A DNA stretch of 64,000 nt from Perna viridis (lineage: Eukaryota), in assembly GCA_037379345.1 (NCBI GenBank), contig CM074519.1, positions 32,018,103 through 32,082,102 on the forward strand, read 5' to 3'. Below are positions 1 to 64,000 of this stretch, piece after piece. Both the position numbers and the translations under genes were made by a program. The notes beneath the pieces were generated by a model. That model was not told the DNA's origin and made no database searches. It was given only the letters and a program-made list of their open reading frames with translations. Within the stretch, counting starts at the first letter, position 1. The number at the start of each line of letters is the position of its first letter.

Positions 1-1770
1 TTTGAATGTATCATTTTGACTTCTAAAAATTGTATAAGAGTTCAGGTAGCTATAGGCTACCATAAGAAGACAATGTTAAGGCAGATAATATATTTTAAGT
101 AGATAATGTTTACTACATGTGTATTTACATGGATTAATTACAAGTATATTTATAGGACAATGTGTTATGTCTTCAGACCAAAACTATGAATGTGCCATGT
201 TTTTAAGACAGGAACAGGCTGATAAGTTGATAACACATGATGGTAAAGTTGCAGTTTAAGCTCTGTCTGTTCAATTTTAATTTTGTGTTTCTTTTTCAGT
301 GTGCAGACAGTCAAAAAGGAGCACAATTCTTCAGAAGATGAACAAATAATTGATGTTCTGAATGATTCTGTAGCTTCAGGTAATATTATAGGTACATGTA
401 GTTCAACCTGCATATACACATGTACATGTATACAAAACTTTGACGAAATATAAAGTTCAATTTTACAGCCAGCCAATGAGACTTATGATGCACTTAGATA
501 TTATATATGTGCATTTTGTTGTCTGCATTTGGAAAAGATAGGGGGAGGGTTGAGGCAACTTCTGTGCTTGTTTGGAGTTAGGAACCACTAGCTTTTGTTA
601 GTATTGCAGGTGCCCATTTTGCTGAACCAGAATTTTTGTTCGTTGATGCAGGAGTTAGTCAAAGGCAGACTCCAGGTACATCAAAATTTTCTAAATTGTG
701 TCACCATTCATCAATGGCCTGTAAAATGTCTTGAATTTTTTTTTCAATGTTTGGAAGGGTTGTTGTCTCTATGAAACCTTCAGTTTTTCTACTGTCTTCC
801 CTTTACTAAAAGCTAACATCAAGATAGTTCATAAATGGCGATCAATTTTTTGGCTAACAAAGGACCTAAAATTGTCAAATCTGCTGAATTTCTTTGCAGA
901 TTTTATCCTAGAATCACTCAAAATCACTCTGAGTGGATTGCCACTCTCTTTTAACTGCTGGTACCTGGTTCAAAGCCAGAAAACTTATTTTTCTGAATAT
1001 TTTTTCGTATTTATCAAAGACCTAGAGAAAACTTATTTTACTTCAATTCAAACAATGTTTTAATAATAAAGATTATGTAGTTTTGTCATGCAAATGTTGG
1101 AAAATAATTTTGAAAAGTCCAGTTTTTCTGAGAATTTTTGCAAAATGCAGAATAAACACTCATCTAGTATGCACAATTAAACTTTTTCATGTTTTCAAAA
1201 TCCTTTAAAAAAGAAGATAGTGATTAAATGACTGAAGATTTTTTTGTCAGAAGTACACCTAGGTGCTCCAAGGGAGGTAAATGTGGGACATTAATACTCA
1301 ATATTTGAATAACATGTAGTTAGTATCAAATTGAATTAGTGGTATTTGTTGAAGAATAATTTCATACAAATTTGTCTTATTGTTTTGTTAAAGGGAGGTA
1401 ATTAATTTGGAGTCCACTGTTAACAACTGGAATTTTAATGATAAATCTAATGAATATCCGGTTATAAAAATGAACCTTTCATTAACCTTATAAAGATTTG
1501 AATAATTTGATAATATGCTTAGTATCCTTAATTTTTACCAAAATGTGTCAAGTGTTTAAATTACAAATGTATGTACCGTAAAATTGAATGTTATATAGAT
1601 GTACAAAATGTATAGTTGACCCCGAAACTTATTTTACTGTTTGCATATAAGCATCCATGCATGATGAATACTTCAAAATAGACAGAAAGTATTGATTTTT
1701 TTATTAATACAAAATATACCCATACTCTCACTTTACTAAAATATAAAACATAAATACATGTACCAAACAG

Positions 1771-4700
1771 ACGAAGAAAAAAAGAAGCGTGATACTTCAG
1801 ACGAAGAGAAAGAATGGCTGGATGCTCTGGAGAAGGGCAATTTAGATGATTCTGGGATGTTGAAGAAGAGTAAAGATCCGAAATTACTCACAGCTAGACA
1901 GGTTAGTTACATCACATAAGTGATGAGAATTTTGCACAAAACTAGGAAATTTAGCTGGAACTGTTTGTATTTTATATATAATTACACTTGATAAAAAAAA
2001 AGATCTGGATTTCAATACATGTATAAAGACAATAATAGTACATTGTCCAGAAATAAAAACCATGTACAAATTTGGCACAAATAAAAAAAAGGTTGGCACA
2101 GCCTTGCATTTATCCTGACTGAGCCTCATTCGTATGTTTTTTTTGTCAATACACTGTTGTTATTGTCTATTTGCAGTGTTCTCCTATAAATTTTAAATAC
2201 ACTTGTGCTGGATGGCATGAGAAACATGTTCCTAAACCTGTCATACATTTTCATTGGCAGTGTGCCAAATCCAGTAATTTAGTACACATAATGGTGAAAT
2301 AACATATTGGGACAGTGATGGAAACAAAAACACCCACTTACACATGTACATGTACTAGTACTAAAAATACACATGTACATTTTTAAATGTACTATAAACA
2401 TTTTCTATGCAAATGTGACAGTATATACTGTATACATATAATCAAAGTGGAGCAGTGTGAAAAGGATAAAATTCATTGCATTAGGGGCAACAATGATTAA
2501 TTAATGACAGCATCATTGGTTTAGGAAACCTCTGCTTTGTACATGAGCCTGATTTCCATGTTTAAAATGTTTTAGAGAGCACTTTTCCATGGACAACAAG
2601 AGGAAGAATTACTCCAGCTTCCCTCAGGTAAAATCAGTTATTGTCATGATTTTTTATATGTTTAGCTAATCTATTCTGTGTTGTTTTTTGGTATATGGAG
2701 AAAAAGCTTCATAAATAAAATTGGATGTACACAAAATGTGTTCATTGTTCGTAGTTCTTTTAATACAGCTAAAAATCTCATTTTATTTTCATAGTGAAAA
2801 AAGGTCAAGGTGCAGTGTATAAAAATAGGAATCTGGTATAATTGCTAAAAAAAAACAAGCATCAAACTATTAAACTTCTACTGGTCACTACACAACATTC
2901 AATGATGGGCAAAACCCATATCATAAAGCATGCTGAAAAAGGCCCCGAAATAAATGTAGTGAAGTTATTCATAAAAGACAAAATCAACCTAATCTGTAGA
3001 AAAAAATATATAATGAACAAGTTTTCTTATTGTGTGACCTCTGTTTCAGAGAAATTAACAAAAAAAGACTGACGAATCAGAAATTTTTTTTATGTTTTAA
3101 TACTAAAAATCAAGATTTATTACAATAAAATATTGTTATTGTTGTATTGATGTCCTCTCTTAGGTCAAATGTATTACATGGAAAACCTACTCTGAGCATG
3201 TTTTTGTTGCATTCCTTTCTTTTCTAGGATTTTTAAATTCACATTAAGAAAAAGAAATCCTTATTTATTTAGATTTATGCATGCTGTAGTGCAACAGTAT
3301 CTCTAGAAAAAAGCTTAAAAAGATGGAACTATGTTTTTTGGCACTAAGAAACACCTGTACATGTAATTAACTTTATCAGTTAGTATAAGATTACAAATTA
3401 TTGATGTTTTTATAAACCCTTATGTAGTTCATTTATTTATTTTTTCTGATATTTGTACATTTTGTATTGGTTTTGTCTTTGGATAAATGACCTACTGACC
3501 TCATGAGAGAAGCACAGCCTCAGGTAACACTAGAGAACTGGTTGCTGGTTCTCACATTGGAGTTTTTTAAGCTTCACAAAGTGTTATGTGCATGTAATTC
3601 ATTCAATCTATTTAAAATGGAAACCTCTTTGTACTCTTTCTTTTCATTTTGTCTGCATTTAGATCTTATTAATATTTGGTTGTAGTATGTTTAAGCAATC
3701 AACATATATTTTAATACTGACCGAAAACATACAGTTACATTTTATTTGTGAAATTTTGTTGACTGATGGTTAATTTCTGTTCTTATGCGGCTGTGACAAT
3801 CTATGTGCATGTTTTAAAATCATCTACATGTGGAGATGATTAAAAAGGTGATGTATTGAAGATAACTTTTGTATTGATTGCTTACACAGCTTTCAACTGA
3901 ATGTTGCTAGATCTTCTACCAGAGGACATAAGTAAAGAGGAGGGAGGGCAGCATTGAAGGTTTGATTTTTAATAAGATTGCTCATTTAAACAACAATTTT
4001 ACAGGTTACAGACAAGTTGAGTTAACAGAAGAACAAGTTCTAAAGAGACAACAAAGAGCAAAGAAAAGAAGACAACAGGCTCATGAGAAAAGAGAAAAGG
4101 ATAAGGTGGATGTCAATTATAGTTTACTTCTTGATCAGTGATTTTCCATGCAACTCCTCTGAATAAGAATAAATTAAGCCCATGATCAACTTGTCAGAAA
4201 TTGTGTTTTTTGTTTTTATATATTATACATTTAACAGTCCAGGTTAAATGTATTTACTTTGTATTATAATTATGTTAATTTTCAAAATCATTATTGGGTT
4301 ATCTGACCAGTTAATTAAAGAAGTGGTATTCTCCTGAGGGTTCTCTAATGCAAGACCATTGTTGTAAAGGGAGGTAACTTAAGTTTACAATTTCATGCTT
4401 AGGTATGGACACAATCTATATTCTTTTCATTCCCTTATTATTTCTTAGTATCAAGAAGGACATTGGAGTTTATTAAGTATTGGTAGCATACATTATTTTT
4501 CTGTGAGAGACTTGTCGATGTATGCTGGTGCACTATATATTGGTATAAATATATTGTGGTGTTTTTGCTTTTTTGACTGATATCTTTACTTTTTATTTTT
4601 CAGAAACAAACTCTGGACAGACTATTAAAGAAACAGGAATCTAAAAATAAAGCACTTAAGGTGATATTCATATACTAAATTAAAAAGTTACTTTCATTTT

Positions 4701-6408
4701 TCCTTCCATTTCAAATCTCTTTGTAAGCTTAAAACTATGTATGTATTCCTGTAGAAATGTTTTAGAAGACTGAGCTGGAAACACAATTAAAACTGACAAT
4801 ACAGTATTTTAACTACAACTTATTTTAGATTCGTTTAATTTTTGGGCATCACAAATAGGAAAGTTGTATTCAGCTCTTAAAGAATCTCAATCAATAATAA
4901 GTGCAGTCAATCAGTGTGTTTATGGGAGTCTCGAGTTGATAGGACATGTTTATGGGAGTCTCGAGTTGATAGGACATGTTTATAGGAGTCATGGGTTGAT
5001 AGGGCATGTTTATAGGAGTCTTGAGTTGATAGGACATGTTTATAGGAGTCTTGAGTTGATAGGGCATGTTTATAGGAGTCTTGAGTTGATAGGGCATGTT
5101 TATAGGAGTCTTGGGTTGATAGAACATGTGATACAAATTTTGATATGTAATATTCAGTATATCACTGAGATCTCAACCATTGGGAATAAGCAAGACTGCT
5201 CTACAACACATGCTGTCAATCTGAGTTATAAAATCAAGTCACTTCCTTACTGCAAATGTCATTCCTGAAATAACTCTTTCTGACAGAAAGATTTTGAGCC
5301 GTCCATATTTCTATATATATAAAGGATATCAGTGACACTCTATCCTTGAAAAGTACCAATTATTCTATTACTATGGACAATGTGATAATGTTTATATTTT
5401 ATGTGTTAACCATTTACTTTTTGTTATACAGTCAAGGGGATCAAAGAAGAGTAATGCACCCAAAGTTCACTATGTAAACAATCATCATGGTATCACCATA
5501 TCAGTCCCAACAGGAATACAGTTCCCATTTACTGCAGAAAAAGCCAGGTATGTCAGTATCAGTCTCATTGTTTGTGTATCATGGATGATTTTTTTGTACA
5601 TCACTTAAGTTATGTGTTAATTACAAGGATCATGTGTGTCCATCACATAGTTTACAAGCATTTTTTTTGGAATATTAAGGTTTATCTCCTTCCACTTTAA
5701 AGCAGAAGTCAGCTTTTTCGAATCCTGATTTTACTATTATGATTCTTTTTTTACTGTATATTTACTTCCCATATTATCAATTTCCACTTTGTTTGTTGAA
5801 TTTGTAAAATCATGTCCGAGAGATACAATGCATATCATTAGAAATGTTGCATTGTATGGATACCAGATCTTCTCTATGCATTGCATACTTTTATTTGTAT
5901 AACTAATTTAAAAATGTGTAATAGGTCCCATTGCCACAGAAGGAATGCTTTGATGGATAATAAGGGTTAATGGCCTTATAATTTAAAAATCAAGGGCCGA
6001 AAAGTGGGTCTAAACAAGCATTTTCTTGACCTTTGTATATGTTGCTGATTTCTTATGTTTAACTGCTTATTCAATTGTCTCCCGTAAGGGGACATAGATA
6101 TGCCAGGCTTTTTTTGTAATGCTTTTACCAATTGATTTTATCTTTTGTGTGTATGACTAATTTAATCATATAAACAATGCTTGAACAGTGTAGAATTGGT
6201 GCTTGCATCATGTTGGTTCATATGATTAATATCTTCTCTTACTTTTTCTTTTAGTGCTCCTAAGCCAAAGCCCGTGTGTGGTGTAAAGGGTTGTACAAAC
6301 CTGAGGAAATATTCATGTTCAAAAACTGGTATTCCATTATGTAGCCTTCAGTGTTACAAAACAAACTTGAATCGACATTCTGCTATCAAAATGGAGGTAG
6401 TGACTTAA
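1771..6408 (+). CDS. INO80B: INO80 complex subunit B (Ies2/PAPA-1 homologue), 5'-partial. Coding exons 1771-1901, 2576-2627, 4005-4105, 4604-4660, 5432-5547, 6255-6408
   Basis: All exons are flanked by AG/GT and join in phase. Translation: ..DEEKEWLDALEKGNLDDSGMLKKSKDPKLLTARQ|RALFHGQQEEELLQLPS|GYRQVELTEEQVLKRQQRAKKRRQQAHEKREKDK|KQTLDRLLKKQ..|..SAPKPKPVCGVKGCTNLRKYSCSKTGIPLCSLQCYK..*. This matches the INO80B WLDALEKG/LLTARQRA signature, the PAPA-1 helical region and the C-terminal zf-HIT. N-terminal exons were not found and probably lie upstream of the window. Confidence 0.93.
4914..5129. repeat. 30-bp minisatellite (~7 copies) in an INO80B intron
   Basis: Unit GATAGGACATGTTTATAGGAGTCTTGAGTT repeated in tandem; it produces the spurious repeat ORFs 4864-5268 and 4891-5136. 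Confidence 0.95.
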
Positions 6409-8276
6409 CCATTAGCAAAATGGAGGTAGTGATTTAATTATCAAGAAAGTACAATTTTCATGATATGATTGGTATATCGGTTTAAGTGTCCATTTTGATT
6501 CTAGACAAAATTCATCTTGTGAAATTCATTTGCAAAGCAAGCAAAACATTCTATGAAACTAATGGAATATAGGTCAGCATATTCTCTCAGAGGGAGTTTA
6601 ATAGACCTATATAAATGAATGTCATTATATCATGAAGATAGATTTCTTAAATTTCAGGTACTTTCACATTATTGGAACTTGCATTACTTGAGCAATGGTA
6701 TGATATGTGGTAAGGAGTTCTGTAGAATATTTCCTATGACTTAAGGGTGGCTGTGCCATCCAGTAATTTATGGTGTTGAATTTCTCATATGGAAATCCAT
6801 GTAGATGGCTTTTGAAAGTTATTTTGAACTTTTTGAAGCGAGTCGTTTAGTGTTCCTGACTAGCAGTTAATTGAAGCTTACTTACTTGTAAATTGACAAA
6901 GCCAACTTTGTGGCAGGATAGAATCAGGAATGAAATACAAGGAGAACGAAAAAGTAAACAAATAAGCACTGGTATCGTGTGTGAAACTGATGGAGAAAGA
7001 TGTTATTAAAATTTATATGCAAATATTTGTTTTCAATTACTGTACATGAAGATAAAGAATACATAGTTTTAAATATTGTCCAAAGAGATTCTAGCTACAT
7101 TTACAACTGGTAAAGATTTTTGGTTTGGAGAATTGCTTTTCTTCTGTTTAAACTTACTATAGACAATTCCAAACATTATTTGTTGAAGTTTAAACTGAAG
7201 CAAGCTTACAATAAGTAAGTATTTTAGGTACCCCTAAACATTGATGATTAAATCATTGCATGTATCTAACATTTGGCGTCTAAAGTGAAATAAAAAATAA
7301 AATAACACCATCAAATGGCAAGATAGAAATTGTAAAAAATAATTAACCTAAAATCACAATCAACTAACATACTTCACAATAAGAGAGTACAGAACACCTG
7401 CACCACAAGTGCTTTCATTCTCTCCTTTTCATGCATATGAATGAGATAGTTACTTCAATTGCAGTACAGGGTCTGTCAGGAAAAAAAATGGGATGGAATT
7501 CTGATTTTGAAAATATTTAAACTTAATTGCTGTGAAGATAGTAAGTCTTGACCTTTGACTTCTTTAGAATGATAAGTTAAAACCTGATTTAAGTAGCACT
7601 CCAGATGAGAGTCATGCAAAATGTTTTTCATGGTTGCAAAGCCTACATATTTTTATTTTTGATATTTTGTTTAAAATGTTATAGTAAACAGAAATTAACA
7701 TGTGGCTTTTCATATAATCCTCCTTGTTCTAAGGATATAAAAATATATAGAATGTACTGCATACTTGCCAACATATAAATGATGAAAACCCTGACAATAT
7801 TGGTGAGGGGTCTGGGGACCGAAAATAGTATTGTGACATCATAATTTACGATCAATTTAACACTTACGACTTCTTGTGAATTTGACGCCTGTTATTGGGA
7901 GACACTAAATATTTTATTATTTTTTTTAACAATTTAAGTCTTTGTAAGTGCTGTGTATATATTACATGTAGTTTGTCTGTAACAATGATAGATATTAATT
8001 TGAACTGTTAGACTTCTTGCATTTTCAAGGGGTGGAGAAATTAGCTTAGTATAGAATAGAAATAGAATAGACTTTTTTTGTTTTTCCTAATTACAGGTCC
8101 CATAAAAAACATATAAATCAAGTGCAATGATTGATGTAATTAAGTAAACAGTAACACATTACACAGTAGTATTTATGTATCATTATATAAACGTAAGCCT
8201 CATGTAGTCAGAATCAGAACCATAAAAACCACATAGGTATCAAATAACAGTATCAAAACATGTTCTTAGGTTTAAA

Positions 8277-8790
8277 GCCCCGTGCAGGTCCGGGTGTTGA
8301 AAGAATAGGCCTGCAGCAACGCTAAGCTTGTCGTATAAGGCGACTAAATAGTGCTCAGAAACCTAGCCGGGGGCTAGGCGCTCTGCCCACAGAGCAACTG
8401 GGATGTGTGCCCCAGGTGGTGGAATGGGGTACCCCTGGCATGTTACATGCTGGGGTTGTCAGGCTATAATACGGAAAACCTGACCGCAAACCATATTGGT
8501 GCACCGTGTTGGGAAAGATGCCACGTTCCTCGCACGTTAAAGAACCCTGCTGTGGTATTCGATAGGAGTAGGAACCTTTGCGCTCCGCCACAGGAGGCTA
8601 AATTGCCCGACCTTACCCACCCCCCTTTTTCCAGTGGCAATCGGAGTTTGTCGACCCTATTGTCCTTGTGTCCCATCTTTTTTTTTCTTTTCATTTCATG
8701 TCCATTTTATCATCCATTTCATGTTCATCGTCTGAATATAGCTGAAATATTGCTGCTCGGACGTTAAACCCCCAACAAACAAACAAACAA
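8277..8790 (+). mobile_element. ~515-bp non-autonomous retroposon (SINE-like), copy 1
   Basis: Closely similar along its length to 25113-25629. Has a (CAAA)n tail and a 13-bp TSD (TCTTAGGTTTAAA 8264-8276 / TCTTAGGTTGAAA 8791-8803). Internal GCACGTTAAAGAACCC..GAGTAGG resembles the MetaSINE central domain; the 3' end ATATAGCTGAAATATTGCTG..GGACGTTAAAC resembles mollusc SINE tails. Confidence 0.9.
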
Positions 8791-9194
8791 TCTTAGGTTG
8801 AAATAACTACTAATAAATAATTTACCGATTTTCTCCATAATAGACAAGTTTTCTACATTCAATCGATTTCACCTCGGGTACTTTAATTTGTCGAATGGTT
8901 TTAGTGTCTGAATGGTGTTCGTAGAGGAGCACTCAAATAAATACAAATGTTCGGTTTTCTATGATGGACATAGACGTATTCAAGTAAGCATTTTTGTTTT
9001 CAAATACCTTCGAATATGTAGATTACAGATGTTTTGTGTCAAAACATGCATATAGTTGTCCTGTAAACTTGTAGTATTTTGATAATAGGTGAGAGCTGAT
9101 CAATACACATACTCAATATAGAACAGGTTGTCTAAAACACTAAAATATGACTCGTGTTATAACTAGCATAAAATAGATATCCTTAATATAGGTT

Positions 9195-9520
9195 ACCGCC
9201 TCAGTGGACTCAGTATAGCATGTTTGCTTCGAATGCGGGAGGTCGTCGATTCCACCCATGGCCGAGTCCCAATAAAAACTCACGGTTTCTCCGTCAAGCA
9301 CTCGGGGATAGAGTGACGACTGGTTGGCTCAGGCCAGAAATATGTATCCGAGTGGGGTGACATGCCTACCTGCGGGCTGTTGCTTCTGTGAGCTAGCACA
9401 TTAATATAGATCCGGCTCGTTGTGTCGGACCAGAACTAAGCAGGGTTCGTTAATCGTTCTTGTCCTGAAATGCATTAGATATCTGCATAGGACGTTCAAC
9501 CATAAGCAATCAATCAATCA
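9195..9520 (+). mobile_element. Decayed tRNA-derived V-SINE-like element (RUDI/BivaV-like)
   Basis: Degenerate tRNA-like head, then GACTGGTTGGCTC..TCCGAGTGGGGTGACATG..GTGAGCTAGCAC (V-domain-like core), ending in an (AATC)n tail. Confidence 0.7.
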
Positions 9521-9984
9521 TAGATGCAGCTATAGGATCTTATGGCATCACCTGAACACCGGCGTGTGAATCTTAACTCCGTTTCCCTTCTTGAAAGCAA
9601 CTATAGACTGTTTTTCCATGAGGAAAATTTTTTTTTCGAATTGGCCTTGCAATTGATTGGAACGTTTCCTCTGGTCTTAAATTAGCAAATATGTGATTGG
9701 TATTTTTTTGGTAATCCATTGAAGATCAATCAAGAAATTGTAAATGAATTAATATTAATTTTCTTCAGAATGTTTAAAATTTGCGAATTTCAATTTTGAA
9801 CAAAATTTCCTGCACAACTGAAGGATTCTTAGAAAAAATAATTATCCTTTGAAGCCCTTAAATAAAACGCAAACGTAAATATGTTTTTTTTTGCATTTAC
9901 AAATAATAAAAATATCTATTTAATAAATTTCCAATCTTCTACATCTTTTCGGAATTAGACCATCTGTTGATTTAGTTTTACTGC

Positions 9985-10212
9985 TTCGGTGTTTCTAGAA
10001 AAGCAGAGGACGCTTACCCTACCGGTGCACCTGGTCCATGCTCCCAGTTTTAGTGGAGTCCGAGTTGCTCATTTACTTTTGTTACTTTGTATGTATTATT
10101 TTAGTTACTTTATGTACTTTGTCGTGTTTGTCTTTTTTCCATGTCTGGTCTTTGCCCCTGGATTACATTCTTTTGATTTCCACTAGAATCTTGGTTCCCT
10201 GGATTACTGCTT
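9985..10212 (+). repeat. Dispersed ~230-bp repeat (retroelement 3'-end-like). Relatives at ~16275-16470 (+), ~18245-18450 (-), ~22060-22082 (-), ~25630-25700, ~32690-32810 and possibly ~63840-63940
   Basis: Shared GCTTACCCTACCGGTGCACCTGGTCCATG..CCAGTTTTAGTGGAGTCCG..TTGCTC and/or GGATTACATTCTTTTGATT..CTTGGTTCCC..GATTAC blocks across copies. Confidence 0.75.
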
Positions 10213-11255
10213 TTCAAACATTATTGAAGTACTAAGATTATTTATGACAGATATTGGGTAAGACGTATGATGTATGTAATGTGTTCTGTATTTTATATTT
10301 TTATTTTCTCGTGTGCAGAGTGGTCATTTCAAAACAAGAAGAACGGAAAATGTTATTTGTTTCAAATTTCATTAAAGCAAAATCCCGGTCTCTTTGTTAT
10401 TACACTTGTACATGTATGTATATCTAAAAATACCCTAAATATCTTTTCAAGAAAGGCATTTTCCTTCTCTAAAAATTTCTCGCTATGATAATAACTTTCG
10501 CAAACGGTTGCAATGACTTAGTAGAAAAGTGGCCGATGAGCGAGTGCCGTACCCGCCAGCATAGCTGATGACGTGGTGGTCACACATGTAGTTGTAATAC
10601 CGTAATATAAATTTCGAATATTTGTCAAAAGAATGACAAAAGTTTGCGGTGAAGTGATAACCCGCTATCATAACTGTCAAAAATGTGCAACCACATCGTC
10701 ATTGTAATTTTCTTCTAAATGCTTCTTATTAAAATATATTTTTGCTCCGATATAGACGAATTATACAATTGCCTAACCACAATCAAAATTGAAACAACGC
10801 ACTATACACAAAAAGACACTTTATCATTTGCAAAAATATAAACAAATGCATAAATATGTCAAAAAAATTCCACGAATTATATCATATGAAATGCATTTGA
10901 CAGGTGAATATGTACACTCTAAAATATTTTAATCCCAACCAGCGAAATCTACATGCATGGAAAGAACTGTTATCTTTAGTAAACTGTTTACTGTATATTC
11001 TGGCACGAACTTCAAACGCATTATAAACCTTTCTTTAAAAAGGTATGCAACGTGTCCTTCGTAGGGTTTTAACCCGCTAAGACGGATTTATTTTCGCTTT
11101 TAATCAATGGGAGGTTTTGTATCATAATCCTTTTTGTTTTTAATTAGTAAACAAAGATTGATCCTGTAGTAAATATTACCATGTTTGAAAAACAAACATT
11201 TTAATTGATCGAAATAGTGTGAGGGGGAATGTGGAGAAAGACATAAGTTGTTGTA

Positions 11256-13726
11256 ATGTCGAATAATTGGTTTGATGAAGCAATGACGCTAGAAAAAAGT
11301 GATAACATAAACAATCGAAAATTCAAAGGGAAAAACTATTATGAAAATTCTCTCCCTTCTCGACGAAATATTTTTAAACAGAGAGGACGTAACATAAAGG
11401 AACTTGACAATGGTTATGATGAAGATGATGAAGATGACGATGATGCAGACGATTTTGTCGGTAGAGGGCGTGTTAAGATACCACGTGTTCAAACTTCAGA
11501 TGGACCTGAAGGCTGTAGTTGCTATCCGAAACGCAGCGATAAAAATCTTCCTTCCATGCTGTATGAAGGATTACAGTGTAAGCATACTGGACTTAAAGGG
11601 GAAACCCACGCTGGCGTGGCAAAGTTCTCCGGAAACTGGAAAGAGGAATATGAGGAAGCAGATCCAGAAAGCACAATGCCTCAAAAGACTAGCTACATTC
11701 TTGGTTACCCAAAACCAATAAATTTAGATCCAGGTAATTCAGAAGGAGATGAAAATTATGCCAATTCGTACGAAAACCAATTTGAAGTGGACAAAGGCGG
11801 TTTTAAACACACATCCAAACGCAAACCTGCAAGTCAAAGCAGCAGAAAAAATGTCTCTCGGAAAAGTAAAAAAGACCACGGTAAACCAGACGATGTTACA
11901 CAAAAGACTAAAGAACCTAAACCGTTTGCAGGACTATTGGACGATATGGAAGAGGATGATGAAGAACCAGAAAGACCTGTTGCCAAACCAATATTAGAAG
12001 GTATAACTTTACCTCAAATCGGTTTCACACCGCCATCCACACCATCGCGAGATAAGTTGCGTTCTCATGACCGACAGTCAGCCAGGTCTGCAACGCGCTC
12101 ATTACCACCATTGCCCGAAAGTCCCTTTTTATCGAACCGGGACGAAAATTCCAAAACACGTAGACACAGCATTATACAGGAAGATGATTATTCTACTGAT
12201 GATGACGATATAGGTGGCGATGGGTACAGGAGAAAGCAGAAACATTCAAATATTGCAGAACGGGAATTTATTGGGCATTATTACGACGCAGGTAAGTTAA
12301 TTTGCCTTGTCTTCTCTGTTCTCTATCTACTATCGAGGGCAAATCCATGGAAAACGATAACGGGGACACGAAATGGACAATTGTTTAAGAAACCAATCTA
12401 CAAATAAAAGAAATAAAAGGTACTCACAAAAAGAAAAACGGACATCACTAGGGTTTACTAGAATCAGGTAACTCGGATGAAGTGCAATTATTGATTCTTG
12501 CAAGACACACAAAATATTGCTTGTTGTCTGGTCATTTGCCACAGTGGAAACGGACACTCCACATCGACAAATCAGGTCGTAATATTTTTTACAATCTTAA
12601 TTTGTTGGCAAAAATCTTTTTCCCATCTTTGTAAGATGCTGATCCCCCATCTAGACAATCAGTGTAACAGTCACGATCGCAATACGACTATTTAGAGATA
12701 GGCAGATGATAAAATTTGGGAAATTAACATCATATATACAATGAAAACTGGAATTCAAGGACTGTATAATTTTTTCCTTCTGACGACTGGTTTTGGATGA
12801 AAATTCTCTGACACTAGTGAAAATAAAGCAGCAGAAAGAAGCACACAATTTGTTCCAATCGTGTTGCCTGTTGAAACACTACACCAAGTTATAACATACA
12901 GTTTATCATCGGATAACGGACTCGGCACAAGTCAAAGTGTTCGTTTATAGTTTGGGATCTCTTTGATTAATCAAATCTTTTGTCATGAAATAGATGTAAT
13001 AATATCTGCCAGTTTCCATTAAACTACATTCCATCAACAACAAAAACTTCCACTTAAAGTATTCTTGATCTCTGGATAAAATCTCTGGATAAAATTTTGC
13101 TCTACAAAACTAATAGTTTATGAAACAAAATATAAAAAGAACATGAACATGTAGAGGTTCATCTACTTGACGTAGTGAGAAGATTGGTGATCTGAATCGA
13201 AGCAAAGCAATACGTTAGTTGCTAGACGAGTTTCCAAAATGTATTTGTTTTATTCCTACATTGATAAACATTGCACTAAACCAGGCATTATACACATTTA
13301 AACTAGACATTATATAGAATGAATATACAGATAAAAGGATGTACTGAAATAATGAAACATAAAAATACTCATAACATCGATCATTTTGATTTGCAACTAT
13401 GTAACTATTTTCAAAGCCGCACTTGATTATTATTTTTTTTTTTAATTTTAGCGAACAAACGAACAAGGAGCTATGAAATAATACCAAAGTTTCGGAAAGG
13501 ACTTGAGGAATGGAACGCTTACATTAACGATAGCAACCGACAAAACCAAATGATATCTGGCCTACAAGGCCGAAGGACTACGAATGGTAACTTTTATACA
13601 CGGGGAAATTCAGCAGTATTAGAGGACGACGAATATGATGCAGACGAAACTGATTACGAAGACGACCCTAAAAAAACAACAAAACAACCACCCATAAAAG
13701 GAAAATGGCAGAAATTTAAAAAATAA
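11256..13726 (+). CDS. Uncharacterised ~436-aa protein, largely disordered and acidic/basic, with CxCYP..LPSM..CxH and REFxGxYxD motifs. Exons 11256-12291 and 13452-13726
   Basis: 1036-nt open exon ending at GCAG|GTAAGT. A T-rich acceptor TTTTAG at 13451 gives an in-phase second exon (ANKRTRSYEIIPKFRKGLEEW...GKWQKFKK*). AATAAA at 14137-14142 is followed by a GT-rich tract. Motif homology to 35667-36694. Confidence 0.85.
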
Positions 13727-15988
13727 CAACACCGGTCGTTGTTATTTAATCCCTCTCTGGTATTTCACAGAATATTTTCAGTTATCTTTGTCATGGAAAG
13801 CTAAGCAAAAGGTCATCATTTTACAAATCGGCTTGGCGTTTTGTCTAAAATAACGAAAAGGTATATCATAAACGTTAAACAAAAAGGAAATGAGGTTGCT
13901 TGCTCATAGTTTGTATTATTTTCAAGGAACATCACAATCATGCTCAAAATTTGTTTCCATGTATTACAGAGTATGAAGCAACCATATGATTTTGATAAAA
14001 AGGTGCTTATTACTCCCATTCATACCGACAAGAGGACCACTTCATAAAACGTTTCAAAATAAAAGACATTCAGAAGTAGCTACACTTATGAACCATCTTT
14101 CGAACATTATAGGCAAGCTACTTTGACTGTAAAAGCAATAAAATAGTAAAATGAAGTTTTTGTTTGTTTTGTTTATGTGATGTGTAAACTTTTACTTCTG
14201 ACCTGTATTTTTTTGAAAGGGCCAATGTAACTCGTTGAAGTCATGTATGATTGCTAACATACATTTTTTATTATCATACTTTCTTTTGTGTTTCTCTTTT
14301 GCTGATCATAACCTAAATCATATAACATGTATAAACGTCTACCAATTATTTACACATTTATCCAAACATAATTCATGTGTCTTTTTGGGTTCTTATATAC
14401 AAACAAATCAATCTTGGAGAGGAGGAAGACCTTTAATTATTTATCGGTCTTTAAAATATGTTATAAAACACATGAAAAAAATATTTTGCAATAGTCTTGT
14501 GTAATGTACAATGATACTACTATCTTTAACTGGTGCAGAACTGTGGAAAATGAATAATAGGACTTCAATCTCCTATTATATAAATAATGAAAATGTGCAT
14601 TTAACGGTTTATTCACATATTCCGAACATAATTCATGTCTTTTTAGGTTCTTATATACACACAAATTTGCTCAGTCTTGGAGAGGAGGAAAACGTAGTTG
14701 TTAGTTTAAAAAAAAAATGAAATAGCGTTAGGGATAATAGTGAAAATATCTAAAATGTTGAAACTTGAGCAAAGGTTTCCCTTCGTACAACATTCAGACA
14801 CTTCAAATTTAGTCTCGTTGACTTTGACAACATTGATTTATAATGGATATATAGATTGTAAATGTTGGTATATAACCGGTGTTGAGATTCATCTTAATTT
14901 GTTGAACGATTTTCATGTATTGGAAAGTGGAGAATGATGAGTAACCAAATTTCGTAAACGATATCTCAACTGAATATAACAAATCGCACAACTTCGGTTT
15001 TGGGTCTCAACAACCTAACTATAATCAAGATTTTGATATAAAAAATTATCAATATCATTGCTTAATCGATTAGAACGTTAATATGTTTTCTGGCGTTGTG
15101 GATTTCACAAATCATGTTGTTTAACGCATACATCATTACTAAGTTTTACACCGGTTTAAGACAATTGACTTGTATATTCGTCTATTTTCACACTTCTGCT
15201 ATAAAAGTCTTTCCGTCGATCATGAAATAGATATTCAACTTTTCAGCGGCGGTAATCTGGTTGAAAGATGATATATCGTCAAAATACAAAGCCATAATAG
15301 ACATAAGAGGGAAGTAATTATTCTTTTCTCATATATGGTACTCTTAACGTTGTGTAACACGTGTTATGCTGTCTATATTACATGTGTATATTTGTTGAAT
15401 ACAAAAAAAATCAATCATATATCAAAGAATATATTGCAAATTACTGAAATTATAAGGAATAAGGCGAACGGAGTCAATTCACTTTTCTTGCTACTAGACT
15501 ACAAGTTAGCTCTTAAAATCCTTTATCTTTGGAACAATAAAAGTCGTATTCGATAAATTAAGGTAATGACATGGCGTCTTGGTAGAAAGGTCTATGTCAT
15601 CACTCCACAGTAGTTTAGTTTCGCATTTTTGGCTAGGGGTGAAACATGACATAAATGGAAACCGTTGGTTGCTATAGTGATTAAAAATGAAGAATCTATT
15701 GTTGATAAAACATTTTCTGTAAAAATGAGACTTTTAAAAGTATTTTGCAATGTTTTATATATTTTCAACGTTGAAAGGGCTTTTTTCAATGACAATTTGA
15801 CTTCATTGTGAATGTGAAAGTAAGTAAATTTTTAACCATGCTAAATTTGATAAGTGGATTACAAAGTCAAATAGATCAAAATCTAACCGGCGATGCCCAT
15901 ATGAGGATGGGGTTTTCGAAGGAGAAAGTTTGGGCAGATTCAGGGGATGAAATAAAAATTTAAGATGTTTTGCGGAAAATTTGATATT

Positions 15989-18758
15989 TTGAAAATGTCT
16001 ACGATTTACAGGATTTGCCTTTACGCCTATACGCAAATTTAAAAAAAATGCTCCGTGCATTTTTTTCTATATTAAAAACGGTAATAGTATCTAAAGTTTA
16101 ATAATTTGATTTCAGATATAGCACGCTTTCTGATTGGATACAGAAATTGTCCATCATCTTATATACCAAATGTTGTTTTGTGACAAAAAATGAATGATAA
16201 GGAAAGACTGTATATATTATTTCGGTCTGTTTGAAATAATCTCAAATTCATTCAATTTTTGTAGTCATTCCTTGCCCCAACGATGCACCTGGTCCATCCT
16301 CATAGTTTTTAGTGGAATCCGTGTTGCTCATTGGCTTGTGTTACTTTTTATGTATTATTTAGGTGCTTTATGTTCTTTGTTGTGTTTGTCTGTTTTTCAT
16401 GCCTGGTGTTTGTTCTTGGATTACATTCTTTTGATTTACGCGTGAATCTTGGTTCCCTTGATTACGTTTAAAGAAACCTTTTCGATTTCTGAGATTTTTT
16501 AAATGAAAATGACAAAAATAGCGGAAATTAATTTTACAAAGGAATTTAACTGAAGAGTCTGACTGAATTTGTTTCGATGTGAATAATTTTTAAAGTTCGA
16601 TTTTATTTCTCACACTGATTGATTTAAACTGTTACCAAACTAAACTTATTAATTCGTGTTCCAACGTTGGTTTCCTACCATTTTAGCCAATTATCATTGA
16701 CCTTTTGATAATGTGCACATGTTAATTCTAGTGGGATTTCTGTCAGCTTTTTAGATAGGTATCGATATGTAGAACACTCGTAAAGATATTCATACTCATC
16801 TATTGATATATAAATGTGCTCTGTATATAAATAATATGTTATATTAAAATATAATCAACGTATTCGAAAACAACGTTATTGTATTGTAATGCATTAGTAC
16901 TAGGTGTGCTTTCCTATTTCAATACTCTTGACCTCATCTAGTTCGTGTATACAATTTACATTTATATTTAAGTCATTCGATCGATTTATTTGGTTCTAGT
17001 GCTGCTGCTGATATGTAACTAACTGAATACATAGTACAGCATGCCAAAATTTGCAATTTTATTTAGTATTATTGTATTTATAGAAAGTCACAGATAGACA
17101 TATTATAATGAGTAGATCTAGATCTGTGTTTTGGGTACTGAATTAAAAACATGTTCTGAAAATAAGAACAATATTAGAGAAGCCTGTGTTGGTTAACATA
17201 TGTCACAATGCACTACGTAATTACACATTTGTTTTTTTTTAAGAATTCCAAGGGTCATTCTAAATATTATATTAATCTTAACTTCGGGGTAGTATCAAAA
17301 ACTGAATTCATTCGACAGGAACGGGACGAGTTAACATGATATCAATAGCAATCCAGATGCAATTTCGCTGTTTACAGGCATTCGCCAATTTTCAAGCTCA
17401 TTATTCAGGCAAACTGTATGCTGCTATATGTTTGGTACCAGACGGATGAAAATGCATTCTTAGGGACATTAATCTTATAGTTAACAATGAACAGCATGAC
17501 CGACAAATTGAATTATAGACCAATTTTAACTCATTATTTATATTAACACAGGCTTCTCAAAAATATTGTTCTTTTCAGAATATTTTTTTAAATTCAGTAT
17601 CCAAAACACAGATCTACACAAAATAATATGTTATATACGACTTTCTATAAATACAATGATACTAAAAAGAATATTGCAAATTTTGGCATGCTGTACTATG
17701 TGCTCAGTTAGTTACATAACAGGAGCAGCATGACTTAAATTAAAATGTAAATTGTATACAAGAATTAGATGAGGTCAAAAATATCGAAATAGGAAACCAC
17801 ACATTATATTACAATACAATAAATAAAAAGTTTTTTTTTCGAATACGCTGATTTTATTTTAATATAATGTATTATTTATATACAGAGCACATTTATATAT
17901 CAATAGGTAAGCATAAATATCTTTACAAGTGTTCTACATATCGATACCTATCTAAAAAGCTGACAAAAATCCCACTAGAATTAACATGTGCACATTATCA
18001 AAGGTCAATGATAATTGGCTAATTTGATAGGAAACCAATGTTGGAAACGAATTTATAAGTTGTTTAGTTAATGTTTGGTAACAGTTTAAACCAATCAGTA
18101 AACGTGAGAAAAATAAAATCGAAATTTCAAACTTTAAAAATAAATTTAGTCAGACTCTTCAATAAAATTGCTTTGTAAAATTGATTTCCGCCATTTTTGT
18201 CACTTTCATTTCGTTAAAAAATCTCAGAAATCGAAAATGTATTCTTAAGAGGAATCAAGCGAAACAAGATTCCAGCGTAAATCAAATGAATGTAATTCAG
18301 GAACAAAGACCAGACATGGAAAACAGACAAACACAACAAAGAACATAAAACACCTAAAACAATACATACTAAGTAACACGAGCCAATGAGCAACACGGAC
18401 TGCACTAAAAACTGGGGTCATGGACCAGGTGCATCGTTGGGGTAAGGAATGACAACAAAAATTTAATGAATTTGAGGTTATTTCAAATAGACTGAAACAA
18501 TATAGCAGTCTTTCCTTGTCATTCAATTTTTGTATCAAAATTCAACTAATAAAGGTTGACGACGTCAGTCACATAACAAATTTGATATATAAGATGATGG
18601 ACAATTTTTGTATCCAAAAAGAAAGCGCGCTACATGTGAAAGCAATTTATTAGACTTTAGATACTATTATCGTTTTTGATATAGAAAAAAATTCACGGAG
18701 CATTTTTTTTTGCGTACAGGCGTAAAGGCAAATCCTATAAATCGTAAACATTTTCAAA
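15989..18758. repeat. Large diverged inverted repeat: arms ~15989-17197 and ~17542-18758, spacer ~345 bp
   Basis: For example GGATTTGCCTTTACGCCT (~16011) pairs with AGGCGTAAAGGCAAATCC (~18718), and GAGAAGCCTGTGTT (~17177) with AACACAGGCTTCTC (~17545). An additional outer match links ~15568-15598 and ~19057-19086. Confidence 0.9.
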
Positions 18759-19099
18759 GTCTGCTATAGACCCTTTTGTATTAAGTTGGTGAGTTTGCTC
18801 AATATACACTTCTGCGAGGTAAGGCTTGTTAGAACAGAAGATTCGCGGAAGTGTTTATGGAGCTTGCTGCTTATTGACTATCCCACAGTTAGCACAAAGA
18901 CTTCTGTTTGGAAATGAACGATACTTTTTTTGGAATGAATTGCGTACAGAATAAATAATGAAATAGAATGACAAGTACATTTATTAACTCTATGTCTTGT
19001 TTTATTTATTTCCCGGAAGAGCAAATAACGAGCAACAATGCTTGCCCAATCAATACACATAGACCTTTCTACTAAGACGCCATGTAATTATTTTAATGT

Positions 19100-22000
19100 A
19101 TTTGGTCTTTTTTGCAAATGTAGACAAATAATGGCGGCCAAGTTAAAATGTTTTAAACTTATCCATAAATTTAACATAAAAGGGTGTACCCTGCTCTAAG
19201 ATTATTCTAATTAAAACAAACTAAGTTTTGTATAATAAAATTGATAGGGCCTATATTTCTTCATGAATGTATCTTAACAGATGCACGTGTGGAGTAAATC
19301 AGAAGTTTATACCAGAAGCGGTCTTTTAACAGAAATTAATAAATTGAGAAGTAAAATTTCTGTACACGTGATATTAGAATAATTGATCCACTTTTCTTTA
19401 GTCCTTTTGTCTGTGAACCACAGCTGATACTGATTTAAAAAAAAAGTTTTTATGATAAACCGATATAAACAGGTAGATCAAATTTCATTTTTATACGTCT
19501 TTCGCGCATTATTTCGGCTTAGATAATTTGTCTTTTTCGGGCAAAGCCACTTTTTGACATACATTGGAAGATGCAACATATAAACCAAGAATAACATGTT
19601 GTGACAGAGGGATTAAGAACTTAAATATAATTAAAGATGAGAAACCATTAATTGTGATTACAGTAAAATGCATTGAATATGTTTAAATTTAAAGTAAAGT
19701 TTCAAAAATATTACTACTAGGTTATCATTTTTGTTAAGGAATGTTTCTTAATTTTGAAATAGCTTTTGCAGAAAGTCGGGCTTTAATCAACACCCTTTCA
19801 GAAAGTCGCTCATTGATTATTCTTAGGGACGTACGTTATTATACTGTCTTCATCGTCTTTTTGTCCTTCAGTTTTTGTATTTTTGTTTATGACTCTAGTC
19901 TCTACTTTCATTCTACTTCGTTCACAATTCCATACTAGTAATTAATTGCCGAGACGATTAAAAGTGTCCGGTTCTGGTTATCTAAAGAGGAAAATATATA
20001 TTTCATCCATGTTCCGATCGACGGAAAACGTTCGAAACGTTCAAAAAGTAAACATTGAATAAATCGTCCTCTTAAATATATTAAATAAAGTAAACAGTGA
20101 TCACAATTAATGGTTTATCTTGTTTCATGTTTTTTCAATCATTAATCCTTTTGTCATAACATGAAAAGCTTGGTTTGTTTGTTGCATCACCAAATATATA
20201 TCAAAAATTGGCTTCGCTCGAAAACATTATCTAAGCCGAAATAATATGAGAAAGACGTATACAGGTGAAATTTGATCTAAAGTGCAAGCAATTTTTTCAG
20301 TAGATTTCAAACCTGTTAATATCATATAAGTACATTTTTTATTCAGTATCAGCTGTGGTTCACACACAATAGGACTAAACACATGTGGACCAATAATTCT
20401 AATTTCACGTGTTCAGGGATTGTTACTTCTCAATTAATCTTAATGCTGTGACTATTTATCCATGAGTTTACGCCACACATATAAAGAAATAAATACTAGT
20501 GATCGACTGTTGCCTTCTCGACGTGATCTTACGGTTAATCTGCAATATTTGTTGACGTCACTTTCTTCAAACGTTTTTATTTGTTGCCTGTGACGTCACG
20601 CACGCTATTGCGACCGCGTTGAAATAAAACACCTATCTGAACTGCAAATGACTATTGTAAAACAATTACAATTGTGAATATGTGAAAGCTGTATGTGAAT
20701 GCTGTATACTGTTGGAATCAGGACAGAATGATCCTTCTAATATTTTATAAGCATTGAAACTTTAAAATTTAAATGAAAAAAAAAATTCCACTATACACCC
20801 GGAACTTGCTGAACCTTTACCTGAATATGCCTCAAGTGTACATGTAATAAGGTGTTTGAAACTTTTTTTATTTTTTATAGCTGTGGCTAAGTTACATTGT
20901 AAAAGCTGTAAAACATTGATTTTATTTCCTTTCAAGAAAATATGGTGAATGAAACTAACAATTTTCATCCCCCAAACACAGTCGCGCGATCCTCGCGATC
21001 GAAGCAATCCCCCGTTTATCATTTGGACGAAGTGTGTTCAGTGTAGGTAAGAGTTAATTAATATTCATATTCAAGGTTATATTCCACGCTGTGGTGCACA
21101 TGCATGTGCACATTTCATATAGCAATGATTATCAGATTAATTATTCTTTTCGATTTTCTAAAAAATGTTTAAGCTGTTTCAAATAATTTAAAATATAAAC
21201 CTACCAATCATATAATTATTGCTTATTTCGCTATACTGAATACACGTTTCAAGGATCGAGCATACATATAATTCCCCTTTAACGCAGAAACGAAAAGTGT
21301 TGCCAACATTGAGAGATAAATTGTCGAATTCCGACGTTACCGTACATGTTGCAATAGCGTGTGTAACGTCTGTGTCATGGGAAATGAAAATTTTAACAAT
21401 TTCTCTTGTATTTTACATTGAACTGTTTAATGACTATCATTATTCTACAATAATTGTTATTTGATTTGTAATGTGTGTAGCAAAACTTATGATTAGTTGG
21501 ATGTAACAATTAAATTAAAAGCAATGTTTATAATATTGAACTGATTATACGAAATAATCTTTATTATCAAATAAACTAAATAACAACCAATGGTCAATTC
21601 TTTTTCCCATGACCTTTGACACACAATGATGATTTTGGTCTATCTGATTTTTGTCATATCTTCCAATACCTGTCGAATATTGGCCCAAAAATGAAACATT
21701 AACTAAGTCGAAATAATGCACGGAAGACGTATACAGGTGAAGTTTTATCATGTCGGCATTTTTTCTTTAGATTTTAAACCTGTCTATATCGGTTTCTCTT
21801 ATGTATTTTTTTAAAATCATTATCAGCCGTGGTCAACATAAGATAGAACTAAGAAAAAAAGGGACAAAATAATTCTAATTACACTTGAATAAAAATTTCT
21901 ACTTCTAATTTAATCTTAATGCTATGACTCTCTAGGCACGAGTTATTTTAATGGACCGCTCCTAAGATAAACTTCGGACTTACTCCACACATCTTTTAAG

Positions 22001-23730
22001 ATAAATCCATAAAGGAATAGGCGTTCTGAATTTTACTCCTCGAAAGAGTAATCAGTGGACTAGGTGCACCGGTAGGGTAACCGGTATCAAAAGCTTAATT
22101 TGATTTAATTAGAATAATCTTAGAACAGGCTACACCCTTTTGTATTAAATTTTGATATAAATTGACAAGATTTAAAACTTGAACGTATTTGTCTATATTC
22201 GCAGTAAAGACCCATGCAGTATTATAAGGACAAAGTCCCCCCCCCCCACCGCATTACTTCTGTCTAATGATATTTGGAATAGAAATGAATGTTAATGATC
22301 GACTGCTGCCTTACGGTAATCTTCAATATTTGCAATAAAAAATCATACATTATTATAAGGTTAAAGATTTCCCCCACATTGCGCAAGTATAATAATATAA
22401 CACATTAAACTGCTGCCTTCTCGCCATGATCTTACGGTTCATCTGCAACATTTGTTGATGTCGCTTTCTTCAAATGTTTTTTGTTCCTTGTGTCATGAGA
22501 AATTTGGGAAATTTCATAACTAGATTGGATATTGAGCATGTTTCCGAATTGGGTTCATTAAAAAAATATCTGGCCTGTTTTTCCATATGTACAATTTTAT
22601 TAAACTTGATTATAATGTAATTCTTGTATTTTGCTTTCAACTGTTTAATGATTTTCACTATTCTGCAATTATTATCTTAATTCAATTTGATTTGTATAAT
22701 GAAACAAGTTTTCTGATTGGTTGATTTTCTTAAACTGCATAACCTGACTCCGTATTGTGGTGTCATTTAGATATTTAAAATTAAATTATAAGCAATGTTT
22801 ATAATTTTGAACAAATTATACGAAATAACATGGTCAAAATGAAGAAACATTCCTTAACAAAATGATAACCTAGTAGTAATATTTTTGAAATTTTATTTTA
22901 AATTTGAATATATTAAATGAATTTAACTGTGATCACAACTAATGGTTTATCTTCTTCAATTCTATTTAAGTTCTTAACCCTTCTGTCACAACATGTTATT
23001 CTTGGTTTATTTGTTGCATCTCCCAATATATGTCAAAAAGTGGCTTCGCCCGAATGAGAAAAAAATAACTAAGCCGAAATAATGCGCGAAAGACGTATGA
23101 AAATGAAAATTGATCTATCGTGCAGGCAATTTTTTTCAACAGATTTCAAACTTGTTTATATCCGTTTATCATGAAAACATTTTTTAAAATCAGTATCAGC
23201 TGTGGTTCACAGACAATATGACTAAAGAAAAGTGGATCAATTATTCTAATATCACGTGTACAGAAATTGTTACTTCTCAATTCATTAATATCCGTTAAAA
23301 GACCGCTTCTGGTATAAATTTCTGATATACTCCACACGTGCATCTGTTATAGGCCTTATCAATTTTATTATACAAAACTTAGTTTGTTTTAATTAGAATA
23401 ATCTTAGAACAGGGTACACCCTTTTATATTAAATTTAGATATAAGTTGAAAACATTTAAAATTTGACTGCCATTATTTGTCTACATTCGCAATAAAGACC
23501 CATACATTATTACAAATTTAAAGTTTTTCCCCCGCATTACTCCTGTATAACAACATAACACATTAAACTACAGCATTCTTGCCATGATTTTACGATTCAT
23601 CTGCAATATTTGTTGATGTCGCTATTTTTTTTTTGCCTGTCTTATGAGAAATTATGGAAATTTCATAACTGGATCGGATACTGAACAAGTTTCCGTATTT
23701 GGTCCATTAGATAAATATCTTGTCTGTCTT
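19100..23730. repeat. ~1.1-1.15-kb unit in about three diverged tandem copies (~20090-23730) plus one inverted partial copy (~19100-19749, matching 22841-23502)
   Basis: The landmark CTGCAATATTTGTTGA recurs at ~20540, ~22443 and ~23600. TAAGCCGAAATAAT..AAGACGTAT recurs at ~20232, ~21704 and ~23069, and inverted at ~19493-19521. Confidence 0.85.
20593..21369. mobile_element. ~780-bp non-autonomous DNA transposon (MITE-like) inserted in one tandem unit
   Basis: 22-bp imperfect TIRs ACGTCACGCACGCTATTGCGAC / GTTGCAATAGCGTGTGTAACGT, with CTGTG duplicated on both sides. Sibling units at ~22490 and ~23640 show the empty site. Confidence 0.75.
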
Positions 23731-23736
23731 TTGGAA

Positions 23737-24170
23737 TATGGTCGTGGATTTAAAAAATTTCTGGCCCACACAAACCATTTTACTGCGATTGCAAACCACA
23801 GTTTTGCAAACGCTGTAAAATGGTTTACGTGGGCGAGACCTTTTGGGGATTAGATGATCGTTTTGTAGAACACAAACAAAGCATCACCAATGGTAAGGAT
23901 TATCCAGTCGTTGGACATTTTTGGGAGGCAAACTACAGCGCTGACGACATGAAAGTAAATGTTCTTTTGGATACATGTTCCGGTGAAAAAAAGCAACGAA
24001 AGCTCCTAGAACAACGTATCATCAGCTTTCTTTGGACTGCCTATCCCCTTGGAATATTAAAATCCACATTATTTAGTCTCCATAAGCCAGGTTTCAATTG
24101 CGTTTAGGGATCAACAGTATTCTCCTCAATACTTAAAACCGCTGACGAAGGTCGTAAGGACGAAAATTTG
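23737..24170 (+). mobile_element. Penelope-like element 3' remnant (GIY-YIG endonuclease fragment plus terminal region)
   Basis: CKRCKMVYVGET..RFVEH..VGHF..RKLLEQRII..LWTAYPLGI is the typical PLE GIY-YIG C-terminal half. It is followed by a hammerhead-like core. Confidence 0.8.
24142..24168 (+). ncRNA. Minimal hammerhead ribozyme-like core (degenerate), PLE-associated
   Basis: CTGACGA-AG-GTC gtaag GAC-GAAA followed by palindromic AAATTT; stem I is poorly paired. Confidence 0.5.
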
Positions 24171-24799
24171 GGCTCATATCCTTAATATTTTTACGATTAT
24201 GTATATTTTATTCTATTTTGTTCCTTTTTGTCTTTTATGATTCATTTTTAAATTATTCTAAAAAAAAAGGGATAAATTGTAAATGTATGTTTTTTTTTAA
24301 GTTAACATCGTTAGAGGGTGCATATATATGGCTGTATTACTATATTTAATAATATTATAGCTCACATTAAAATGAAGGAATTCTGATTGGATACTAAGCC
24401 GGGTATATCCCGCTATGTATAAAGCTGTAGCCGTTTGCATACGATTTTTCATTTTCCCGTTGTGAGCCTCATTACAACTGGCCGTTGTCAGTAAGTCAAT
24501 ACAGTATTTTAGTTCGGATCTCATTCCTGTAAGGGCTAGCTTGCTCGATTTGCTTTGTGTATTCACTTACATTGACAAATCAGTGTCAATTAAATGCAAT
24601 ACAAAATATTAACTACTGACCCATTTAAACGAAACAGATTCTCACTTGAAAATAATAATAATAATAATAACAATAATAAAACAAACAAACAAAAATAAAC
24701 AAAAAAAAAAACCAAAAACAAAAACAAAACAAAATTGCGCGATTAAATACCCGATGTACATGTATGCATTTATATTGAATGTTCAAACACTTTAGCACA

Positions 24800-25090
24800 A
24801 TGAGAAAAAGAAGTTCAACTTCAATCGAGGCAGATTCTTTCAATGAAGTAAAAAAGAAAGAACCGTATTATTCAGCAAGCTATCAAAAAAAAAAAAAAAA
24901 TGTTAAGAAAGTTGCATTTGAACTATCAAAAAACCGTGGATAAAGACAGAAAAAGTTGTCTGAGAACTTACGCAAAACTGCATCCAAGAACCGGAGGGAA
25001 GCCAAATAGAGACGAGGGGGGTCAACAACAGAAACTGTCATTATTCCAAGATAAACTAATGGGAATTATAGGAGAAACTACTATATCAGT
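24800..25090 (+). pseudogene. Decayed Myb/SANT-like (Harbinger accessory protein-type) coding remnant
   Basis: MRKRSS.. start and ..RTGGK..KLSLFQDKLMGIIGETTIS, resembling NAIF1/MSANTD-like transposon proteins; frameshifted and truncated. Confidence 0.45.
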
Positions 25091-25112
25091 AACCACGCCT
25101 TTTCTGGTCTTT

Positions 25113-25629
25113 GACCCCGTGCAGGTCCGGGTGTGAAAAGAATAGGCCTGCAGCAGCGCTAAGCTTGTCGTACAAGGCGACTAAATAGTGCTCAGAAACC
25201 TAGCCGGGGGCTAGGCGCTCTGCCCACAGAGCAACTAGGATGTGTGCCCCAGGTGGTGGAATGGGGTACCCCTGGCTTGTTCCATGCTGGGGTTGTCAGG
25301 CTATAATACGGAAAACCTGACCGCAAACCATAGTGGTGCACCGTGTTGGGAAAGATGCCACGTTCCTCGCACGTTAAAGAACCCTGCTGTGGTATTCTCC
25401 CGGAGTAGGAACCATAGGGCTCCGCCACAGGAGGCTAAAATGCGCGACCTTACCCATCCCCCCTTTTTCGAGTGGCAATCAAAATTTGTGGGCCCTATTA
25501 TCCTTGTGACCCATCCTTTTTTTTTTCTCATTTCATGTTCATTTTATCATCCATTTCATGTTCATTGTCTGAATATAGCTGAAATATTGCTGCTCGGACG
25601 TTAAACCCCAACAAACAAACAAACAAAAT
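25113..25629 (+). mobile_element. ~515-bp non-autonomous retroposon (SINE-like), copy 2
   Basis: Same 5' start and (CAAA)n tail as 8277-8790. Perfect 13-bp TSD TTTCTGGTCTTTG (25100-25112 / 25630-25642). Inserted into a copy of the dispersed 230-bp repeat. Confidence 0.92.
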
Positions 25630-26009
25630 TTTCTGGTCTTTGTCCCTGGATCACATTCTTTTGATTACCGCTATAAACTTGGTTCCCTTGATTACTTTCT
25701 TAGAGGATCAAAAGAATACACATCTGAGGCCATGTCAACGAAGCTTTATTGGGAATAGGACGTGTCTTAAGATGGTCTTAGGACATATCTTTTTCCCAAG
25801 TAATGTCAACAAAAGTCTCCTAACTTAAGATACGTCATAAAATTTGCCATTAAATTAGAATACCCCGATAGGTAACGTAAGATGATCTTAGGATACGCCT
25901 AAAACTTAAGATAAACTTAAACTGTCATAAATTGAAAGAAAAGCAACAAACATGGCCGCTGTATTTGTACATCTCAGACATGTTTTTAGAGATAGAGATA
26001 ACCCATTAG

Positions 26010-26199
26010 ATTAATATTTTCATGTCCTCTGTTTACGGCATTTCCTTTATGGCAAATATTTTCTTCTACACCTTCGTTTTGCATCATAAGAAATAACATT
26101 ACTCTGTTAAATGTTGTTGCCTTATTCTTCTTAATTTCAGCCAACATGATTTGAATTACAGTTTCCGCAAAATGTGGATTCCTTTTCTTACTACTCATG
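26010..26199 (-). pseudogene. Decayed Myb/SANT-like (Harbinger accessory protein-type) coding remnant
   Basis: MSSKKRNPHFAETVIQIMLAEIKKNK...EENICHKGNAVNRG fits the KKRxxNFsxxExxxLxxev..W.eI..kvNav pattern. It adjoins TTAAGA-rich repeats (25740-25925) like those of Harbinger-type MITE subterminal regions. Confidence 0.5.
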
Positions 26200-26576
26200 A
26201 TTCGTACAGCAAAGTGGGAATTAAAGGTAATCATATCGAGTTTTATTTTCGTAGTACATGTATGACCTGTTTTTCCAACTTCCCAATTTTTACCTTGATA
26301 TTGCCATTTTAATACGGACTTTTCTATTGACTATTGCCCAGAGTTTATCAGTACGGTAATTAGTTATCCTTTTGGAACGCAATAATCAAATGAAGAACAT
26401 ACTAATATGGTTTAATGAGTAACCTCGAATTGATAACTGTGCAAATGTGATTGGTCGCAGAAACCGCATAACTTCCTAGTTAACAATAGTAAAGAGGTGT
26501 TTTGCCTTTAATCGGACACATTATTTTCATTTCACACTAATTTTGACTACAAGTACTCATAAGTACGTGTATACTG

Positions 26577-26874
26577 CAGGGCCCGTTCCAGTAAATTTGA
26601 AAAGTAGGGATGCCAGCCGAGGTTCCTCAGAGAAGGAGGGGTGTCAGCCAAGGTTCCTCAAAAATGGAGGGGTGCCAGCCGAGGTTCCTCAGAAAAGGAG
26701 GGTTGCCAGCCGATATTCCTCAGGAAAGAAAGGGTGCCAGTCGAGGTTCCTCAGAAAAGGAGGTGCAAGGATATTATTTGCCATTATTTGTCAATTTTAC
26801 ACGTGAAAAAGGCAAATTTTCCAATAAAAATGGGAGTACAACCCGACTGCATTCCTTTGAGGATATACCACTGT
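26577..26874 (+). mobile_element. MITE-like element containing ~4.5 copies of a ~33-35-bp unit; related element at 63552-63716
   Basis: Unit GGGGTGCCAGCCGAGGTTCCTCAGAAAAGGA. The downstream ATTATTTG..AATTTTACAC block is shared with 63624-63653. Confidence 0.65.
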
Positions 26875-27600
26875 ATTGAGTATATTCCCGGATACTATTG
26901 AACTAGACACATGATACGATACTATTATTAAAGATTATAATCAAGCATTTGTTTACTTCCTCCAGATAAAAAAAATCTATACCACAAAGAATGCATGGCA
27001 AAGACAACTATTAACAAGAAATAGCAAGCAACGAAGACTTTTGTAAGCTCTTTTATAAACCACGAGTAAAGGAGAAAATTGATATCCCATTCAGTAAGGA
27101 AATCTACCACCATTTTCCTTTCAAATAAAAAAAAATGCTTTTGATATTAGGAAATGTCTAATATTTCTTCAACAATTATAAGTATACAAATCTCATCTTT
27201 GAGTCTTTATTCAAAAATGGAGCAATAAAGTCTGTATTCATTTTATCAACTAAGTGTAATTTCCCTTTGTATAGAAAAAGAAATTTTAACGTTGGACATG
27301 AAAAGAGATATTTAAAGGTTTTGTAAGTGATAGTCCTATTTTGTTTTGATTGTCCATTGAAGCATACAGAAATTTAAAATTTTACATTCTATACATATGT
27401 AATAAATTCATTGAAGAGTCATCTCGTGTATGTTTACTTATTAATGTTTTACAACGGTTATAATACTTCGTGTATAGGACGATGTTGAAGAGTACCACAT
27501 AAAGCTCTGTCGAAAGGTAAGAAACAGTATAATATGTAATGTAAGTAAGGGTTTTTTTTGCATTGGTTGTTTGTACATGTAAATCTGTTGTAAAAGTTAA

Positions 27601-27663
27601 CAAACATTACACAACATGACAAACATTACACAACATGACTAACATTACACAACATGACTAACA
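27601..27663. repeat. 20-bp tandem repeat x3
   Basis: (C/T)AACATTACACAACATGAC repeated. Confidence 0.9.
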
Positions 27664-27677
27664 AGTCTTATTGTTTG

Positions 27678-28990
27678 AATGATATGTGTGTCAGTCCTTC
27701 CGTTCATCGATGGTTACCAATGATTTGTGTGTCAGTCCTTCCGTTCATCGATGGTTACTAATGATTTGTGTGTCAGTCCTTCCGTTCATCGATGGTTACT
27801 AATGATATGTGTGTCAGTCCTTCCGTTCATCGATGGTTACCAATGATTTGTGTGTCAGTCCTTCCGTTCATCGATGGTTACCAATGATTTGTATGCAATT
27901 CATTCTGTTCATCGATTGTTACCAATGATTTGTGTGTTAGTCCTTCCGTTCATCGATGGTTACTAATGATTTGTATGCAATTCATTCTGTTCATCGATTG
28001 TTACCAACGATTTGTGTGTAATTCCTTCCGTTTATCGATGGTTACCAATGATTTGTGTGTTAGTCCTTCCGTTCATAGATGGTTACCAATGATTTGTGTG
28101 TTAGTCCTTCCGTTCATCGATGATTCCTAATGATTTGTATGCAATTCATTCTGTTCATCGATTGTTACCAATGATTTGTGTGTTAGTCCTTCCGTTCATC
28201 GATGGTTACTAATGATTTGTATGCAATTCATTCTGTTCATCGATTGTTACCAATGATTTGTGTGTAATTCCTTCCGTTTATCGATGGTTACCAATGATAT
28301 GTGTGTAATTCCTTCCGTTCATGGATGGTTACCAATGATTTGTGTGTTAGTCCTTCCGTTCATCGATGGTTACCAATGATTTGTGTGTAATTCATTCTGT
28401 TCATCGATTGTTACCAATGATGTGTGTGTAATTCCTTCCGTTCATAGATGGTTACCAATGATTTGCGTGTTAGTCCTTCCGTTTATCGATGGTTACCAAT
28501 GATATGTGTGTAATTCCTTCCGTTCATAGATGGTTACCAATGATTTGTGTGTAATTCCTTCCGTTCATAGATAGTTACCAATGATTTGTGTGTTAGTCCT
28601 TCCGTTCATCGATGGTTACTAATGATTTGTGTGTAACTCCTTCCGTTCATGGATGGTTACCAATGATTTGTGTGTAATTCCTTCCGTTCATAGATGGTTA
28701 CCAATGATTTGTGTGTAATTCCTTCCGTTCATCGATGGTTACCAATAATTTGTGTGTTAGTCCTTCCGTTCATCGATGGTTACCAATGATTTGTGTGTTA
28801 GTCCTTCCGTTCATCGATGGTTACCAATGATTTGTGTGTTAGTCCTTCCGTTCATTGATGGTTACCAATAATTTGTGTATGCGTCTTTCCGTTTATCGAT
28901 GGTTACCAATGATTTGTGTGTTAGTCCTTCCGTTCATCGATGGTTACCAATGATTTGTGTGCTAGTCCTTCCGTTCATCGATGGTTACCA
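27678..28990. repeat. 41-bp minisatellite, ~32 copies, several unit variants
   Basis: Consensus AATGATTTGTGTGTTAGTCCTTCCGTTCATCGATGGTTACC with exact 41-bp periodicity (27678, 27719, 27760...) and no spacers. Confidence 0.97.
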
Positions 28991-29257
28991 TTACATGTAT
29001 ATATGTTAAACTTTAATATGTCTATGTTACATTTTAGTTGGAGATGCAAGTCTGGCGTAATTATCTTGATTATTATACATATTTTAAAAAGAGGTGGGTT
29101 CCAGAATAAAAGGGGGAGGCCCAAGGTATCATTTGTTTATTTAAGACATTTGTGTGCGTGAAATTAACTAAACCCCACCCAAAAAAAAAAAAATTAAAAA
29201 AAGGGGAGTCCAACCCCTGGAATCTTCCCTGCTCGATCCGCCTATGTAAAACAGTAT

Positions 29258-29611
29258 TTAGGTCTCTAAAAAAAAGCTTCTACATTCATTAAGAAAAGTG
29301 GTGCTCTTTTGAAACTGAAAACAGTTATCAACATCCTTCACAGATAGGGGTGGGATATCACTTGATTCTAATATTTTCCAATCAGATTTTATTGAGCTAA
29401 TGTTCAGTTCTGTAAATGTGTTTTTCACATAGTCGTCACAATCAGATTCTACACCAGAAGTCAAATGTATATATACCCGGTTCACAAGTATATCTTTTGC
29501 TCCACCTATTTTCAAATCTCATGCTCTGAGCCATTCTTTCAAATCTTTCACCTTCCAACTTCCAAGTTCCTGGACAGAAGGGTGGCACTCTATATCAGAA
29601 TCACTTGACAT
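29258..29611 (-). pseudogene. SAP-domain-containing coding remnant, probably transposon-derived
   Basis: Acceptor TTCCAG|ATG, then ..LGSWKVKDLKEWLRA*DLKIGGAKDILVNRV.. (SAP motif with an internal TGA at 29519-29521), continuing in frame to W..IPPLSVKDVDNCF. Truncated next to a ..GATCCGCCTATG MITE end (~29245). Confidence 0.65.
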
Positions 29612-31993
29612 CTGGAATAGATAAGGAAATAGTAAATAGCTTTCAAGTTGTCTCAGCCTTAAAACACCTTGGATATAGTATTTGTCATCCCTCTTATACC
29701 TCAGCAATTTTTATCATATTAATTGAAATACAAAATAGGTGTATGGAGGAGGTGACTTGCTCCGGATACAAACCTGTAGAAAGTAGATATTTATAACAAC
29801 ATAAGGCTACGAAAATAAACAGAGCAAGGTCCCTCAGCCCCTATTACCCTAATCCCTCAAAGTATTATTTAAACTGATGTCTTCTTGTCCTTGTTTCCAT
29901 TTGACGATTTATCGCACTCGGCAATCTGTTCAGACTGAGGTAGTCACGAATGTTACGTCTACCAAATTTGTTATTTTTGCAAAAAAAAAAAAAAACAACC
30001 CAAAAAGAACAATTAATATTACACAGAGTTTCGATAAGCAATGGTACAAATATGGTGTGTATTTCTACTTACCACGAAAAGTTACTACTGAGCCTAAACT
30101 GAAGCTATTCTTTTGGGATTCTGCTACAGTTTCACATCATCGACAGTCATCTTAACTGATCTGAACTCCCCGGAAGTTACTATTGGTGCATAAGTAACTG
30201 CCGGTACAAACTCGGAAAAGCATCCGGAAAAAACATTGCGGAACAGATCTATTGTCAATGCACGCTTTAAATATTTTATGTTGTTAACTGGTTAATGTAA
30301 GCAATAGAATTCAGTCATAACTGAATCAAAAACAAAATACTAGAACAATGTCAAAGCTGATTATTTTATGGAGTCTGTTTATACAAGTTTCTATATATTT
30401 TGAACAAAATACAAACGTCAGTGACCAACTTCATTATTGAAAGTAATTTTACGAGACTTCATTTACATTTATTCTGAAAATAAGTTATAATAAAAAGGAG
30501 CACGAACAATTAACATTTATTTACTTCTCTAAACCAAACAATAGTGTCAATTCAAATTAAAGTTTGTAACAGTATTTAAAATGTATTTTAAGGTAGTTTT
30601 AATTTGTATTTTATGGCTATTTCCCTAGGATAATTTTAGCAAGTAATTCAGTTTAAATGATTTTGTTTTGTTACAACTAAGACATCTACCACTTTTATTT
30701 CTAAAATTCAATTAACAAATCATTTCTAAAGACTAGTGTGCAACTCAATGGAATGCTGTTTTAAGAGCTGGAGTCGATCCCAGTAAAACTCCCCTAAAAT
30801 GAAAATTGAAGCTAGATACTAAAACATAGTCATGGTTATACAAAGAACATAAAAAAGAATATATATTACATCATTGTTTGTTACCCTTACATATGTGCTA
30901 TTTAATTCTTTGTCATTTAGATGCTTTGAATTTGTGGCTTTTTCGCATTATTAACTTCTTGTGGCTCCATCCACCACAAGAAATAATAGGCGTAATACCA
31001 CTATTTCATGTCCCCATTACTTTCTGTATTATGTTCAGCTATTTATATATATTTAAGACTCATTTCACATTAGTACATATGGTGCTGTAGGGGTTTCATT
31101 CTGATGGGCATCCCATGAAAATATCAACATACCTTATGTGCCGTCTAAGAAAGAACGGTGATTAAAAGTGAAAGTAGACAGGTGCAGAAATCACTACTTT
31201 CATTTTGAAATTTAGCTATCTTTTTGTTCAGAATTTATTAACCCTATACTGAAAAAAGAAAATGAAGATTTTAGAATACTGCTGATTCATCGAGCTTTCG
31301 GATGACACCCAGTTTGTATACCTCTACTAAACTAAGAGAATAATAGGGTGCAATAATTGGACTATTTCCTTTCATTCTAAACTACTTTCTTGCGCAGGCT
31401 ACTGGTTCCTGGAATAGTGGTATTACACCAATAAAATTAGACCGGAAGCGTTATTATCTTCCCCTGAGTAGCCCACGTCATATCCTGTAAACGAAAAAGG
31501 GAGATTATAGGGGAGATCGTACTGTTTTCTGTATGTTGTTTTCCTTTAGATTTTGCACATTGTTTGTTCTTTGTGATGTCTGAAATTTTCTCTGCTACAC
31601 CTTTGTTCAGTGAATGATAGTTTTGTACCATATGAACGATACTTTCTCCTTTGGTTCAGCTGTCAAGTGGACTGATACCCAATGTGGGCACAATGGTGAC
31701 ACATTAGAACAGATACATGGTAAAGTAAATATGCAGATATTTTGGTACAGCAATGATTCGTTGTGGAATACGTTTAATTAATTTTAATGGGGCTTTCGAC
31801 AATCGGTTTTTCTTCATAGCCTTGTAGATTTAGTTTAAGCAACATTAATATAGTTTATTGGATTTTATCTTGTCAGTTCAAATTTTGTCTCTATTATATC
31901 GGTTACTTCTTTTCGAAATGTTTTAAAATTTAGCAATCCGTTTCCACCTCCTGAGTCAATTCCCCATTGCATATTGCCGCATTCCGCATTCCA

Positions 31994-32262
31994 TTTAGAA
32001 GAGTTCCGGTTCTCCAAATAATAAACACCCCCCCCCCCCCAAAAAAAAAAAACAAAAAAAAAACAACCAGATTCCCCTTAAAAGAGTTCCCTTCTCCATA
32101 TAAAAAAACACATTCCCCTTAGAAGAGTTCCCGTTCCCTATATAAAAAAAAATTCCTTTACAAGAGTTTCCGTTCTCCAAATAACAAAAACATTCCCCTT
32201 AGAAGAGTTCCCGTTCTCCATATAAAAACACATTCCCCTTTGAAGAGTTCCCGTTCTTCAAA
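31994..32262. repeat. ~40-bp tandem repeat, about 5-6 copies
   Basis: ATTCCCCTTAGAAGAGTTCCCGTTCTCCA(A/T)ATAAAAAAC units with A-run length variation. Confidence 0.85.
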
Positions 32263-34887
32263 TAAAATAAAATAATATTTGCGGTACGTAAGTTTTGAGC
32301 TATTTTAGTTGCAGTCTGATATCGTCTATCTGTTTAGCTGAACTTGAAATTATTTATGTGCTAGTAGATGCTGGTAAAAATTTCCATCACATAGGACTGT
32401 TTTTGAAATTTGGTTTGAAGCTTCGAATTCGTGCCATTGAGTTGAATATTGTTAGTAATATTTGGTTGCTTCCCGATATCAACTTCCTGTTTAGCGGAGT
32501 AGATGTATACATATTACGAGAACGCATGTATTTTTATGATTATCATATATTTGACGTTAAATGTCTTGATTTCGGTTGAGTTTTATCGATTTGAAAAGAT
32601 CCGCGGTTTAAATGCTAGTACCGGTTTTTATTTCAACAAAGGTTGTGAGTGACATTATGGTCTCTGAATTTTTTTTAGGTTTTTTCGTGAATGTGACGGA
32701 AGGCGCTGCTGGAACAGGACAATATTACCCTTCCGGCGCACCTGTGATGTCACTTCCAGTTTTTTGTGGGAGTTCATAATGCTGGTGCTTTAGCTTTTGT
32801 GCGAGGTTTTGTTTTCCTTATCCTGTGTTTTTATATGTAACAGAATATTCTACTCTGTTCTCTACATTGTGTATGTGTTCACGTTCAGTGCGTCATTTCA
32901 CAAAGCTTACGCGAGACTTACGTGCACGTCTAAATGGTTTGTTAAGGATTTGTGTGTACGCAAATCTGATGAGTGCTTTGTGAATCGATGTCCTGGTCAT
33001 ATACTTAGATATTGTTAATGATTCGGTATTTCTTTCCGAGCATATTGTATTCTAAAGAGTTGTAAATATTTTCCTGGTGATTTGTGTCTTCTTGTAGCTT
33101 CACTTGTAAGTCGGAGATAAATATTTTTTTAAACTTCGTGTTTCATTGTTCCTTTTCTTTGAAATAATCAAAATTAAAAAAGGTCATCCTCTGTTTCAGA
33201 TGAACTTTAGATGATATTCTTTAAAACAGACAAAAAGTGAAACATTAATTTAACATATACTGAATAATTGAAGTATAATTGTGGTTATATGTATGAACGA
33301 ATCTGTAAAACAGATATTTGGTTAGGCTTTGAATTTATGTATTATGTAACATGGCGCATAGATGTATTTAATCTAATGAAACGTATTTCTTTGAAGAATT
33401 TTGTTCTGGTTTTAACCGTTTTACAGAACGCTAATGTTAAAAATGTTTATCAAGTAGTTGGTAAGTCTTGGGTTGCCAGTAATGTGGTGTTTTGAATCGA
33501 ATAACAAAATTATGGCATAATGTTAGAATGCATATCAGAATTACATAAATATAACGGTAGCGACAAAGCCAATGTTGTTAAATAGATTGATTCAGATATT
33601 GTATTACTTTCCTAATTGTCCAAGACGTATTTTACGAATACGCTGCGACGGCGCAACGATTTTTACTAAGATTGGCAAAATAAAATAAAGCCGATATAAA
33701 GACCTAGCTTTAATGAGCTTACTACCCGTATCAACATATGTATAATCTGTAGGCACATACAGTGCATAACAAAAACAAATAACATCGACAGTTATACATA
33801 GTATACATCCACTGTTCTAATCAGAAAAAAAAACCATTCGTGACCGAATAACGTAAGCGTTCTTTAATACAATGACGTCACAGCTTACGCGCGATTTAAT
33901 GTTTGTGTAATTCGACCACTGGCTGTTCTGTAGTAAGGCAATACACTCCTTTGGTACTATAGACGTGGAAGTTTTCGAGGCAAAATAATTTCTTATGCAA
34001 AATTAAATGGTTAGACGAAGAAATTATTCCCTTTCCCGATTTCTTTATGTAATGCATAGTTACGTCATAATTATTCATTTAAATATTTTCTTCAAAAAGA
34101 AATTTGAAGCAATGCATTATTACCACAGAATTGTGAGTGAAACTGAACAAACCACTAATTACTTAACTGAAAGCGTTTTTAATCAAGAATTTCCACATCT
34201 ATAGCCTTAAACTTTTACAAAACATTCATAACGATATTTTTGAGTCACAGTTGCAATGAGTATGTTACAAGTCTTACGGGGCTTGGGACTCCTCCTAAAA
34301 GATAACAGTTTGGCAGTGAAATTCATGAGCATAATATTTATAAAATTAAAAATATTGTTAACAATAATGACAATAAATAAACACAAAATATGTACAGTGT
34401 CCAATTTACATGGCAACAGCGTAGATTTAAACAATTAATACGATGGTCCGATTTTACACATTAGTATACATTTGTAGATAACTATAAAAACGGCATAGAT
34501 TCTGTCAATTGGATCTACCTTTTTAAAGAGAACTATTTCGTTCAGTTCACTTTTTCAGAGACAAAATAGCACTATAAGTAGGTACATTGTAACAGGTTTA
34601 TCTATTTTATCACATAAGGTCACAACCTCTTCCCATCATTCCTAGTTTGACGAATGTATACTTCCTCTAATGAGCAAGGGCGATAATCGTTCAAATTGCA
34701 ACAAGTGATGAGTTGTCAAACGGAACGTCCAATTGCGTAGATATATAACGTCATTTCCTTCGGAGTCTAATACCGAAAGGACGTGAGCAGTTTCTTTTTC
34801 TCGTTTGTGTTGGTTGACTAGTAAAGACTAGTTTTAATATCAGAAAAATATTTGCGATGATAGAGAAATTTCATCAAGTGCAATAGT

Positions 34888-37800
34888 TCAGACGTGATTA
34901 TTGTTCATAACGTCTACAGCGGGCATAATCATCATTTCGACGAATTTCAGTGATGAGTGAGTATGAATGGTATTCCACTGAATACCATTTCTGCGAAAGA
35001 AGTCATTATGCTCGCCCTCTTTGTAGTATCGCCCATTAAGATTTGATTCAAAGCAGTCTGAATACCACCACCCACCACGATAATGTACTGCGCAATTATT
35101 TATAGATCGTCTATCGTTGTCACGGTCGAACGTGCTAAATTCCATTCCGTTGTGGTCGTCGCGTATCGTTGTCATTGAGTCACCTGCGTTGCCATGGTAA
35201 CGCGAGATATGCAGACGATAATTCTCCCTCTCGCTTTCTATCCTGAAACTGTCATATATTGCGTAGTATTTGTTCCCGTTCCATTCTTCCATATCAATTC
35301 GTAGTTTGTAGCTACCTGAAAAACCAACAAAATTGTAAATTCGTTATCAGCACTAAAGTCAGTCCCCTAAAAGACCAACGGCAAACACTATTTAAAGAAA
35401 AATTAATCATACTAGTGTATCAAAGCTTATGAATGGCTTCATTCAGATTGTAAAGTATCAATAGATAAATTGTTAAAGCAAGTCTTTTGAAAACAACTCA
35501 TGTAAACAATTTGTACACGATGTACATTAAACAGGGACAATAGATATAACTTTCTATACTAAAACGCAACCTACATTTAAAGATTTTATAATTAAAATCT
35601 AACAGGATATGTAGTAAACTCGATTTCTATTCTTTTGAAGGAAGGAATGGTCTTTAGAATAAACCAATGTCAGCGCGAAGATACCCAATCCAGAGGAAAG
35701 GGCCTCCTAGGGTAGAAGTTAATGTACTTAAAGTTGACGCAGACGGAAACAGTATTTATGATGAGGATTTTGACCCGAATTTCTGTCACTGCTATCCGCA
35801 AACAAGTAGCAAAAGACTGCCTTCTATGATTTACGATGAGCTAAAGTGTGATCATGAACAGTCTACGTATATTCAACCAGCTCAAAAATCTGTGTTTACT
35901 TATCCCTGGACTGCCAACACAGTAGCTGGAAGGGAGGAATTATTTGACGACAGAGATTCCCTAAAAAGCGGTAAATTAAGTGTCATTGCGGAAGAAGCTG
36001 ATGTTCACGTGACAAGAACAGCGCCGCCATTTGCAAGCCCAACAAAAACAAACGAAAGAACGAGAGTACCATATTCCGCTCCTATAGACCCAAGTCGTTG
36101 GGAGAGTCATGGACCAGATTTTAGGAGGGCACATTCGGAGAACCGACTTTACACAGGAGGTAGACCAAGGACTTTAGATTCAAGGGAATTTCAAGGAAAA
36201 TACGTCGACCCAAGTAAGTGTATAATTGAGAATAACTTCATACATTAATTCATGTTTATGCGTTTACTTTATAGCAGATTTTGGACTTTTTTGTTTTGAT
36301 TTTAAGTGTAGTGTATTAATAAATTATCTGTATTATGGAATAGTGCAAATGAACTCAGACCTAAGAAAACAAGTGTCTCAATACTACTTACTGGTCGTTT
36401 ATCTTCATGTATCAAAGTGAACAAGGACAGCCTTTAAAAGCTACCTAACTAGTTAGTCTTTTATTAAAGTAGGGAGTACACGATATGATTGGAGCAAAAC
36501 AATGAAATAATATTTTAAGTACAATTATGTGAAAGTTGTAACATCTCTTCGTTAACTCAAAATAATGTTTTCCTTTGTTCCATTTAGAGGATGGTCAAGT
36601 GTACAAATTTAATGTCAACTATGGAAAGAAGAATGTAAGAGCTTTCAGAGAAGCGGACAACACAATAAGAGCATCCCCTAATGAGTTCAGATGACCTGCA
36701 TTGTCTGCAAAGGGAAAAGTTGACTAAGAAACACTAAAGGGGACAGATGGTGTCTTTGATATGTAACTCATTGCAGCATTACAACATGTGCTCAATTCCA
36801 TATATCTATGATGTTCATTTTAACATGAAAATCTTTTTTTATCTTTTCCAACTTCCGATAATATTGAGATTTCTTGTATAGGAAGTACGTTTTTAAATAA
36901 CTTGAAGTTTGTTTGCACCATATAGAAGATTCTAATAAATGTCTAACTTAGAACTTGTATAGTGAATCTTTGCGCCCAAGGGTATGTTAAACATTTCTTT
37001 TCCAACTACATACAACTTTTCAATTACTTACCTTGAGTAGTTAGTTGATGGATATGATTGTTGCCTAACCAGAATTCGCCATTCTGATCCCCAAAGCCAT
37101 GTTTATAATCATGCCAACTTCTGTAAAAGTCAACGGATCCGTCCTGCCTGCGCTGGAACACTGTCCAACCTGAAAGTTATAGAAAAAGTGTTAAAACTAC
37201 AATCATGGACATTAACGCGTAATCAAAAGTCTTTATAGAACGCAGATTATGTCTTGGGTAAACATACAACTAAAAGCTTTTGAAATGATACGTCTGTAGT
37301 ACTCTAACTTTAATTTTCATCAGCTCATTATTAAATGGTAGTTCAATGTGTGCTAAAAGCTAGAGCGTCGTCCAACAATTGTGAATTGTATTAGGTTTGA
37401 TCCGGATACAAAACTTACCTGTTCCGTTAACGACTTTGCACAACACTTTGAAAGGTTTCTTGGCCTTGTCCGGTTTAATTTTGATGTAGTAATCACCTTC
37501 GTATTTCATTCCTCCAGATTTGTGAACCTCGTCACAATCTGAAACACAAGAATTAGAAACATTAGAGTCATCGCCCTTTGAACAACCATTTCGCGATACA
37601 TCATAAAATCGGAAAAAGCTAGCGATTATGCCAAACATAATAATTAAAAAAATATATTTGTACTTGGGCATAAATGAATAATTCTGGAAAAAATTAAAAC
37701 AGGTACTTACATCAAGGAGTCGATAATTATTTTCAAACGAGATTGCCGATGATAATAGGTATTTATACATTTTCGTCGCATTAGATTATTAAAAAGACCG

Positions 37801-40800
37801 AGATGAGTAGCAATTTCAATCACTTCATACGAATCATATCTTTATTCTCCTAATCTAAAGAGTTTCTAAATTATCTATTCATTCTATTCAACTGACGCAA
37901 AACCTTTAAGTTTCAAAGGTTGAATTAAATTAGGATTTTACGCCTAGAACTTTATTCACTCAGTAAACATACGGGAAAAGGCAACAAAATCTTGTTTTGC
38001 CAACCATCAATTAATACAGCTTATCACTTATTCATGTATAGTACGTTTGAGAGTGACCGTCATGCAGGTCGGGGTCACGGCTTTGGCAAATGACCAATAA
38101 ACAAGGTATAAAGCGAACTGGTACAGCGCGTACCGCAATAACATTATAAAATATGACGTGTTTTAAATAAACTATGATGATGGGAAAAAATGAGTATGAT
38201 CACCGACTCTGATCTTCCCATCTTCTGCCAAGGATGTCATTCACAGTTTATCAAAATACTTATAACAATCGATGTTCAAATAGAGACCACTGTGTATAGT
38301 AGCAGTTTGCAGGGTTCTTTAAGTAGTAGTCTTTGTAAGAATCATGCAAAATCTGAAAAATGTGATACACCCCAAAAAATGCTAGGTATTTTTATTTTCG
38401 TAATTAAGTTGTTTTATGGGTCTTTATTATGAAATATGTAATTATTCATTCCAATCGGTCTGCTCTTAGAAGATAATCAACATTGAAAATCCAATAGATT
38501 CTATTGTATTTGAGTGTCATTTACATAGTTCTCTCCCTTATTTTTGAAATCTACATTGCATTCTATGTAATTTTTATCTCCTAAGAACACGCGTTATATC
38601 ACTAACCAAATTTCTGGTTAATTTCTGTTAATGGCAATTCAAACAAAATATCAAAAATAAAAATATGTAGGCTTTTCATCCATGAATCACATTTTGCATG
38701 ATTCTTAGCTGGAGTGCTACTTAAATATCTAAACCAAAATAAACCTGCAGCAAAACACTTTCATATTACAAAACATTAAAAAAATATTATGGACCAAATA
38801 AATTGGCGATCTTTTATGCAGTTAAAAATATGTATATGTTTTAAAGAACCTCTTCTTTTTCACGATAATTAACTATATCCTGAATATCACAGTGCAACTG
38901 TATTACGGATCTGTCATAGCAATAATTATGGTTAACATTTTTGTGGCTAACCACAACTAGTCAAAGAAGAAAAACTCAAAACATTTAATGTAACCATTAG
39001 CTAATTATATCGATTGAAACTCAAGTTTGTGATAATAATGCAAAGAATTGAATAAAAGGCTAAACAAAAGTGACGAATGGCAGGAATGCTCAAGACACCT
39101 GCAAACTGATACACAATGAAAAGAATGAGTAAATTTTCCGAAAATATCAACAAGAATGTTTTCTTAATGAAAGACAAACAGTTCTATAACCACAAATGTA
39201 TAGTATCGTATCTCCATCCACCAATTGCACTTAAAAGCCCAGATATCAGAGTGCGGTAATCCCATGGGAACCAATTACACCCCTCGTTGTGGTAAATCAA
39301 TACTTTAAAATCGATATGAAACGCCATGATTATCTTTCTTATCTTGGTGAGTGACATATAATTCATAAAATAGCAAAGGTTTTTCATACATTTTGCATGT
39401 CTGCAAATTAAATAAGTTATAAAACGGTATTTGTTTGGTTTATATGCATGACGGTGCGTGTGGTCGCCCCTTGGAAGGCCCAGTTATCAAAAATAGTAAG
39501 ACTAGTTTGGCAAAACAGGTAGTTATAAAGTAAAATGAAATAAGGCTACGAAAAACGAACTTTGCGTCATTGCACCTTTACAAGTGCTTTGGAAAAATGA
39601 TTATGGTTTACTCACGATTGACCATTCTGTTTCCTATATTCACCACAAACTTTTTGGGTGCGAGGAAATTATATTGAGTTTCCGTTGTTCAAATTTTCCA
39701 ACAAGGGTCATCGCACTCATGCTTCTAAATTATGAGGTAATTAAGTCGACCGCTCATGCATGGGGATGTAAACAAATTGTTATACATTACTACAAGGACG
39801 AAAACATTGGATAATTTTATTCTGTGTAATGTTTCCCTTACTTCATCAACTTAATCATAAGTACTCTCCTATGACCACAAGTGTTTTGTAGGGAAACATC
39901 GTTTGTTTTAAGTGTTACGAACTAAAGAGCATTATCTTAAGTCGTATCTGACCCGTATCTGATCATTTGTTCTCGCTTAATTGTAATTTCAACACATTTA
40001 AGATCAATTAGATTTGAATCCTAGGAATAAAGCCAAATTATAATGGCGTCAGATTTTATAGAAGTGCTTGAAGCTTCCTAAAATTGTAATCTGACGTTCA
40101 TTACTAGTGAAGGCTGTTACAAATATACACTCTGACAAGGAGCAACAAGAAACCACTTTATAAGAGTAAGGCTGTCGAATGGAGTTGTCTGATGTTATCT
40201 AAGTGATTAATTTTATTTGATGAATTTTGAAAAAAAATCTGATAAAAGTTTCAATGTTGAATATATTATGTCAAGGTAAATGCAATAGAACATCAATCGG
40301 TTTTAAGCGTAATTCTCGCGTGCATTTAGTGTTAAAAAGCAATCGTTATTTTTAAACGAAGGCAGATATATCCTTTCTTGCGACTTACATGTATATGCAT
40401 GTATGGATATATTGCGAGAAAAAATTCTCGCTTCGAGTGACAAGCGAGAAATCCACGACTTACAAAACTCTACATCCATTCCTGGTAGTATTAAATATCG
40501 TGGACTAAAGCAAAATATGAAGTAAACCATTACTAGAAAGAAACAAACTGCTCGCGTAAAAAAATCGAACACCCGAAACACTTAAGGTTATTCAGTAAGC
40601 AGACTGATATCACCAACAACCGGCGAACTGTTTTCCCTAGGACAAATGCCAACAACGACATCTAATGGTATCCCTAGATCAACATCAGAACCTACAAAGT
40701 GTTTGCATAAACAACCTCTCTACAGGTTTTCTTAGCATTCCAACTGTATCAAATGATTCCGCCATATACTCTAATCTTGTGCAATAGACGGAACAAGCAA

Positions 40801-43800
40801 AATGTTTGATCAAGACATTAAAATGTATTTACGTGGTACTTGAGAGATTTTACTTGTGTCTTGTTTACCTTATGATAGACAGCCGGCAAGAAGTAAGACT
40901 CGGTTCTGCATCATGCAGTTGTTAATTGTAAAATGAAAGTTTTCATAAATGCCAACTATGCACCACAATTCATGTTTCAGAAATCGGGGGCAACTATTTC
41001 TTATCAATAGTTTCCATGGAAATCCGTATTTGGGTTTAGCCATGACGGAAGGCATTCCTAAGATTACATAATTCGGGAACGAACAGTTTTGATTCAAAAT
41101 TTAAATGCAACGCGTACATTTCTGAATCAAATTGCATTTACATTCAAATTATGACTACCACCATTGCATCTAGAGTCCTGGACAGCATCGGACCTGATAC
41201 ACAATAAATATAAAGTTTGACTCTCTTTGTTTTGAAATATTTTAAAATTCAGGAACCCGTTCTGAACTTTAAATGCCTTTATTTAACTATTTGTACCGCT
41301 AACCCTGACTCCAGTCATAAGCTCCAGTTGTTTGGTCTTTAATATAAGGAATATATTTAATCTAATAAAGCATGGGTCATTTTAATTCTATGCAATTAAC
41401 TTAATCAATAAGTAAGATAAAATATTTCAAAAATCATTAAACTTTATCAGTTAATACATTCCCCAATAGTTCTCTTTATTTATGTCGTATCATGTGATAT
41501 AAATTTGTCTCCGTGTAATGTTAGCTTTGCGTGCATATTCCCGTTTACGGCAAATTAGCCCTTAATTTAGATAGACATGTTTATAAACAAATAAGAACTA
41601 AATTGTCCAAGCTATTCTAATAACTAGACTACTACACACGCTAGCGGCAGTTCGTGAACGCCATTTTGTGGCTTATTTTGACGTCAGTTTTGAACGACGT
41701 TGACCTCCTTCATCGGAATGCACCTGATTCTTTCGAAGTCTCTTTTGAAAGAGCAATTCTTATCAGCATGTTTAAAAATCTAATATAATGTTAACGATTC
41801 AGACAGGTTTGTGCATCTCCTAAATCTAGCTTACAAGTAGACCACTCCATAAGTTTCCATAATATCAAACAAATGCTTTATTTTTTGCTGAATAGAGTAT
41901 CTTTTTGTACTTTATCTACTATGAAAACGGTAAAGTGGCGATTATTTCAAATAAACCCCAGCAGTGTTGTCCTAAATGTTTAGCCCCGCTGGGAAGCTAA
42001 TCGTATTGTGGTTTCAATGTGGAGGGTAATACAAAAACCGTAATCCGATTAGCCCTGTCTTTTCTCCGGTCGATGGGTGCTAAGGGTAGATCATCCTGTT
42101 ATTACCTTATCAGTTATATACGGCAACTGTATGGTTGCCTTACCTATTTGGACTTTACCGCCATACATTTGTAACCCAATATTTAATATATGTCATGGTT
42201 GTGATTTACCCGAGGGATCCAGATCTAATTTAAGTCTGTCTTGCATTCTTGTATAATAGAATTTAATGAAATTTCTGGTCACTGAAGAAGATTTATTTAC
42301 ATAGAAATGCAACATTAGTGCTGAATAACCTTAGGACTTTTAATTACGGGTTTTCGAGTGTGAAATGGTATTTTCCAACTACATTAAACTGAAAACTGGC
42401 TACTGCCTAAATACAACGCCATATATGTCCTAAGCTCAATTTTCAATTTTTACAAAGACAGTTTTCAAATATAACAGCTTAAAATGACACAAGGAATGAT
42501 CCATTTCCATGTAACATTGAGCAATTAAGGCATCGAACTCCTACTCCCCCTCCACAAATATTCCCATAAAACATAGATGGCATTTTAAACAGATTAGATC
42601 CTCAAATTGGTAGCAGACATATAATGCATACTGCATCCCTGTCGTTTTGGCTAGGTACCAGATCAGATGAATCACACTGATTTTTTAAGCAGATGTGAAG
42701 ATGTTAATTTCGGTTTATTAATCTGTTATGCTGTTTACATCAGCTCAGACATCAACCACTGCCAGCCTCTTTCAATAACTCATTATATCACAAATTAAGT
42801 CTTCTATGCAAGTAGAAATTATGCTTCACTTTGATCACTGGCACTGCTTTCAACAATTTTAAGTGTAACAGGCATGACTGTAAAGGGCAATTGATAGTAT
42901 CAAAATAAATAAAACAATGGCATTTTAATAATAAAAAATAGGTACATGCACATGTATGTCTCAAGTCTGTTTTGGAGACATTTGTCAGCAAAACCACTGT
43001 ACTCGTCATACTCCACATTGTATACATTTGTGTAAAATGTTTCCTTTGGGGTTTAATTTATTCTTGATCGTTTCCTTTATATTCAATGCCTATGTTATTT
43101 AAGGACGTCTTAAAAACAGATTTCAGTTTTTGTCTTTTGACAAAAGCCAATCACTTAAAACCTGTCGTTAAGACCTATGGCGTTTCATTTACAATGACGG
43201 ATTCTATTTTCGGTTTGTTTAACTAAGCTTGATTGTGATACATCAATACTGGTACAATGTAACAATATATAACAAAATTGAACTCTAGAATAACAGCACA
43301 TTTATAAACAGTGGTAATCCTAACCGTATTTACCAGATGCTTTAAAAGACCTTGTTCGCGTAGTATCTATCAAGTTCAGCTTTGATCAGAATAGATAGAA
43401 ACTATTGCATAACACTTGTTTGATTGAAACAGACTTTGATAAAAACTTTAGAACCCTTAGTTTTATCTACAGGATTGAGATATAATCTAAATGAAGTTAA
43501 AACTTAAACATGTTCAATAAGAAAATATTACATGCATGAATCGTAACCTGCTGCTGCACAAAATATCTTAAATGCCCGAAATCATAGGAATTTTTTTTAT
43601 CACTTTGTACCAACGGTATTAGAGTGCATCTTCGGTCAGGCTAAATTGAGGATGAAATATATGACCTACGCCCCTTAAATGCGAACCTACTTACAATGTA
43701 TTTCTGCTTTTTGTTGTTGTTGAAAAATTATGCACATATTGTATAACATGTGTCTATGGAAAAACAAACAGTTCTATATTTAAGAACTAAGAAAGATAAA

Positions 43801-46800
43801 GACTCTATTAAAGAACATATATGCATCTGATGAGTTCTTTATATTCACTTGATAAATAACGCTGGCAGGCGCGTAGCTGCCGTTAGGCAAACTTTTGCCT
43901 GCACTTAATTTTGACAATTTTTTTTGGAGATAAAATACATCCAGGAGAGGCATAAATGATGCTCTAAAACGCTATCTCCGCGGAGCTTCGGGGGGCTTCG
44001 CCTCCTGGACCTTCTGGGGGCCTTAAGCGGCCCCCAGACACCCTGCCGTAATTTTGCCTACACTTTAATTTGGCCTCAGCTACGCACCTGGCTGGCGACA
44101 GTTTTGACATAGATTCAAACCGTCCATTAGGAAAATGAAATTGACTAACTAATCAAAAAATGTAGAAAATTTACAATCGTGAATATCTTGTTTGAAAAAC
44201 AACGATGTTTGAGGGGTTTCAGGTTACACTAATAGGCGGATCACCAATTCGCGATCATATCCTTGTAACGGTTCGTTGAATTTAACGACCAATACACGGA
44301 AACACCGACAACAAAACCCAGGATTAAATGAATCATCGGCTTTTTATTATGGTTAACATCACTGTAACAATTTTGTATTATTTCTTAAAGGATTTATCTT
44401 TTTAACATCATTTTAATTGCTGAATCGACATAAAACAGTCAAGCTTGTGATGGTTATCTCTGTGTGTGTATTATGTATGTGAAGTTGTTTAACCATGCAG
44501 ATGCACCAAAAAATTGAAGTTTAATCAGTTCGAAGCTGTTTGTAACGACTGTAGATAAGATTAAAAGAATTTCTTTGACTAATTAATCGCTGTTGTTCAT
44601 TTCATTCATGATTACAGGTATATAACACCGTAAATAGAGAAGAAGAAAATATGAAGTAAATTGAAACTCTGAAAATAGTTTATGTACATGTAACCTTGTC
44701 ACACCCTCAAATTAAAACAGTGTGACATCCACTCATGGAAAAACGCATTAATCTAGGTTAAACTAGTTATTTTGCGTACTAATGGTAACCACATTATACC
44801 CCAAATACCATTACTTTAACATTTAAGTACATGTACAACTCTCTTTACCCAAGAAGCACAATACGAAATGATCAACTTTGTCCCCTAAACAGTTCAAAGG
44901 TAAGAATCTGCAAGCCATACTATTCACAGACTACACGACATTTAACAAAAAAAAATAAAAAATTGTAACATGATTATTTTTAAATTGCTTCTCAGTTGCA
45001 CAATTACGGATTTAGTTGACATAAATTATCTTCACAATAAGCACATCTAAAACCAACAAAATATTTGAAACCCTACAAAAGCTTCGGTGATAAACGACAC
45101 AGAATAACAATCAGTTTGAGTATAACTGTATCGAAGATGATCTCCAATATAAAATCAGCATTCCTTTAACGCATTTAACAAGTCATACAATCAAGTTTGT
45201 GACTCATATTGTAGTACCTAGATTACTATCTCCCCCACTGTAGTGTCATGATCATGTTTAAATGCATATTACCACCAACAACAGATCTAGATTTTCTCGT
45301 AATAGTGAGAAAATCCGATTTTTAATTAGGAATAATGTGACAGTACCCATTTTAGCTTGCTCTTTTGTCCGACGAGGATATAAAATAAAGGAGTTATTAT
45401 CCCGTACAAATTGATGATTTGGTCAAAATGTCACCGTATTGCCAAATCTATAGTCTACGGACTGCCATTGATAGATCGACATGAAGTAACCTTACACTCA
45501 AAACGGCATAATGTTGACTATGAAGAAACTGGAAGTTAAGACAGTGCAGGAAAGTTACTTTGTAGTTCCATTCTGACCAAAGAAAGAACGTTTTTGAAAT
45601 AAAATTGATAAAGACATTTTAACTTTGTTAAAAAAAAAAAGAAAAAAATGATTCTGAAACAACCCAGTCATGACCATTTGCACACAATTTAAAACATCAG
45701 AAAGTATTGTGTTTTTCAAATGTACATGGAAACAATACCAAAGCAACTTTTTGCAGTATTTTTTCTGGTAAATCCTGACAAAAAGGGCAATGGACTTTTA
45801 TCATACCTTGACCTTATTTAACTAAAGAAACCAGAAAGTGCTATAATTCAATTAGGCTTTCGAACAAGTCATTTCAAAATCCGAATTGCAGATGCCAGCA
45901 CCTTCAATGTTCCCACAAGATACAGAACTGACTAACAAGGAATACATGTAATCAATTGGTCTCAATTAACTGCCTATAGTATAAATACGCACTGGCCTAC
46001 TGGTACACTAACACCTTCAATGAACCATGTGATTTAGAAAAATACAGACCACCCTACCAAATTTAACAGTATTCTGACACGAATTAAGTAATCATGTCGA
46101 ACTGTGGTAGACTAAAATCAAGGATAACTCACTAAATCACCCAATTATCTGTTATTATCCGTTCTACCAAAGTGTAATGATAGCACCCTGTTGTATTGCA
46201 AGATTATGAAGAACTAGAATGATTATTTTTTTCTGATCTTTTAGATGAGAAATCCAGTCCACCCCGTGAACTCAGTAATGTAAACGCCTTATTGATTGGT
46301 GATTATGGTTTTGACCTTTACTTTCATTATCTCAGTCTTTTGATCTGTTTGGATTTGAAGAGCAATTAGCCGGGACGTTTAAATCTGCCTGTCTATTTTC
46401 ATCTAGACATTTTTAAATATAGGTTGAATTATTCTTAGGTTTAAAAAAACGATGAATGTAAATAGTACTTGGTGAAGTCCTGTTTTCGACCCACCGCCAA
46501 CTTCGTGACAACAAACAACAAAATCTACAGAAATGAATTAATAAACGTTTCAGCGGTTGTACCACCTTGCCGTGATCGATGAACTTACCTCTTGGAAAGG
46601 ATTTCATTTCTTGTAGTTTGGTCTCTTCTGTTGGTGTCGTCTGCTGGTTTGGTACTGCAGCAGGCGACGTCTTCCAGTCCTGGTTCAACTGGTTAATTTT
46701 GTTACTGAGCGGAGGTAACGGCGAAATATTAGCCAGTCTATCAATTACTTCTGTCAAATTTTTGACAACAGCGTCTATCACAGCAAAATTGCTATTCAGG

Positions 46801-47159
46801 TCTTTTAAATTTTTTCGCTGTTGCGACAGTTGATTTCGGACTGTTTTTAACGTTTGACTCTCGCGCTGTAATGCATCTTGTGTATACTGTACATTTTCAA
46901 ATAATTTTGAAATCTTTGAATTATATTCTGCTAATTTCAATGTCTCATTTGCTATTTTGTTTAAATTTGGAAGGTCTGCTGTAAAACGTTTTTCAAAAGC
47001 TCTGAATTTAGCATCAAACGATTCCTGAAGTTCTTTATATACTTTCTTGCATCTGCAGCCTTTCTTCTTAGGTTTTGGTTTATGAGACGGAGCTGAACTG
47101 GTAATGTTTACTATCACAAATAAAACACACAACACAGAACTTAATCGCTGAATCCTCAT
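34888..47159 (-). CDS. Secreted fibrinogen-related (FReD) protein with N-terminal coiled coil, angiopoietin-like, ~418 aa. Exons 47159-46589, 37538-37419, 37169-37032, 35315-34888
   Basis: Signal peptide [23 protein letters not shown], heptad-rich region, then FPR|DCDEV..PFKVLC..GT|[37 protein letters not shown]..|[41 protein letters not shown]. All donors are GTAAGT, all introns are phase 1, and the total is 1257 nt. Confidence 0.95.
35667..36694 (+). CDS. Uncharacterised ~217-aa protein, paralogue of 11256-13726, nested antisense in FReD intron 3. Exons 35667-36213 and 36588-36694
   Basis: 547-nt open exon ending CCAA|GTAAGT. Acceptor TTTCCTTTGTTCCATTTAG gives in-phase [41 protein letters not shown] at 36934-36939. 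Contains [24 protein letters not shown] and [10 protein letters not shown] motifs. Confidence 0.85.
38319..38724. mobile_element. TTAA-flanked MITE (Kolobok/piggyBac-type target site), copy 1
   Basis: TTAA|GTAGTAGTCTTTGTAAGAATCATGCAAAA ... TTTTGCATGATTCTTAGCTGGAGTGCTAC|TTAA; homologous to 56086-56462. Confidence 0.8.
43866..44090. mobile_element. 225-bp MITE with 14-bp TIR and 5-bp TSD
   Basis: CAGGCGCGTAGCTG / CAGCTACGCACCTG (13/14 match), flanked by GCTGG at 43861-43865 and 44091-44095. Confidence 0.85.
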
Positions 47160-50100
47160 AATGAATTAAACAATGTTATGTCCGATTTATATGTATTAAC
47201 TATAGAAACACATGAAATACCACTGCAGGTAATATCAAACTACAATAGTGTATCCTGGTTACTCTTATGGAGCTAGAACATATCGTGATAATTAAATCTG
47301 AAAGAACAAACAATTAAATAATTTGTAGTTATTTCTGTAGTAATATCATCACAATTTGTACTATGAAGTAATGATTTCAGAATGGTCAGCAATGGTTATA
47401 TTGCGGTATATTAATGGAAAGTCGTGTCGAATATCATGGTGTGTTACGTTGGCTACGAGTAATCTGTTTGGAATATTAGTTGACGTTGGTCATCTGAAAA
47501 CATTTTATCTTTAAATTTCTCTGCCAAATAGAAAGATTCGCACGAGATATTAGGCATTTTGCTTTCTGGTCCCTGGTTTTATTATTATTCTACTAATCAG
47601 GTTAAAGTTTAAGATTATCTGCCATTCATGTCCATTTCTTTACCCGGATTAACCAACCCTTCCTCCTTGCTTTCAATGTATGGCTAACGACCTTTGACCT
47701 ATAGACGGTAATTAACAATGGGCCGTCAGTAAGGGTGTCTATTGTCAATATCAACCCAGTAATCTGGTCTTATAACACGTTCAAAGGATATTATTATGAA
47801 GGAGATGAGCAATCAGTAAGTTTGTCAACACGGGCCAAGCCGTGATTTGAATGACCCTTCAACACCCACCAGGGCGTCAGACACCCACGGAAACATTAAA
47901 CTGACCGACATCGATGTCTTGTTGAGTATTTTTCAATACTAAACAGAAATTAAATGTAAAGTTTTGATTTTATGTTTTATTTATACAACAGGTACCTAAA
48001 CATGATGGCCTATTGTGACCTCTAATCTTCAAATTAATAGCAAAATGTGAAGAGGAATTACACTATAAAGAAATGAGCTCGTATAACAATAGCAAACATT
48101 TTTGAATTGTTTATTTAGAGATTAACTCAATCTTGTCTATATTTGTACTCTGATATAGGTACCTGAAACGGTTCACTTTAAAAGACGTTTTGTAAGACCG
48201 GACACTAAATATGTGTCAATATTGAAATAAATTTGTTTAAATTTCCAGTTACAATACTTATTTGAATCAATAATATCGTGTAGAAACATTTTTAACAAAA
48301 GATAAAAAATATGTACTTTCACCATTGTGTAAATATCAAAATGTAAAAATCGTGTTTACCTACGAGGTTGATTTGTTGATTTGGTCCAAATATTTAAAAC
48401 CGTTATTTGTCCATAAACTGTGAAAGTGATTTGATAGTTGAAGCAATACAATACATAAGGTCAAAACACTGCCAACAATCATAAGGAAACTGACTAAATT
48501 TTTAAGAATGTAAGCGGCCTTTGCATCAGCGAAAGTATGCGGTTATAAAGATACACAATCTTAGCAGAATTGAAGGCTAAGTAGATTATATAATAGTAAA
48601 GTAAACCATAAACTGATAATACAGTATTGATATCATGTTTATTAGGTTCTAGTATACATTGGCCGATCTGGTCAGATAATGCTGGAACCTGTCTAAAACA
48701 GACCTCCAAAGACCAGAAAAATATTCCAGACATTAAAATTAGGGAGCTCTTCAAGGACCTGAAAAATTGTCCGGGCAGGGTAATTAGGCAGACCTTATTA
48801 AAGGACCAGACAAACATTATGGACAGGACAGGTTGATAAAATACGCCAGTTACATCTGTGCCAAACTAAAGGATTAACGAAAGTAGCTATACGATGTTTC
48901 AAAATTTACAATGACTGCGGATATCACGTGCAATAAGTCAAGTACGACTCTTTTTGAAATTTCCGTTGCAATTCAAAGTGTAGTAATTGAAAACGTTGGC
49001 CGACGTTAAATTCTGACAATATCGGCAAAAAATGTGTTTTTTTTTATGTAAAACTTTCAAAATCTTATTACAGGTTATCAAGTTCGTCCGATAAGAAGTG
49101 GTAAGTTTGCAAACATTTGCTAGCAATTAGTATTCAATGTTATCTAAGATAGGGTAGCTTCCTAATAACTGCGACTATCTATAACCCCCTGTATAGAGAA
49201 AATTGGCTGCGTTTCTTTTTCTTGATACAAAAATAAATCGTAATTGAGAAATCAAAACGGAAAATGAGGTGAAGTAACGGCAGGAGAAATAAAACATTGA
49301 ACATTTTTATAGCATCTTATTAAAAGTATTTATAGACTGCTTTACGTTCTAGGGATATAAAGTATAACGAAGTCGATGTCTACTTGGATGCTCGTTAGCA
49401 TTTCTGAATATTTTTTTCTACTTTCTGCAATGTTCTTATCAAGAATAAGTGAAGAAGAAAAAATGAGCTCTCGTTTGTGTCAGTTTTTTGAACATTTTTA
49501 ACCCGCCCCCCCCTAAAAAAAACCAAAAAAAAAACCCCGAATTTTTGTTACAGTTGATTTCATTACTTTTTGTTGTCGGTGCCTTACAGAGCTTTTACAT
49601 TTGTTAAAGACCTTTATTTGATCTCTGGAAATATTTGCTATTTTGACTTTAGACTACATGCTGGTTCATTTGTTTCACCATAGCTGATCTTTTTCCATTC
49701 CAACTAAAACCGGCTTGGTTCGAACATGCAGGGGCAAAACGTATGTATATTGTTGGTATGCAATATTTCACAGCATAATACTTCTGACCCATTAATCTAC
49801 TTTTCGATAAGGTAGTTGATCATTTCTGACAATAAGTAGCACTTTTACTTCAGCCATAATTTGCATCTGTTTCATTTATATACTGTAAGAGGGAGACTGA
49901 CAATATCTGTATCAAATTTAAACTGTGTTCAATGTGCAGTAGTTTAAACATAATGTACACCAAAGCAACAAAGTTATCATTAAATCAAGAAAAGTGTTTA
50001 TTCTTATAAAATAATTGCATGCGTTTCAAGACAGATACATGATAAGTGCGACTTACCCGAATATTTATTCAACACGACAGCTACATTATCAATTACCGCT

Positions 50101-51595
50101 TTCACCAACAGCTGGTTACTATAATGTTCACTCTTGTCTGGTCACTTTGTGGTCACTTAGTGTGTATTGGCATGAAAATGATTAATTAGCCGGCTCCCAA
50201 TTACAATTAGCGATAATGAATAACACAGATGACTGACCTTTGTCGAGTATCTGAGTCTAAAATGAACACTTCAAAATACAACGATAATCCTTACGAAGTA
50301 AGTCAGTAACTACACAGATAATTTATGGAATGAATGGGAAAAGTTAACTTTTAACTAACTACCTAATCCAACTTGACACTCAGCAACAGTTCTCACTTTA
50401 TCTCTCTGTTTATTAAGGCTAGGAAGTTTTAAAACTATAGTAGACAGGAATCCACGCCCATTTAGGTTTCAACCAATCAAATCATTCCTTTTAATTGATT
50501 GACAGTTTTCCTTAATGGCTTACCTCTAAAATTAGCTTATCATAGGTGTAAAAGGAATTGTTAGCAAGATTTATAATGTTTCCACCACTTGTAAACAGAA
50601 CTTTAGATATTCGCTTTCATTCGGAAGAAATTGTTAATCAATTATAATAAGATTTTTCGTTTACCTTTGTGCTGTTGCTTGCAGAACAAACACATATTTA
50701 CTATTGTGGGGATTTGACTAAAAGTGACAAGTCCGATTATACTTTAAATCTTCCTTATATCATCGGCCTTGTATTAATCTAGGGAGTGTGTAATAGAATA
50801 TAAAATCCATTATACATCTTAATAATAATAGGTCAAGCGGTTTACAAGTCATAATAAGTGTATGTGTTTGTAAGAATCAGGCAAAATTGGAAAAATCAGA
50901 AACATGCATGACAAAACCCACCAATCTGACAATAAAATATCACTCAAGGATGCTTTCTCAGTTTGAAAAGACCATTATTTAATTTCTGCTTCATTGGATT
51001 TGCTCAGAAATTTTTCAAAAGAACTTTAGAAAATGAGATATTTGACAGTTATCTGCTCTTGAAAGGTTCATTTACAGTGAAATTTCAATGAAAATGTAAC
51101 TCAATGGGCCAGCATGATATGGAAAATCTTGTCTGTTTTCCTTGTTTCTTATGGTGTAAATAGTCAAATTACACTATCGAAATGACGGTTTCACCTACTG
51201 CCTAATTCTTAAAGGGACTGACACTTAAATTCTATCATTATGATTTTGTGAATGATGTTGTTTGTATGTGTCATCCGTCTACTTCCTAACATGGCATGAC
51301 ATGCAAGAAATATACCAAAACATCCATACAGAAGGACAATGCAGAGTACATGGCCAGAATGTTGAGAGCATGAAACTGCGATAGGTGGTTATTTTTAGAA
51401 AGGAAAATGATGCTTAACCTGCAAGTGACAGAACTTTTTTTGTAATATCTTTAGTCGAAATTTCGCTGAAATATTCCTCGTTCAAGACCCTGCTTCCTTA
51501 TTATACCAAATTAATCGGATATTGAAATCGTATCAGTGCGAGTATATGTTACCTGGGTACTTATCATATCTTGTACCTAAAAAACTTATTTCTAA

Positions 51596-51835
51596 AATGT
51601 GACTCTTTCAACATAATACATAGAGCTCCGCACCATAGTACATATTTAATGGTAATTTTGATTTTTGAATTTTTTCCTATATGTCAAAATTAAATGATGC
51701 AGAGTACATGGCCAAAATGCATTTATATATAAATCATTCAATTTTGACATATAGGAAAAAATTCAAAAATCAAAATTACCATTAAATATGTACTATGGTG
51801 CGGAGCTCTATGTATTATGTTGAAAGAGTCACATT
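51596..51835. repeat. Perfect 96-bp inverted repeat with 48-bp spacer
   Basis: 51596-51691 is the exact reverse complement of 51740-51835. Confidence 0.95.
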
Positions 51836-53293
51836 GAATGATTTATACATATGTATATGCTCCTTTTGATTGATTTAATACACGATATTTAAGGCGACGA
51901 GCTTTATACCGAAAATAAGGTTATGACCAAAATTTATTTCTCAGGTGAAACTTTTTAATGAAACTTAACAGTTCCTTTAATTAAATTAAAGGAATTTGTG
52001 TATTGGTAAATCCTGGAATCGAGTTATCTCCCATTGCATTTTGAAATTGGCAAACAGTTAGGGTTGATAAGTGACAAAAACTGGTTCTTGATCGACTAAG
52101 GCATAGCAATATGATCATAATGCTTGAGAAAAGCAAGCTTCTGGTTATAATTAAATTTTACAATTTACATTAAACGACCTGTGTGTTTACACATGTTAAA
52201 GACCTTTTCGTGACCTCTGAAAGTATGTATTATTTTGTATTTAGGTTGTACGCTGGTGCATTTGTTGCGTTTCACCATATCTGTTTTTTTCTATTGTGAT
52301 GTATTGTGTACAGTGAAATATACCCGATCAAATAGTTGGCAATATTTGCGGCGCTTTATCAGATTTGAAGGTATTCTAACTATCAAAGTTGAAAGCTTAA
52401 TCACAAATATTGCTCAAATCGACACATTTGTATTGTTTCGGACATAATAGACCTGACAACTTTATTAATCAATGCATTACATCATAGGTGCCCAATTTAT
52501 ATTAGACGAAATTTATACGCATATCTTTCATGTCTTGGTATTTGTCAAAATTGATATCAAAGTCCTGTCTACAACCCTTTTAAACACATTATTATAAAAT
52601 ATTAAATTTTAAGTATACTCCATTTTTAAAGACGGATATCGAGATAATAACACATTATGCATTTGTAAATTGTTCAATGGATTATTGCATATATATACAC
52701 TGAGGATTTTCTCACGTTACAGATGAACATCAACATAACTACAAGAACACTATTGTTACGATGTGTTATTTCAATGGTCAAATCTATCCATTTTATTTTC
52801 GCTTTTACAAAATAAAACCCTCCTAGTAATTTGAGCCGTATTTCGCTATTAGATTTCATTTTTTCCACCCTTATCTTGATAGAAAGATATTTCACAGGTG
52901 TTCGGATACAGTAACACTTTGCACTGGGCACCTTGTGACAAAGTCATTTTCATGTTATTAAAGGGTTTTGTTAAATCCATTAGTTGCTCCGACGGGTCTG
53001 CGAGAGATATCTGATCTTAGTTCTGATAAAAACCGTGGTCAATCATGTGGCGACCGATAATAATGATTTATATACATGGTCTTTTTGAAGGGTAAATATT
53101 CATTAACAATTGTGTTTCATTGTGGTCTCTACTAAATGTTTAATTTAACCATAATGACTGTGTTTAAATAAAAGTTAAAAGACTTGATTGAAATGGCCCT
53201 TTATTATCACACAAAACATTGCTATACTGCTACTGAAAAAAATACAAGAACACTCATGGTATACCATACATCTTCCGGGCTTGTATCATGGTA

Positions 53294-53619
53294 CAGTAAT
53301 ACCTGTCTAAACAGAACCTTCAGAACTAACTGGATACATACCTGTCTAAACCAAATTACTTCAAAGTCAAATAGATCCTTTTTTGCTAAAATTGGAGTAG
53401 TTGATGAGCATGCATAGAGCATGCTCAATATATACTTCCGCGAGGAAAATTCTTTTGTTCTACCCAAGCCGTACCTCGCGGAAGTTTGTATTGAGCAGCT
53501 CGCCAATTTACCACAAAAGGGTCTATTCACGTAGAAAAGCACGATAAAAAGCGTAGATTAACACAAAAACCGGCCTTAACTAATCGAAGCCTTCAGTTCG
53601 ATTTAAGCAGGTTTAACTG
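53294..53619. mobile_element. Tc1/mariner-type MITE (decayed)
   Basis: TA|CAGTAATACCTGTCTAAACAGAAC ... GTTCGATTTAAGCAGGTTTAACTG imperfect TIRs. Confidence 0.6.
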
Positions 53620-55656
53620 TCGAAGGAATAATTTTATGGACTAAAATCAATACACGTATAAAGCGAAATGACCAGATAACATTGTAAATATTACGGACAG
53701 CTAAAAGTGAAAAAAAAGAATAAATAGACCCAAAAAGAAATAATCAAAGGGATGTTTTAGTATACAGAACAGACTGAGTCGAAGACAACGACAAATGGAT
53801 TGAGACAAGGACGTCGACACAAAACCTCATTTTCATCACTGCCCGATTCTTACCTCCTTCCAAAATCGCTTTCATAGGTCATTACCCTCGAACTTTGATG
53901 TACGCGAAAATTGCCACTAGTAATGCGAGGCCTGGACGGACCCGAACAAAAGATGCAATTCAATATAAAGGTGAATGATTTCATCACATCTTAAATTCGT
54001 CTAGTCTGGTTAAAAACCTAACCTGGACCATAGTTGGTCAGCATATGTGGATAGCGCCACGCTTCACGCACGTAAAGACCTCACTAGTCTTGTAGAATTG
54101 TTCATAGTACGATAACTGGAACAGCTACAGAGGGCAAAAGTTACCACTCCTACCCCCTTTTTTCTTCTTAATCCACCCCATTTCTTGGAGATTTTTTAAA
54201 ACAAGTAACGAACATGAAAAGAGGTGGAATGGCAAACAAGGAATTCGATAAACGATTTATTTACCTGCAACGGGAAATATGAAAAAAAAAAAAAAAAAAC
54301 GTAGGAGCGGCGAGTTCTGATTCGTTTAACACACAAGGGTCAACTAAGGATATTTAAAGGGCTATTGCTTAAAAGCATCCACATAGTACATGTACAGGTT
54401 TTTATTACTTCATCACTCATTGCTATACCTGTAGTTGATAAGTAAGTTAATAGTTATTTTGATGAAAAATGAAAAAAAAGATAATGTAAAAATTTTAAAT
54501 GTTGGTTAATAAGAGCAAACGTTTTCGTTTTTATTTAATTTACTTGAAATTGCGAGAAGCTCATTTCTGACTTGAACTTGTTCTAGCGCCGATCAAGAGA
54601 ATTAGGAAAAAGGATTTCCAGGTTATACTTTGCTAATTTTTATTACAAAATTTTGCCCCAAATGAACAAATTTTTCTAAACCCGGAAACCTCTGGAACCA
54701 CTAAGTACTGTTTGTTTTTTTTTCTAAATTCCTTACTTTAATTGGTCCGCAAGGTGCTGTAATTGTAATTTGAGTTAATGACTACAATTTGCTTTACAAT
54801 GTTGATTGGTTTGAGTTTATATCATGATATCTGATCAAATATCGTTTCGCGGTTCGCACAAAAAAAGCCTTTTTGCATAACTTAGTCTGGAATTGAAATC
54901 ATAATGATGACTTATGAAATACATACATTAAATAGTTGGTATGAGTCATCTCCCCTACTTCGTTATATCGGGTCAGACGGAAAATAAATACATCAACAGT
55001 TGTACGACATCAAGAAATGTAATTTATACATTCTTTAAAATAACGCATCACTTTGAATATTTAACATAATAGTTATTACTAATAGTGCGAAACCGAATGT
55101 TGACTCTATTTTCGGCTACTATATAATGTGTAGGAACCCAAGCTTTTCCTATATTTGGAAGCTTGTGTAATTTAACATACATTCATTTGTCCAAATGAAG
55201 CACACGGGAAAATAGAATGGAACTGAAGAAAAATCTCCATATGTGTATTTCACTTGTTTGATATCGGTAGAGGGTATTAAGATTCAAAGTTAAAGAGTTT
55301 ATTACACTATCTGACATAATAAGCAATTACATGAGACAGATAACTATATTCTAAAAAAAAAAGCCAAGTCGACGTTACGATTCATGCTTGCTACTGTACA
55401 AGCAACGTTTTCCAAGGTGTTTTAAAGAGGTAGACCTAGGAGAAGGGACATATCTCTTGAAATCAGTGATATGCTGGCATTATATTCAATTTCACCAAAG
55501 TCTATCAAGCTTTCATTTGAAACAGAATGAAATCAGTCCAAGTCACTTAGATGCTTACACGAGACATGCTTTACACAAACGTTCCAATGACTTGTAAGAG
55601 TTAAGTCATATTTATGGTCAAAATAAAATGATATATAATATACCGAGAAAAACAGG

Positions 55657-55660
<4 letters not shown>

Positions 55661-55739
<79 letters not shown>
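55661..55739. repeat. (TA)n microsatellite
   Basis: ~39 uninterrupted TA units. Confidence 0.98.
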
Positions 55740-55741
<2 letters not shown>

Positions 55742-56085
55742 ATCATGGAAAAAAGTATATTTTTTAATCTTCAAAAATAGACATAGAAGCGAACAAATAA
55801 CGTGTAGTACATAGTAAATTCCACCCATCTCCTTTTTTCTTCCAATGTTATGTTGACTCAGTTTAATATACGAGTTTTTTTTTCTGTATGAAAAATGGAT
55901 GCCGACTCAGAATCAATTTTAAAAGTTCCCTTAATTACACATCAACTAAATTATTACAGATGAAAGAGAGTTATTTCCCTTGATTACGAAGTTTCTAGTA
56001 GTATTTTTTTTATGTAAATATATGAATTCTGCCATTTCAGTAAATCACAAAGAAATTTTTTTCCCGAAAACATAAGTTTGTGGTC

Positions 56086-56462
56086 TTAAGTAGCAGTCTT
56101 TGTAAGAATGATGCAAATTCTCTAATATGTGATACACCTTAAAAAAAGGCTACACATTTTTATTTTTGTTATGAAGTTGTTTTGTGGGTCTATATGATGA
56201 ATGCATTCCAATCTGTCTGCTCTTAGAAGATAAACCACATTGAAAATCCAATAGTTTCTATTGTATTTTAGTGACATTTACAGAGTTATCTCCTCAATTT
56301 TGAATTCTACAGTACATTCTATATAATTTTTATCTAAGAACATGGGTTATATGTTAATTTCTGTTAACTACAACATTTTAAACAAAATATCAAAATTAAA
56401 ATATGTAGGCTTTCCAACCATGAATCACATTTTGCATGATTCTTACATGGAACGCTACTTAA
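56086..56462. mobile_element. TTAA-flanked MITE, copy 2 (partial relatives start at 7589 and 62568)
   Basis: TTAA|GTAGCAGTCTTTGTAAGAATGATGCAAA ... TTTTGCATGATTCTTACATGGAACGCTAC|TTAA; internal similarity to 38319-38724. Confidence 0.8.
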
Positions 56463-57089
56463 ATAGAAGGAAATTATTTGGGAACAAAATAAAACATGTG
56501 CCTCCTACTGACTGGGTCTTTGATGGAAACCTTAACTAAAGAGAAATCCAAGCAGGTCTATTCCTCTTCAAATTATTGCAATCTAGATATTAACGGTTTC
56601 TTTTTCTTTTTAAGATTTTATATTACATGGAGTCAAACATCAGATATAAACACACTCTCATCTAGTTCTCTAAACTAGGATTAAACAAAAATCAAGAGGG
56701 AATTAACAGTTTTGAATAACACTGGGTAAGATGATAAAGAAAGAAACTTGCTATTTCACAGACTATGTAACTTGACGTAACTGTTAAATAAAGTATATCT
56801 AAATTCAATACGGAAGTTTAATTGTAAATGAACTATATGATCACGAAAAAGTCACGTAGAGAAAGAAATGTAATTTACAAATTATTAATCTAGATTTTTC
56901 TGCAAATCATTCCTTGCAGAAATTGAAAGTCATTGCAATTATAATATTTACGTGATCAAATTACCTCGTAATACTTAAAAAAAAAGAGAAATTGGCACTT
57001 TAATATAGCAGATAAAATTAATACAACTTAATAATGCATGTAAACAATCCAGCAATATACTAAATATGTTTAATATCACCAAAAGACGG

Positions 57090-59432
57090 TAAAATTTACA
57101 TTGAATATTTCGGATATCCGATATCCTTCTTCAGCATAAAACTAATAAAGTTCAAGATCAAAACATAGATTCAGAAGCTGAATCACGTACGCTGTGGGTG
57201 ATTGTACTTTTATCAAAGTCACACTTAAGCAAATGATAAGGAATCTGAATGAAAATAACAAAGGAGGTTTTTTTTTTTTTACAAAATTAAGAAATGAATT
57301 AACTGTGGAAAACAGTTAAGAAAAGTCAAAATACAGTAGTACGACGTATTGATGTATAGCATGTAGTGCTGTACCAGCCTTAGACCAAGACCTAAAATGA
57401 ATTATTTTTTCTCGTTTATTCCATCTGGAGAAGTTGTTTGTAATTTTTTCATCCAAAAGCTTTCCGAGACACTCTTTTACATTTTGACCAGTTTTTATTA
57501 TGTTCTATGATCATAACAACAATGTTGTGGAGACCCTCCTGCGTGTGTCCGTCAGATCTCAGAGGGAGGTCTGGTTTGCATTTGTAGTCACTGCGATGAC
57601 CATTCATGCGCCTGTTGAAATGTTGTTCTGTTTCGGCAACGTACTGCATACCACATCGGCAGTAGAGAAGGTATATGTTTTTTTTCGGTTTTGCAAGTCA
57701 CGTCGCAAAAAATGGTAAATTCCTTTCCGGTGCTGTAGCTTTTAAACGTTTTGGTATGCAATATCTGGGTACAGGTCTTACATCTTTTATCTCCACATAG
57801 TCGACACTGGCTGGTGTATTTTTTTTGGGCTGAGATGAAATCTCTGCTCTTACTAGGGCATCTCTTAGACTCCTAGGTCTACGGTATGCCAGGATCGGAT
57901 TCCCAGGAAAGAGCTTGGAGAGCTTAGGATGTTTTTAAATGTCTTCCCAATTCGAATGAAGTAGCTGCGAGAGTTTCCCAAAGGCTGGATGGTAAGTAAG
58001 CACAAACGGATCCCTTTTGTTCTTTTTGTCGGGTTTGTACTCGAGGAGATCATTACGACTGATGTTGTTAGCACGTTCAAATCCTCGATTTATATCTGTT
58101 GATTTGTAGCCACGCGATAACAAATGACCACGGAGTTCATCTAGGCGTTTTTGGTGGTATCGTCAGACGAGCAAATGCGCCGAATTCGAAGTGCCTGGCT
58201 GTATGGTATGCTTTTAGTACAATGTTTTGGATGACAACTATTGGGAGATAAGTATTGGCGACTATCAGTTGGTTTGTTGTGAAGATCCATTGACATTTCC
58301 CGTCTCTTACAGACGTAGTAGTATCCAAAAATGTGATTTAAGTGTCAAAAATTTCATGGGAAAAATTTGACTGATGGATGAGTATTGTTATGTGATAAAA
58401 TTGTACCATTGATTTGGAGGTAGTGTTCGTCGTTGAAAGTTGAAAGTTGCTACACTTCAAAACTAAAGTGAGTAAATTTAGTAGGAGTCAGTAGGGGGGT
58501 CCAAAATATCCTTTGATTCCCAAGCTTCTCTGCAGGCTTCTATACCGTCATCGTGTGGGATATTAGTATAGAGTGAAGTGACATCAAGGGAGACCAGAAA
58601 TGCTTCGGGAGGTAAAGGATTAATTGATTCCATTTCCCTCAGATAGTTCGCGGTGTTTTTTAAATATGACGGGAGCTTTTGAACAAGGGGTCGGAGATTG
58701 TAATCAACAAATTCAGAAATTTTTTCGGTCGGGTGACTATTAGCAGAAACTATGGGCCGTCCAGGGATATTTTTTTTGTGAATTTAGGTAGAAAGTAAAA
58801 ACGTCCGGGTCTTGGATCCTCTGGTTTTGGGTATTCTAACTGTTCGTCAGTAATGCTGCCATCCTTGCACATTTTGTTCAATTTTGAAGTGATTTTTTTC
58901 ACTCAAAGATTTAGTAGGGTCGCTGGATAGCTTTTTATAGAATCTTTCATCCGGAATTGACGCATTGCTTTCTGAGATGTAGTTATTTTTATTCATGACT
59001 ACTATGGCACTGCCTTTGTCTGCTGGTTTTATAACTATATCGTCACGGTTTTTCAACGACTGTATTGCTTTTTTCTCATCGGGCGTGATGTTGAAGAAAG
59101 AGGGTATGTAGTTTTTTATGAGTGTTTGACATCTGATTTTATTTTGTCAATAACATTTTCTAGCGTGCCACATTTATTCGGTTTAGGAGCCCATGGATTT
59201 TTCTTTTTGAATTTTCAAGTGCATAGATCACGGAGTCAGAACTATCAGGGTCAATATCCTGGTCTGCATGTTTATTAGCAAAATGTTCTTTGAGCCTGAG
59301 GGATCTAGCAAATTTGTCTAGATCATCTTCAAGTTGAATTTCGTCTATATTGTTAGGAGTAGGGCAAAAATTCAAACTTTTAGATAAAACCCTGGTTTCA
59401 CTTTCAGATAGAGCAAAAGATGAGAGGTTGAT
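57090..59432 (-). mobile_element. Decayed Penelope-like retroelement (RT plus GIY-YIG; Cys-rich linker suggests Neptune-type)
   Basis: Minus-strand motifs, read across frameshifts: INLSSFALSESETRVLSKSLNFCPTP; IVIKPADKGSAIVVM; [15 protein letters not shown]; [16 protein letters not shown]; FLDT; SCHPKH..SIPYSQALRIRRICS; CGDKRCKTC; IYLLYCRCGMQYVAET..RMNGHR; LQTTSPDGIN. Confidence 0.92.
57103..57134 (-). ncRNA. Minimal hammerhead ribozyme-like core in the PLE 3' terminal region
   Basis: Minus strand reads CTGAAGA-A-GGATAT cgg ATATCC-GAAA-TATTC: intact core boxes, a 6-bp stem II, and palindromic AATATT in place of stem III. Confidence 0.65.
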
Positions 59433-59443
59433 ATATATATATC

Positions 59444-59964
59444 CAACGTCTCAGAATGTGACGACTCTATTCGCTACACTGCTTCATCGGATCATATTGA
59501 TACAGGGAAGATAGGTTAACTTATAGAAGGGTCTGAAATATTCCCAACGATGTTAGAACTGTCAAATTTGCGAGGCAAATGTTTTTGGTCGTTCCCTCCG
59601 CGGGACTCGAACTGATGTGACATCTATGGCAACACCGCCTGCACTAAGTCCAGCGCCCTAGACCACTCAGCCAGCTAGGCTATATAAAAATATAGCTTTC
59701 GCTGGCCGGGTCATTCCTCCTCGTAGAATTAATCTAGGGCTGTAACTTAGTACACGATGTATGGTAGTACGGGACAGTTCATCTAGGTGTTATTATGTAG
59801 GATAGAGGATCAAATTAATGATGCATATCACATCAATTTTTTTTTGGTCGTTCCCTCCGCGGGACTCGAACTCGTACCGCTGTGACATCTATGTTATCTT
59901 CCATGTATCAATTTGATCCGATGGAGCAGTGTAGCGAATAGAGTTGTCACATTCTGAGACGTTG
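59444..59964. mobile_element. Element bounded by 70-bp inverted repeats containing a tRNA-derived segment
   Basis: 59444-59513 versus 59895-59964 match at 66/70. Internal minus-strand A box TGGCTGAGTGG (59663-59673) and B box GTTCGAGTCCC (59602-59612); the B-box half is duplicated at ~59843-59892. Confidence 0.7.
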
Positions 59965-62900
59965 TATAATATTGATTTGTTGTGACATGCATCATTAATT
60001 TGATTAATGCTATATACGTATAACTACTAAGTTATACATATATGAAACCAAACATTTTGATTAGTTTGTATGTAATTTTAACCTTGGTGCACTGAAGACC
60101 TGCCTAAAGTGAACCAATCAGAATCACCCCCATCTGACCTCTCCAATTGGTCATATCTCCGTCTGATCTCTACATTTGGTCCTATCTCCGTCTGACCCCT
60201 ACAAATAGTCCCTATTCCCGTCTGATCTCTACAATAATGCAAAATTTGAAAATGCCATAAAATCACATAGGGTGGTAGTTCAATTCTGTCCATGGAGTGC
60301 TCGTTTACAGTATTTGTTCTCGAGGTACATTTAATTTGTTATTTCAAAACATTTTTACAATCGGGCAATACTTATAACTTGAATCACGCTTCTATAAGTA
60401 AATAAATACAGTACAGATGGATTCTCTGCGAACGAACCTATCGTACTTTACAAGATATAAACTCTTCTATATCTTTGGCCTTTGACTCGGAAGCAAAGAC
60501 ATTCGGTTCGGGATTTTATATACAATCCCCAATACAAGTTTTATCCTTCATTAAGTTGTCCTGCTTGATAATAGATGCGCCTAATGTTAACGTTGTAGCG
60601 TGTAAGAAATGTACATTGCAGAAGCTTTCGATTAATACAGTATGGCTAGATCTCATACTCCTTTTTTCAGTCTACATTTTTATTCATTTTCTCTCTTCGA
60701 TACCTCACAATTTGACTAGGCGACTGCGAATTTGATTGTTTATATCAGCGTGCTTAAATAATGTAGAGTACCGATAGTGGGAAATATAAACTAACGTCAG
60801 GTATGAACTTCAGCATATCAATCGAGCACTTACGCGAGATATATGTTACGATGGAAGGTCGTGGTAATTAAGTTTGTATGCTAAAAATACAAAAACAAGT
60901 GTCCGTGTAAACAAATGTAAACAAAATAGAAGGACTACAGTGTGGCTGCATGGATAATATTACTACGTTTCGTCCGAAACCGTCAGACACCAAGTGATTA
61001 GTCTAGCGTACAAGGTTACATTTTACTAGAAAGCGTGACAAATGTGACTGTTCTGCACGAGCCCTACATTGCGGAAGTGTATATTGAGCATGGTGATCAA
61101 CTTATCACTTCCTGAAAATGAATCGCTGATGACATAAAGATTTTCCTTCTGTTGCCACAGATTCAATATTGATTCAAGGTTATGCGAAAACCTGCAAACT
61201 GATTTTACAAAAAAACGATTTTTATACCATTGATTCTATTGATTCTAATATTTAAAAAAAAAATGTTCGCCTCTTTTTATCAGATTCTTTTTAATATCTA
61301 CTTATTTCTTAACTAAAGAATTCTTAAGTTTGTTAAATTCCCGATTATGACTTTCAGGTTTTTAGTTTCAAATACTGCTTTTTTCTTAATTTTTGGATTG
61401 GAAAATTTTTAAAGAGTTTATCCGAGTTTTTATCGTCTCTCGTAATTCTTTTAAGAATGGCCTTGATATGTTTTTATTGTATTATAATCTATGTTTATTT
61501 TATGTATATATTGATGGTGAGATGTAAGCAATCCATCTATCTGTTCTACTGTTCGTCATTTCTACTTCTTATAGTCGATTCAGTTGATTTGCAGCGAAAA
61601 TTTGGTCAGATGACTATTAAAAATTTTACAAAATGCGGTAATATTTCAACCTATTCTAAACTACAATTTCTCTGTTACTTATATTAGATATTATTGATAT
61701 TTTTAAAAATTACAAAAGTTGTTAACAACTTAAGATCTATTGATTTTCAGAATCGAACTAGCGTCTGTATACATTTGTGGATGTATCTTTGAATAGAATG
61801 GAACCACGAACAAACAATTGGATCTTATATATGGCTATTCATATATCACTGTTCTAACTTCCAAATTTCTCATAGTGATAATGAAATGTAGAAGATTTCT
61901 ACTCAACTTCTCACAGGTTTTGTACATGCTCTAGGCATTAAATGAGGGAGTTGAATTTTTTCATGCTTGAGTGGATTTGTTTACAGTGTAGTACTCAACT
62001 TGTACCATACAGCTGAAGGTGCTGACATATTTATGACTTATTTCTGTTGTTGATGAAACATTTTTAAGAGACACTTCAAAACCGAAGACAATTGTCGGGG
62101 AAAATGGACAGTAAGGTCTTTAATCAATGTAATTATCTATAAAATATCTACATGTATACAAACTATATTTAATTTAGTTTTATTCATTAAATGAAATATA
62201 CAGTATTCCATAATTTCCCTTGTGATTAAGGATGACTATGAAATGTGTTTGAAGGTTTCATCAACTGATTGATTGTCCAGAAAGTTGAATAATTTCATCG
62301 TATTGATTTGTTTTTTTTTATCACAGAATTAGAATAGAGGAAGAAATAGTAGATCTAACAAAGCAAAGACCCCCAATATATAATAAATATATATCAAAAA
62401 CGTCCATGCATGAGTCACAGACCACATGAAATGTTTTATGTATGTTTTTACATTGTCCTAACTACAAACTTTGTGCATAACTTTTAAGTACATTGATAAT
62501 GAAGCACATTTACGTTTTATTTCGTGGTGTCCATTTACCTGTGGCAGCATCTGATAAGTTGTTTAATTAAGTAGCAGTCTATCTAAAAATCAGACAGAAG
62601 GTGATTTATGCATGTCAAAAACACACCTAATTCAGTTTTATTTCTTGTTCAGAGGCAGTTACTGATCACATAACCAGTCTTAGTTTTTCATTTGGTTGTT
62701 GCACTTTTGAGAAAAAAAAAATAGATTGTACGTGAATTTTGCACTTTGCAAGAGTTATCGTTCTTAATTTGGCTAGATTTGGTTGGTTTTAGAGGAAGAT
62801 AAATGATTTTCTAAAAAGTGCTGGTCTGAATACAGAAAATTTTATCGTTATATGAAAGTATAGCATATGTAGACTGAAAAAGCATCGTTTGTTTGGTGGG

Positions 62901-63551
62901 TTTTTCTTCACCATGAATCACTTTAAATTGGCAGTGTCTGAATTTTATATGGAATGGTACATGCACTTAAGGGTTTTCTAATAAAAAATCAGCAGTGTTC
63001 GCTAATATTCTATTCTGTACCTGACTGAATAGTTTTTCCTGTTTGTTTTATGTTCATTCTATAAAGCCACCTCGCCACAAGTGAAAAGTTCTTCTCGAAC
63101 CATCAGGTTCTTGTGGATTGAAATATTGTGACCATTCTGAACCTACAGACAAATATTGTACCTCCATTCCTGATGTTATAACGAGCAACCAAATTAAATT
63201 TACAAATTAGAAATATAGCCTACCTTACTGGTCCAGTTGGTCCATATTACTTTATTTTTGTTGCATTATTTGTCTGTTATTTTTTTTTCAAAAAGCAAGA
63301 TTCAAGTTTAAGCGTAAGGTAACTTTACAAGGAAGACCAGCTTTGAACAGTTATATTAGTTTATTTCTCCACACTGATTCTCCTTTTGGGAAGTTTGTAT
63401 TTATTGTACATGTATGTTATAACTTCTGTATTCATTGTACATGTATGTTATATCCTCTCTATTGTTATGTCTCTCGGTTTAAGAGTTTAAAGTAAAAACT
63501 TTTCTTCTAAAATTTATTTATTTCAGTTGAGCCCTTGACAATTTCAATATA

Positions 63552-63716
63552 CAGGGGCGGATCAGACACTTTGAAATGAAGTGGTACCAGCTGGTGTTCC
63601 TCAGAAAGGAGGGGTACAAGGGCATTATTTGTCATTTTTTGTTAATTTTACACATAAAAATGACAAATAAAAAGTGTAATGCCTACTACCTGCAATTCAC
63701 TCGGGGTCCGAAACTG
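63552..63716 (+). mobile_element. Decayed CAGGGGCGGATC-type MITE with a single internal unit
   Basis: CAGGGGCGGATC ... GGTCCGAAACTG ends; carries one GTTCCTCAGAAAGGAGGGGT unit shared with 26577-26874. Confidence 0.6.
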
Positions 63717-64000
63717 ATATACGAATATTTGTTTTAGTTTCACCTAAGAGATGCATGCCCATTTGGACTCACATGTAGTCTTTGTTCGAGTTTTTACCAA
63801 CTACCCAAAACTGTCATGGTTATTCTGACCTTCAACGAGCAGCACGACGGTTATCGTGACAGGAAGTTGGAACTGTCACACTTCCTGTTCACATAAGTTT
63901 ACTCGCGGTTTGTTTGGTTCGTGCTGTTCGTTTTCGATGCATCCATAATAGTTAAATAATTTTCTGAGTTTTGCGTCTTGTTCGTCGTCTTTGTATTTTT

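Follow-up and report, generated by a model that had tools for sequence, protein, structure and literature searches.

The LP-type SINE and its copies

Two full-length copies of one SINE family lie on the forward strand of the 64,000-nucleotide stretch of Perna viridis DNA that we analysed (hereafter the window), each bounded by a target-site duplication (TSD). The features of the two insertions are as follows:

8264..8276, +: left TSD of copy 1, 13 bp
8277..8790, +: full-length LP-type SINE, copy 1, 514 bp, of a family with roughly 10,000 copies
8503..8556, +: short Nin/Deu-domain-like core of the SINE body, matched by eye to Nin and BivaMD/Tgr_1 sequences in the supplements available
8715..8790, +: Nimb/I-type 3' tail ending in (CAAA)n, resembling the tails of the LINE in L278 and of a host LINE (both described below)
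8791..8803, +: right TSD of copy 1, pairing with 8264-8276 with one mismatch
25114..25628, +: full-length SINE copy 2, with a 14-bp TSD (25100-25113 / 25629-25642)

The copies are 94% identical, and all the motifs named in a preliminary description of this DNA sit where it had placed them. That description had both copies beginning alike, at 8277 and 25113. The fixed start and the TSDs stand, but copy 2 begins with the A at 25114, since the G at 25113 belongs to its TSD.

To the family's abundance attest 9,506 exact matches of a 15-mer from the head in the host genome (G000; reversed control, 0) and 10,144 matches of a pattern for the hairpin P4 described below (control, 0). Positions 1-3 of the element were the start of 73 of 139 BLAST pieces, with at most 2 starts at any other position, in a sample of 20 stretches of host contig C1, picked for density, together with the window. 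Among 55 TSD-bearing copies, drawn from 74 with both head and tail and biased towards full length in that about half were chosen by a head query, the TSD ended exactly before position 1 in 37, reached 1-4 nt into the element in 16 and stopped upstream in 2. The overlaps of 1-4 nt are due to chance or to our allowing one mismatch.

Consistent with the non-tRNA head proposed earlier, no tRNA gene was found, and no Pol III A or B box in the head, and Rfam returned no match for the window, including none at E<=10. A MetaSINE-like body had also been proposed. Tested against a definition of a tRNA head followed by a 66-bp Meta domain, membership was rejected: the head is not tRNA-derived, and the body by eye contains no Meta/MESC sequence and has the Nin/Deu-like core instead, for which sequences in the available material of PMC4758252 and PMC4824008 served as comparison.

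In the available material of Matetovici et al. (2016; PMC4758252), LP ('LINE promoter') SINEs are those that open with ~70 bp matching the 5' ends of Nimb-17_LMi, I-3_DR and RTE-9_CPB; the head is a presumed promoter there, and the promoter-plus-ribozyme precedent of ingi/L1Tc is mentioned. The window head aligns by eye to the 'Nimb-17 homology' block of scallop copies in supplementary Fig. S2 of that paper, the block through which we know its likeness to Nimb-17_LMi. A Nimb-17-homologous head, the lack of a tRNA head, direct TSDs and 3' short tandem repeats were all found here, and the TSDs, short-repeat tail and partial Nin core recall Sgl_LP as presented in the same source. Judged by sequence, then, the window SINE head is the already described LP head, and the novelty that the preliminary description had allowed for, unless the head proved to be that of a described SINE, falls away. 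The window family differs from published LP-SINEs in its 514-bp length and its own body, and the text of PMC4758252, as far as it was available, gives neither an RNA structure nor viral relatives for the LP head.

Several other repeats were observed. Positions 15988-18758 and 19140-23731 are nested long inverted repeats of MITE/foldback-like character, with dispersed copies near 10048-10227 and 25632-25696, and SINE copy 2 is inserted within one such inverted repeat. A 41-bp tandem satellite of ~32 or more units occupies 27555-29100. Elsewhere in the host genome, contig C1 carries at 3335000-3520000 (L031-L047) a dense SINE cluster with ~125 aligned pieces in the 170 kb sampled, many mutually nested, which could mark a preferred site of insertion or a region resembling a piRNA cluster.

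Predicted fold of the head and the element boundary

Comparison of heads across families predicts a conserved RNA unit of ~80 nt. Its parts in copy 1 are these:

8277..8355, +: LP head, structured RNA motif of two tandem pseudoknots and a hairpin, predicted from cross-family covariation
8279..8294, +: P1 hairpin, 8279-8282 with 8291-8294; its loop holds an unpaired U (8283) and the PK1 5' strand (8284-8290)
8295..8307, +: linker of variable length (3 to about 140 nt in other families), with the conserved AGAATA at its end (8302-8307)
8308..8314, +: PK1 3' strand, 7 bp with 8284-8290; 7 of 7 pairs change on both sides
8315..8328, +: P3 hairpin, 8315-8317 with 8326-8328; its loop contains the PK2 5' strand
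8330..8347, +: P4 hairpin (8330-8344) and TAA, nearly invariant in sequence
8349..8355, +: PK2 3' strand, 5 bp in copy 1 and 7 bp in copy 2
8362..8395, +: two family-specific hairpins, 8362-8378 and 8380-8395

The order of the model is thus P1-U-PK1-P1'-linker-AGAAUA-PK1'-P3(PK2)-UG-P4-UAA-PK2'. The preliminary description had paired the loop of a CCCG-tgcaggtc-CGGG hairpin with downstream sequence, and covariation supports this pseudoknot, our PK1. Its fold was incomplete in that it missed the second pseudoknot. The three downstream hairpins that it listed all exist, but those at 8362-8378 and 8380-8395 fall outside the cross-family motif; the first of them gains an extra C-G pair in a subfamily, with both changes in 19 of 94 copies and neither in 63.

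The covariation that had been called for was found across families, in PK1, P3 and PK2. In an unbiased column scan of a MAFFT alignment of 15 chosen representatives, PK1 was the only long variable helix, and 92% of its cells were paired, against 79% in shuffles (0 of 500 reached the observed value) and 34-56% in slid controls. When 23 representatives from retroposon families and viruses were compared, none of 10000 cross-row permutations matched the observed pairing for PK1, P3 or PK2, counts that are not probabilities because the rows were hand-picked and some are related. P1 shows one-sided changes only, and about 5 of the 23 (e.g. L065 and L081) have a weak PK2 or none. P4 contains a G-C to C-G swap of a base pair in four loci, its near-invariance being partly a product of the search pattern. 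The linker expands to about 60 and 140 nt with both PK1 strands retained, and an apparent loss of P1/PK1 in some families was rejected in favour of such long linkers. The scallop copies of Fig. S2 (PMC4758252), as available, also fit P1, PK1, P3, P4 and PK2, and by eye keep PK1 through a C-G to A-T change. Covariation among 151 host heads was set aside as structural evidence, being mostly neutral decay, and the folding energy is unremarkable (z -0.4 to -1.7, from a program unable to form pseudoknots).

In four SINE families conservation sets in abruptly, at a purine located 6 nt upstream of the loop U and about 2 nt upstream of P1. The majority share is 0.68-0.91 at -6 versus 0.32-0.50 at -7 (host family, n=75; three metagenome families, n=44, 18 and 11); a fifth group, which probably overlaps family 1, was left uncounted. 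The preliminary description had proposed an unclassified RNA that sets the 5' end. A structured RNA that probably defines the 5' end is what we find, albeit in a head already described for LP-SINEs.

Three raw RNA runs, from one study and with the same organism label, contain transcripts of the family; reads of the presumed sense strand outnumber those of the other roughly 2- to 5-fold, strand being assumed from the usual library convention. The ratio of presumed-sense depth at 8279-82 to that at 8303-06 was 0.60, 0.29 and 0.51, and that of the other strand 0.77, 0.79 and 0.81, a difference suggesting that part of the sense RNAs start within the head or close to it; promoter, cut and trim are not told apart by depth. 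No accumulation of molecule starts was listed in the RNA read mapping, and many of the reads extend into the flanks. A single dominant locus, as may be the case in run X23, or stalling of the RT could also account for the rise in depth. At the other end of the element, many RNA reads switch at 8728 from unrelated sequence into the tail, and coverage is doubled over 8722-8773, as would be expected from numerous 5'-truncated copies or from other elements with the same tail.

LINEs, viruses and apparent bacterial copies

An autonomous LINE with this head had been suggested as something to look for, and L278 carries one: an intact APE-RT-RNaseH LINE with the motif about 620 nt upstream of ORF1. 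No TSD was seen for it. This complete eukaryotic LINE (L278:7907-14040) sits in a scaffold from the assembly of a bacterial symbiont. In L114 (minus strand), the sequence after the head resembles an RTE 5' UTR, which agrees with movement of the head between LINE clades.

Neither a LINE with the LP head nor a second head family was found in the host genome. What the host does contain is a young, intact 6.1-kb LINE with copies up to 99.7% identical, a SINE-related tail and a (CAAT)n end, located at L309:1501-7580 (contig C8, about 23537700-23543780) and also at L308 and L310-L315. Its likeness to L278 suggests a clade of Nimb/I type, and it plausibly mobilises the SINE. Its head differs from the LP head, has a run of six C and has an equally precise start. 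By eye this head has an HDV-like nested pairing layout, and Rfam gave no match for the LINE 5' end; we regard it as a candidate for a second 5'-end RNA.

A metagenome scan gave at least 122 matches, mostly from several retroposon families. Searching with the P4 string alone, we recovered nine viral contigs, seven of which also have P1, PK1 and AGAATA upstream, none of these being part of the query. A covariance model built from 18 non-viral heads scored 8 of 38 viral loci at 30-58 bits (E<=2.7e-6), these eight being seven distinct sequences, and the others at 21 bits or less. Two further viral scans produced no new full motif, 28 of 36 loci from another scan were chance matches, and Rfam returned no match for the nine viral loci at E<=1.

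All six distinct RNA-virus-like contigs carry the motif in coding-strand orientation, downstream of their last long ORF. Pfam assigned RdRP_3 to L081, L082 and L087, with capsid domains also in L081 and L082, RdRP_4 to L071 and an A21 capsid to L065, and gave no hit in L060. Tandem partial copies of the motif occur in L060 and L082, the second copy in L082 being weak (E 0.17). A 212-kb DNA virus contig carries the motif at L068:2980-3056, within an AT-rich intergenic leader; a long ORF of over 940 aa, which has no Pfam hit, follows about 200 nt downstream. The location of the motif on the sense strand of RNA-virus 3' UTRs indicates that it acts as RNA and not only as DNA, and covariation together with the RNA-virus copies indicates that selection acts on the RNA fold.

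Matches in prokaryote genomes also scored well (5 of 7 at E<=5.9e-7). Nonetheless, a bacterial distribution was rejected, as these matches are best read as eukaryotic contamination. In L263 the head is followed by simple repeats, and L264 has a contig end before repetitive sequence. G004 and G005 hold 10 and 3 motif copies, several of them in low-GC stretches nearly without long ORFs, and host-DNA contamination is likely in G001, G002, G004 and G005.

We found no description of the structure or of viral copies of the head in the text of the open-access literature searched. The P4 string is absent from the open-access papers searched, from the supplements of PMC5786205 and from the searched supplement files of PMC4824008, and the motif is not described in the available parts of PMC6401454, PMC10085705 and PMC11203168.

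A putative exoribonuclease roadblock and its alternatives

We put at about even the chance that the ~80-nt head, with its two predicted tandem pseudoknots, works as an exoribonuclease-resistant RNA (xrRNA) that sets and protects the 5' end of the element. SINE copies would be co-transcribed from flanking host promoters, or their transcripts would be uncapped. Trimming by a 5'-to-3' exonuclease (Xrn1/Xrn2) would then proceed until about 2 nt before P1, where the enzyme would stall, and a Nimb-type LINE would use the shared tail to reverse-transcribe the RNA that is left. Viral copies of the fold would leave protected 3' fragments. We favour a roadblock because it fits the element start, the viral 3' UTR position with tandem copies and the gene leader at least cost.

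As described in the available parts of PMC6299227, class 3 xrRNAs stop the enzyme at the base of P1, and the LP head likewise has a conserved pseudoknot near a 5' boundary that lies at the base of P1. With the class 3 xrRNAs of Tombusviridae/Solemoviridae (PMC6299227 and PMC12397905, as available) and the flaviviral class 1/2 xrRNAs (PMC8374639, likewise) the head shares a compact pseudoknot, a position in the viral 3' UTR or leader, tandem copies, known from flaviviral xrRNAs and seen here in L060 and L082, and tombus-like hosts. Membership of these classes was rejected on structure. The three-way junction of class 1/2 is absent, as the covarying helices give two tandem H-type pseudoknots (compared with PMC8374639), and so is the stacked P1/P2 stem-loop of class 3, with L1/L2B and a pseudoknot from its apical loop to the 3' end (compared with PMC6299227 and PMC12397905). 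The head thus differs from known xrRNAs in consisting, as modelled, of two tandem H-type pseudoknots at retrotransposon 5' ends, with putative resistance; by its predicted structure it is outside xrRNA classes 1-3, and the likeness we propose is one of function.

Several points count against a roadblock. The head departs in layout from the known xrRNA classes and has no match in Rfam, and near-invariance of the kind seen in AGAAUA and P4 would be no less expected of a catalytic core or of a protein site. A ribozyme or an internal promoter would likewise place the 5' end at a constant offset, and the purine at +1 is compatible with initiation by a polymerase. No accumulation of starts is listed for the RNA reads, many of which extend into the flanks. 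The viral support amounts to only seven distinct sequences. Finally, the active Nimb-type LINE of the host has another head with an equally precise start, and no host LINE with the LP head was found.

The strongest competitor, which we nevertheless consider unlikely, is self-cleavage: the head would be a ribozyme of a class not yet described, with its cleavage site immediately 5' of position 1. HDV-like ribozymes cut at the 5' ends of R2, RTE and ingi/L1Tc elements. They have in common with the head a 5'-terminal pseudoknot, a precise start and portability between LINE clades, and they differ from it in their nested P3/L3/P1.1 core: the head contains no L3-like motif, has no HDV-type match in Rfam, and with an 8-nt P1 loop, 7 nt of which form PK1, leaves no room for HDV P3/L3. 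The earlier view that the head is not an HDV, twister or pistol ribozyme holds. Hammerhead, twister, pistol, hatchet and hairpin ribozymes were rejected, with no Rfam match for the window or the nine viral loci and no CUGANGA in the head, and by eye the head lacks pistol P2 and the hairpin-ribozyme helices flanking AGAA/GUC. The single fixed offset in four families and the invariant unpaired bases with two pseudoknots are what a ribozyme could produce, although no known catalytic core is present. According to the available parts of the respective sources, six LINE clades have 5' ribozymes (PMC5786205) and linear RNA viruses, tombus-like ones among them, can carry ribozymes in their UTRs (PMC13725137). 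The latter reports mostly 5' UTRs, however, whereas the viral copies here are in 3' UTRs; cutting a linear viral genome at the motif would sever its 3' end, and the viral contigs continue unbroken through the supposed cleavage site. Apparent copies in bacteria, which would have spoken for catalysis without protein, are best read as eukaryotic DNA.

It is more doubtful still that the role of the fold is to bind a host factor or the ribosome, as an enhancer of the 3' CITE or IRES kind of translation or stability, and that the 5' end is set otherwise. The positions of the motif upstream of ORF1 in L278, in the 3' UTRs of tombus-like viruses and before the long ORF of the DNA virus contig would accord with such binding, as would the conserved loop sequence of P4, but it leaves unexplained why the start is fixed at the base of P1 and why non-coding SINEs of many hosts keep the motif as their head. 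Least probable, and improbable in itself, is the reading of Matetovici et al. (2016) as an internal DNA promoter to which the RNA fold is incidental: the position at +1 with a purine start and the sense-biased reads that thin towards the 5' end suit it, but it does not account for compensatory changes in three helices, for the motif in RNA viruses without a DNA stage or for a spacing of the two halves that varies by more than 100 nt. Factor binding and a DNA-only promoter fit less well than a roadblock or a ribozyme. Internal promoters are nonetheless known in I-group LINEs, a precedent for the promoter reading, and by analogy with the 77-bp end of L1Tc/ingi the head may have a dual role as promoter and RNA.

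Beyond the choice of mechanism, we think it somewhat more probable than not that the head represents a new structural class of 5'-end-defining RNA, either the first xrRNA of cellular retrotransposons or a new class of self-cleaving ribozyme, and that it has passed, as a module of ~80 nt, between LINEs, SINEs, RNA viruses and a large DNA virus, allowing SINEs to spread without a Pol III promoter. The presumed 'LINE promoter' thereby becomes an RNA mechanism open to test. If the head is an xrRNA, host exonucleases would mature retroposon RNA, the exact 5' end of non-tRNA SINEs would be explained, and a fold would be added to a class known, in the available parts of the literature covered, from viruses only; if it is a ribozyme, it would form a new class. 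Either way, the module is common to animal retroposons and RNA viruses.

What the first reader, a model, noticed from the sequence alone, without database searches (positions are those of the whole stretch)
11256..36694. Unrecognised two-member protein family with a putative C-x-C-x18-C-x-H metal-binding motif and a second conserved motif split by a shared intron
Seen in sequence: CSCYPKRSDKNLPSMLYEGLQCKH (11514-11585) versus [24 protein letters not shown] (35784-35855) share 14/24 identities, including all three Cys and the His. REFIGHYYDA|ANKRTRSYEI versus [10 protein letters not shown]|[10 protein letters not shown] carry a phase-1 intron at exactly the same codon. The sequence between the motifs cannot be aligned, looks disordered, and differs about two-fold in length (~225 vs ~110 aa). 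No signal peptide is evident. Inference: conservation restricted to two short islands points to an old duplication under selection, possibly a small Zn-binding module plus a beta-hairpin interaction motif joined by a flexible linker. I cannot assign it to a known domain.
Basis: partly seen in the sequence, partly recalled or inferred. Interest (0 to 1): 0.85.

Follow-up and report, generated by a model that had tools for sequence, protein, structure and literature searches.

The report
Undescribed mollusc–annelid Cys3His protein family
The two genes are real, spliced and strongly conserved members of an unnamed protein family found in molluscs and annelids: the proteins are mostly disordered, with an invariant Cys-x-Cys…Cys-x-His signature and a small C-terminal beta-sheet, and their function is unknown.

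Summary
Gene A (11256-12291 + 13452-13726) and gene B (35667-36213 + 36588-36694) share the C-x-C-[FY]-P…C-x-H island (BLASTP E 2e-9). Both have a phase-1 intron after R-x-F-x-G-x-Y-x-D.

- **Splicing:** the A junction is in spliced contigs of three studies. The B junction matches a relative's cDNA contig exactly.
- **Copy number:** they are the only two copies in this 723-Mb genome, so this is not a transposon.
- **Family size:** a profile search finds 55 clusters, all "uncharacterized" or named by composition. Named hits are bivalves, gastropods and two annelids.
- **Signature:** 46 of 50 representatives keep it, 44 with x18 spacing. Three exceptions keep four Cys/His by shifted residues.
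- **Age:** the A/B duplication predates the bivalve-gastropod split. The intron is also in Capitella.
- **Known families:** no Pfam, PDB, ESM Atlas or literature match.
- **Structure:** AlphaFold2 on orthologues is confident only for the C-terminal ~40 residues, a three-stranded sheet split by the intron. The Cys module scores pLDDT 55-68 and the rest looks disordered.

Zinc binding is plausible but unproven. The "linker" holds further islands conserved within each orthologue group. Gene B lies antisense in the same fibrinogen-gene intron in five species, including abalone. Interest is moderate.

The parts
11256..12291 (+). Gene A, coding exon 1 (345 codons plus the first base of the split codon). 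The start codon is conserved with the Mytilus orthologues.
   Evidence: ORF and donor G|GTAAGT. Spliced contigs of three runs cover 11183/11264/11321 to the junction.
12292..13451 (+). Gene A intron, phase 1, GT..AG, 1160 bases.
   Evidence: A joint 12289->13450 (cut +2) appears in one contig of each of X5, X7 and X8 at depth 59-90, against 0-5 within the intron.
13452..13726 (+). Gene A, coding exon 2 including the stop codon. It holds strands 2 and 3 of the C-terminal sheet and an acidic/basic tail. The 3' UTR runs past 14000.
   Evidence: It matches the spliced Mytilus edulis and M. coruscus proteins P0014 and P0016.
11514..11585 (+). Gene A Cys3His signature, CSCYPKRSDKNLPSMLYEGLQCKH (aa 87-110).
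11607..11717 (+). Gene A islands specific to the A type: HAGVAKFSGNW (11607-11639) and GYPKP (11703-11717).
   Evidence: These columns are invariant in the A-type alignment; coordinates come.
12009..12128 (+). Gene A proline-rich islands: LPQIGFTPP (12009-12035) and SARSATRSLPPLPESPF (12078-12128).
12261..12291 (+). Gene A REFIGHYYDA, the first strand of the C-terminal sheet. It continues in exon 2 at about 13452-13531.
   Evidence: AF2 on the orthologue P0014 gives strands 334-340, 345-353 and 362-367 at pLDDT about 90.
35667..36213 (+). Gene B, coding exon 1 (182 codons plus one base).
   Evidence: It is 83% identical to Mytilus trossulus LOC134728341. The relative's cDNA contig L010 aligns to 35643-36213.
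36214..36587 (+). Gene B intron, phase 1, GT..AG, 374 bases.
   Evidence: In L010, query positions 696 and 697 abut at window 36213 and 36588.
36588..36694 (+). Gene B, coding exon 2 including the stop codon (K)[34 protein letters not shown]. It holds strands 2 and 3 of the sheet.
   Evidence: AF2 on the orthologue P0003 gives strands 177-183, 190-197 and 202-208 at pLDDT above 90.
35784..35855 (+). Gene B Cys3His signature, [24 protein letters not shown] (aa 40-63).
35871..36083 (+). Gene B islands specific to the B type: [15 protein letters not shown] (35871-35915), TRTAPPFA (36012-36035) and VPYSAP (36066-36083).
   Evidence: These columns are invariant in the B-type alignment; coordinates come.
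36183..36213 (+). Gene [11 protein letters not shown], the first strand of the C-terminal sheet.
34888..37176 (-). Host gene context. The last exon (34888-35292) and the penultimate exon (about 37030-37176) of a fibrinogen-domain gene lie on the opposite strand, and gene B sits inside the intron between them.
   Evidence: Pfam Fibrinogen_C E 5.8e-38. The same nesting is seen in M. trossulus, Pecten, Pinctada and Haliotis.

Best explanation
Genes A and B are the two paralogues, in this mytilid mussel genome, of an ancient and so far unnamed protein family of molluscs and annelids.

Shown here:
- Both genes are spliced as predicted.
- Both are under strong purifying selection.
- They are the only two copies in the genome.
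- The family signature C-x-C-[FY]-P-x2-S-x4-[IV]-P-S-M-x-Y-[DE]-x3-C-x-H and the C-terminal R-x-F-x-G-x-Y-x-D-P module are kept across more than 50 sequence clusters.
- The phase-1 intron inside that module is shared with an annelid.

Inferred:
- The proteins are cytosolic or nuclear and largely disordered. They act as adaptors that carry a string of short docking motifs.
- The Cys3His signature most likely chelates one Zn2+. This would staple a 24-residue loop into a shape recognised by a conserved partner, or clasp it to that partner.
- The C-terminal ~40 residues fold into an aromatic-rich three-stranded mini-sheet, comparable in size to a WW domain. This sheet would serve as a second binding or self-association surface, possibly for the proline-rich motifs that every member also carries.

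The cellular process served is unknown.
For: - **Gene models:** the A junction is seen in spliced contigs of three studies at depth 59-90 against 0-5 in the intron. The B junction is reproduced exactly by an intron-less contig of a relative.
- **Selection:** pN 0.09 and 0.19 against pS 0.70 and 0.74.
- **Copy number:** two in the genome.
- **Family breadth:** 55 clusters. Named members are Pecten, Tegillarca, Crassostrea, Pinctada, Potamilus, Mercenaria, Haliotis, Patella, Littorina, Elysia, Biomphalaria, Owenia and Capitella.
- **Duplication age:** the A and B clades each contain bivalves and gastropods, with the split supported 97/88.
- **Intron:** same position and phase in Capitella.
- **Signature:** 46 of 50 representatives carry it and 44 have x18 spacing. 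P0037 (CxxC), P0056 (HxC…CxxC) and P0059 keep four ligand-type residues by shifted Cys/His.
- **Disorder plus C-terminal sheet:** AF2 on P0003 and P0014.
- **Not a known family:** no Pfam, PDB or Atlas relative.
Against: - AF2 gives the Cys module only pLDDT 55-68, although it is the best-conserved segment. True zinc modules are usually modelled confidently.
- The non-ligand positions of the module are as invariant as the Cys/His, which fits a docking peptide as well as a metal site.
- No partner, tissue or subcellular location is known.
- The three-stranded sheet has no specific structural match (best Z 4.7).
- The complex predictor was unavailable, so self-association is untested.
Confidence: 0.6

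Rival explanations
1. The Cys/His signature is not a metal site. It is a linear docking motif, or a redox or lipid-modified segment, read by a conserved partner, and its Cys and His are contact or modified residues.
For: Twelve of the 24 positions, including P, S, P-S-M, Y and D/E, are as invariant as the Cys/His. AF2 does not fold the segment (pLDDT 55-68). The proteins are otherwise built from short conserved motifs in disorder.
Against: Four ligand-type residues with fixed x1/x18/x1 spacing occur in 44 of 50 representatives. The three divergent members that lose a canonical ligand gain a neighbouring Cys or His, which is the pattern expected for a metal site.
Confidence: 0.3
2. The family is a fast-evolving lophotrochozoan branch of a known metazoan family, for example a disordered ciliary, microtubule or chromatin-associated protein, whose relatives elsewhere are too diverged for HMMER to find.
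For: Disordered proteins with only short motifs lose detectable similarity quickly. A-type members carry acidic and lysine-rich tracts and aromatic/proline motifs. The transcript is abundant in several RNA-like assemblies.
Against: A profile search of 1.84 billion representatives returned no named member from outside the molluscs and annelids. Four profile searches against all PDB chain sequences gave only low-complexity hits. There is no Pfam hit in 33 members.
Confidence: 0.12
3. The similarity reflects a repeat, transposon ORF or decaying pseudogene pair rather than functional genes.
For: None beyond the initial lack of annotation.
Against: There are only two copies in 723 Mb. Transcripts are spliced. 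pN is far below pS. Orthologues keep synteny in five species.
Confidence: 0.01

Closest known systems
CSL-type zinc finger of DPH3/KTI11 (Pfam zf-CSL; pattern recalled from memory as C-x-C-x19-C-x2-C)
   Same: A C-x-C pair is followed about 18-19 residues later by a second ligand pair, and the module is small and cytosolic.
   Different: Here the second pair is C-x-H, not C-x2-C. No member matches the Pfam model. AF2 predicts no compact domain around the motif. The surrounding conserved residues (FP..S....PSM.YD) are unrelated.
Zinc clasp of the CD4/CD8 tails with Lck (C-x-C-P in a disordered tail pairing with C-x2-C of a partner; recalled from memory)
   Same: A C-x-C followed closely by Pro lies in a disordered segment, and a metal site could be completed between two chain segments or two proteins.
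   Different: This family carries all four candidate ligands in one chain. There is no sequence relationship and no membrane anchor. Nothing here tests intermolecular binding.
WW domain (Pfam PF00397)
   Same: Both are aromatic-rich, three-stranded antiparallel mini-sheets of about 35-40 residues. The D-G-x-V-Y-x-F-N turn and strand resemble the WW G-x-x-Y-x-x-N core. The same proteins carry PPLP-like and SPPP motifs, which are typical WW ligands.
   Different: No Pfam WW hit in 33 full-length members. The two signature Trp residues and the C-terminal Pro are absent (B type) or only partly present (A type has one Trp). The predicted strands are longer (6-9 residues). No WW domain appears in the rows listed by either fold search.
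[quoted passage not shown] 2020, PMC7441323: lophotrochin, trochin and 35 others)
   Same: Both show a motif strongly conserved in several spiralian phyla and undetectable outside them.
   Different: This family's motifs occur in none of the sequences of that paper's supplementary list, as far as that text is held. No expression pattern is known for it.

Membership tests
zf-CSL (DPH3/KTI11-type zinc finger) | Match to the Pfam profile | tested here: not met
   hmmscan of the four exon translations at E<=10 and of 33 family members at E<=0.1 found no zf-CSL hit.
zf-CSL (DPH3/KTI11-type zinc finger) | Four Cys ligands arranged C-x-C … C-x2-C | tested here: not met
   The family pattern is C-x-C-x18-C-x-H in 44 of 50 representatives.
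zf-CSL (DPH3/KTI11-type zinc finger) | Compact folded domain around the ligands | tested here: inconclusive
   AF2 gives pLDDT 55-68 with no regular secondary structure there. The metal was not modelled and the alignment has only 33-36 rows.
WW domain | Match to Pfam PF00397 | tested here: not met
   No WW hit in 33 full-length members.
WW domain | Two conserved Trp residues 20-22 residues apart and a conserved Pro after the second | tested here: not met
   The module alignment shows no conserved Trp in the B type, and a single Trp in the third strand of spliced A-type members.
WW domain | Three-stranded antiparallel sheet of about 35-40 residues | tested here: met
   AF2 strands 177-183/190-197/202-208 (P0003) and 334-340/345-353/362-367 (P0014) have pLDDT about 90.
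Structural zinc site (generic Cys3His) | Four ligand residues conserved with fixed spacing, and losses compensated by neighbouring Cys/His | tested here: met
   46 of 50 carry the full signature. P0037, P0056 and P0059 keep four Cys/His by shifts. Only P0066 lacks them.
Structural zinc site (generic Cys3His) | Actual metal binding, with the ligands clustered in space | not testable with these tools
   Model coordinates are not returned, no metal-aware prediction could be run (complex prediction unavailable), and biochemistry is needed.
Transposon or repeat-encoded ORF | Multiple dispersed copies in the genome | tested here: not met
   Only the two window genes match in the 723-Mb assembly.
Spiralian-specific motif genes of Wu et al. 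2020 | Presence in the published list of 37 oyster genes | tested here: not met
   The motif strings are absent from the held supplementary table, in which long entries are cut.
Spiralian-specific motif genes of Wu et al. 2020 | Motif conserved in several spiralian phyla and undetectable outside them | tested here: inconclusive
   Named hits are molluscs and annelids only. Other spiralian phyla and more sensitive outgroup searches were not tested.

The most novel reading that the evidence does not exclude
A previously unrecognised, spiralian-restricted protein family combines two elements: a new Cys3His zinc-stapled (or zinc-clasp) docking loop, and a WW-sized mini beta-sheet that binds the family's own proline motifs, giving a self-associating adaptor. 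One paralogue has stayed inside the same antisense intron of a fibrinogen-domain gene since before bivalves and gastropods diverged, which hints at obligatory co-regulation of host and nested gene.
Probability: 0.25. Interest if true: 0.6.

Novelty: new variant of a known kind. Interest (0 to 1): 0.4.

Why it matters
At the family level this is undescribed. There is no Pfam model, no solved relative and no paper. Every database entry is either "uncharacterized" or carries a misleading composition-based name, such as FK506-binding protein 3-like, glutamic acid-rich protein-like or zinc finger protein on ecdysone puffs-like.

Defining the family has three uses:
- It gives annotators a signature to replace those names.
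- It adds a gene family restricted, as far as seen, to molluscs and annelids, which is useful for work on lineage-specific genes.
- It provides a compact candidate metal-binding peptide of 24 residues that is easy to test.

The kind of thing is not unprecedented. Lineage-restricted disordered proteins with a short Cys/His signature are common, and the function is unknown. A specialist would find it useful rather than startling.

The deep conservation of gene B inside one intron of a fibrinogen-domain gene is the most unusual by-product.

Tried and rejected
- **Pfam:** scans of the four exon translations and of 33 members gave only sub-threshold noise.
- **PDB sequence searches:** profiles A1, A2, A4 and A5 hit only charged low-complexity stretches such as the HSP90 linker and eIF3j.
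- **ESM Atlas:** two look-ups gave no usable hit.
- **Fold searches:** Foldseek against PDB and VIA-align against 48,161 chains gave nothing specific with the B-type model. The best result was Z 4.7, with generic three-stranded sheets.
- **Second homologue search:** a search with the broad alignment added only one further oyster (Magallana gigas) protein and no new taxa, because the tool is word-limited.
- **Literature:** searches for locus names and motif strings returned zero papers.
- **Wu et al. 2020:** the list of spiralian-specific motif genes does not contain the motifs.
- **RNA run X24:** the raw RNA-seq run laid no reads on gene A, so it is no test.
- **Cluster oddity:** the 90% cluster of P0022 lists an NDUFB5 protein. 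BLASTP shows no similarity, so I treat it as a clustering or listing artefact.
- Exons were searched separately by reference, and full-length analyses used database orthologues (P0003, P0014 and others).
Full report
**1. The observation**

The peptides at 11514-11585 and 35784-35855 translate exactly as quoted. BLASTP of the two first exons aligns 45 residues around them at 40% identity, E 2e-9. It also finds REF-G-Y-D at both exon ends.

The donor sites are GCA G|GTAAGT at 12291 and CCA A|GTAAGT at 36213. The acceptors are TTTTAG| before 13452 and ATTTAG| before 36588. Both introns therefore interrupt the codon after ...Y-x-D-[AP] in phase 1. The window has no N.

Each exon was searched by reference, and all full-length work used database orthologues.

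**2. Are the genes real?**

*Gene A.*
- Contigs from three runs of three different studies each skip 12289→13450 (cut +2 gives GT..AG, i.e. 12291/13452).
- Their depth is 59-90, while the intron has depth 0-5.
- The contigs start at 11183-11321 and run past 14000, so there is a 3' UTR of more than 270 bases. Polyadenylation signals lie at 14058 and 14137.
- The one raw RNA run (X24) laid nothing and is no test.

*Gene B.*
- Three runs of a close relative (86% protein identity) hold an intron-less contig.
- That contig aligns to window 35643-36213 and then, without a gap in the contig, to 36588-36694. This is exactly the predicted junction.
- RefSeq's Mytilus trossulus LOC134728341 has the same spliced form.

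*Selection.*
- Non-synonymous differences are far below synonymous ones.
- B against M. trossulus: pN 0.087, pS 0.70.
- A against a relative: pN 0.19, pS 0.74.
- dS is saturated, so the ratios of about 0.05-0.07 are rough.

*Copy number.* A six-frame profile search of the whole 723-Mb assembly finds only these two loci. A repeat or transposon origin is excluded.

**3. How wide is the family?**

Direct searches found orthologues only in mytilids and Pinctada. Gene B is 83% identical to Mytilus, while gene A is only 45% identical. The host is therefore a mytilid outside Mytilus, and A evolves much faster than B.

A profile of both subfamilies searched against 1.84 billion representatives gave 55 clusters at E<=1e-3. 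Named members are:
- Bivalves: Pecten, Ylistrum, Tegillarca, Crassostrea/Magallana, Pinctada, Potamilus, Mercenaria.
- Gastropods: Haliotis, Patella, Littorina, Elysia, Biomphalaria.
- Annelids: Owenia, Capitella.

All are "uncharacterized" or carry composition-driven names. No cephalopod or non-lophotrochozoan name appeared. Unnamed Logan and ENA entries could belong to other phyla.

A maximum-likelihood tree separates a B clade from an A clade plus annelids (support 97/88). Both clades contain bivalves and gastropods in species-tree order. The duplication therefore predates the bivalve-gastropod split. The root is not known.

In Capitella the gene has GAC CCA G|GTTTGT … TTTTCAG|TG at the same codon and phase. 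Many genomic ORF calls across the family end "…Y-x-D-P-[GS]-K", which is the read-through of a |GTAAG donor. The intron is as old as the family.

**4. Anatomy**

Among 50 representatives that contain the core, 46 carry C-x-C-[FYCI]-P…[PSG]-S-M-x-Y-[DE]-x3-C-x-H, and 44 of these have exactly 18 residues between the pairs. The exceptions are informative:
- P0037 has C-P-M-C-P.
- P0056 has H-V-C-P … C-P-Q-C.
- P0059 has C-D-Y-H … C-P-H-C.
- So all three still offer four Cys/His.
- Only P0066, which is on a long branch, lacks them.

- A-type proteins keep K-x-P-R-V, H-x-G-V-x2-F-x3-W, G-Y-P-x-P, L-P-x-I-G-Y-S-P-P and S-L-P-P-L-P-E-S-P-F.
- B-type proteins keep P-R-[VI]-E, I-Q-P-A-Q-x2-V-F-x-Y-P-W-T-A, T-R-T-A-P-P-F-A and P-[FY]-[ST]-A-P.
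- A-type proteins also have acidic and lysine-rich tracts.
- Neither type has a signal peptide or a hydrophobic segment.

AlphaFold2 was run with 33-36-row alignments on P0003 (B type) and P0014 (A type). Mean pLDDT was 61 and 53.
- Only the last ~40 residues of the conserved part are confident (pLDDT about 90). They form three antiparallel strands: 177-183/190-197/202-208 in P0003 and 334-340/345-353/362-367 in P0014.
- The shared intron falls in the turn between strands 1 and 2.
- The Cys module scores 55-68, and the rest is below 60.

**5. Comparison with what is known**

No match was found in any resource:
- No Pfam family.
- No PDB sequence relative with four profiles.
- No ESM Atlas neighbour.
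- No specific fold match: Foldseek E>0.5, VIA best Z 4.7, generic sheets only.
- No paper.
- Not in the published list of spiralian-specific motif genes.

From memory, three things resemble parts of the proteins.
- The ligand spacing recalls the CSL zinc finger (C-x-C-x19-C-x2-C).
- The C-x-C-P context recalls the CD4/CD8-Lck zinc clasp.
- The mini-sheet recalls a WW domain in size and in its G-x-x-Y-x-x-N turn.

Each membership test that could be run failed, except "three-stranded sheet" for WW. These are analogies, not assignments.

**6. Mechanism**

*Shown:*
- The proteins are expressed.
- They are under constraint.
- They lack a signal peptide or any hydrophobic segment.
- They are predicted to be mostly disordered.
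- They carry an ordered series of invariant short motifs and one small predicted fold.

*Inferred:*
- They are adaptor-type proteins.
- The Cys3His set most likely binds one Zn2+ (my odds about 0.55). This rests on the fixed spacing and the compensated ligand changes. The low AF2 confidence and the equal invariance of non-ligand residues count against it.
- The aromatic-rich C-terminal sheet is a second interaction surface. It may bind the family's own PPLP/SPPP/APPF motifs, or it may self-pair.

The homodimer test could not be run. Which cellular process is served is unknown.

**7. Context**

Upstream of gene A (about 4000-6400, + strand) lie exons of a zf-HIT/PAPA-1 (INO80B-like) gene, as in Pecten and Pinctada.

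Gene B lies antisense between the last two exons of a Fibrinogen_C gene. The same nesting occurs in M. trossulus, Pecten, Pinctada and the gastropod Haliotis. In Haliotis the flanking exons align to the window's 34918-35322 and 37030-37176, so it is the homologous intron.

A and B are 24 kb apart here and about 35 kb apart in Pecten. They are 7-10 Mb apart on one chromosome in Pinctada and Haliotis.

**8. Verdict**

This is a real, ancient, undescribed family, and its description is useful for annotation. The function is unknown and the zinc claim is untested. The kind of finding, a lineage-restricted disordered protein with a Cys/His signature, is familiar. Interest is 0.4.

Noticed in passing
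window 34888-37176 (- strand host exons) around gene B 35667-36694; also L008, L004, L006, L013: Gene B sits antisense in the last intron of a fibrinogen-domain gene. The same nesting, in the homologous intron, is present in Mytilus trossulus, Pecten maximus, Pinctada imbricata and the gastropod Haliotis cracherodii, so the nested pair predates the bivalve-gastropod split.
   Followed up: yes
window about 4000-6410 (+ strand): Exons similar to a zf-HIT/PAPA-1 (INO80B-like) gene lie upstream of gene A in the same orientation. The same neighbour precedes the A-type gene in Pecten (L005) and Pinctada (L007), but no called gene lies within 10 kb upstream of it in Haliotis (L014).
   Followed up: partly
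window 46413-47159 (- strand): A 248-aa ORF gives only weak coiled-coil-type Pfam hits. It aligns to the upstream part of the Pinctada fibrinogen-domain gene (L006 19303-19636). It is probably the N-terminal coiled-coil exon of the host gene, which would then span at least 34.9-47.2 kb.
   Followed up: partly
gene A, window 13674 and 11498/11528/11693/13604/13725: All three spliced contigs carry a 3-base AAC insertion after 13674. It is in frame and adds one residue to the exon 2 tail. Run X8 shows five further single-base differences. These are ordinary allelic variation in the fast-evolving A gene.
   Followed up: no
protein cluster of P0022: The 90%-identity cluster of an oyster A-type protein lists a 224-aa NDUFB5 protein as a member. 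BLASTP shows no similarity, so this is a clustering or listing artefact, not biology.
   Followed up: yes
database names of family members: Automatic names given to members are driven by low-complexity composition and are misleading. Examples are FK506-binding protein 3-like, glutamic acid-rich protein-like, leucine-rich repeat extensin-like protein 1, micronuclear linker histone polyprotein-like and zinc finger protein on ecdysone puffs-like.
   Followed up: partly
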